From IMG/VR virus record IMGVR_UViG_3300037479_000623, positions 1 to 28,428 of that record: a stretch of DNA of 28,428 nucleotides; one strand, written 5' to 3'. Both the position numbers and the translations under genes were made by a program. Source of the stretch: a virus (Duplodnaviria > Caudoviricetes). Shown here in pieces: positions 1-28,428 of the stretch. The notes under the pieces are model-generated. The model was given only the letters and a program-made list of their open reading frames with translations, searched no databases and was not told the origin of the DNA. Numbering within the stretch: the stretch's first letter is position 1; each line of letters opens with the position of its first letter.

Positions 1-309
1 GTCGGGCATCGGCAGCGAACGATGCCGCCTCTGCAACGGAACCGGCTTGTAGGGGATCGGCTCTGTCGGGTCCGGTTGATGCCCTGCCAGCTGGATGGGT
101 GAAGACGGGGCGTCACTGGGCTCATGTGCAACGAACAACCCCTGCGCGGCTGGCGCTTTGACGTCGTGCAAGACGGGGGGCCGCAAGGACCGACCCGGCT
201 TTGCGCGTCGCATCCTCTGCCGCTCCTCGCGGTCGAGCATCTCGTAGATGCGCCGGGCGGCGAGGTCGATGCTGCCGGGGCGAGGGGGCTGGATCGGCCG
301 GAAGGGCAT
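1..309 (-). CDS. Putative capsid-cargo/effector protein with scaffold-like N-terminal leader (partial, runs off window start)
   Basis: Not in ORF track. Hand translation from ATG at 309 with AGGAG RBS upstream: MPFRPIQPPRPGSIDLAARRIYEMLDREERQRMRR..., open for 103 codons to position 1. Leader nearly identical to that of 20210..21238. Confidence 0.8.
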   Translation of the reverse strand, partial: MPFRPIQPPRPGSIDLAARRIYEMLDREERQRMRRAKPGRSLRPPVLHDVKAPAAQGLFVAHEPSDAPSSPIQLAGHQPDPTEPIPYKPVPLQRRHRSLPMPD

Positions 310-342
310 GGTTCGGACTCCTGTCTTAGTTAGGGGTGACTG

Positions 343-1626
343 CTACACGATGCCGCGGTTGTCGTAGCGGAGCGGCGGCATCTTTTCGTCGCGCGTCTCG
401 CGCAGGCCCATGGCGAGGTAGCGCAGAGCATCGGCGGCGTCGCTCGACCAGTCGTGCAGCGGCCGGTCGTCGAAGCATTTGCGGCGCTCGTCCCACTCGC
501 GCCGGTAGACGCGCAGCGCCTCCAGGCCGGGCCGGCACTTCTCGGCATCGAACCAGCAGCGCGGCAGCAGCTTGCGCACCTCGTTGATGCCGTCCATGCG
601 CTCGTGCTGCGGCAGGACGCGCGGGCGCAGGCCGAGGTTCTGCAGCGTCTCGACCCGCGTCCGGCCGCCGCCCAGCTCCTGCACGCGCGCATCGTGCGGT
701 AGGATGTGATCGCCATAGGCATAGGGCTTCCGCCGCAGGACCTCGGCGTAGTGATCGAGGCCGACGCCGGACGATTCGTAGTAGTCGATCAGCCGCACCT
801 CGCGGCCGACCGGCTGGCAGAACCAGATGGCGGTGGCGTCGTTGACGCCGAGGTCCCAGGCGGTGTGCACGGGAACGCCGGGCTGCCAGGGCACGCGGGC
901 GATGCGGCCCTCGGCCTCGGCCGCGGCGATCAACGGGCCGTAATAGGCGCCGCGGACGGCGGCATCAAAGGAGCACTCGAATTCCTGCGCGTATTCCTCC
1001 TCCGACATCTCGGCGCGGGCGGCGGCCAGCTCGGCGGCATCGATAATGCCGGTCTCGCTGGCGCGATGGAGCCGGGCCAGCCAGGCCGGATCCGCCTTGG
1101 CGCGCTCGTAGAGCTCGTAGAGCGCGTTGCGGCCCATGGGCGTGCCGATGAAGACGGCCCAGCCGCGGCGGTCGGCGAGCGCCGGACGGATCACCTCGCT
1201 CCACACCCGCGGCCGCATCTGCGCGTATTCGTCGAGCACGACGCCGTCGAGATAGAGGCCGCGCAGCGAATCCGGATCGTCGGCGCCGTAGAGCGTGATG
1301 CGGGCGCCATTGCCGAGATCGCAGCGCAGCTCCGTCTCGTGATGGGTCGCGCCCGGCAGGCCGGCGGTGTAGCGCTTGAGGTAGTCCCAGGCGACCGCCT
1401 TGGCCTGGCGGTAGAAGGGCGCGATGTAGGCGAAGCGCGGCGCCTCGAGCTTGCACCAGCCGGCCCGGCGGACGAGCTCGCCGATGGCGAAGACCGTCTT
1501 GCCGAAGCGCCGGTGCGCGACCAGGACGTTGAAGCGCCGGAGGCTGCGGTGCAGCTCCAGCTGATGGGGGCGCGGCTCGTAGCGGCACTTTCGGTTCTCG
1601 TACATGCGTCTTGGCGTCTTGGTCAT
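343..1626 (-). CDS. terL: Phage terminase large subunit (ATPase + RNase H-like nuclease)
   Basis: Walker A HRRFGKT, Walker B VVLDE, GTPMG coupling motif, QEFECSF, nuclease WDLG..D.TAIW, LPHD and HDWSSDAADALRY. Start could be 1605. Confidence 0.95.
   Translation of the reverse strand: MTKTPRRMYENRKCRYEPRPHQLELHRSLRRFNVLVAHRRFGKTVFAIGELVRRAGWCKLEAPRFAYIAPFYRQAKAVAWDYLKRYTAGLPGATHHETELRCDLGNGARITLYGADDPDSLRGLYLDGVVLDEYAQMRPRVWSEVIRPALADRRGWAVFIGTPMGRNALYELYERAKADPAWLARLHRASETGIIDAAELAAARAEMSEEEYAQEFECSFDAAVRGAYYGPLIAAAEAEGRIARVPWQPGVPVHTAWDLGVNDATAIWFCQPVGREVRLIDYYESSGVGLDHYAEVLRRKPYAYGDHILPHDARVQELGGGRTRVETLQNLGLRPRVLPQHERMDGINEVRKLLPRCWFDAEKCRPGLEALRVYRREWDERRKCFDDRPLHDWSSDAADALRYLAMGLRETRDEKMPPLRYDNRGIV
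1463..1538. repeat. Direct repeat copy 1 (terL Walker A region), paired with 3378..3453
   Basis: 72/76 nt identical by manual alignment. Confidence 0.9.
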
Positions 1627-1929
1627 TCCTCATGTCCGTCGAATGGCCCACGTCGCAGCGAGCCGGTATGTCGGCGGCTCAATCTGATGCGACTCGAAGG
1701 GCACAACGGGATTCCCGCCCAGGCCTGAATGGTCCGAGCGCTGGCGTCTACCAACCAATTGGTATGGCTGTATTTTTTCGCGTGGACCCCTGATTTACCC
1801 GTCCCCGCGACCTAATTTTCGTTTGTTGAATTCCTCTTTTTAGGTATATCGGCTCCTTGTTGTCCTCTCCAATGATCCTAATTATCCAAGTATCAACTCC
1901 TGATTTTCCGAACCGCGCCTCAGCCACAA

Positions 1930-3150
1930 ATGTATCTGCGCTTTATCAGTTCGCGGGTTGAAGAGGCGCTGACCGATACGCCCGTCGTACTGGTCAACGG
2001 TCCACGGCGCGCTGGCAAGACCACGCTCGTCCAGCAGATCAAAGATCGCGATCGTTCCTATTTGACACTGGATGATCCGACCACGCTTGCGGCCGCCAAG
2101 GCCGATCCTGTTGGATTCATTCGAGGTCTCAATGCGGCCACGATCGATGAAATACAACGCGTTCCGGATCTCCTCCTGGCAATCAAGCAATCCGTCGACA
2201 ACGATCGTCGGCCGGGCCGCTTCCTATTGACCGGCTCCGCCAACATCCTGACGATTCCGCGGGTCGCCGATAGCCTTGCCGGCCGCATGGAGATCGTTCG
2301 GATGCTGCCGTTGGCCCGAAGCGAAATCGTCGGGCGCCGGCCGACATTTCTGGACGAAGTCTTCAGCGGTCGTGTTCCAGCTCCACGAGACCTGTTGCTC
2401 GGCGACGATCTAATGCGCGCGGTGCTCGCAGGCGGCTATCCCGAGGCCTTGACGCGCCGCTCCGAGCGGCGTCGACAAGATTGGGCTGACGCTTATGTCG
2501 AGGCGGTCGTGACCAGAGATCTCAAGGACATTGCGGTCGTCGAGCGTTTGACGGATTTGCCCAAGTTCATGCGTCTGCTGGCCGAGCACTCCGGGCAGAT
2601 GGCGAATTATTCGGAACTCGGCTGCGGCATCGGCGTCGATTACAAAACAAGCCAGCGATACGTCAGGCTGCTCGAGCAGCTATTCCTCATCACCACGCTC
2701 GCTCCGTGGTACACCAACGCCATCAAGAGAATCGTAAAGTCGCCGAAACTCCATGTCATGGATTCCGGCATCTTGGCCGCGGTTCGCGGCGTGACCTTCT
2801 CCCGATTGAAGACGGACCGCGGGCTACTTGGCAGCCTGCTTGAGACCTTCGTCGTGTCGGAGGTCATGAAGCTATGCACATGGTCAAACGAACGTTGCCG
2901 GCTCCATCATTTTCGTGATCACGCCCAGCACGAGGTCGATTTACTGCTGGAAGACCGTCAGGGACGCATTGTTGGAATTGAGGTCAAAGCGCGCGCCACC
3001 GTCAACCAAAGCGATTTTTCCGGCCTGCACAAAGTTGCTGAGGTCTGCAAGGACCGACTCGTCTTCGGAGTTGTCCTATACGACAGCGACAGGACAGTGC
3101 CGTTTGGCGACCGCCTCTTTGCGGCGCCCATCTCGAGCCTGTGGAGCTGA
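1930..3150 (+). CDS. AAA_14 ATPase with DUF4143 and C-terminal PD-(D/E)xK-like domain
   Basis: GPRRAGKTT Walker A, IDEIQR Walker B, LTGSA, DSLAGR, GGYPE, KSPKLHVMDSG, EVDLLLE...IEVK. Confidence 0.92.
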   Translation: MYLRFISSRVEEALTDTPVVLVNGPRRAGKTTLVQQIKDRDRSYLTLDDPTTLAAAKADPVGFIRGLNAATIDEIQRVPDLLLAIKQSVDNDRRPGRFLLTGSANILTIPRVADSLAGRMEIVRMLPLARSEIVGRRPTFLDEVFSGRVPAPRDLLLGDDLMRAVLAGGYPEALTRRSERRRQDWADAYVEAVVTRDLKDIAVVERLTDLPKFMRLLAEHSGQMANYSELGCGIGVDYKTSQRYVRLLEQLFLITTLAPWYTNAIKRIVKSPKLHVMDSGILAAVRGVTFSRLKTDRGLLGSLLETFVVSEVMKLCTWSNERCRLHHFRDHAQHEVDLLLEDRQGRIVGIEVKARATVNQSDFSGLHKVAEVCKDRLVFGVVLYDSDRTVPFGDRLFAAPISSLWS

Positions 3151-3168
3151 ATCCCGAGGCGGGCGATT

Positions 3169-3268
3169 TTCGTTGCACCTTTCTGAAACAATTTCTGGAC
3201 TTCTGGAATTTCACATACGAATCAGAGTGTTATTTGATTTTCACAGGGGCGATCTTTCGTTTCATGCC
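3169..3268. repeat. ~100-bp imperfect direct repeat copy A with IHF-consensus site at 3220..3232
   Basis: Shares GTTGCA..TGAAAC, GAATCAGAGTGTTATT and GCGATCTTTCGTTTCATGCC blocks with 3568..3666. AATCAGAGTGTTA fits WATCARNNNNTTR. Confidence 0.8.
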
Positions 3269-3298
3269 CGGAGTTCGCCGGCCTGCATGAGGGCAACA

Positions 3299-3502
3299 TC
3301 ATCTGCTATCGGCTGCGTCCCGGGGACATCGCCGGACTTGACCGGCGGTGAGCCCATGCTGTTTTTCAGTCGGGATCGCCCGGCGGATGAGCAGGCCGAT
3401 GGCGAAGACCGTCTTGCCGAAGCGCCGGTGCGCCACCAGGACGTTGAAGCGCCCCAATTGGCTGAAGGTATATTCCCGATTGGACGCCGCTTGATTCCCC
3501 AT
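3299..3502 (-). pseudogene. Truncated 5' fragment of terminase large subunit
   Basis: RFNVLVAHRRFGKTVFAIGLLIRRA matches the terL N-terminus. Homology ends abruptly near 3378. Confidence 0.85.
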
Positions 3503-3567
3503 TTGGACGATGAAGCCTCAGCGGTGAGCGGCAACCGCCACCCGGCGGGGCAGGGGGGCCCGGCGGA

Positions 3568-3666
3568 TTCGTTGCATTTTTTGTGAAACGATTCTTGGAT
3601 ATCAGAAATTCTGCATAAGAATCAGAGTGTTATTGATTTCATAAGCGCGATCTTTCGTTTCATGCC
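3568..3666. repeat. ~100-bp imperfect direct repeat copy B with IHF-consensus site at 3620..3632
   Basis: See copy A. The IHF-like cores are exactly 400 bp apart. Confidence 0.8.
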
Positions 3667-3782
3667 GGGCGCCTCCAAATCGTTTCATGAGACATGCAAC
3701 GACATCTTTCCCAGGACGCCGCAACCCATCCCGGCTACACGGTGTAGAAGCAACCGTCATTGAGGTGAGGTAACTTCGGTTC

Positions 3783-4220
3783 ATGCTCACCCTAAGATCC
3801 GCGACTGCCGATGATGCGCTGCCACTTCTTGATTGGCAGCGGCATGTGGAGACCCGGCGCTATGCACGCGACCCAACCGTCGCTAGCGAAACAGAGCACT
3901 TGGCGTGGTTCGCCAGGAAGCTTGAGAGTCCCGATTGCTTATTCTTTGTCGCTACGGATGGCGACAATCGAGTCGCCTCACTACGCCTCGATCGCCTTGG
4001 TGAAGAATGGGAACTGTCGATCGTCGTCGCGCCTGAGCTTCGTGGGCGAGGTATTGGTAAGCAAGTTCTCCGCCTGTTGATGGCGCACGCGCCTGGACCA
4101 CTTGTAGCCGAAGTTCTGCCTGGAAACGAGCCGTCGCACCGATTGTTCGACGTTTGCGGTTGGCAGCTCGGTGAAGACGGGCGCTATCGCTATTACTGCC
4201 TACCGAAAAAGACGACGTAG
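3783..4220 (+). CDS. GNAT family N-acetyltransferase (RimJ/PseH-like)
   Basis: LRSAT.DD...LLDW, EHLAWF, acetyl-CoA motif ELRGRGIG, N.PS.RLF..CGW. GAGG RBS upstream. Confidence 0.88.
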   Translation: MLTLRSATADDALPLLDWQRHVETRRYARDPTVASETEHLAWFARKLESPDCLFFVATDGDNRVASLRLDRLGEEWELSIVVAPELRGRGIGKQVLRLLMAHAPGPLVAEVLPGNEPSHRLFDVCGWQLGEDGRYRYYCLPKKTT

Positions 4221-5488
4221 ACCCAGGGTCGGTCAACTGTCGCAGTCACTCCATGCAAGGTTGTTCTCACCGGGAACGCACCGGCGGTCTTGCTGCCTGC
4301 GGCGTCCTGTCCGACCAGCGTCTGTTGCGCTGCGTCTGATGGATTCGTGATTGCCATACCCATTGCTGCATAGTTCGTATCTGCAAATGGCGTCGTGAAG
4401 GTGACTACGTACCTGCCCGTTGCTAGTCGTTGCACCGACGCAACGTTATGGCCGTCAATCGGCGAATTGGTGCCTGTGGCAGTTCCATCAAACGTGCACC
4501 ACGCCTTCGGATGCCCCGGATGCAGGTGCTGCCGTGCCGGCGAGGTGAACGCGGCGGTCGAGGTGGCGGCCTCCATTTCGGCTTCGGAGGCGGGGGCGAA
4601 GGCGATGCTGGCGCCGTTGACCTGGACGTCGGCGGCGTTGATCTTGCCGGGGCCGGGATCGCCGCCGGTCGGGTTGCCGACCTTGAGGCCCTGGCCGAGG
4701 GTCATGCGCTCGGCGAGCGCGCCGCTGACGAGGCTGTGGAAGGCGAGCTCGGCGTCCTCGCTGCCGGCGGTCGGGTCGAGTAGGCGGGCAACAAGCTTGG
4801 CGGCCACGTCGGTGCCGCCGCCGGCATCGCGCATCAACCAGCGGAGCGCCATCAGCAGGTCGTTCGCGGCCGGCGTCGGCGAGGCCCGGTCGAGGTCGAT
4901 GGCGGCCTTCTCGTCGGCGGAGGCGTCGGCCGAGCGGAAGACGTGCGCGCCGCTCCAGGTCATGGCCGCCGGCGCCAGGCCGGCCGGCGTCACCGCCTTG
5001 GTCGCGGTGCTGCCGGCTTCGGTCTCGGCCTGAGTCGCCAGGCGGACCGCGCCTGATGTGGCCGTGCCCGCGGGCGGGATCGCGCTGTCGGTCGCGCTGA
5101 GGATGCCGATGGCGATGGCGAGGGACTCGTTCTGCAGCGATCCGGAGTCCCAGGTCACCGTCACCGTCGTGTTGGTGGCAAAAGCCGCCGATGCGATGGT
5201 GCCGTAGATCGTGCCGGTCAGCGGCCCGCTCGCCTTCACGCGCCGGCCGGCATGGTAGACGGCCGTCACGTCGACGCCGTTGATGCTGAACGACGTGGGC
5301 GAGACGTAGGCGGTGGCGAAGGCGCCGTCGCCGTCGCCGTAGATGATCCACTGCGCGTCGTTGTACCACTCGCGAATGTCAGCCTGCACCTGGCGCATGC
5401 CGTCGTTCACCGCGGACGGCGCCATCCCCTCCGGGAAGAGGGCGGTGTTGTTGGCGGGTATCGTTGAATAGTCTTTGATGCCGGACAT
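4193..5488 (-). CDS. Tail fibre / receptor-binding protein
   Basis: N-terminal EGMAPSAVNDGMR anchor, two LAT/AS-x-AE...TPA fibre repeats, C-terminal KAWCTFDG..NVASV....TGRY.VTF..PFADTNY tip domain. TAGGAG RBS. Confidence 0.82.
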   Translation of the reverse strand: MSGIKDYSTIPANNTALFPEGMAPSAVNDGMRQVQADIREWYNDAQWIIYGDGDGAFATAYVSPTSFSINGVDVTAVYHAGRRVKASGPLTGTIYGTIASAAFATNTTVTVTWDSGSLQNESLAIAIGILSATDSAIPPAGTATSGAVRLATQAETEAGSTATKAVTPAGLAPAAMTWSGAHVFRSADASADEKAAIDLDRASPTPAANDLLMALRWLMRDAGGGTDVAAKLVARLLDPTAGSEDAELAFHSLVSGALAERMTLGQGLKVGNPTGGDPGPGKINAADVQVNGASIAFAPASEAEMEAATSTAAFTSPARQHLHPGHPKAWCTFDGTATGTNSPIDGHNVASVQRLATGRYVVTFTTPFADTNYAAMGMAITNPSDAAQQTLVGQDAAGSKTAGAFPVRTTLHGVTATVDRPWVYVVFFGRQ

Positions 5489-5533
5489 TGATGTCTCCTA
5501 AGCCGTAGTTCGGAATCTGAGACACACTTACGG

Positions 5534-5611
5534 CGTCATTCCCGCGAAAGCGGGAATCCAGGACGACTGCTCCGTCGCTTGCCCTGGACCCCCGCTTTCG
5601 CGGGGGCGACG
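5534..5611. repeat. CGTC-type REP-like palindromic dimer
   Basis: CGTCATTCCCGCGAAAGCGGGAATCCA...TGGACCCCCGCTTTCGCGGGGGCGACG: two hairpins in inverted orientation, typical of alphaproteobacterial chromosomal repeats. Confidence 0.85.
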
Positions 5612-5660
5612 GAAATGTGAATTTTGCTGATGAATTCTGCTTTGTGCGGGCGGCGGTTCG

Positions 5661-6575
5661 TCAAAACGCGCTCAGAAGGCCGCCGAGACCGGCACCGAGC
5701 AGCATCCCGAACGGTCCGCCGAAGGACCCCAAGGTGCCCGGAAAGGCCTTTTGGAGACCTTCGCCAATGCCGCCAAAGAGCTGGGCGCCAGTACCCATTC
5801 CGCCGAGGACGCCGGCGCCTGAGGAATAGGGCTGCGTCGTGCTCGTCGTGCCGCCGAAGTTGCCCTGGATGAGGGCCGCGTACTGGCGGAGCTTGTCGGC
5901 GGGCGTCTGCTGCTCGAAGTTCCAGCGCGCGACCTGGTCGTTGATGAGGGCCTGAGCCATGGCGTCGCGCGCGCGGCCGACGGCGTCGAGCTGGGCGATG
6001 TCGGCGTAGTCCTGCTGCGCGTAGGTCGGCGCCGCGTTGAGGGCGTTCAGCATGTGGGCGCGCTCGGCGGCGTAGTTCTGATAGCCGAGGTTGGCGGCGA
6101 GATCGCCGAGCTGCGCCGCCAGGTTCTGTTGCGCCTGCTGATGGGCGGCGAGATGCGCGCCGGAGCCGTAGCGCCCGGCCTGCGAGAAGGCGCTGTCGAT
6201 GCCCGGCGCGACCGCGGTCTGGTAGTTCCGCGTGACGCCGCGCGCCGTCGCGTCGATCGCGCCCTGGAGGTAGGGATTGGCGTTGAGATAGGCGCCGCCC
6301 AAAGTGCGGTCGAGCTCGGCGCCGCCGGCAGCGGTCAGCGGCGAGCCGCTCCGGGCGCGCGCCGCCTGCGCCTGCAGCGCCATCTCGCGCTCGGGCGAGA
6401 AGCCGGCGACCGTCTGACCCGGATAGTAGAGCGGGCCCGGCTGTTGATAGAGCCGGTGCGCCTCGGGGAAGATGCCGGCGATGCCCTTCTTCGGATCGCC
6501 GATCAGATAGGGGATCTGCTGCGACCACGGCTCCGACTTCTGAACCGTCGTCTGGGTGTCGCTGGGACCGGACAT
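5661..6575 (-). CDS. Internal virion / DNA ejection (pilot) protein
   Basis: True start at MSGPSDTQTTVQKSEPWSQQIPYL with AAGGAG RBS. NPYL, AGRYGSG and Gly-rich hydrophobic C-terminus. Position after tail hub genes. Confidence 0.72.
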   Translation of the reverse strand: MSGPSDTQTTVQKSEPWSQQIPYLIGDPKKGIAGIFPEAHRLYQQPGPLYYPGQTVAGFSPEREMALQAQAARARSGSPLTAAGGAELDRTLGGAYLNANPYLQGAIDATARGVTRNYQTAVAPGIDSAFSQAGRYGSGAHLAAHQQAQQNLAAQLGDLAANLGYQNYAAERAHMLNALNAAPTYAQQDYADIAQLDAVGRARDAMAQALINDQVARWNFEQQTPADKLRQYAALIQGNFGGTTSTTQPYSSGAGVLGGMGTGAQLFGGIGEGLQKAFPGTLGSFGGPFGMLLGAGLGGLLSAF

Positions 6576-6577
6576 GA

Positions 6578-6988
6578 TCAAATCTCCTTTTCGCAAAAGA
6601 CATGCGTGGTGGCGTAGCCGTGCCGCGCCAGGATGCGCGACCAGCCGGGGCGGGCGATGAGCTCCATGGCGGCGCAGCCCTGCGCCCTGGCCCAGGCCTC
6701 GATGACGGCGATGTAGCCCTGCCAGGCGCGGCGTCCGCGACCCGTGCAGATGCGGATGCGGCAGCACTTCTTGCGCGGATGGCAGACGATCTGCGTGACC
6801 GCCAGCGCGGCGACGGCGCCGTCCCAGGCCAGCCACAGCTGCAGGTCGCGCGCCTTGAGGGCGCCGCGGATGTCGTCCGGCGCGTCCTTGTCGCGCCCGC
6901 GGCGGCAGGCGGCGGCGATCAGCGGCTCGACCAGCGGCCAGACGGAATCGATCTCGGCCGCGGGAACGCCGACGAGTCGCGGCGTCAT
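6578..6988 (-). CDS. Conserved phage protein, GNAT-like fold (P22 gp14/T7 gp13 position)
   Basis: QLWLAW, WARAQGC..MELIARPGWSRIL..GY. Lies between tail hub and ejection protein. Confidence 0.65.
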   Translation of the reverse strand: MTPRLVGVPAAEIDSVWPLVEPLIAAACRRGRDKDAPDDIRGALKARDLQLWLAWDGAVAALAVTQIVCHPRKKCCRIRICTGRGRRAWQGYIAVIEAWARAQGCAAMELIARPGWSRILARHGYATTHVFCEKEI

Positions 6989-6991
6989 GCG

Positions 6992-7312
6992 TCAGCCGAG
7001 GATGACGTAGTCGAAGGCGCGATCGGTCTGCGCGTTGTCGGCATGGACAAGCGTGAACGCGCCCTTGTCGCGGGCCGACACGTAGATCGTGCCGTTGCCG
7101 ATCTCCGCCGCCGCGTTGGCGCTGACCGGCATGAGCAGGATGACGCTGGTTGCGGTCGCCCGCGGATCGATGACGACGGTGCTCGCGGCGTCGGGCGTCA
7201 GCGTGACCGATCCGGTGCAGTTGAGCTTGCCCTGCGCCAGGCGATTGACGACCGCTGCCACCTGCCGCGGATCGCCGCCGGCGACCGGAAGAGCCGGAAA
7301 GCCCGCGCTCAT
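6992..7312 (-). CDS. Small tail protein (106 aa)
   Basis: ATGA overlap with upstream stop. GKLNCTGSVTL ... FTLVHA..AQTDRAFDYVILG. Confidence 0.7.
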   Translation of the reverse strand: MSAGFPALPVAGGDPRQVAAVVNRLAQGKLNCTGSVTLTPDAASTVVIDPRATATSVILLMPVSANAAAEIGNGTIYVSARDKGAFTLVHADNAQTDRAFDYVILG

Positions 7313-8796
7313 CTGGCACCTGCCGCACTCGCCTCGATCTCGTCGATGCCCTGGATGTGGCGCCAGTCGGCGCCGGCGGCGACCTCGATGCGGGCGCGGA
7401 AGTAGCGACCGTTGGCGCGCACCGGACAATGTCCGAAGCCGTTGAGGGCCCGCGGCGGATCGAAGGAGACCGGATCGACCGTGCGGTTGCGCGTGCCCGT
7501 GCGGACGCTGACCGCGCCCGGCGCGGCCCCGCCGTCGACGAGAGGCCGCAGGCTGCGCAGAAGCGCGCGCCGGCCAGGGACGAGCTGCGCCTCGCCGGTG
7601 TCGACCGTCGCCTGCATGTTGGCGCCATTGAAAAAGGCGATGCGGTTCGCCGCAGTGAAGCCGGCGAGCAACAGGCGGCCCGAGCCGGTCCAGATCCGGT
7701 TGTCGAGCGAGAACGGCAGCTCGTCGAGGTTAGTCGAATAGCTGTCCAGGCCGTCGAGCGTGTAGCCGGCCTGCGAGGCCGCCTGGTGGACCATCTCCAT
7801 GGTCACCTCGGCGCGGCTCCAGCGGTCGGCCGTCCAGTTGTAGATCAGCAGGCGGTTCGGCGTGCCGCCGGTGAGGTCCGAGCCGGTGCCGGGATAGGAG
7901 ACGACGTAGAGCTTGTTGATCGGATCGATCGTCGCCGTGATCCGATGGAGGTAGGTCTGGTTGACGTCGTTCCAGAAGAACCGGTCGACGCGGTGGTGGC
8001 CGATGGCGCGCAGGCCCTGCGCACCCGGAAGCGCGAAGAAGCCGTCATCGGACAGAAAGAACGTGATGTCCTCGTGCCGCGCGATGGAGCCTTCGGCCGG
8101 CGTGCCGGTGCCGCGCGCGATCTCGTCGAACTGGAAGATCGCGGGCACGCCGACATAGGTCATGCGCTTGATCGAGCGCTCCTGGAAGACGAGGCCGTAC
8201 TCGCCGCCGACGATACCCATGACATAGCCGCCGTCGGGCAGATCCTGGAAATCGGCCTGGGTGGCCTGCGACGACGCCCAGGTCTCCGCGTTGTTGATGC
8301 CGGACCAGTGGACGCGCTGGGCCATCCCGCTCAACCGGCCCATGACGACGAAGTCGCGCACCGTCGCGACGAAGCGCGCGACGGGCGGCGTCCCGCCTAG
8401 GGCGGCGAAGCTGGTGGAGCTGCCGATCGCGAACTTCTGCGCCGCGTCGACGCCGTTGACGGCGATCACGAAGTCGCCGAACTGGGCGAACGACCAGCCG
8501 CCGTCGGCCGGCACGGCATAGGGACCGCCGGCGGTGCGGCTGACATCCGTCCAGCTGACGCCGGCATTGTCCCATTTGTAGAGCTTGGTCGCGTCGCCGG
8601 CGAAGTTGGCGATGGTGCCGCCCTGGCCGCGCGCCAGGATGGCGCCTTGCACGCGCGCAGCCATGGCGTTGCCGGTCGCGACCAGCGTCGGCAGCGGCCG
8701 ATAGCCGGCCGCGTCCGGAACAACGTTCCGCGCCTCGAGGGCGCCGGGATTCTCGAAATCCGGCAGATCGGGCTGCCAGGCCCCGATTGGGATCAT
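7309..8796 (-). CDS. Tail hub / DNA stabilisation protein (P22 gp10 or tail tubular B-like)
   Basis: 495 aa, beta-rich, GAWQPD start, VHWSGINN..TW, position downstream of adaptor. Confidence 0.75.
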   Translation of the reverse strand: MIPIGAWQPDLPDFENPGALEARNVVPDAAGYRPLPTLVATGNAMAARVQGAILARGQGGTIANFAGDATKLYKWDNAGVSWTDVSRTAGGPYAVPADGGWSFAQFGDFVIAVNGVDAAQKFAIGSSTSFAALGGTPPVARFVATVRDFVVMGRLSGMAQRVHWSGINNAETWASSQATQADFQDLPDGGYVMGIVGGEYGLVFQERSIKRMTYVGVPAIFQFDEIARGTGTPAEGSIARHEDITFFLSDDGFFALPGAQGLRAIGHHRVDRFFWNDVNQTYLHRITATIDPINKLYVVSYPGTGSDLTGGTPNRLLIYNWTADRWSRAEVTMEMVHQAASQAGYTLDGLDSYSTNLDELPFSLDNRIWTGSGRLLLAGFTAANRIAFFNGANMQATVDTGEAQLVPGRRALLRSLRPLVDGGAAPGAVSVRTGTRNRTVDPVSFDPPRALNGFGHCPVRANGRYFRARIEVAAGADWRHIQGIDEIEASAAGAR

Positions 8797-8868
8797 GGGT
8801 TCATGCTCGTCTGGTTGAGGTGAATGAGAGGGTCAGAGACCTGTGGGGCCGCGACCGCAACCGGTCCG

Positions 8869-9066
8869 TCAGTCGTCTTGCCAATCGGTCGGGGCGGGCG
8901 GCAGCGGCGTCCAACTTGCGCCTGCACCGTCGGTCGCCGTCCATTCGGTCGCAGCTGGAGGCGCGCCCGTCCACGTCCCCGCCGATGCGCCCGCCGGTAT
9001 CCAGTTCCCGGGCGCGGCCGGACTCGGGCGCCATCCGCTCAGTCGGTTCCAGAACAACAGCAACAT
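8869..9066 (-). CDS. Small virion-associated protein with Trp repeats
   Basis: Trp every ~10 aa (W-I/T motifs). Starts 1 nt after the upstream stop. Confidence 0.55.
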   Translation of the reverse strand: MLLLFWNRLSGWRPSPAAPGNWIPAGASAGTWTGAPPAATEWTATDGAGASWTPLPPAPTDWQDD

Positions 9067-9067
9067 G

Positions 9068-10399
9068 TCAGGTTCCGACGCCGAGCAGCATCAATCCGCG
9101 AGATGATGCGGCCGGCGCATCGTCCATCGCCTCTATAGCCCAAGCCACGAAGTAGCCGGCGCTCGCCGGCACAGCGTTGATGTCGGCCGCCGCTACGGTC
9201 CAGCCGTTGGCGGTGAACGCCGGCGCCCCGGCGATGTCGTAGACGGTCGATTGGCTGTCCTCGGCCGTGCGCAGCGTCGCGTTCCGGCTCCACGACGCCG
9301 AGTCCGATCCCGACGTGGTGCCGTCGAAGCCGGTGACCAGCGTGGCGAAGGCCTGGCTGCCGTCGAAGATGGCTGACGCCATGCTTTCGCAGTCCGGGCC
9401 GTCGACCACCGCGGTATCGAGCGAGGCCATGTTGGTGGCGAAGAAGCCGGCCAGCTGCGGCGTGAAGCCCGGCCCGGTCACGCTCCAGTCCGATCCCGTG
9501 CTCGCCGGCCCCTGTACCGCCGCCGTCCACGCCTTCCGGTCGCCAAGACCGAGCGCGAGATAGAAGTGCCAGTCGTTGCCGCCGCTGCCGCCGCGCGCCG
9601 TCGCCGTGAAGCCGCTGGCATCGAAGTCGCTGATCTCCATCGTGTAGGCGATGCCGGTCGTGGTCTGGTTGTTCTTGACCCCGGCCCGGTTGGAGACGAC
9701 CACGCTCTGCAGCTGTTCGGTCGAGACCGCGTTGCGGCAGCCCCAATCGCAGCCGGCCTGCGGGACGCCGGTATCGTCGATGGCGATGCCGCGCAGCAGC
9801 CGGTGCGCTGCCCCGTCGGTCGGCGGGTTGGTCGCCAGCCCGATGCCGCCGAAGCGGACGAACTTCGGCCGGAAGCCCGGCGCCGTGATGTCGACGGCGG
9901 TGTCCTGCGTCGAGAGCTGGAACTGATTGCAATGAGACTGTAGGTCGGCGCCGCCAAAGAACGTAACCTGGATCAGGTACGCCTGGCTCGGTGCCGACAC
10001 CCAGTTGACGCGCCAGCCGTTGGCAATCGGGCCGGGGTTGCCGGAGGAGCCGTTGCCGTCGCCGGTCGCCCGCCGCACGGTGCGGGCGCCCGCCGCCATC
10101 TCGACGATCAGGATGCAGCTGTCCGTGCGCTGCGCGCGGCCGCAGTCGGTGCTGGTGCTGGTGATCCCGTCTTCGTAGGTCGCGGCGTAGGCCCATTCGT
10201 TGAGGCCGCCGGCCCCGTCGCCGCCGATGGCGCCGTCGCCGTAGGCGGCGTCGGCGCGGTAGGTGGCGTTCGCCGTGGCCCCGATGATCTCGAAGACAGC
10301 GGCCTTCGGCGTCCAGCCGAGATCGGCGATCGTGATCTCCTGCAGGCCGTTCGAGGTGGCCGCCGCGACGCGGGTGATCGCGGTTTTGGTGTCGGACAT
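9068..10399 (-). CDS. Beta-rich Gly/Thr/Ala-rich virion appendage protein
   Basis: 443 aa, internal repeat ITIADLGWTPKA / ITAPGFRPKF / VTGPGFTPQL, C-terminal LMLLGVG. Confidence 0.6.
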   Translation of the reverse strand: MSDTKTAITRVAAATSNGLQEITIADLGWTPKAAVFEIIGATANATYRADAAYGDGAIGGDGAGGLNEWAYAATYEDGITSTSTDCGRAQRTDSCILIVEMAAGARTVRRATGDGNGSSGNPGPIANGWRVNWVSAPSQAYLIQVTFFGGADLQSHCNQFQLSTQDTAVDITAPGFRPKFVRFGGIGLATNPPTDGAAHRLLRGIAIDDTGVPQAGCDWGCRNAVSTEQLQSVVVSNRAGVKNNQTTTGIAYTMEISDFDASGFTATARGGSGGNDWHFYLALGLGDRKAWTAAVQGPASTGSDWSVTGPGFTPQLAGFFATNMASLDTAVVDGPDCESMASAIFDGSQAFATLVTGFDGTTSGSDSASWSRNATLRTAEDSQSTVYDIAGAPAFTANGWTVAAADINAVPASAGYFVAWAIEAMDDAPAASSRGLMLLGVGT

Positions 10400-10468
10400 T
10401 TCTTTCTGTTGATTTCTAGTCGCCAGCCATAGATACGGAAGGCCGTCGGCCGACGAGTGACGACTTTG

Positions 10469-11590
10469 TCAGTTCGCCGGCACTTCGAATCGCCAGTCGC
10501 GCCACCACGACTTCTGCGTCTTCGGCGGGAACTGGCTTGGATGGTCGTAGGGGCCGCCCCACATATCGACCAGGAACGGTCCGTCAATCTTCACGTCCGG
10601 CGAATTCCGGAACGAGACGCCGGTGCGCCGCGTTTCGTCCACCTTCACGCGGCCGTCGTAGAGCTCGAGGCTGTACCAGCCGTCCGTCTTTCCCGGCGTG
10701 TTGAGCTGCACAGTCAGCACCATCTTGATCCAGCGGCCGAGCGGTAGCTCGTTCTTGAGCTTCGGCCCGAAAATCTTGCCCTGGCTGAATCCGGGCGAAG
10801 TTAGGTTGAGCGTGATGGCGCTGAACCCGGCCGTCGCCGTCGCGGTCGGGCGGACCACGAGGACGTTGAGGTGCGACCGCTCGCCGGTCGGGAATGACGA
10901 CCCCGCCACCTCCCCGATCCACACGCCCAGCGGGAACTTGCCCGAGGCTTTGCCGAACTCGGACCCCTCCTCGAACCAGGCCTCGACCGAGACCCGGATG
11001 CGCTCCACACCGAAGCGGTCCTTATCCCCGCCCGGATACCAGCGGTATTGCACCAGGTCGTTCGGTTCGCCGGCGCGGGCGAGAATTTCGACCGCGGGCG
11101 TACCGTCCGGCGCGGTCCCCAGCTTCGCCCGCGCGACGGTGCCCGGACTCGGCTTGTTAGCGTTGGCGACGAACGTCGCCGGGGCCATTTCCCAGCGCAG
11201 TACCCAGTTGTCGTCCGGCGGCGACGGGTGCCGGTCCGCATCCTGCAAGGACGCGACGGGCAACCCGAAGTTGAGGATGAACGAGGGCGGCTCGCCTTCG
11301 ATCGTCACCCAGCCCGGCTCGCCCGGCGGCAGGGTCTCGACGGTGCCGATCGAGAGTCGTGGCGCGGGGCCGGCAGGTCCTTGCGGCCCCGGTGGGCCGG
11401 CCGGGCCGGCCGGCAGAGCGGTGGCGTCGATCGTTCCGGTGAATCGGATTGGATCGGCGAGCGCCGTGCCGGCACCGAGGAGACAGGCGCCGACAGCTGC
11501 GCAAGCGGCGAACGCCACGGGACGCCATTGATGCCGGAGACCCAACGAGGCTGTTGCGGCGAGAGGGTCGATCTTCGCGGTCGTGTCCAT
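10469..11590 (-). CDS. Collagen-linked polysaccharide lyase-like (PL14/beta-jelly-roll) protein
   Basis: Hydrophobic signal-like segment ending ALA-DP, short GXY run, SGKFPLG, GRW....TVQLNTPGKTDG, FR....KIDG..LVDMWGG. AAGGAG RBS. Confidence 0.65.
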   Translation of the reverse strand: MDTTAKIDPLAATASLGLRHQWRPVAFAACAAVGACLLGAGTALADPIRFTGTIDATALPAGPAGPPGPQGPAGPAPRLSIGTVETLPPGEPGWVTIEGEPPSFILNFGLPVASLQDADRHPSPPDDNWVLRWEMAPATFVANANKPSPGTVARAKLGTAPDGTPAVEILARAGEPNDLVQYRWYPGGDKDRFGVERIRVSVEAWFEEGSEFGKASGKFPLGVWIGEVAGSSFPTGERSHLNVLVVRPTATATAGFSAITLNLTSPGFSQGKIFGPKLKNELPLGRWIKMVLTVQLNTPGKTDGWYSLELYDGRVKVDETRRTGVSFRNSPDVKIDGPFLVDMWGGPYDHPSQFPPKTQKSWWRDWRFEVPAN

Positions 11591-11626
11591 GGTCTCTCCT
11601 TGCTTACGGACAAGTTGCGGCGGCGA

Positions 11627-12514
11627 TCAAGCGCTTTTGTAGCCGTTGGCGCTAAAGTAGACAGTCGATGAAGCGACCAGGCTCGCCATGTTCAGGGCGG
11701 TATTGGCGCTGAGGCGAAGCGGCGGATCGAAGGCGATGTTGCTCCCGCCATTGGCCGGCGCGATCGTGCGCCAGATCACGGTGCTGCCGTCCTTGATCTC
11801 GATGATCGGGTCGTTGGCCGAACTGTTGGCGATCGAGATCGAGGTGACGTGAATGCGCACGCCCGTTCCCTGCGCTGCGATGACGGAGGTGTCGGTTGTG
11901 CCTGTGGTTGAAGCGAGGCCCGACACCTGCTGCTCGGGAACGCAGTGGGAGCGGACGACAAGCTTGCCGGCGGCATCGGCTTGCAGGCGCGTGACGCTCC
12001 CCGAGCTGACGGCTGCCTGATCGCTCGTCCGGGCCTCGGCACCGATGACGACCGGACGCGGCCCGACGGCGGCGCCGTGGTCGTCGGGCCCTTGGGCGAG
12101 CACCCGCTGGCGCCCGCTGCCGTCGACCGCGATGGCGCCGTAGTCGCCGTCGGCGCTGGTCATCACGGCGCCGCTGTCGTTCCGCACGCCGAGGACGAAC
12201 ACCCCGGTGTCGCCGGAGGCGTGCGCTGCATCCTCGGCCTTGCCGAGATGTGCCGCCGCCGTCCCCGGCACGATGCTTGTCGAGACGGCGGACACGGCGA
12301 CTGTGCCGGTCACCGGCACCGGCGACTGGTTGGAGGCAATGGCGACAGGTACGCTGTTCGCCATCGTCTGCTGGCCGGCATCGAGCAGGGTGTCGAGCTC
12401 GTCCTCGGCGCCGAGAGCGATCTTGATCTTCTGGTAGTGCGCGCCGGCGATTTCGTCGGTGGCGACGGCGGGGTCGCCGCCGCTGCCGGCCGCTGTCTGG
12501 ATGTTGTCGGACAT
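11627..12514 (-). CDS. Virion structural/appendage protein (295 aa)
   Basis: Start MSDNIQ overlaps the adaptor stop (TAATG). ATDEIAGAHYQKIK, GQQTMANSVPVAIASNQS and KAEDAAHASGDTGV motifs recognisable from phage fibre/decoration proteins. Confidence 0.65.
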   Translation of the reverse strand: MSDNIQTAAGSGGDPAVATDEIAGAHYQKIKIALGAEDELDTLLDAGQQTMANSVPVAIASNQSPVPVTGTVAVSAVSTSIVPGTAAAHLGKAEDAAHASGDTGVFVLGVRNDSGAVMTSADGDYGAIAVDGSGRQRVLAQGPDDHGAAVGPRPVVIGAEARTSDQAAVSSGSVTRLQADAAGKLVVRSHCVPEQQVSGLASTTGTTDTSVIAAQGTGVRIHVTSISIANSSANDPIIEIKDGSTVIWRTIAPANGGSNIAFDPPLRLSANTALNMASLVASSTVYFSANGYKSA

Positions 12515-13143
12515 TATGGGTTGCTCCCCGCGTGGCGGACGACAGGCGTCGAACCGGACCATGTGCCGGCGTCGTCGGCGTCCTGCAGGCGTCGGATGGC
12601 GGCTTGGTAGCGGCCTTCCCACTGGGCCAGGTGTTGATCGTCCCCGAGATAGGCCGCGGCCTCGACCAGCGATCCGAAGAGGTAGACATCCGGCGCATTG
12701 GCCAGCAGCCAGTTCGTGCTGACGGTCGGCGACAGCGCGTCGAACTTCTTCCAGTAGGCCATCTCCGCCGTGTACGCGCCATCGGGCGCCGGCGCGAACT
12801 GGATCTCGTCGTTGACGATGGCGTAGAGCCGCGGCCGCCCGCTGCGCGATCCGGCGGCAACGCGGTCGATCAGTTCCGGCGCCACCAGGTCGAGGGCGGT
12901 CACCGGATCGGTATTGAGCTGAAGGTTCCGCATGGCAAGGAAGCCGGCCGGAAGCGCGATATAGGGGCCGTCGGCCGTCGCGGTCGCCCGCTCCTCCATG
13001 GCGCGAATCCGCAGCTCGCGGTTGATCCGCAGCTCACAGAGCGCGATCCAGTCCGGGACGATCGGCGCGATGATCGCGTCGCCGGGGCGGCCAAGCCAGT
13101 TGCCGATCGCGTTCTGCAGCTCGGCATAGGTCGATATCGCCAT
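12514..13143 (-). CDS. Head-tail adaptor protein
   Basis: MAISTYAELQ.AI..WL.R, I.L.E.RINR.LR...ME, TNWLL..APD.YL.GSL.EA..YL. Confidence 0.85.
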   Translation of the reverse strand: MAISTYAELQNAIGNWLGRPGDAIIAPIVPDWIALCELRINRELRIRAMEERATATADGPYIALPAGFLAMRNLQLNTDPVTALDLVAPELIDRVAAGSRSGRPRLYAIVNDEIQFAPAPDGAYTAEMAYWKKFDALSPTVSTNWLLANAPDVYLFGSLVEAAAYLGDDQHLAQWEGRYQAAIRRLQDADDAGTWSGSTPVVRHAGSNP

Positions 13144-13291
13144 CTATGCCGCCCCCCTGCCAAAGAGGGCGAGGCTGCCGCCCATCCCGCGGGCATGCGG
13201 AAGGGGAGGCATCACGATACGTGCTGCCATGGGCATCTCCTGTTGAGGTCAGCGAAAGGTCGTGGGGACTGTGTGCCCCCAGCGGATGAGT

Positions 13292-13621
13292 TCAGAGCGT
13301 GCCCGGCGCCGTGCGCAGGTATCGCCACTCCGGGTCGTTGAGCAGCCGCTTCACGGCCGGCCAGTGGTCGCGGTTGAACACGTCGATGCCGTACTCGCTG
13401 CGCCACTTGAGAATGATGATGTCCGGAATGGTGGCGGCGCGCCGCAGATCGCGCGACGCCGACCAGCCCTGGTCATCGTCATTCTGCAGCCTCCTGTTGC
13501 GCTCGAGGATCGGCACAACGTCCTGCCTCGTCTCGATAATCGTGCGATCGGTGAGCGGATCGTAGTGATGATACTCAACGATCCCCGTCAGGGGATCGAC
13601 ATCGAGCAGGCGGCGGCTCAT
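13292..13621 (-). CDS. Conserved phage protein upstream of adaptor (109 aa)
   Basis: GAGGTG RBS. QDV.PILE.N, A.IP, LLNDPEWRYLRT.PG.L. Confidence 0.75.
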   Translation of the reverse strand: MSRRLLDVDPLTGIVEYHHYDPLTDRTIIETRQDVVPILERNRRLQNDDDQGWSASRDLRRAATIPDIIILKWRSEYGIDVFNRDHWPAVKRLLNDPEWRYLRTAPGTL

Positions 13622-13714
13622 GGCACCTCGGTGGAAAAAGACGAGCGCGCGGCCGCCGGAGGTGGCCACGATCGTCAGGCGATGTCAGCTTTTCGGGAAC
13701 AGGATGCCGCCGGA

Positions 13715-13773
13715 CACACCACGGCATCACATAATAAATAGATTATAAGATCATGATCTTATTTCTGTCAAGA
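13715..13773 (-). promoter_or_regulatory. Late promoter of neck/tail module
   Basis: TTGACA (13771-13766), 18-nt spacer, TATAAT (13747-13742), then ATTATGTGATG. Paralogous to 27735..27793. Confidence 0.8.
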
Positions 13774-13880
13774 GATTTTTTCGATTTTTCCCGATCCCGG
13801 ACACTTTTCCGACTCGGCGGCACCTGTTCCAGAGGCTGAGACAGTTCGGGCGCGACTTCGCGTTGCCACTCCGCCTCGTA

Positions 13881-15326
13881 TCAGTTGTCCCGGCCTCGTT
13901 TGCGCATCCTTCTCCGAACCGCACGGCCGAGTCTCTCGGCGCCGGAATCGAACCGTCCTTCGTCGCCGAGCTGCAAACGTGCGCGCCTCAGGATCTCATT
14001 CTCGCGTCTTTGCGCAATGCGAGCACCCTCACTCATCAGGTACTCATCTGCAAACCATTGATCAGCCGGCTGGTCCGCTTGTTCTCTCTTCACTTCGACG
14101 TCCTCTCGTCTTTTCCACCACTTCTTGCGACCGTAGTCGTAGATTCGGGAGCTTCGCATCAGCGGACTGGGCGGAAGCTTGTATTTCTTGCCTGGCGTCG
14201 TCTCGTAGCCGAGAAGTTCATCGCTGCGGCGCGCCACATTCTCCAGCAGGATACCAGGGTTTCGATTGATCTGAACGCGCTCCTGCCGCCGCCGATAGGG
14301 CGCGAGTGCTCGTATGATTTCCAAGCTTGCATCAGCGTGGCGTGCAGCATCCGCGAACTCGTTATAGGACATCCGAAGCGGCGCCAGGTTCGGCTGCTTC
14401 GCACGCGGCACCCCGCTTGCACCAAGGAGCGCATAGGCGATGAGGTCTTCGGGTTCGCCACCGTGCCCGAATGTCGATGCGGCTCCCAGGCTGCCCATCG
14501 CCGCTGCTCGGGCGCCCCAACTCAAGGGTTCAAGTGCCTTGGCGCCCAGGCCTAGGAGTCCGGCTTTTGCCGCCGCCCCCGCCGCAGCCTCCAACCCTTG
14601 ATCCGACTCCCGAATGGCATCGACTGATGCCATTCCCATGATGGGTCCAAGCCAACGTGTTGCCGTCAGATACTGGGCCACCTCCGCCGGTGCCTGGCCA
14701 ATCCCAGCGTAGATCTTGCTTGGGACCGATCGGGGCAGTTCTTCCGGCTTGGGAGCGACACGCGCGGCCGCATGATGCAGCCAGTTCTCGGCATCCTTCC
14801 ACATCGTGCCTTCGCTCATATGGCCGACACCGGTGAAATCTGTCATGAAGTCGTTGGCGCGATTGATGAGACCGACCGCGTTGCCGAGTGTGTCGTAGAA
14901 CCCTGACGCACCAATTCGATAACCAGTCCACAGGTCCTTGCCGGCCTGCGCAAATGCATCGACGGTACGTGTGCCGAGATCAGAGAGCTCATCCTCGAGC
15001 GAAATGCCGTGTTCCGGTCGCGCCCCCCGACTCAGTCGGCCGCGCGGATTGCGTATGATTTGATCCGCTCCTTTTCGGCCGTGGCCGCTTCTTGTCGGAT
15101 CAGTGACGGTTCCGGCGAGAGCATCAAGCAGACCGACCTGCCCGGCTCGGACACGAAGCGGCAGGCTTCTGGTGTGACTTCGTACAGTTGCTGGGTCAGC
15201 CGCTTGGTACGCGTCCGCGATCGCCAGGAGCTGCGGCTCGCTAAGCGCGTCGAGGAGGCCGGGGACGAAGTGCGGCGCAACGTAGCGCCGTTGCGGCGCA
15301 AGGCCGCTGTTTCTCATATAGAACAT
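13881..15326 (-). CDS. Hypothetical 481-aa protein, possible internal virion/effector
   Basis: AAGGA RBS, two GLLDAL motifs near the N-terminus, Gly/Ala hydrophobic middle, highly charged basic C-terminus. Confidence 0.65.
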   Translation of the reverse strand: MFYMRNSGLAPQRRYVAPHFVPGLLDALSEPQLLAIADAYQAADPATVRSHTRSLPLRVRAGQVGLLDALAGTVTDPTRSGHGRKGADQIIRNPRGRLSRGARPEHGISLEDELSDLGTRTVDAFAQAGKDLWTGYRIGASGFYDTLGNAVGLINRANDFMTDFTGVGHMSEGTMWKDAENWLHHAAARVAPKPEELPRSVPSKIYAGIGQAPAEVAQYLTATRWLGPIMGMASVDAIRESDQGLEAAAGAAAKAGLLGLGAKALEPLSWGARAAAMGSLGAASTFGHGGEPEDLIAYALLGASGVPRAKQPNLAPLRMSYNEFADAARHADASLEIIRALAPYRRRQERVQINRNPGILLENVARRSDELLGYETTPGKKYKLPPSPLMRSSRIYDYGRKKWWKRREDVEVKREQADQPADQWFADEYLMSEGARIAQRRENEILRRARLQLGDEGRFDSGAERLGRAVRRRMRKRGRDN

Positions 15327-15352
15327 GTTTGGATCCTTGGTGGGGCTAGGCT

Positions 15353-15384
15353 GGAAACGAGACGGGCGGCCCGAGGGCCGCCCG
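15353..15384 (-). terminator. Probable intrinsic terminator
   Basis: Inverted repeat CGGGCGGCCC/GGGCCGCCCG at 15363..15384, followed on the minus strand by TCTCGTTTCC. Confidence 0.55.
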
Positions 15385-15555
15385 CAGATGTGAGGACGAT
15401 TCGTCAGTTGCTCAGGATGTCGTTACCTCGAGCGCAACATCGAAATGCCATGGCCCAGAGACAATAGTGTGTGGCCAAGCGAGGTTGCGATTCCTGCCCT
15501 TTCAGCGCCATTCTTGGGCTGTAGAGCAGGGGACGGCGCGGAAACCGGAGTTCAT

Positions 15556-16362
15556 ATGAGGGGCATTCGAAACAACATTGTTGGTTTCCTGTGGTTACTG
15601 GGCGCGGCCGGCCTGGCCAATGGTGCTCTGAGCCAATCGACCATCGACGGGGATTCGCTTGAGTTGTCGCCGGTCCGAGACCTGATCGCGGACTTTGTCC
15701 GGACCTACCCTGATGCCACCCTCGAGGACGCCGCCGCTTTCGCCAACGCCCGCGCCGCCGAGTATGGCGTCAACTATGAATTCTTCATGCTTGAAGAACC
15801 GCCGGCACGGACGGTGGTGTTGCGTTCGGGCACACGGCGCCTTCTGGCGGTGACGCCCGCGGACGTCGATCTGGGCGCCTGCGGCGAGTTCTGGGCGACG
15901 CTCCCGGCCGTCCGCTCCGGCGATGATAGGATCGAAATCATGCATCAAGGGGAACGGATATCGGTAGCGCGACCCGCCGACCTCCTCATCGAGTCGATGA
16001 CGATTTTTTCGGCCGATGGCCAGACGGTGGTCGAGCGAATCGACCTGCCCTGGTGGAGCTGGCCGCTTCGCGTACTGCCCGACGGCCACGGCATCATCCT
16101 CGCCTTCCCCCTGGGCGAGGAGGCCGGCGCTTGGTGGCAGCGCGTCAGGGCAGCTCACACACAGATCTGGGAGCCCTACCCGCACCTGCGCGCGCAAATC
16201 AGCGCAGACGGCGTGCGTTTCCTGGGCGATCCCTCCGCCTACGTCAACGAGTCGATCGAAAGAATCGACGACTTTCGCGGCCGGTTGGAGGATTCCTACT
16301 TGCATCGTGATCGGTTTCTGAATTCCGGTTTCGTCGTCGAGTATCACACACCCTGCACCTAA
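15556..16362 (+). CDS. Exported hypothetical protein, candidate immunity to the M23 peptidase
   Basis: GGAG RBS, ATG at 15556, Sec-like signal MRGIRNNIVGFLWLLGAAGLANGALS. Convergent with the M23 gene (20-nt gap). Confidence 0.65.
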   Translation: MRGIRNNIVGFLWLLGAAGLANGALSQSTIDGDSLELSPVRDLIADFVRTYPDATLEDAAAFANARAAEYGVNYEFFMLEEPPARTVVLRSGTRRLLAVTPADVDLGACGEFWATLPAVRSGDDRIEIMHQGERISVARPADLLIESMTIFSADGQTVVERIDLPWWSWPLRVLPDGHGIILAFPLGEEAGAWWQRVRAAHTQIWEPYPHLRAQISADGVRFLGDPSAYVNESIERIDDFRGRLEDSYLHRDRFLNSGFVVEYHTPCT

Positions 16363-16382
16363 GGTCGCCCTGCGTCGGTTGC

Positions 16383-17051
16383 CTACCGTCGCTGACGCGC
16401 TCCGAGACGTTCCCAATCGTCGATTTGCTTGCGCCAGGCATCGACCCATGGCGTTGGATCAACACGACGGCCGCTTGAATCGAAGAATTCGAAGTGCACA
16501 TGATCCGTCATTCGACCACCGCCCCTCACCGGATAGGCGGCCTGAAGGCTTTGCGACAGACCGAGCACTGTGTTCGGTGTGACAGACTGCCCAACCTCCA
16601 GGCCTTCTGTCGGCTCGACATAGAGCATCTTGATCTTGTGTCCGTCCGGTCCCGTGACGTGAATGCTGCGTAGTCCATGCAGTCCGTCTTTGTATGCCCA
16701 CCCAACGTTCGTGATGGTGCCTTCAATCGGGGAATACACCGGCGTGCCGGGCGAGATGGCAATGTCAATTCCACGATGCGGATAGCTTTTCCCGGCTTGC
16801 GTTCGATTGGCCAGGAATGCCCCACCCTCGCGGGCATAGCCATCCGGCCGTCGGATATGGGCCGAAGAGAGAGGTGCGTGTGTCATTGGCCAACCGGCCA
16901 TCGGATCGTTCGAGTTCGCCGTGGCTGCGTCAGCCGCCTGAGCCTCTGCTGGCCGCGACCGAGCCCCTACCTCATGCTGCAGCATTCGGTGAATTTTCTG
17001 CGCTGCTTCATCGATGTCCCTGGGCGCACCTGGGTAGAACTGTTTGTACAT
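16383..17051 (-). CDS. M23 family metallopeptidase with scaffold-like leader
   Basis: HRGIDI (HxxxD), GTPVYSPIEG, HVHFE (HxH), VDPTPW. N-terminal DIDEAAQKIHRML. No signal peptide. Start ATG 17051 or GTG 17057. Confidence 0.88.
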   Translation of the reverse strand: MYKQFYPGAPRDIDEAAQKIHRMLQHEVGARSRPAEAQAADAATANSNDPMAGWPMTHAPLSSAHIRRPDGYAREGGAFLANRTQAGKSYPHRGIDIAISPGTPVYSPIEGTITNVGWAYKDGLHGLRSIHVTGPDGHKIKMLYVEPTEGLEVGQSVTPNTVLGLSQSLQAAYPVRGGGRMTDHVHFEFFDSSGRRVDPTPWVDAWRKQIDDWERLGARQRR

Positions 17052-17079
17052 GTTCACTGTTCTTTGCTGAATTGGGATC

Positions 17080-17105
17080 GGGGGTGGGTCGCGCGACCCA
17101 CCCCC
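17080..17105. terminator. 26-bp perfect palindrome/hairpin after the capsid gene
   Basis: GGGGGTGGGTCGCGCGACCCACCCCC, with no U-tract on the minus strand. Confidence 0.55.
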
Positions 17106-17119
17106 CGACAGGTTGGAGC

Positions 17120-18076
17120 TTACGGCGTCGTCAGGTCGGCGACCACGCCGGAGGAGGCCTCCTGCTTGGCCACCAGCGCGTACTCGACCAGCAGCTGACG
17201 CTTCTCGCTGTCGCCGGTTTTCGCCAGCTCGACCTGCTGGAAGGGACGCAGGTAGGCGACGCCCCAGTACTCCATGTCCAGCACCAGCGCCGAACGGTCG
17301 CGGCTGAAGCGCGACGGATAGATCCGGTGCTCTCCGAAGTCGCTGACATAGACGTCAGCGCCGGCGATGATCGTGGCCTGCTTCGTGCCGGAGTTCTCGC
17401 GATACTGCGTCGCGATTCCGGTGAAGGCCGAGCCCACCGCCTTGTTCTTCGGGCCGACGATGATGGTCGAGGGATCGCCGCCGTTTGCCCAACAGGACTG
17501 GATCACGTTCTTCAGCAACGCTTCCGTGTAGGCCCGCTGGGTGCCGTCGGTCGCCGCACTGACGGTGCCGCCGGAGAATCCGCCGGAGGCCCCGCCGGCG
17601 CCGCGGTCGACGTTGCTGGTGAGCCACGCCTCGACCGAGCCGGTGGTGCGGGCGACGGACGAGCTGCCGGCGGCTGAGCCCTGGTTGCCGGTCAGGATGA
17701 GCTCCATGTCGCGCTTCAGCTCCTTGGACTTCTTCGCGATCTGGTAGCTCAGCTCCGACTTGCGGCCGGCCTTGTCGACCGCCTCCTGGGTGCCGCTCAC
17801 CACCACGGTCTTGTCGGAGATCTGCGTGTAGTTGCCCACGCGCTGGGTCGGCCCGGTGGCGTCGAGCGTCGCGTCGTCGCCCTCGACGACGGCGTTCTGC
17901 GCCGCTGCCGCGAGCGAGTCGGTCTGCCACTCATGGAACGTGTTCCTGGCCTTGAGCCGCTGGGCCATGGACAGGAACGGCGTCTGCGTCGGCGAGATGT
18001 TGTAGATGACCTCGCTGAGGTCTTCCTTGTTGCCGACGGCGTCGTAGGAATCGAAGGTATTGGCCGGTTGTGCCAT
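17120..18076 (-). CDS. Major capsid protein (DUF5309/SU10-like)
   Basis: GNKEDLS.VIYNISP..TPF, HEWQTDSL, NYTQI, KELKRDME, YVSDFG, LAKTGDSEKR...EY.L. AAGGAG RBS. Confidence 0.93.
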   Translation of the reverse strand: MAQPANTFDSYDAVGNKEDLSEVIYNISPTQTPFLSMAQRLKARNTFHEWQTDSLAAAAQNAVVEGDDATLDATGPTQRVGNYTQISDKTVVVSGTQEAVDKAGRKSELSYQIAKKSKELKRDMELILTGNQGSAAGSSSVARTTGSVEAWLTSNVDRGAGGASGGFSGGTVSAATDGTQRAYTEALLKNVIQSCWANGGDPSTIIVGPKNKAVGSAFTGIATQYRENSGTKQATIIAGADVYVSDFGEHRIYPSRFSRDRSALVLDMEYWGVAYLRPFQQVELAKTGDSEKRQLLVEYALVAKQEASSGVVADLTTP

Positions 18077-18330
18077 TGAGTCTCTCCTTGAATGTTTGGG
18101 ATGCACGAGGACGCGCTTGTCCTCGCGCTCGATTGTGATCGCATGCGTTCGCGCATCGCACCGCTGCTTCGCGGTGCGACACGCATCGAAGGCCTTGCCG
18201 AATCCGTGGAACGGGGCCTGACGCCCATCGCTGCCGGAAGGCCTCAGCTCGTCGTCAGACGGTTGCTGAGTAACGCCGGCGTGGCTTTGGGGCGAGAAAT
18301 GGAGTGGGCTGTGCGCCCTAAGATGTCTGT

Positions 18331-19383
18331 CTACAGCATCTCTTCGATCAACCGGGCGGCGTCTTCCGTCCGGCCGCTGCGCTCCAGCCGGGTCATCAGC
18401 CTGGCGCGCCGCTCGGCGGCACCAGCGCGCGGGCCGCGGGCGGTGCCGGGCTTCTGCACGCGGGGCAATGCCGCCAGGGTCTCCCTGACCTTGTCCCGGT
18501 TCGCCATCAGGCGGTCGTAGAGCATCGCCTTGCGGGCCAGGATGAAGTCGCGGTGATCGATCAGGCGGGACAACTCCTCCTGCCGGTAGCCGGATTCCAG
18601 AAGATAGCGGGTAAGAGCGGCCGATTCCTGCCGCCCCTTCACCGGGTCCGCCATCTCCGGAAGCTTAGCAATGAGCGCGTGCTTCTGCTGGGCGACATGG
18701 TCCTGATGCGCCTGCACGACCTGAAGCTGGCGCTGCTGCTCCTGCTGCCGGAGCTGCAGCTGTTCGGCCTCGGCCTGTTGCAGCTGGGTCGAGAGCACGT
18801 CATAGACCGGCTTGGCCTGGGCGAAGAGCGTGGGGTTCTCGCTCGACAGGCGGTTCCAATCGATGCCGTCGAACTGCGCGAGCTGTTGCTGCAGCGCGGG
18901 GATCTGGCGGCCGAGCCGGTCGGCGTGGTGCCGGCGCTCGACCACTACCGCCGCCCGCTCGCTCTCGAGCTCCGCCTGCGCACGCGCGAGGTCGCGACGC
19001 GCGTCTGCCAGCCGCATCGTCTTCTTGGTGTAGTCGGCCCCGCGCTGGTAGCCCTTGATCAGCTCGTTGAGGGTGACCTCGGTCTCCTCGCCACCCACTT
19101 TGACCCGGTAGCGCGGCTCGTCGGACCCGTCGCGCTCCTCTTCGCCGTCACCATCGTCATCATCGACGGCGCCCGTGCCCTCGTCCTCGCTATCGATGTC
19201 GTCGCCGTCGTCTTCCAGGTCGGGCACGTCGCTCTCGGATGCCGCCTCCTCGCTGGTCGGCTCTGTTTCAATCGGGTCGGCTTCCTCGTCCCGGCGGATG
19301 ATCTTCTCGATCGCGCGCGCAGCGCTGTTGAGGTCGTGAATCGGGGAAGCAGTTGCCGTCTCCGGCGTCGCTGCGTCGGTCAT
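18331..19383 (-). CDS. Capsid scaffolding protein
   Basis: Acidic N-terminal region, VKVGGEETEVTLNELIKGYQRGADYTKKT, coiled coil, IDW..L...NP, DHR...ARKAMLYD.L, C-terminal SGRTEDAARLIEEML. AAGGAG RBS. Upstream of the capsid gene. Confidence 0.88.
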   Translation of the reverse strand: MTDAATPETATASPIHDLNSAARAIEKIIRRDEEADPIETEPTSEEAASESDVPDLEDDGDDIDSEDEGTGAVDDDDGDGEEERDGSDEPRYRVKVGGEETEVTLNELIKGYQRGADYTKKTMRLADARRDLARAQAELESERAAVVVERRHHADRLGRQIPALQQQLAQFDGIDWNRLSSENPTLFAQAKPVYDVLSTQLQQAEAEQLQLRQQEQQRQLQVVQAHQDHVAQQKHALIAKLPEMADPVKGRQESAALTRYLLESGYRQEELSRLIDHRDFILARKAMLYDRLMANRDKVRETLAALPRVQKPGTARGPRAGAAERRARLMTRLERSGRTEDAARLIEEML

Positions 19384-19529
19384 GTCGACTCCTTCTGGTT
19401 GAAGTGGAAGTAGGGGGTGACTTTCGTATTGCAGATTGGTTGCGTATATATACTTATATGCTACTAATACGTGTGCAAGTTTAGGTTGCACGCCGCCGAA
19501 GCCAATCGCCACTTCGTCAGGGTCACGCG

Positions 19530-20192
19530 ATGCCGGACCACCGCTCCGAACCGCCAGTAGCCGATATCCGCCTCCTCTTTCCGCGGTGGATTCGCCGTCT
19601 GCTGCTCTGTCTCGGGATCTTCGTTCTCTACTCTCAACTTGTCAGCGCCGGGCTAACGGCCGTGTATCGGTATTCCCCATGGGAGCCATCGTTTGTCGAT
19701 GGTCATGACCCCGAGATATTCGAGCCGGGCACCTACACGCTCCTGCAACCGCCCGAGGGCATCGGAAGCGCCGCCGACCTGCGGGCGGTCGGGTGGAGAA
19801 TCGAACTGTCACCGATCCGCTATGCGGCTTGGGCTGTGCTCGCCCCCGTCCTCGGCTCCGCCGCGCTGTTCTTCGCGTGGGCCGCACGGGCGGGCTGGCT
19901 ATCGCGATGCATGCTCTTTCTCGGCAGCTGTGTCGGCATAACGGCGGCGATCTACATCAAGATCTACGAGTTCGAGGAAGGAGCGATCGGCTGGGCCTTC
20001 TCGGCCGGCACGATGACGGACATGTTGCCTCCGAATCCGCCTCACCCGATCTACGGATACGCCGAACTCGTCGGCAGCTTGTTCCTTCCCATCGCCCTCT
20101 ATCTGGCGATCGCGCTCTTTCTCCTCGGCTCTGCAGGTTGGATGGTTGTCCGCTGGTCTTCAGGAGCAATTCGCCGCCGCCACAGCCCGTAG
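19530..20192 (+). CDS. Multi-pass membrane protein, candidate immunity
   Basis: About 4 hydrophobic segments. Convergent with 20210..21238 (17-nt gap). Confidence 0.65.
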   Translation: MPDHRSEPPVADIRLLFPRWIRRLLLCLGIFVLYSQLVSAGLTAVYRYSPWEPSFVDGHDPEIFEPGTYTLLQPPEGIGSAADLRAVGWRIELSPIRYAAWAVLAPVLGSAALFFAWAARAGWLSRCMLFLGSCVGITAAIYIKIYEFEEGAIGWAFSAGTMTDMLPPNPPHPIYGYAELVGSLFLPIALYLAIALFLLGSAGWMVVRWSSGAIRRRHSP

Positions 20193-20209
20193 TGGGCGGC
20201 CTCACGTCA

Positions 20210-21238
20210 TCAGCGCAGCCTGTCGATGTAGGCGTTGTACGCACCGATCGCTCGGAGCAGCCGTGGGTCGTTCGGACCGACCGCATGGGCCGGCAGTCCA
20301 TAGGGATATTGATAGCCGTCCGGAAGGTATCCCGCAGTCCAGTCCGGCCCATCCGGCCGATCGGGATTTGTGTACCAGTTGGTTCGCTCATCTCGCAGCT
20401 CCGGTGGTTGCGCAGCATGAGGGCGACCATAGGGGCGTTTCCAGTTGTCATCCTTCGGATTCTTGACCCATCGGTCTTCCGACAGCCAGGTAGGGCCGTA
20501 GGGGGCGAGCGTCGATGCCGGCTCGTATGTCGGCTTCCAGGCGCCGCTGCCATCGGCTGCGCTCCCGCTCATCGCTTTGCGCGCCGCGCTGACGACGTCC
20601 CGCCAGTCGCGCGCAAACCGGCCGATGGCAATGCCGACCTCGTTGTTGCGCCGGTCCATCGCTTCTTCGTCTTCCGGCTGGTCCTTCAACTGCCCTTCTT
20701 GTTCGTGAAGATCCAATATCTGCCGGGCGCGAGCTTCCCCGAACCGACGCGTCAGCTCTGCCGCCCAAAGAACGTGACGGTAGGCATCCGCCGGGCCACG
20801 CTCGCGGCCGGGCATCTGCGAACCCACCATCTCCGATTGGGCAGCACCGCCGCCGACAAAGTGCTTGTACTCGTCGCGGCCCACACCGCGCAGCAGGTCG
20901 CCAATCCGCTCGAACGGCCCGTATTCGGCCGGTGGCCCCAGATGCGTTTCAGGCTCGCGCCGCGATGGCCGATGTCCTTGGGGCCGGCTGCCGGGATGTC
21001 CGGCGCGTTGGTTGGTACTTCCCGGTGCACGTGGGGCTTTGCGCTCCGCGCCGAAGCCATTCTCAACGGGTTCCCGCGATGCCGTGTTGGGACGCTGGCG
21101 CGGACCATCCGCGGCGTGCTTGGGCCTGCCGGGACCGCGCCTTTTCTCGCGCTCCTCGCGATCGAGCATCTCGTAGATTCGCCGGGCAGCCTGCTCCACG
21201 CTGCCCGACCGCCCGCCTCGGGCCCCCATGAACTGCAT
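20210..21238 (-). CDS. Putative effector with scaffold-like leader and DUF6973-like domain
   Basis: AAAGGA RBS, leader GSVEQAARRIYEMLDREER, disordered linker, then DAYRHVLW...HE...MDRRNNEVG motif (DUF6973-like from memory, seen at toxin C-termini). Confidence 0.75.
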   Translation of the reverse strand: MQFMGARGGRSGSVEQAARRIYEMLDREEREKRRGPGRPKHAADGPRQRPNTASREPVENGFGAERKAPRAPGSTNQRAGHPGSRPQGHRPSRREPETHLGPPAEYGPFERIGDLLRGVGRDEYKHFVGGGAAQSEMVGSQMPGRERGPADAYRHVLWAAELTRRFGEARARQILDLHEQEGQLKDQPEDEEAMDRRNNEVGIAIGRFARDWRDVVSAARKAMSGSAADGSGAWKPTYEPASTLAPYGPTWLSEDRWVKNPKDDNWKRPYGRPHAAQPPELRDERTNWYTNPDRPDGPDWTAGYLPDGYQYPYGLPAHAVGPNDPRLLRAIGAYNAYIDRLR

Positions 21239-21457
21239 CTTCGTTTCCTTTCTTCAGGCTCAAGCTGAATGGGACGGCGATTATCGTCCCTCGCGCACGG
21301 CCGAGACGTCGTCGGCGGTCGCAATCCGGGAGTCGCCAAGCGTTGCGCCCACTATGATGGACCACTACTGCAGAGTTGATCGTCGACCAGAGGTCCACTG
21401 TGCAGCAGCCGCACGTCCTATCCGGATAAGCGCACAATGGCGAGGAGCGTCTGGCCC

Positions 21458-22333
21458 TCAATCATTTTCGCGCGCACTGACGCGAGTAGCGGTACCCCAA
21501 CTCCGTCGCACTGCCTCGGCATCGATTACAGAAGGCTGGACCGAGGGGTACTGGATATTGTGGCCTGTTTCCAGTTCCCCGGGAGGCGGCGGCGTATCGC
21601 CGAAATCAGCGCCGTACCGCTCATCGATGCGCCGGCGCAGACCTCGGTACCACTCGCTTTGTGGCGGCTGCCAGTCGTCGCAAGCACGGTACGAACCGCA
21701 GAGCATTCGTCGCGGGTGTGCCCGGCACCACTCCAAGGCATGATGGCCAAGCCAGATGTCGCCTCCCTTCGCGTCCTCCATCAGCTGGACTTCCCAGTCC
21801 ATGAGCTTGTTGCCGAGCGGATGGCCACACTTGCATCGGTTCGTCGTCAGCTCCCCAATGATCCTCCAAACACGGCGGACGATGGAGAGGAAGGTCTTGT
21901 GCTCCGGGTTCCATGGTTCGTAGGAGCCGAAGATCTCGCCATAGTTGATCGTCGGCGGATCGTAGGAGATGCGGGGAGAGCCGTAGAACGACCAATCCCA
22001 CACCGACCTCTGGTAGTGGAGATGTCCGTGCCGAGGGATGTTCTTGAACTCGATCCAGCCGCCGTCCTGTGGATCGAAGCCCGGCACCGGTCGCCAGTCC
22101 GAGGAATCCGGGACAACAATGTATGTGGTCTCTCCCGGAACGTCGGTGAGGGAGTCGAACGCACTAAGGGAACATGGCGGAATGCGACTGCCCGAGTAGA
22201 TCAGATACTTGATAGTTGGGAATCTCTCACGCAATGCTTCCGAAAACATCGCCTCGTCCTTCGCCGAGAAAAGGACGAAGCGACGCTTGTGCCGTTGCGG
22301 GCGATGATCGATCCAGTTAGCCGGATTTTTCAT
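21458..22333 (-). CDS. Hypothetical protein, immunity-like paralog 2
   Basis: Paralog of 22430..23239 (shared WLGHHALEWCR..PRRML.G.YR.CDDW.PP.SEWY..LRR). Confidence 0.75.
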   Translation of the reverse strand: MKNPANWIDHRPQRHKRRFVLFSAKDEAMFSEALRERFPTIKYLIYSGSRIPPCSLSAFDSLTDVPGETTYIVVPDSSDWRPVPGFDPQDGGWIEFKNIPRHGHLHYQRSVWDWSFYGSPRISYDPPTINYGEIFGSYEPWNPEHKTFLSIVRRVWRIIGELTTNRCKCGHPLGNKLMDWEVQLMEDAKGGDIWLGHHALEWCRAHPRRMLCGSYRACDDWQPPQSEWYRGLRRRIDERYGADFGDTPPPPGELETGHNIQYPSVQPSVIDAEAVRRSWGTATRVSAREND

Positions 22334-22433
22334 TTTCTCGATCGTTCGAATGCCACCAATGGTCTGCCATCGTTAGTCCAGACTTTGGCGGATTAGGTAT
22401 ATATTCAACGGGAATCTCCCCTCCGACTTTCAT
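22317..22433 (-). other. 38-codon ORF coupling the two paralogs, possible orphan toxin C-terminal remnant
   Basis: ATGA overlap with the upstream stop. MKVGGEIPVEYIPNPPKS...; its end overlaps the next start. Confidence 0.35.
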
Positions 22434-23239
22434 ACAACTCTGAAGCCCAGGTACGCCGCGCTCGGCTCTCGGAGTTCCGCAGGGCGTGGGGGCGGTTCGC
22501 CAATGCCAAGCCCGTATTTTAGTTCCACTTGCCGGCGCAGCGATTGATACCATTCGCTGTTGGGCGGCTCCCAATCGTCGCAGGGACGATAGCAACCGTC
22601 GAGCATCCGCCGGGGGTTACGCCGGCACCATTCAAGCGCGTGGTGTCCAAGCCAGAGATTGTGCCGCTTGGCGTCGCGTGTCCGCAGCGCATCGGTCCCG
22701 TGCTCGATCTCGTTGCTGCGGGGCGTTCCGATCTTGAAGCGATTCGTTCCGAGGCGCGACACAATGCGGAAGATCTGCCGCATGTACAAAATGAACTGTT
22801 CCGAGGACGAGTCATCTGGGTCGTACCTACGCCCGATATCTCCCTCGAGGAGCGTTGGTAGCTCAAAGCCCAGCTGATGGGGCCGTGGCTGCCACCCACT
22901 CATGCCCCAATCCCATCGGGATCTAAAGAATACGGTACTCTGAGCTGGCAGATTACAAATCTCCATCCACGTCAAGCGCGCCGCGCCCGGCTCGAAACGT
23001 GGCCGCCACGGCATCGTGGCCGGATTCACAATGACGACCGAATCACTTGTTATGCCCGGCCACTCCGTGTGTACGTCGTCCGGCCCCACCATCCGTTGCC
23101 CATCGAGAAAGACGACCGACGGGAAGATGCCCCTGATTGCAAGGGCGAACATCAGCTCGTCAACGCCGGTAAAAACGAAGCGACGGACCAGCTGACGGAC
23201 GCGTCCGGCGTGCTTCAGTTGATATGACCAGGATGGCAA
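22430..23239 (-). CDS. Hypothetical protein, immunity-like paralog 1
   Basis: GGGAGG upstream of TTG start. Paralog of 21458..22333, downstream of the toxin-like gene. Confidence 0.72.
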   Translation of the reverse strand: MPSWSYQLKHAGRVRQLVRRFVFTGVDELMFALAIRGIFPSVVFLDGQRMVGPDDVHTEWPGITSDSVVIVNPATMPWRPRFEPGAARLTWMEICNLPAQSTVFFRSRWDWGMSGWQPRPHQLGFELPTLLEGDIGRRYDPDDSSSEQFILYMRQIFRIVSRLGTNRFKIGTPRSNEIEHGTDALRTRDAKRHNLWLGHHALEWCRRNPRRMLDGCYRPCDDWEPPNSEWYQSLRRQVELKYGLGIGEPPPRPAELREPSAAYLGFRVV

Positions 23240-23518
23240 ATCCGAGATGCCTCCCTAACGCAACCGAGACCGCGCTTGGCAGGTGCCGATGACTGCACGA
23301 CCTGCCTGATGCGCCTTATAATTGTATTTCTTTCATCCAGTACCAATCAAGACCCTTGGCCGGGCGATCACATCGTCGTAAGGCTCCATTCACTATGAGG
23401 CACTGGGCGTGTCGGCGATGGACTCTCTACCACTCCGAGATACTGGATCGAAGCCGGACCGCAAGCCGATCGGTCTGTGTGAGGAAACCAATATTCGTCA
23501 GGCAGTTCCTCTGCCACA

Positions 23519-24967
23519 TTATTCATCTGACTCCTCATCAATGGGTCTGTGTTTACGCCTGTCAGGACGTTTCGGGACTCCGACAACACTGTCGCCACTT
23601 CGCAGGTGCTTGTAGAAGAGCTTAAGCCAATCCCTGCCAGTGATCTTACCCTTGGAGTCGGTGTTGACAGTCTCAAAGATCGTTCGTCTTCCGCCACGAT
23701 TTGATGCGACCAGATCGCCGTAGAACGACCCTGTATTCCCCGAACCACCCCACGTACCCTTCCCAAACCCAGGGAATTGCTTTTCCTTGAGTTTGCCGCC
23801 GGATTCAACCGTGAAGCCGAGATCTTCCAGCTGCTCGTGCATAGCCCTTAGCTGCTCCCGCGTCTCCGGTTTACCTCGGCGTCCCCAGGGATTGCGAATC
23901 GATCCAACAAGCACTCCTGGACCGCTGGCGCTGAGTCCTTCCCAGAAGATGTCCCAGGGATCACGCGGCGGTGCGTCGCTGGCGCTGGCCTGACGAATCA
24001 GTTCGTCGAGAGCCCGGTAGCGGGCTGAGACGGGACCTTCGAGCGTGAACTCGTTCCGCCTGTAGACGACCCCATCCGGTCCGACGAAGTAGAATGTATC
24101 TGCGATGTCCGGGAGTTCGCCGAATTCCTCGAACGCGGCCTGCAGGCTGTCGGGTGCCGGCTCGGCGAGGCGCCAAGCGGTCGGGTTGACACGCTGGGCC
24201 CGAAGGAATTCTCGCGCGAGAACGTCATATTCCGACGGCGGTGAGTTCGCAGCATGGACATCTGAGATCTTTTCCAGCGTCGCCGGATCGTAGTTGACCG
24301 CTGTCTGATCCTGCTCATCAAGGACATCGGCAGCCGTGCCTCCAGCCAAGACTGTGATGCCTTCAGCGCCATGGATTGCTGCAAGGTCCGCTAGTGGCTC
24401 TTCGACGCTCTGCGTCGAGAATCCGCCTACGGCGGTCTCGAAACCGCGACGAAGCCGGGCGGCAAGAGGTTCTTCGATGGCTCCGGTCCGCTGATAGAGG
24501 TTGCGATCGGATCCCACGAAGTAGCGCGCACCGTCGAACTTGCCGGATTGGCGAAACCGGGTCTGCTCGGCTTCGTCAGCTGGAGCCGCGTCGAGATGTG
24601 CATCAAGAGGAACTCTTTGGCTGAAGGCCAGCCGCTCGGCTGGGGTGCGCGGTCCATGCTTGAGGAACTCGAGGCCGCCCCGATCCAGACCATCGCGGAA
24701 CATCGTGACGACGGCATCCGGCAGCACATTGCTATCATCACGTGCTCGTCGCCTTTGAGCCGTTGTGCTCGGCGAGCGTGCTGTTCGCACGGAATTCGAA
24801 CTCTCCGGCCCACGTGGCGCACCCCAAAGAGCCGGTGAGAGCAGACCAAACTGCGGCGGTCTCGGGCCCGACCATCCAACAGGACGCAGGCGAGCTATCG
24901 GAACCGGGCGAGCGAATGTGTAGTCCGGCCGCACGCCCTGCGGCCGGTCGACGAGCCAGTTGGGCAT
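23519..24967 (-). CDS. Polymorphic toxin-like protein with putative PD-(D/E)xK-type C-terminal nuclease
   Basis: TAGGAG RBS, internal repeat YFVG.D...Y.R, basic Gly-rich C-terminus NPWGRRGKP..EKQFPG..GSFYGDLVA...IFETVNT..G..T.RD. Confidence 0.62.
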   Translation of the reverse strand: MPNWLVDRPQGVRPDYTFARPVPIARLRPVGWSGPRPPQFGLLSPALWGAPRGPESSNSVRTARSPSTTAQRRRARDDSNVLPDAVVTMFRDGLDRGGLEFLKHGPRTPAERLAFSQRVPLDAHLDAAPADEAEQTRFRQSGKFDGARYFVGSDRNLYQRTGAIEEPLAARLRRGFETAVGGFSTQSVEEPLADLAAIHGAEGITVLAGGTAADVLDEQDQTAVNYDPATLEKISDVHAANSPPSEYDVLAREFLRAQRVNPTAWRLAEPAPDSLQAAFEEFGELPDIADTFYFVGPDGVVYRRNEFTLEGPVSARYRALDELIRQASASDAPPRDPWDIFWEGLSASGPGVLVGSIRNPWGRRGKPETREQLRAMHEQLEDLGFTVESGGKLKEKQFPGFGKGTWGGSGNTGSFYGDLVASNRGGRRTIFETVNTDSKGKITGRDWLKLFYKHLRSGDSVVGVPKRPDRRKHRPIDEESDE

Positions 24968-25079
24968 CGATGTCTCCTATTGAGTACGCGCGAACACGGG
25001 CACCTCACTCGTTTATCAGGTGAGCTGAGTCGGTCCGTCGATGTGATGAACTGCGGTTTCTCGGCGTAGCCAGATGTTG

Positions 25080-25343
25080 CTACTGTCGCTGCCGCTCGCG
25101 CGCGGCAAGCTGGGCGTCTGCCAGCTTGCCCGTCTCCAGCACGGCGGTCAGATGCGCGCGCAGGCGCCCGAGCAGCTTCAGCATCGACCACAGCCGCTCG
25201 CGCTCGGCCGTGGCGTCGTCGGCCGTCGCGGCCCAGGCCTCGCGGAGCGCTGCGTCCACGGTCGCAAACGCCTCCTGCAACAGCGAGTCGTCGAGCAGGC
25301 GCCGCGCCTGCTCGCCGCGCCGCGACTCCTCTTCCAAGGTCAT
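25080..25343 (-). CDS. Conserved small phage protein following portal
   Basis: ATGA overlap with the portal stop. RGEQARRLL...L.EAF, ERERLW, ETGKLA. Confidence 0.8.
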   Translation of the reverse strand: MTLEEESRRGEQARRLLDDSLLQEAFATVDAALREAWAATADDATAERERLWSMLKLLGRLRAHLTAVLETGKLADAQLAARERQRQ

Positions 25344-27328
25344 GCCAGCCCCGCCTGCCGCGCCTTGAGGGCGAGCGCGTCACGCTTGTGGGCGACGTCG
25401 GCGGCGAGCTTGGCCTGGTCGAAGGCTAGGCCGGCGGCCGCGCGCTGGCGGTCGAAGGCGAGGCGCGCGGCGCTCAGCTGTGCCTGCTGCTGAATGGCGA
25501 CGAGCGTGGGATCCGGCGGCGGCGGTGCCGGTGGGGCGACCGGGTGCTGGGCGGGGTCCGTGAAGTAGGAGTCGGCCGACTTGAGGCCGGCGTTCTCCAC
25601 CATCCGGGCCAACGTGTTGTAGACGTTCTCGAGCCGGACGAGCGGGCCGTCGACGCCGCCCTGCATCCGGATCGCCTGCACCTGGATCTCCAGCAAGCTG
25701 CGCAGATGCATGAGCATCTGGTCCTTGTTGCCCGTGCCGAGGCCGACGGCGATGGAGACGTCCATCTGCGTCGACCACGCGCGCGGGTCCATGGGAATCC
25801 AGCGGTTGCGCAGGCGGATGATGCGCGGCGCGTTCTGATGGCGGTTCACGAGCTCGAGTATCTTGCGGAAGAGGTCCTTGACCCCCGTCTCCGCGAACAC
25901 GCGGGCGATCAGCTCCACCCGCTGCTGCGCGGCGGTCATGATCTGGTTGATGCCCGTAGCCGTCTTGTTGAGGCTGTCGGCATCGAGGCCCTGCATGTAG
26001 CGGCTCACGCCGGTCCGGCTTTCGCGCACGCCGTCGAGATACTCCAGCACCGGGAAGGCCTGGGCGGCGACCAGCGGCGTATCGAGCGGTAGGATGTGCC
26101 CCTGGCCCGGCAGCGCGCCGTTCTTCAGCCGCACGATGCCGCCCGGCCGCGCCGTCATCATGTCGTCGAGGTTGACCTGATCGCTGATGATGTGGCGGCC
26201 GTTGTTGCTGAGATAGAGATTGTCGAGGATCTGGCGCAGGATCGTCGATTTGATGAGCTGCAGGTCCATCACCAGGTCGGCGATCGACAGGCCGAAGAAG
26301 CGGTGCGGCATGATGATGGGGGTGAGGGAGACGAACGGCAGCGGCCCGTCCCACGGCTCGTTGTCGAGGATCTCCGGGCCGCTGCCGGCGACCGTCACCT
26401 TGCGACGTTCGGCGATGCCGTCGCCGTCCCAGTCGCAGCGGATGTAGCACTCGGTGATCCAGACCTCGCGCATGGCGCGGTTCGGCCCATCGGCGGCAGT
26501 GCGATCGTTGTCCTCGATGTTGAAGCGCTCGCGGCGCTCGCCCGTTGGGTCGTCGTCCTCAGCGCCGGGCAGGCGTTCGATCAGGCTGCGGTCATAGCCC
26601 ATCTCGATCAGTTCCGAGACGGTCTTCCGCAGCCGATGGGCGACAAAGGGCGCATCCTCGATCGAGCGCGCGCGCCGCGAGATCAGAAACTCCTCCGGCG
26701 GCACGGTCATGATGCGGACGGCGCCGCTGCGCCGCCGTCGCTTGACCACGATGTCGTGATAGGTCACCGCCGCCTCGGCCGGCAGGCCGTTCGGCCCGCT
26801 GACGACCCCGATGTCCTGATATTCGCGGTGGGCGATCGGCTCGACCTCCGGATCGGCCAGGATGAGCTGTAGCTCCTCGAAGGTCTTGCGCGTGTAGCTC
26901 TCGCGGGCGGCCGTTTCGCCTTCCTCCCACCAGAGCTTGGCGATGCCGTTCTTCTGCAGCAGCGCGTCCTTGAACAGCGTATAGAGGATGAGGAATCCCG
27001 GATTGTCGCGGGTGAATATCCAGTTGACGTATTCCGTCGCCTGCTTGGCCACCTCCTCGTCCTCCGGCCCGGCTGGCTCGAAGCGGACGACCTCGTCGCC
27101 GGCGGTGAATATCTTGAGCAGTCCCGGGAGGATCCACTCGATGGTGTCCGCGACCTCCGTCGAGACCACCTTCGAGCGCCCCTCCACCTCGTTGCCGAAG
27201 GGTTCGCCGAGGTAGTAGCGCAGCGCCTTGCGCCGCTGCTCGCTGAGCTCGCCGCCGAGATGCGCGAGCGAGTCGGCGATTTCGGTCGCCAGGATGGACT
27301 TGAGTTCGGACTCTGTCATGTCTGTCAT
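25340..27328 (-). CDS. Portal protein
   Basis: YYLGEPFGNEVEGRSKVVSTEVADTIEWILP, FKDALLQKNGIAK, VPPEEFLI, PHRFFG.S, IARVFAETG. AGAGGA RBS before ATG 27328. Confidence 0.95.
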   Translation of the reverse strand: MTDMTESELKSILATEIADSLAHLGGELSEQRRKALRYYLGEPFGNEVEGRSKVVSTEVADTIEWILPGLLKIFTAGDEVVRFEPAGPEDEEVAKQATEYVNWIFTRDNPGFLILYTLFKDALLQKNGIAKLWWEEGETAARESYTRKTFEELQLILADPEVEPIAHREYQDIGVVSGPNGLPAEAAVTYHDIVVKRRRRSGAVRIMTVPPEEFLISRRARSIEDAPFVAHRLRKTVSELIEMGYDRSLIERLPGAEDDDPTGERRERFNIEDNDRTAADGPNRAMREVWITECYIRCDWDGDGIAERRKVTVAGSGPEILDNEPWDGPLPFVSLTPIIMPHRFFGLSIADLVMDLQLIKSTILRQILDNLYLSNNGRHIISDQVNLDDMMTARPGGIVRLKNGALPGQGHILPLDTPLVAAQAFPVLEYLDGVRESRTGVSRYMQGLDADSLNKTATGINQIMTAAQQRVELIARVFAETGVKDLFRKILELVNRHQNAPRIIRLRNRWIPMDPRAWSTQMDVSIAVGLGTGNKDQMLMHLRSLLEIQVQAIRMQGGVDGPLVRLENVYNTLARMVENAGLKSADSYFTDPAQHPVAPPAPPPPDPTLVAIQQQAQLSAARLAFDRQRAAAGLAFDQAKLAADVAHKRDALALKARQAGLA

Positions 27329-27361
27329 AGCAATCCTCTTGAACACGCAACGAACTGAACG

Positions 27362-27763
27362 CTACAGCAAGCACTCGACCCGAGGTCGCGGCAGTGCCGA
27401 TGCGCCGCTCGCCCTCCCGGGCGAACGCCTCCGGATGTCGTGACCTGGTCTCGAAGGTCGGACGGAGCCGTGCGGACTCAGTTGGCATCGGCTCGGATCG
27501 AGGACTTCCCGCGCTCGGACTGATCCGCGAGAGGCGGCGTCTCGCAGGATCGAGAGCGCCTGCTCACGGTCCGCAGCATCGGTGGTGCCGAACAGCCACG
27601 CGCGACCGATCTCGTAGGTCTTCTGGGCAACCGGGACCGCGCACCGCCGGTCAGATGCAACTCCAGGAGGAGCGATGTTGGTGCGACGGGTTACCCGCGG
27701 GAACCATGAATCAGAAGGGGCCGCGCGCTCCAGGCACACGACCCCATCACATAATTTTTGCAT
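27362..27763 (-). CDS. Possible small or decayed protein with one Sel1-like repeat
   Basis: YEIGRAWLFG....DREQALSILRDAASRGSVRA. Start uncertain because it overlaps the promoter. Confidence 0.35.
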   Translation of the reverse strand: MQKLCDGVVCLERAAPSDSWFPRVTRRTNIAPPGVASDRRCAVPVAQKTYEIGRAWLFGTTDAADREQALSILRDAASRGSVRAREVLDPSRCQLSPHGSVRPSRPGHDIRRRSPGRASGASALPRPRVECLL

Positions 27764-27793
27764 TCTGGGACATATCGCCTATTTCTGTCAAGA
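27735..27793 (-). promoter_or_regulatory. Late promoter of head module
   Basis: TTGACA (27791-27786), 18-nt spacer, CAGAAT, then ATTATGTGATG. Same spacing as 13715..13773. Confidence 0.72.
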
Positions 27794-27819
27794 ACAATCT
27801 TTGCTTCGGCGAAAAAAAT

Positions 27820-28428
27820 TCACTCGGCCGCTTGCGTAAGGCTCGGGCTCTTGTGCAGGTCCATGCGGCCGAGACGGCCGGCGGCGCGGCCGTAGCAGGC
27901 GACGAGAACGTCGAGGCCGAGGCAGACCGCCGCGAGTTCGGCTTGGTCCGCCCGCCAGGCGGATTTCGGTCGGCGACGGCCTGTGTCGAGAAAGCGCGGC
28001 ATACGCCCGAAGACGGCCAGGTTCTCGGTGGCGTCGCAGATGCGCCGGCCGGCCGCCAGCAAGTGGTTCTTTCCGCGACGAAATAGGGATTCGATCTGGG
28101 CAAGATCCTCCTCCGTCAGGTCATGGCGATCGGCGTAGCCCGCCGCGAGGGCGCCGAACAGATAGCTGCAGTTCACCTGGGTCCGGCCGATCGCCCGTCC
28201 ATAAAGAAATGCGTAGTAGCAGCCGGCTTCATGCTGCTCGCGGCTGACGATCCCGCGGGCCAGCATCACGCCCAGCGGGTATTCGGCCAGCGCCGGATCC
28301 CTGCCCGCCGCGAGCCGCGCGCGATGCGCCTGCAGCTCCGGCGTGCCGCGGTCGACAACCGGCCGGTCGCAATACGGTCGGCCCCGCCGTCCCTGTCCCT
28401 GCCAGCTTTGGTTGCGCTGATCACTCAT
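27820..28428 (-). CDS. DUF6456-like / Q-like late transcription activator or antiterminator
   Basis: PL..MLARG.VS.EQHEAG..Y at the N-side and LGLDVLVACYG at the C-side. Lies directly upstream of the late promoter. Confidence 0.62.
   Translation of the reverse strand: MSDQRNQSWQGQGRRGRPYCDRPVVDRGTPELQAHRARLAAGRDPALAEYPLGVMLARGIVSREQHEAGCYYAFLYGRAIGRTQVNCSYLFGALAAGYADRHDLTEEDLAQIESLFRRGKNHLLAAGRRICDATENLAVFGRMPRFLDTGRRRPKSAWRADQAELAAVCLGLDVLVACYGRAAGRLGRMDLHKSPSLTQAAE

Follow-up and report, generated by a model that had tools for sequence, protein, structure and literature searches.

MuF toxins join a conserved N-terminal module to a variable toxin domain and are encoded in the head and packaging module, and their head loading and delivery have been proposed (PMC5576092). 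In phage T4, a conserved short sequence brings highly diverse internal proteins into the head (PMC3012670). SaPI1 CpmB contains a natural copy of the C-terminal helix of the 80alpha scaffold, which binds to the same capsid-protein site beside the N-arm helix (PMC5644958). The coat-binding end of the P22 scaffold suffices for loading fused cargo (PMC9962691). In short-tailed phages, internal proteins leave via the portal and tail, and those of P22 are recruited through the scaffold and form a DNA conduit (PMC8402733). The eCIS (PVC, Afp) are described as domesticated phage-derived particles that deliver variable effectors. The effectors of eCIS carry N-terminal loading leaders.

The window described here is the whole 28,428-nt stretch of an IMG/VR virus record (IMGVR_UViG_3300037479_000623), and three of its proteins begin with a leader, or tag, that resembles its scaffold. 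Like MuF toxins, the cargo in the window has a variable C-terminal domain and an adjacent immunity-like gene, so called from its pairing, in the head module. However, the common part here is a helix of about 20 residues copying the scaffold, and the MuF domain (PF04233, PF06152) has no match in the 30 ORFs of the window or in 77 of 94 tagged proteins. Furthermore, MuF toxins are placed on temperate phages, mostly of Firmicutes (PMC5576092), whereas the carrier here appears chromosomally fixed and is joined by orphan cassettes. The tag is like the T4 capsid targeting sequence in being a short conserved leader on diverse proteins. The T4 sequence targets the scaffolding core and its cargo is anti-restriction proteins for the phage's own use (PMC3012670), whereas our tag is predicted to lie on the scaffold's capsid-protein site and its cargo has immunity-like partners. 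The window head is SU10-type, not T-even, and no sequence likeness to the T4 targeting sequence was found; the tag, as one short query, gave no match at E ≤ 1 among 50,697 phage records. As with CpmB, the tag resembles the terminal helices of the cognate scaffold, and capsid binding is predicted; however, CpmB is one size-redirecting protein with a C-terminal mimic, not a portable N-terminal tag on variable enzymes (PMC5644958), and nothing in the present results points to a change of capsid size for the benefit of a satellite. The P22 scaffold-cargo fusions are engineered (PMC9962691). The eCIS are headless contractile tails, whereas this element has a short-tail module together with a capsid, portal, scaffold, and adaptor, and none of the 30 ORFs of the window matched a sheath or baseplate family. 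The capsid, portal, and adaptor families are those of SU10/Pa223-type capsids (PDB 9NY2, 7Z45), but those structures are mature virions of lytic phages. Gene transfer agents are similar in their fixed chromosomal locus, with replication genes not seen and vertical maintenance judged from locus comparison. None of MuF toxins, the T4 targeting sequence, CpmB, and eCIS fits this system, and no description of the tag or the element was found in open-access literature text.

The genes of the window are on the minus strand unless stated. The first gene of the element (27820..28428) has a DUF6456-like lead only, adjoins a CI/S24-type repressor, and is likely a late-gene regulator. It is followed by the SU10-type portal (25340..27346, PF23899) with a small conserved protein behind it (25080..25343, phrog_8161), the head scaffolding protein (18331..19383, phrog_3927), the SU10-family major capsid protein of HK97 fold (17120..18076, PF17236), and the SU10-type head-tail adaptor (12514..13143, PF24175). 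A virion structural (tail) protein (7309..8796, phrog_3287) is conserved in close loci, and a small DNA-ejection protein (5661..6575, phrog_4287) has the tail fibre (4193..5488; phrog_11355, 3484, 910) directly after it, with a gap of 173 bp. The terminase large subunit (343..1626; PF03237, phrog_2) is, as assembled in this record, displaced from its usual place before the portal, the usual order in relatives being terS-terL-portal. A comparison of 20 proteins with NCBIfam yielded no informative names.

The earlier note had claimed scaffold-like leaders on three proteins and a likeness to both scaffold ends, and we could locate all five copies of the motif, each on the minus strand. GSIDLAARRIYEMLDREE is the tag core at 276-223 of cargo gene 1 (ORF 309..<1), the 3' end of which is cut at the record end, so that its domain cannot be seen. 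GSVEQAARRIYEMLDREE is the tag core at 21205-21152 of cargo gene 2 (20210..21238), which has a DUF6973 domain (PF22322). RDIDEAAQKIHRMLQHE is the tag at 17021-16971 of cargo gene 3 (16383..17051, start 17051), an M23 peptidase (PF01551). HDLNSAARAIEKIIRRDEE is the N-terminal scaffold copy at 19338-19282, and GRTEDAARLIEEML-stop is the C-terminal one at 18375-18331; both belong to amphipathic, tag-like helices of the scaffold (19282-19338 and 18334-18375). For the scaffold start, 19383 was taken and a GTG at 19512 was set aside. The pattern [DEN].AA..I..[MILV][LI] matched five times over the six frames, whereas 200 residue shuffles gave 0.025 matches on average and 1 at most. Since this pattern was composed after the motif had been noticed, independent support for the motif comes from the outside searches. 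The regex proposed earlier was too narrow for the family, which mostly has Trp at position 16 and often Gly at position 17. Shine-Dalgarno-like sites precede the starts at 309 and 21238, and that of the M23 gene is weak. The linkers after the tags had been described as disordered and rich in Pro and Ala; they are indeed poor in hydrophobic residues (4-21%), but that of 20210..21238 is rich in Arg, Pro, and Gly.

Beyond the window, the leader consensus is P-x-x-G-S-T-D-W-A-A-x-x-I-x-R-L-L-D-x-E-E. A profile of the tag matched 94 clusters among 1.84 billion proteins, one member bearing a Methylomirabilota label, and the match was N-terminal in 87 of the 94. The 65 of these N-terminal matches that are at least 180 residues long make up 23 C-terminal groups, which include GH108, M23, lysozyme/LysM, DUF6973, and nuclease-like domains, so that an N-terminal tag with variable C-termini, as expected earlier, is what the family displays. 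Pfam, applied to 77 of the 94 matches, named 8 GH108, 4 weak phage lysozyme, 2 LysM, 2 DUF6973, and 1 M23 domain; wall hydrolases are thus the most frequent named cargo, and most of the 23 groups have no Pfam name. The family has a conserved core of its own, P-x-x-G-S-T-x-W, and in one protein (L193) the tag is present twice. Among six DUF6973 cargos the tag is 59% conserved, the linker 16%, and the domain 65%. A search of 400 other Alphaproteobacteria, in which 18 candidates were scored per genome, found only three weak matches, of 21-24 bits versus at least 50 for true tags. An equal frequency of the motif in unrelated proteins would have spoken against the idea, but the motif is not common in the shuffles, in these 400 genomes, or among 4,866 N-termini. 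The tag search at the level of the order used a profile made from matches in the same 83 genomes and is not independent of them. A metagenome scan with the DUF6973 cargo gave a single locus, identical to L084 in length and match coordinates, and nothing new.

The leader had been proposed to copy the coat-binding helix of the scaffold. Both terminal helices are kept across distant scaffolds, and profiles of each were made from distant scaffolds only, with the tags left out and the 99th percentile of shuffles as the threshold. With the N-helix profile, 15 of 19 tags scored above this threshold, and with the C-helix profile 6 of 19. Thus, the tag resembles both ends of the scaffold, but the N-terminal helix more consistently. 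In the reverse search, of the 4,866 N-termini of 160 loci, the top matches other than tags were scaffold N-termini, with up to 22.5 bits versus 10.9 for unrelated ORFs. The likeness is short and weak (hhalign probability 27-72%), with a median of about 8 bits between tags and scaffold helices in the near clade and 0-1 in distant ones. No PDB structure matched the scaffold. The scaffold helices are divergent in elements with 53-56% capsid identity, and no tagged cargo was seen in those elements.

Binding of the leader to the capsid protein was examined by co-folding, with one tag and the capsid monomer and with no scaffold helix as positive control; the ipSAE was 0.68, and that of the best control was 0.00. 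Of 157 solved complexes, 116 attain the ipSAE mark used, as do 2 of 215 mismatched pairs; these counts are only roughly valid with the alignments used. The runs had at least 81% of contacts in common, with a partner pLDDT of at least 70. In the models, I14, A17, A18, I21, and L25 of the tag contact capsid residues 20-29 and 106-118; in the free capsid model, residues 17-27 are of low confidence, and 108-128 form the spine helix. The tag is therefore predicted to dock on the capsid N-arm and the start of the spine helix. The SPP1 scaffold binds two equivalent capsid elements (PMC6813328), so the modelled site is predicted to be the scaffold site of SPP1 and 80alpha procapsids. This prediction agrees with the binding that the earlier note had called for.

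What are the cargo proteins, and what are their neighbours? The linker of cargo gene 1 has a 58% match over 31 residues to tagged P0066, whose C-terminus groups with GH108 proteins, and from this resemblance gene 1 is likely a wall hydrolase. Tagged genes usually adjoin immunity-like genes, a role inferred from the cargo-gene pairing, and the pairs are specific, with partners sometimes duplicated. The convergent gene at 15445..16362 (plus strand; probable start 15556) has a signal-peptide-like start and 51% identity to the gene convergent on an orphan tagged M23 gene in G079; it is a candidate for periplasmic immunity to the M23 enzyme. The convergent membrane protein at 19530..20192 (plus strand) is a candidate immunity protein for the DUF6973 cargo, since the same pairing occurs in L001 and L084 (two copies). 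Membrane-type genes were also noticed by eye after the orphans L165 and L168. Two paralogous immunity-like genes, 21458..22333 and 22430..23239, are 41% identical; the first lies behind a 482-residue cargo, and its homologues come after the same cargo type in L006, L082, and L083.

Two leader types besides the tag occur. In the untagged cargo at 23519..24967, another conserved leader domain covers about residues 77-183; the C-terminus of this protein matches tagged P0023 and P0039 and was called nuclease-like by eye, with no Pfam match. An untagged slot gene carries Tox-HNH-HHH. In L002, an M23 domain, as in tagged gene 3, stands behind a 105-residue leader with a confident fold (pLDDT 85), for which the best Z was 2.6, with no Foldseek match at E ≤ 0.001 and no Atlas match. 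The variable-slot ORF at 13881..15326 (481 residues, untagged) has two GLLD motifs near its N-terminus and no family match in the searches made; it is a candidate cargo with another leader type.

The tagged genes are carried by a module with an SU10-type head and a short tail, which occupies a fixed site of the Dongiales chromosome. The same host neighbours flank the element in two genomes, and no integrase or replication genes were seen in two flanks of relatives that were read by eye. Of 83 Dongiales genomes, 51 have one copy of the first gene, and decayed versions of it occur in place. Thus, the carrier resembles a domesticated element of the chromosome more than it does a free phage. Tagged genes lie within the module in the window (three genes), L001, L081, L084, L085, G080, and G082, whereas those of G003, G004, G083, G079, and G078 are separate from it. 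Orphan cassettes adjoin housekeeping genes. A close capsid gene was found in 4 of 8 tag-positive genomes, and the tag was not found in 2 of 6 genomes with a close capsid (G002 and G005). Virgifigura deserti, a named strain that has the close capsid, carries cargo with the 105-residue leader, and no tag was found in it. In G080, an intact tagged GH108 gene adjoins a portal-tail fusion that deletes head genes.

We suggest that the element probably encodes a domesticated phage particle into which antibacterial effectors are loaded through scaffold mimicry, the N-terminal leader being likely the capsid-loading signal. As a copy of the amphipathic helix of the scaffold, the leader would occupy the scaffold's inner site on the capsid protein, and the tagged toxin-like enzymes would co-assemble with the scaffold into the procapsid. 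The folded cargo would stay when the scaffold leaves; particles would be freed by lysis, and the cargo would exit via the portal and tail. Cells that lack the immunity protein would be killed, while the neighbouring genes likely guard the producer. For orphan tagged genes, loading of the product would occur in trans. The cargo enzymes are of 25-50 kDa, and the proposed exit requires tail passage. A bolder version, to which we give slightly less than an even chance, is that this is a new class of bacterial weapon, in which the particle has abandoned DNA delivery and is a protein-filled toxin grenade with a head and a short non-contractile tail, which loads any effector in the genome that has the tag or either of the two other leaders and injects wall hydrolases and nucleases into competitors.

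It is unlikely, though the best of the alternatives, that the tag loads the capsid of a gene transfer agent or defective phage, with the cargo aiding DNA entry or tuning assembly instead of killing. The window and most relatives keep an intact terL gene, a small-subunit-like gene is present in many relatives, and wall hydrolases lead among the named cargo. A CI-like repressor and the DUF6456-like gene head the element, and DUF6456 occurs in activators of gene transfer agents. However, specific and sometimes duplicated partners, nuclease-like cargo, and the Tox-HNH-HHH slot gene speak against this reading. Furthermore, terS was not found in the window or G080, with a weak match only in G001. 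In 15 of 16 distant loci large ORFs come after the small ejection gene, but 6 of 6 close elements lack them at that position; in P22, proteins of this kind build the DNA conduit (PMC8402733).

We consider it improbable that the leader directs type VI secretion or other export and that its scaffold likeness is a common amphipathic pattern. The kinds of tagged cargo are usual among type VI effectors, and of the 83 genomes 6 have a VipB match; 4 of these belong to the 8 tag-positive genomes, including G079 and G080, which have intact tagged genes and no capsid gene found. Since the same genomes share VipB and the tag, co-occurrence at the genome level does not decide the matter. However, no VipB gene has a contig in common with any tagged gene, many tagged genes lie within the capsid module, the tag sits on the predicted scaffold site in the co-fold, and G003 and G004 have four intact tagged genes and the capsid module, with VipB not found. 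There is a similarly small chance that the cargo proteins are bacteriocins freed by lysis on induction of the element, and that the tag, a relic of the start of a scaffold gene, now serves expression and does not act in loading. The tag is indeed at the same end as the scaffold N-helix and like it, candidate lysis genes were seen by eye downstream in G001, and intact tagged genes persist after head-gene loss; against this, the tag is conserved as protein while the adjoining linker drifts, has its own core, and occurs twice in L193, and tagged genes are broken in 2 of 5 cases in genomes without a capsid gene versus 0 of 7 with one, although these numbers are small. Least probable of all is an ordinary temperate prophage with MuF-like head-loaded toxins for its own benefit, which would suit the IMG/VR classification of the record (provirus, 73% complete) and cargo genes in the head module, as for muf genes (PMC5576092), but not the shared host flanks with integrase and replication genes not seen, the single-copy first gene decaying in place, the orphan cassettes beside housekeeping genes, or the finding that no GenBank phage has a capsid of at least 60% identity or a tag match.

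Because toxin-like proteins share a scaffold-like tag that is predicted to dock on the capsid, these bacteria likely deliver weapons by a tamed phage particle. Head loading of MuF toxins is a proposal (PMC5576092); here, with a tag about 20 residues long, a binding site predicted for it, and individual residues named, the loading question becomes directly testable. The tag can serve as a hook for the discovery of antibacterial effectors among its mostly unnamed C-terminal groups. If the proposal is true, the system would be a natural counterpart of the engineered P22 scaffold-fusion method and a capsid-based addition to the phage-derived delivery machines.

The minus strand of the window carries a head and short-tail module of SU10 type. 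It encodes a portal and an adaptor, the scaffold and the capsid protein, tail proteins, a fibre, a small ejection protein, and the terminase large subunit. The earlier note had placed a scaffold-like motif at five positions, and a pattern search of the window recovered all 5 copies, with 0.025 expected from 200 shuffles, for a pattern written after the motif had been noticed. Two copies are both ends of the scaffold. The other three lie within the first 30 residues of mutually unrelated minus-strand ORFs: 309..<1, which is cut by the record end; 20210-21238, a DUF6973 protein; and 16383-17051, an M23 protein.

A profile of this leader, or tag, was built from 7 leaders of the window and close loci and extended by genome searches to 19. 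Among 1.84 billion proteins, it matches 94 clusters (50% identity), which include some training sequences. The match begins within the first 15 residues in 87 of them; 3 of the other 7 have a strong tag in a fragment or behind a longer called start, and 4 are weak repeat matches. The N-terminally tagged proteins of at least 180 aa (n = 65) sort into 23 C-terminal groups, of which 14 are singletons and some are probably frameshifted. The proposal of one N-terminal leader on differing C-terminal domains is borne out. Pfam, run on 77 of the 94 clusters, identified 8 GH108, 4 weak phage lysozyme, 2 LysM, 2 DUF6973, and 1 M23, with no match for most of the 77; nuclease-like and Cys-rich groups were also recognized by eye. 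Six DUF6973 cargos have pairwise identities of 59% in the tag, 16% in the linker, and 65% in the domain. Only three weak matches to the tag were found in 400 other Alphaproteobacteria, and none in 50,697 phage records. A DUF6973 cargo at locus L193:1327-1596 (G083:C9) has a tandem pair of tag copies, and a weaker second copy is visible in several Cys-rich cargos.

How similar is the tag to the scaffold? Distant SU10-type scaffolds keep both helices conserved, and helix profiles were built, with the tags left out, on the scaffolds of those loci whose capsid identity is <70%. For the N-helix and C-helix profiles, respectively, 15 and 6 of the 19 tags exceed the 99th percentile of the scores of shuffled tags, and 13 and 3 score higher than every one of 266 control N-termini. 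Of the window tags, the two closest match the C-helix best, and the M23 tag matches the N-helix. The profile-profile probability of tag against scaffold is only 27-72%, as expected because the match is so short. When the 4,866 N-termini of 160 loci were scanned with a refined tag profile, the true tags ranked first at 62-71 bits, followed by scaffold N-termini at up to 22.5 bits, while unrelated ORFs reached at most 10.9 bits. True tags were found in 4 of 14 close loci vs 0 of 146 distant loci.

The co-fold of the capsid protein with tag residues 5-38 of ORF 309..1 gave an ipSAE of 0.68 (0.66-0.70), and the best of three controls gave 0.00. Of 157 solved complexes, 116 attain the ipSAE mark, vs 2 of 215 mismatched pairs, a rough guide only, since the alignments were our own. 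The runs have at least 81% of contacts in common, with partner pLDDT of at least 70. The predicted tag contacts are I14, A17, A18, I21, Y22, and L25, with A17, A18, I21, and L25 in conserved columns. Those on the capsid protein, 20-29 and 106-118, are chiefly conserved hydrophobic or small residues; in the free capsid model, residues 17-27 are of low confidence and 108-128 form the spine helix. The SPP1 scaffold docks on the N-terminal helix and on the first part of the spine helix (PMC6813328), the binding site of the 80alpha scaffold and of its mimic CpmB adjoins the N-arm helix (PMC5644958), and the P22 N-arm is bound by scaffold (PMC9962691; 10.1101/2022.12.13.520362). A PDB sequence search found no close complex, and the prediction may have been shaped by distant procapsid structures. 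The co-fold supports, short of showing, binding of the tag to the capsid protein.

The 14 close loci, with capsids 82-94% identical, come from Dongiaceae, Virgifigura deserti, and related bins. They share an unchanging set of core genes. Toxin-like ORFs, accompanied by partner genes, occupy variable slots that lie behind terL, ahead of the scaffold, and behind the capsid gene. In two genomes, G001 and G002, the element is flanked by identical sets of host genes, recognized by eye as glyQS/ppdK...acuI on the upstream side and murA on the downstream side. It sits behind a CI/S24-type repressor, and no integrase or replication gene was seen around it. Of the 83 Dongiales genomes, 51 have the first gene of the element as a single copy, and the element is reduced to stubs in several genomes. 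The fibre directly follows the small ejection gene in close elements (6/6). One or two large ORFs follow it in 15 of 16 distant loci, and from their position we infer that these are equivalents of the P22 conduit proteins; P22 ejection proteins build a DNA conduit (PMC8402733). A terS-like gene was found in many relatives; in the search for one, the window, G079, and G080 gave no match, and G001 gave a weak one.

A short terL N-terminal remnant (3302-3517, minus strand) lies upstream of the intact relocated terL of the window, flanked by a low-GC AAA_14/DUF4143 gene (1930-3150, plus strand) and a GNAT gene (3783-4220, plus strand). G001 has two terL copies (C3:198-1445 and C7:45008-46248), one split, far from the capsid locus and only 71-73% identical to the window terL, although the capsids are 94% identical. 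Locus L281 (G077:C11, 4675-10654) has the same regulator, terminase, and tail genes with a different portal and capsid, unmatched to those of the window, and is a swap of the head module at the same site. Three variable ORFs between the adaptor and tail genes of the window (9068-12622, minus strand), one of which weakly matches polysaccharide lyase 14, are possible decoration or receptor-binding proteins.

Could the tagged proteins instead use type VI secretion? The tag occurs in 8 of the 83 genomes (G070 is counted only in these tallies), most of them draft bins. It is in 4 of the 6 genomes that have a close capsid and in 4 of the 69 in which no capsid was found, but in none of the 8 that have a 53-56% capsid. 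Since the capsid gene was not found in some tagged genomes and type VI secretion was found in 4 of the 8, co-occurrence at the genome level cannot separate the two routes. Locus position, scaffold likeness, and the co-fold do separate the capsid route from type VI secretion. The first gene of the element is kept in 8 of 8 tag-positive genomes, the tagged gene lies inside remains of the element in 2 of the 4 capsid-less ones, and 2 of the 5 tagged genes in these four are broken. G080, however, is a counter-case, in which an intact tagged GH108 gene adjoins a deletion of head genes. At locus L277 (G080:C103, 2-1024), where the head genes are deleted, the portal start is fused in frame to the middle of a tail protein, by either a real deletion or an assembly chimera.

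Facing the window M23 gene is a gene for a signal-peptide protein that shares 51% identity with the partner protein of the orphan tagged M23 of G079, a membrane protein faces the DUF6973 cargo in the window and in loci L001 and L084, and two paralogous genes (21458-22333 and 22430-23239, minus strand) follow the untagged 482-aa cargo (23519-24967, minus strand). Tagged cassettes also lie away from the element, beside housekeeping genes, in G003 (3), G004, G083 (2), G079, and G078. A second leader of about 105 aa, distinct from the tag, precedes the same effector domains in 4 of the 83 genomes, all with a close capsid. It is conserved, and is present at 24398-24742 (minus strand) of the window and in other loci (L002:4028 and 6800, L003:6828, L005, L006, L082, and L083). 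It has 40 homologues, stands ahead of M23, DUF6973, HNH, and nuclease-like domains, and gave a confident structure model with no structural match. Of 19 untagged slot ORFs, 16 contain the motif GL[LI] within their first 100 residues, as do 11 of the 15 ORFs of distant phages that are large and ejection-like, vs 15 of 102 host controls. The slot ORFs (including 13881-15326 and 23519-24967 of the window and others in variable slots of close loci) were chosen by eye after the motif had been noticed. The motif is possibly a third loading route, imitating ejection proteins. In an element with a 55% capsid (L266:7096-8348, G016), an untagged DUF6973-related ORF occupies the usual place of the ejection genes.

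In the proposed mechanism, on induction, tagged effectors would join the scaffold at its site on the capsid subunits and be incorporated in procapsids; the scaffold would leave, and the folded cargo would remain in the particle. Particles would be freed by lysis, and their fibres would bind the target bacterium. The cargo would then pass out via portal and tail to cut wall or nucleic acid, with kin protected by the partner genes. Taken as one joint claim, this scheme of loading, delivery, and immunity, with only its anatomy seen in the loci and only its binding step predicted by modelling, seems reasonably probable and is the likeliest of the readings.

The tag would use the same trick as CpmB, scaffold mimicry. 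The working mode is like that of the MuF toxins (PMC5576092) and the T4 capsid targeting sequence (PMC3012670), but the element differs from each in a defining feature, and likewise from eCIS. No account of the tag or element was found in the open-access literature. That the system represents a new class of capsid-based machines for protein delivery is a tentative reading, a little short of an even chance; we rate the system as a new form of phage-head-delivered polymorphic toxins.

What the first reader, a model, noticed from the sequence alone, without database searches (positions are those of the whole stretch)
1..28428. Domesticated podophage-like particle coupled to toxin/immunity cassettes
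Seen: structural genes are intact, but no terS, integrase, replication genes or holin are recognisable. At least four accessory cassettes interrupt the head operon, and a chromosomal REP lies in the tail operon. Known: RcGTA-type GTAs are siphovirus-like, tailocins and eCIS lack capsids, and MuF toxins are fused to a minor head protein. Inference: a host-maintained short-tailed particle acting as a capsid-based polymorphic toxin delivery device and/or a new GTA type.
Basis: inference. Interest (0 to 1): 0.85.

Follow-up and report, generated by a model that had tools for sequence, protein, structure and literature searches.

The report
Domesticated phage capsid carrying swappable toxins
A group of Alphaproteobacteria (Dongiaceae and relatives) keeps a short-tailed phage particle gene cluster at one fixed chromosomal site, studded with swappable enzyme-plus-partner gene pairs, and it likely packs these probable antibacterial toxins into its capsid and fires them into competing cells, which would be a new kind of bacterial weapon built from a phage head.

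Summary
Observation confirmed and extended. The window is an SU10/LUZ24-type podophage structural operon with five cargo genes. Its closest relatives (capsid 82-94% identical) lie at one fixed site, between acuI plus a LexA-like repressor and murA, with lysis genes but no integrase or replication gene. Repressor, activator and terL occur in 77, 51 and 52 of 83 genomes of the order. Host and particle trees match for 9 taxa, and dN/dS is 0.08-0.37. So the cluster is host-domesticated, not an ordinary prophage. Cargo genes join a few N-terminal modules to swapped C-terminal domains (restriction-fold and HNH nucleases, M23, SLT, GH108, DUF6973). The neighbouring partner gene follows the C-terminal domain, as in polymorphic toxin systems. 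New: 13 cargo proteins begin with a helix that copies the scaffold's C-terminal helix, a likely capsid-loading tag. Tagged cassettes also sit as orphans elsewhere in host chromosomes. The two large ejection proteins of related phages are missing, and terS was not found in the window's own lineage. Particle formation, loading, toxicity and DNA packaging are untested. Best reading: a capsid-based toxin delivery device derived from a GTA-like locus (0.55).

The parts
27820..28428 (-). Probable late-operon activator/antiterminator (DUF6456-related, Q-like), 202 aa
   Evidence: Atlas feature hit to a cluster with 43% DUF6456; weak Foldseek row Q21, E 2.9, prob 0.30; next to the repressor in relatives
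25340..27346 (-). Portal
   Evidence: PF23899, E 2.8e-231
25080..25343 (-). Conserved 87-aa head-operon gene
   Evidence: phrog_8161; conserved in relatives
23519..24967 (-). Cargo 1: GLL motif, two copies of a 117-aa N-domain, C-terminal restriction-fold (PD-(D/E)xK-like) nuclease domain
22430..23239 (-). Partner (likely immunity) of cargo 1, paralog a
   Evidence: this family follows this C-terminal domain in 4 of 4 loci
21458..22333 (-). Partner (likely immunity) of cargo 1, paralog b
20210..21238 (-). Cargo 2: scaffold-like N-terminal helix tag (about 21140-21211) plus DUF6973 domain
19530..20192 (+). Hydrophobic partner (likely membrane immunity) of cargo 2
   Evidence: same family beside the same C-terminal domain in 3 of 3 loci
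18331..19383 (-). Head scaffolding protein; its C-terminal helix (about 18334-18381) is the one echoed by the cargo tag
   Evidence: phrog_3927; repeat D6
17120..18076 (-). Major capsid protein
   Evidence: PF17236, E 4.9e-102; SU10 head chain 7z45
16383..17057 (-). Cargo 3: helix tag plus M23 peptidase
   Evidence: PF01551
15445..16362 (+). Partner of cargo 3 with a signal-peptide-like start (likely periplasmic immunity)
   Evidence: same pair found as an orphan in G079, 59% and 54% identical
13881..15326 (-). Cargo 4: GLL-rich N-module, unknown C-terminus, no partner gene; may be a non-toxic internal virion protein
   Evidence: no partner in 5 of 5 loci; same N-module fused to nuclease-type ends in L081 and L231
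13292..13624 (-). Conserved 110-aa gene
   Evidence: phrog_3982
12514..13143 (-). Adaptor
   Evidence: PF24175
9068..12514 (-). Three variable genes between adaptor and nozzle (likely decoration or receptor binding; one has a polysaccharide lyase 14 hit)
7309..8796 (-). Virion structural protein, taken as the nozzle by position
   Evidence: phrog_3287, E 2e-80
6578..7312 (-). Two small conserved tail-operon genes (106 and 136 aa)
5661..6575 (-). DNA ejection/pilot protein, the only ejection gene kept in the tail operon
   Evidence: phrog_4287
5534..5611 (.). Host REP-like palindromic element
4193..5488 (-). Tail fibre
   Evidence: phrog_11355
343..1626 (-). Large terminase, intact but moved out of its ancestral place before the portal; a 76-nt fragment of it lies at 3378-3453
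   Evidence: phrog_2
1..309 (-). Cargo 5: start with helix tag, cut by the record end

Best explanation
The window is the core of a podophage-derived particle cluster whose closest relatives sit at one fixed, vertically inherited chromosomal site, and it likely works as a toxin delivery device that loads swappable antibacterial enzymes into the capsid and ejects them into related cells. Steps: (1) Shown in relatives: a LexA-like repressor faces a Q-like gene that heads the operon; inferred: rare de-repression switches on head, tail and lysis genes and the producer lyses. (2) Shown: cargo proteins start with a copy of the scaffold's terminal helix, or with GLL motifs like those of phage ejection proteins; inferred: these tags dock them inside the procapsid. 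(3) Inferred: the tail fibre binds kin-like cells, and cargo exits through the nozzle with the pilot protein. Wall-degrading cargo would act in the periplasm; nuclease cargo, which mostly carries a second copy of the N-domain, would need to cross the inner membrane. (4) Shown: each C-terminal domain has its own neighbouring partner gene; inferred: the partner gives immunity, so strains with other cassettes are killed. The intact terL may still package host DNA, so a dual role as a gene transfer agent is not excluded.
For: Same flanks in G001, G002, G004, G068 and G072 (both sides) and in G003, G005, G083, L082 (upstream side). Repressor in 77 of 83, Q-like gene in 51 of 83, terL in 52 of 83 genomes. 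Host and particle trees share all 6 inner splits for 9 taxa, weakest support 52 and 69. dN/dS 0.08-0.37 for particle genes, with dS close to flanking host genes; three cargo or partner genes have dN/dS 0.14-0.25 with dS 1.4-2.4. 72 cargo proteins fall in 19 C-terminal clusters, and the partner family follows the C-terminus across different N-modules. Pfam hits: Tox-HNH-HHH, M23, SLT, GH108, DUF6973. Restriction-fold matches for cargo 1. Helix tag in 13 cargo proteins, always 8-12 residues after a Met; hhalign probability 73 and 80 against scaffold C-termini, at most 12 for 14 control windows. Orphan cassettes at three other sites in G003 and one in G079. Two long ejection-type genes follow the pilot in 17 of 24 outside loci and in none of 12 fixed-site loci.
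Against: No experiment shows particles, loading or killing. Most cargo and all partner genes lack a named toxin or immunity family. The cargo 1 model is weak (pTM 0.44, best Z 6.2), and its C-terminus found no longer RHS- or CDI-type relative. Cargo 4 has no partner. Cassettes were found only in the window's capsid clade: the N-domain in 5 of 83 genomes; G072 and G068 carry unrelated metabolic insertions instead. Many genomes of the order have lost or broken the structural genes. Loss of long ejection proteins also fits a GTA that delivers DNA only to the periplasm. The tag is short, and the capsid protein's own N-arm scores on the same profile.
Confidence: 0.55

Rival explanations
1. A podophage-type gene transfer agent whose job is DNA transfer; the cassettes are selfish toxin-antitoxin-like passengers that use the strong operon and are not loaded into particles.
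For: Fixed site, RogA-like repressor architecture, Q-like activator, terS-terL kept across the order. Three different capsid modules (SU10-, P22- and BPP-1/T7-type) sit behind the same regulator and terminase. Lineages without cassettes exist.
Against: Does not explain the scaffold-like tag at cargo N-termini, including on orphans, nor periplasm-acting enzymes with no evident export signal paired with membrane or periplasmic partners. terS was not found and terL is displaced in the window's lineage.
Confidence: 0.25
2. A gene transfer agent in which the cargo are particle-borne helpers, not weapons: wall-opening enzymes that replace the lost ejection proteins and help DNA reach the recipient, with partners protecting the producer.
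For: Many cargo domains degrade peptidoglycan. Related phage-like loci have SLT domains in the genes around the pilot. Long ejection genes are missing.
Against: Nuclease-type ends (HNH-HHH, restriction fold) and 19 exchangeable C-terminal types with matched partners fit conflict better than a housekeeping entry role.
Confidence: 0.14
3. An ordinary or decaying prophage that carries morons.
For: IMG/VR classes the record as a provirus; a CI-like repressor and lysis genes are present in relatives; some relatives are deleted or frameshifted.
Against: Same site across an order, tree congruence, dS like host genes, a host REP inside, no integrase or replication gene between the flanks. The temperate relative phiM5 has an integrase, a primase-polymerase and three internal virion proteins.
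Confidence: 0.05

Closest known systems
MuF polymorphic toxins / proposed MuF phage-capsid secretion system (PMC3482391, PMC5576092)
   Same: Toxin domains with adjacent immunity genes in a head-packaging module, predicted to ride inside a capsid.
   Different: No MuF domain in any cargo scanned; MuF toxins are reported only in temperate phages and prophages, whereas this locus is fixed and vertically inherited, uses scaffold-like or GLL tags, and has orphan cassettes on the chromosome.
Alphaproteobacterial GTAs: CcGTA/RcGTA (RogA, GafYZ; PMC9632790) and BaGTA (BrrG antiterminator; bioRxiv 10.1101/2024.11.20.624540)
   Same: Domesticated particle genes without integrase, LexA-like repressor (HTH plus S24), Q-like activator, purifying selection.
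   Different: SU10-type capsid and portal with a short tail; repressor adjacent to the operon; no RogA box GGAA-N4-TTCC upstream in 28 loci (two had short upstream stretches); polymorphic cargo cassettes; DNA packaging not shown.
LUZ24/SU10-like podophages, e.g. Sinorhizobium phage phiM5
   Same: Capsid 54% identical; same order of portal, small gene, scaffold, capsid, adaptor.
   Different: phiM5 has an integrase, a replication gene and three internal virion proteins; this cluster has none of the first two and only the pilot.
Tailocins and eCIS/PVC (recalled)
   Same: Host-domesticated phage machines released by lysis that kill or inject effectors.
   Different: Those lack heads and use long or contractile tails; here head genes are intact and conserved and no sheath or tube gene was found.

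Membership tests
MuF toxins | N-terminal MuF domain on the toxin | tested here: not met
   No MuF hit in Pfam or PHROGs for window cargo or in Pfam for relatives' cargo
MuF toxins | Encoded by temperate phages or prophages | tested here: not met
   Fixed, vertically inherited site with no integrase in relatives
Gene transfer agent (general) | Particle genes vertically inherited, no integrase or self-replication | tested here: met
   shown in relatives, the window's own flanks unread
Gene transfer agent (general) | Packages random host DNA and transfers it | not testable with these tools
   Needs particles; terL intact, terS not found in this sublineage
RcGTA/CcGTA family | HK97-type siphophage head and tail genes | tested here: not met
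   SU10-type portal, capsid and adaptor
RcGTA/CcGTA family | RogA repressor acting through GGAA-N4-TTCC | tested here: inconclusive
   Same domain layout; box in 0 of 28 upstream regions; no direct comparison with RogA was made
BaGTA | bgtA-K genes plus a run-off replication module | not tested
   BaGTA sequences were not fetched; no replication gene was seen between the flanks
Polymorphic toxin system | Conserved N-terminal module with variable C-terminal domains | tested here: met
Polymorphic toxin system | Adjacent partner gene specific to the C-terminal domain; orphan cassettes | tested here: met
   cargo 4 type has no partner
Polymorphic toxin system | Toxicity and neutralisation by the partner | not testable with these tools
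   Needs an assay
Tailocin / eCIS | No capsid; contractile or long tail | tested here: not met
   Intact capsid, scaffold and portal under purifying selection
Temperate LUZ24/SU10-like prophage | Integrase, replication genes, full set of ejection proteins | tested here: not met

The most novel reading that the evidence does not exclude
A new class of bacterial weapon: a host-owned phage head that has largely given up DNA packaging in this lineage (terS not found, terL displaced, DNA-conduit proteins gone) and is filled with protein toxins recruited from anywhere on the chromosome by a short tag that mimics the scaffold's coat-binding helix, all run from an ancient regulator-terminase platform whose capsid module has been swapped several times.
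Probability: 0.35. Interest if true: 0.95.

Novelty: categorically new. Interest (0 to 1): 0.85.

Why it matters
If true, bacteria have domesticated a phage head as a toxin-delivery organelle, alongside T6SS, eCIS and tailocins. It would turn the capsid-delivered toxin idea, proposed for MuF but unproven in the papers seen, into a direct test in a cultured strain (Virgifigura deserti carries an intact locus). A natural 20-residue capsid-loading tag would be useful for packing proteins into phage-like particles. Even if only a GTA, it is an order-wide podophage-type locus not found in my literature searches, and it shows capsid modules being replaced under one regulator. It also means records like this one are likely miscounted as proviruses.

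Tried and rejected
The read check of window 1-8000 could not be run, so the terL relocation is not confirmed by reads; it is supported only by the same Q-to-portal gap in G001, L082, L217, L081 and G080. No RNA holder listed. DNA pattern for the tag: 0 hits in viral contigs. Q-like protein: no significant Foldseek match; the wide fold search stayed busy. A colicin-M-like look of C-terminal cluster 1 (recalled resemblance, not in the window) was not confirmed by PDB or Pfam. Partner family: no PDB, Pfam or NCBIfam name. Pilot versus phiM5 gp28: no similarity. RogA box absent. A scaffold N-terminal motif alignment could not be built by my pattern, so that resemblance rests on weak HMM rows. Pairwise identity correlation with acuI was only modest, 0.12-0.65. 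Earlier findings of the scan: nothing relevant. Literature searches: no paper for Dongiaceae + gene transfer agent (130), DUF6973 + toxin (92), or domesticated + prophage + polymorphic toxins + capsid + Alphaproteobacteria (66); searches listed no paper describing this system by title or abstract start.
Full report
1. What the window holds. The window is a whole IMG/VR record classed as a provirus. A protein identical to part of 23519-24967 is on record from a 42,793-nt contig, so flanks exist but could not be read. On the minus strand, from the right end, lie a 202-aa gene, SU10-type portal, an 87-aa gene, scaffold, SU10-type capsid, a 110-aa gene, SU10-type adaptor, three variable genes, a virion structural protein (nozzle by position; my label), two small genes, a DNA-ejection/pilot protein and a tail fibre. 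Then come a GNAT gene, a terL fragment, an AAA_14-DUF4143 gene, an intact terL and a truncated cargo gene. Core genes are about 65-72% GC and the inserts 55-64%. No integrase, replication, terS or lysis gene was found. The palindrome at 5534-5611 is a host repeat: 10, 20 and 29 matches in G001, G079 and G080, none in G002 and G003, none for the reversed control. One Logan contig covers 20000-25828 without a difference, so the two upstream cassettes are not an assembly join.

2. Domestication. The capsid protein has a tight group of relatives at 82-94% identity in alphaproteobacterial genomes (Dongiaceae MAG G001, Virgifigura deserti G002 and others), then a gap to about 63%. That group is one clade with support 100 among 155 capsid proteins. 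In G001 and G002 the cluster lies between ppdK-ygfZ-pyrC-thiolase-acuI plus a divergent HTH-S24 repressor and (dcd)-murA-DUF2948-infA-maf-rng (flank names are my reading of the translations). G004 (split over two contigs), G068 and G072 show both flanks; G003, G005, G083 and L082 the upstream flank. Endolysin, spanin and small holin-like genes follow the fibre. None of 30 further genes between the flanks hit an integrase or replication family. In the 83 genomes of this order the repressor was found in 77, the 202-aa gene in 51, terL in 52, the SU10-type capsid in 14 and a PF12236 portal in 26 (tallies include the unpublished G070, on which nothing else rests). Behind the same repressor, activator and terminase stand three capsid types: SU10, P22-like (G069, G077) and BPP-1/T7-like (G024 annotated; 12 genomes have repressor, activator, terL and PF12236 portal within about 10 kb on one contig, by coordinates). 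Some genomes keep only remnants (G007, G021, G023, G082). For nine taxa the tree of flanking host genes and the tree of particle genes share all six inner splits; the regulator tree differs at one weak split. The long branch of G068/G072 and one search suggest that their SU10 module is a separate acquisition. dN/dS is 0.08-0.37 for particle genes, and dS is similar to that of acuI, pyrC and thiolase in the same pairs. These results exclude an ordinary prophage for the relatives and make it very unlikely for the window, which is 86-94% identical to G001 in activator, portal and capsid. The repressor has RogA's domain layout (PMC9632790, passages read) but no RogA box. The 202-aa protein is DUF6456-related; Q21 is a weak but best-probability fold row; BaGTA uses a Q21-like antiterminator (bioRxiv 2024.11.20.624540, abstract and introduction read).

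3. The cassettes. In 14 close loci the gaps terL-portal, 87aa-scaffold, scaffold-capsid and capsid-110aa hold variable gene pairs, and more came from metagenomes. A 117-aa N-domain family has only 51 members among 1.84 billion representatives and is fused to M23, SLT, GH108, DUF6973 and Tox-HNH-HHH ends in 9 of 48 proteins scanned, besides two weak PG-binding or repeat hits; most ends have no Pfam name. Clustering 72 cargo proteins gave 19 C-terminal groups. The neighbouring gene follows the C-terminus, not the N-module: cargo 1 type 4 of 4 loci, window-type DUF6973 3 of 3, GH108-like 3 of 3, HNH-HHH 2 of 2, second DUF6973 type 2 of 2. Two groups have two partner types each, the G002 M23 partner did not match the window's, and the cargo 4 type has no partner in 5 of 5. 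The cargo 1 end resembles Tox-REase families by features (0.85-0.89, leads only). Its low-confidence model (pTM 0.44) matches PD-(D/E)xK nucleases such as Hjc, VRR-NUC and FAN1 at Z 5-6. Cargo and partner genes are under purifying selection with dS two to four times that of core genes, as expected for shuffled cassettes. Toxicity itself is inferred from this architecture, which matches the definition in PMC3482391 (passages) and PMC5576092 (abstract).

4. A likely loading tag (new). Repeat D6 links the last codons of the scaffold with the starts of two cargo genes: scaffold RSGRTEDAARLIEEML, cargo 2 RSGSVEQAARRIYEML, cargo 5 RPGSIDLAARRIYEML. A profile built only from 59 of 109 distant scaffold C-termini ranked cargo 2 fourth among non-labelled hits in 2.6 million positions, behind two unlabelled scaffold-like ends and one capsid N-arm; in 200 shuffles of the window the second-best score never exceeded 12.6 against 16.3 observed. 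A profile of six cargo motifs then found held-out cases (L085, G082, the window M23 gene), and a genome search found four more on orphan cassettes. All 13 have a Met 8-12 residues upstream. Their profile aligns to distant and close scaffold C-termini with probability 73 and 80, against at most 12 for 14 control windows. In P22 the scaffold's C-terminal helix-loop-helix is the coat-binding element (PMC9965877, passages); that the same holds here is inferred. Other cargo start with GLL(D) motifs, as do many long genes after the pilot in related phage loci. Orphan cassettes lie among housekeeping genes at three sites in G003 and one in G079, which fits a host-run system and not morons.

5. What the particle has lost. 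Two long ejection-type genes follow the pilot in 17 of 24 outside loci (7 unclear or lacking) and in none of 12 fixed-site loci; phiM5 has three internal virion proteins. In the window's sublineage terL no longer precedes the portal. A 12-sequence terS profile found the control G002 but not G001, G079, G080, G004 or the window; L081 keeps a terS-like gene. These genomes are incomplete, so absence is not shown. The pattern fits protein delivery, but also a GTA that leaves DNA in the periplasm (recalled for RcGTA).

6. Verdict. Host-domesticated particle: about 0.9. Cassettes are toxin-immunity pairs: about 0.75. Loaded and delivered by the particle: 0.55 overall. It is not a MuF system, RcGTA, tailocin or eCIS by the tests above; GTA function is open. 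My ten literature searches showed no description of this locus, but most subscription papers are outside the library, and PMC9254644 (passages) covers RcGTA-type genes only. Supplements were not read.

Noticed in passing
L198:9140-18968 (G024) and G025, G026, G029, G030, G037-39, G041, G043, G047, G074: The same repressor-activator-terS-terL platform drives a BPP-1/T7-type podophage module (PF12236 portal, PF19821 capsid); G069 and G077 have a P22-type module. The capsid module at this site has been replaced several times.
   Followed up: partly
window 17120-18076, residues about 14-28, and related capsid proteins: The capsid protein's own N-arm scores on the scaffold C-terminal helix profile, which suggests that scaffold, cargo tag and N-arm compete for one site.
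   Followed up: no
window 343-1626; G001:C3:198-1445 and C7:45008-46248; G079 C91, C426; G080 C409, C164: In this sublineage terL is out of the operon and present as two dispersed copies per genome, some beside toxin-antitoxin-like genes.
   Followed up: partly
window 23519-24967 and P0003-P0038: Cargo with nuclease-type ends mostly carry a second, degenerate copy of the 117-aa N-domain, while wall-enzyme cargo carry one; possibly an inner-membrane crossing module.
   Followed up: no
L005:1634-2845, L006:8928-10385, L217:7618-9132, L083:10574-12145: A common unnamed C-terminal domain (13 proteins) with membrane partners; looks colicin-M-like from memory, not confirmed by PDB or Pfam.
   Followed up: partly
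window 3180-3234 and 3580-3634; 1930-3150: Two 55-nt AT-rich direct repeats flank the terL fragment, next to an AAA_14-DUF4143 gene; probably the scar of the terL move.
   Followed up: no
L320, L326, L327 (other Alphaproteobacteria): The Q-like gene was found in 24 of 301 sampled class genomes and sits beside a related repressor in at least three outside the first order sample, so the platform may be older than the order.
   Followed up: partly
L029:7517-8071: An RNA 2'-phosphotransferase (KptA) gene lies directly after a ParB-like-looking cargo and its DUF7660 partner inside the head operon.
   Followed up: no
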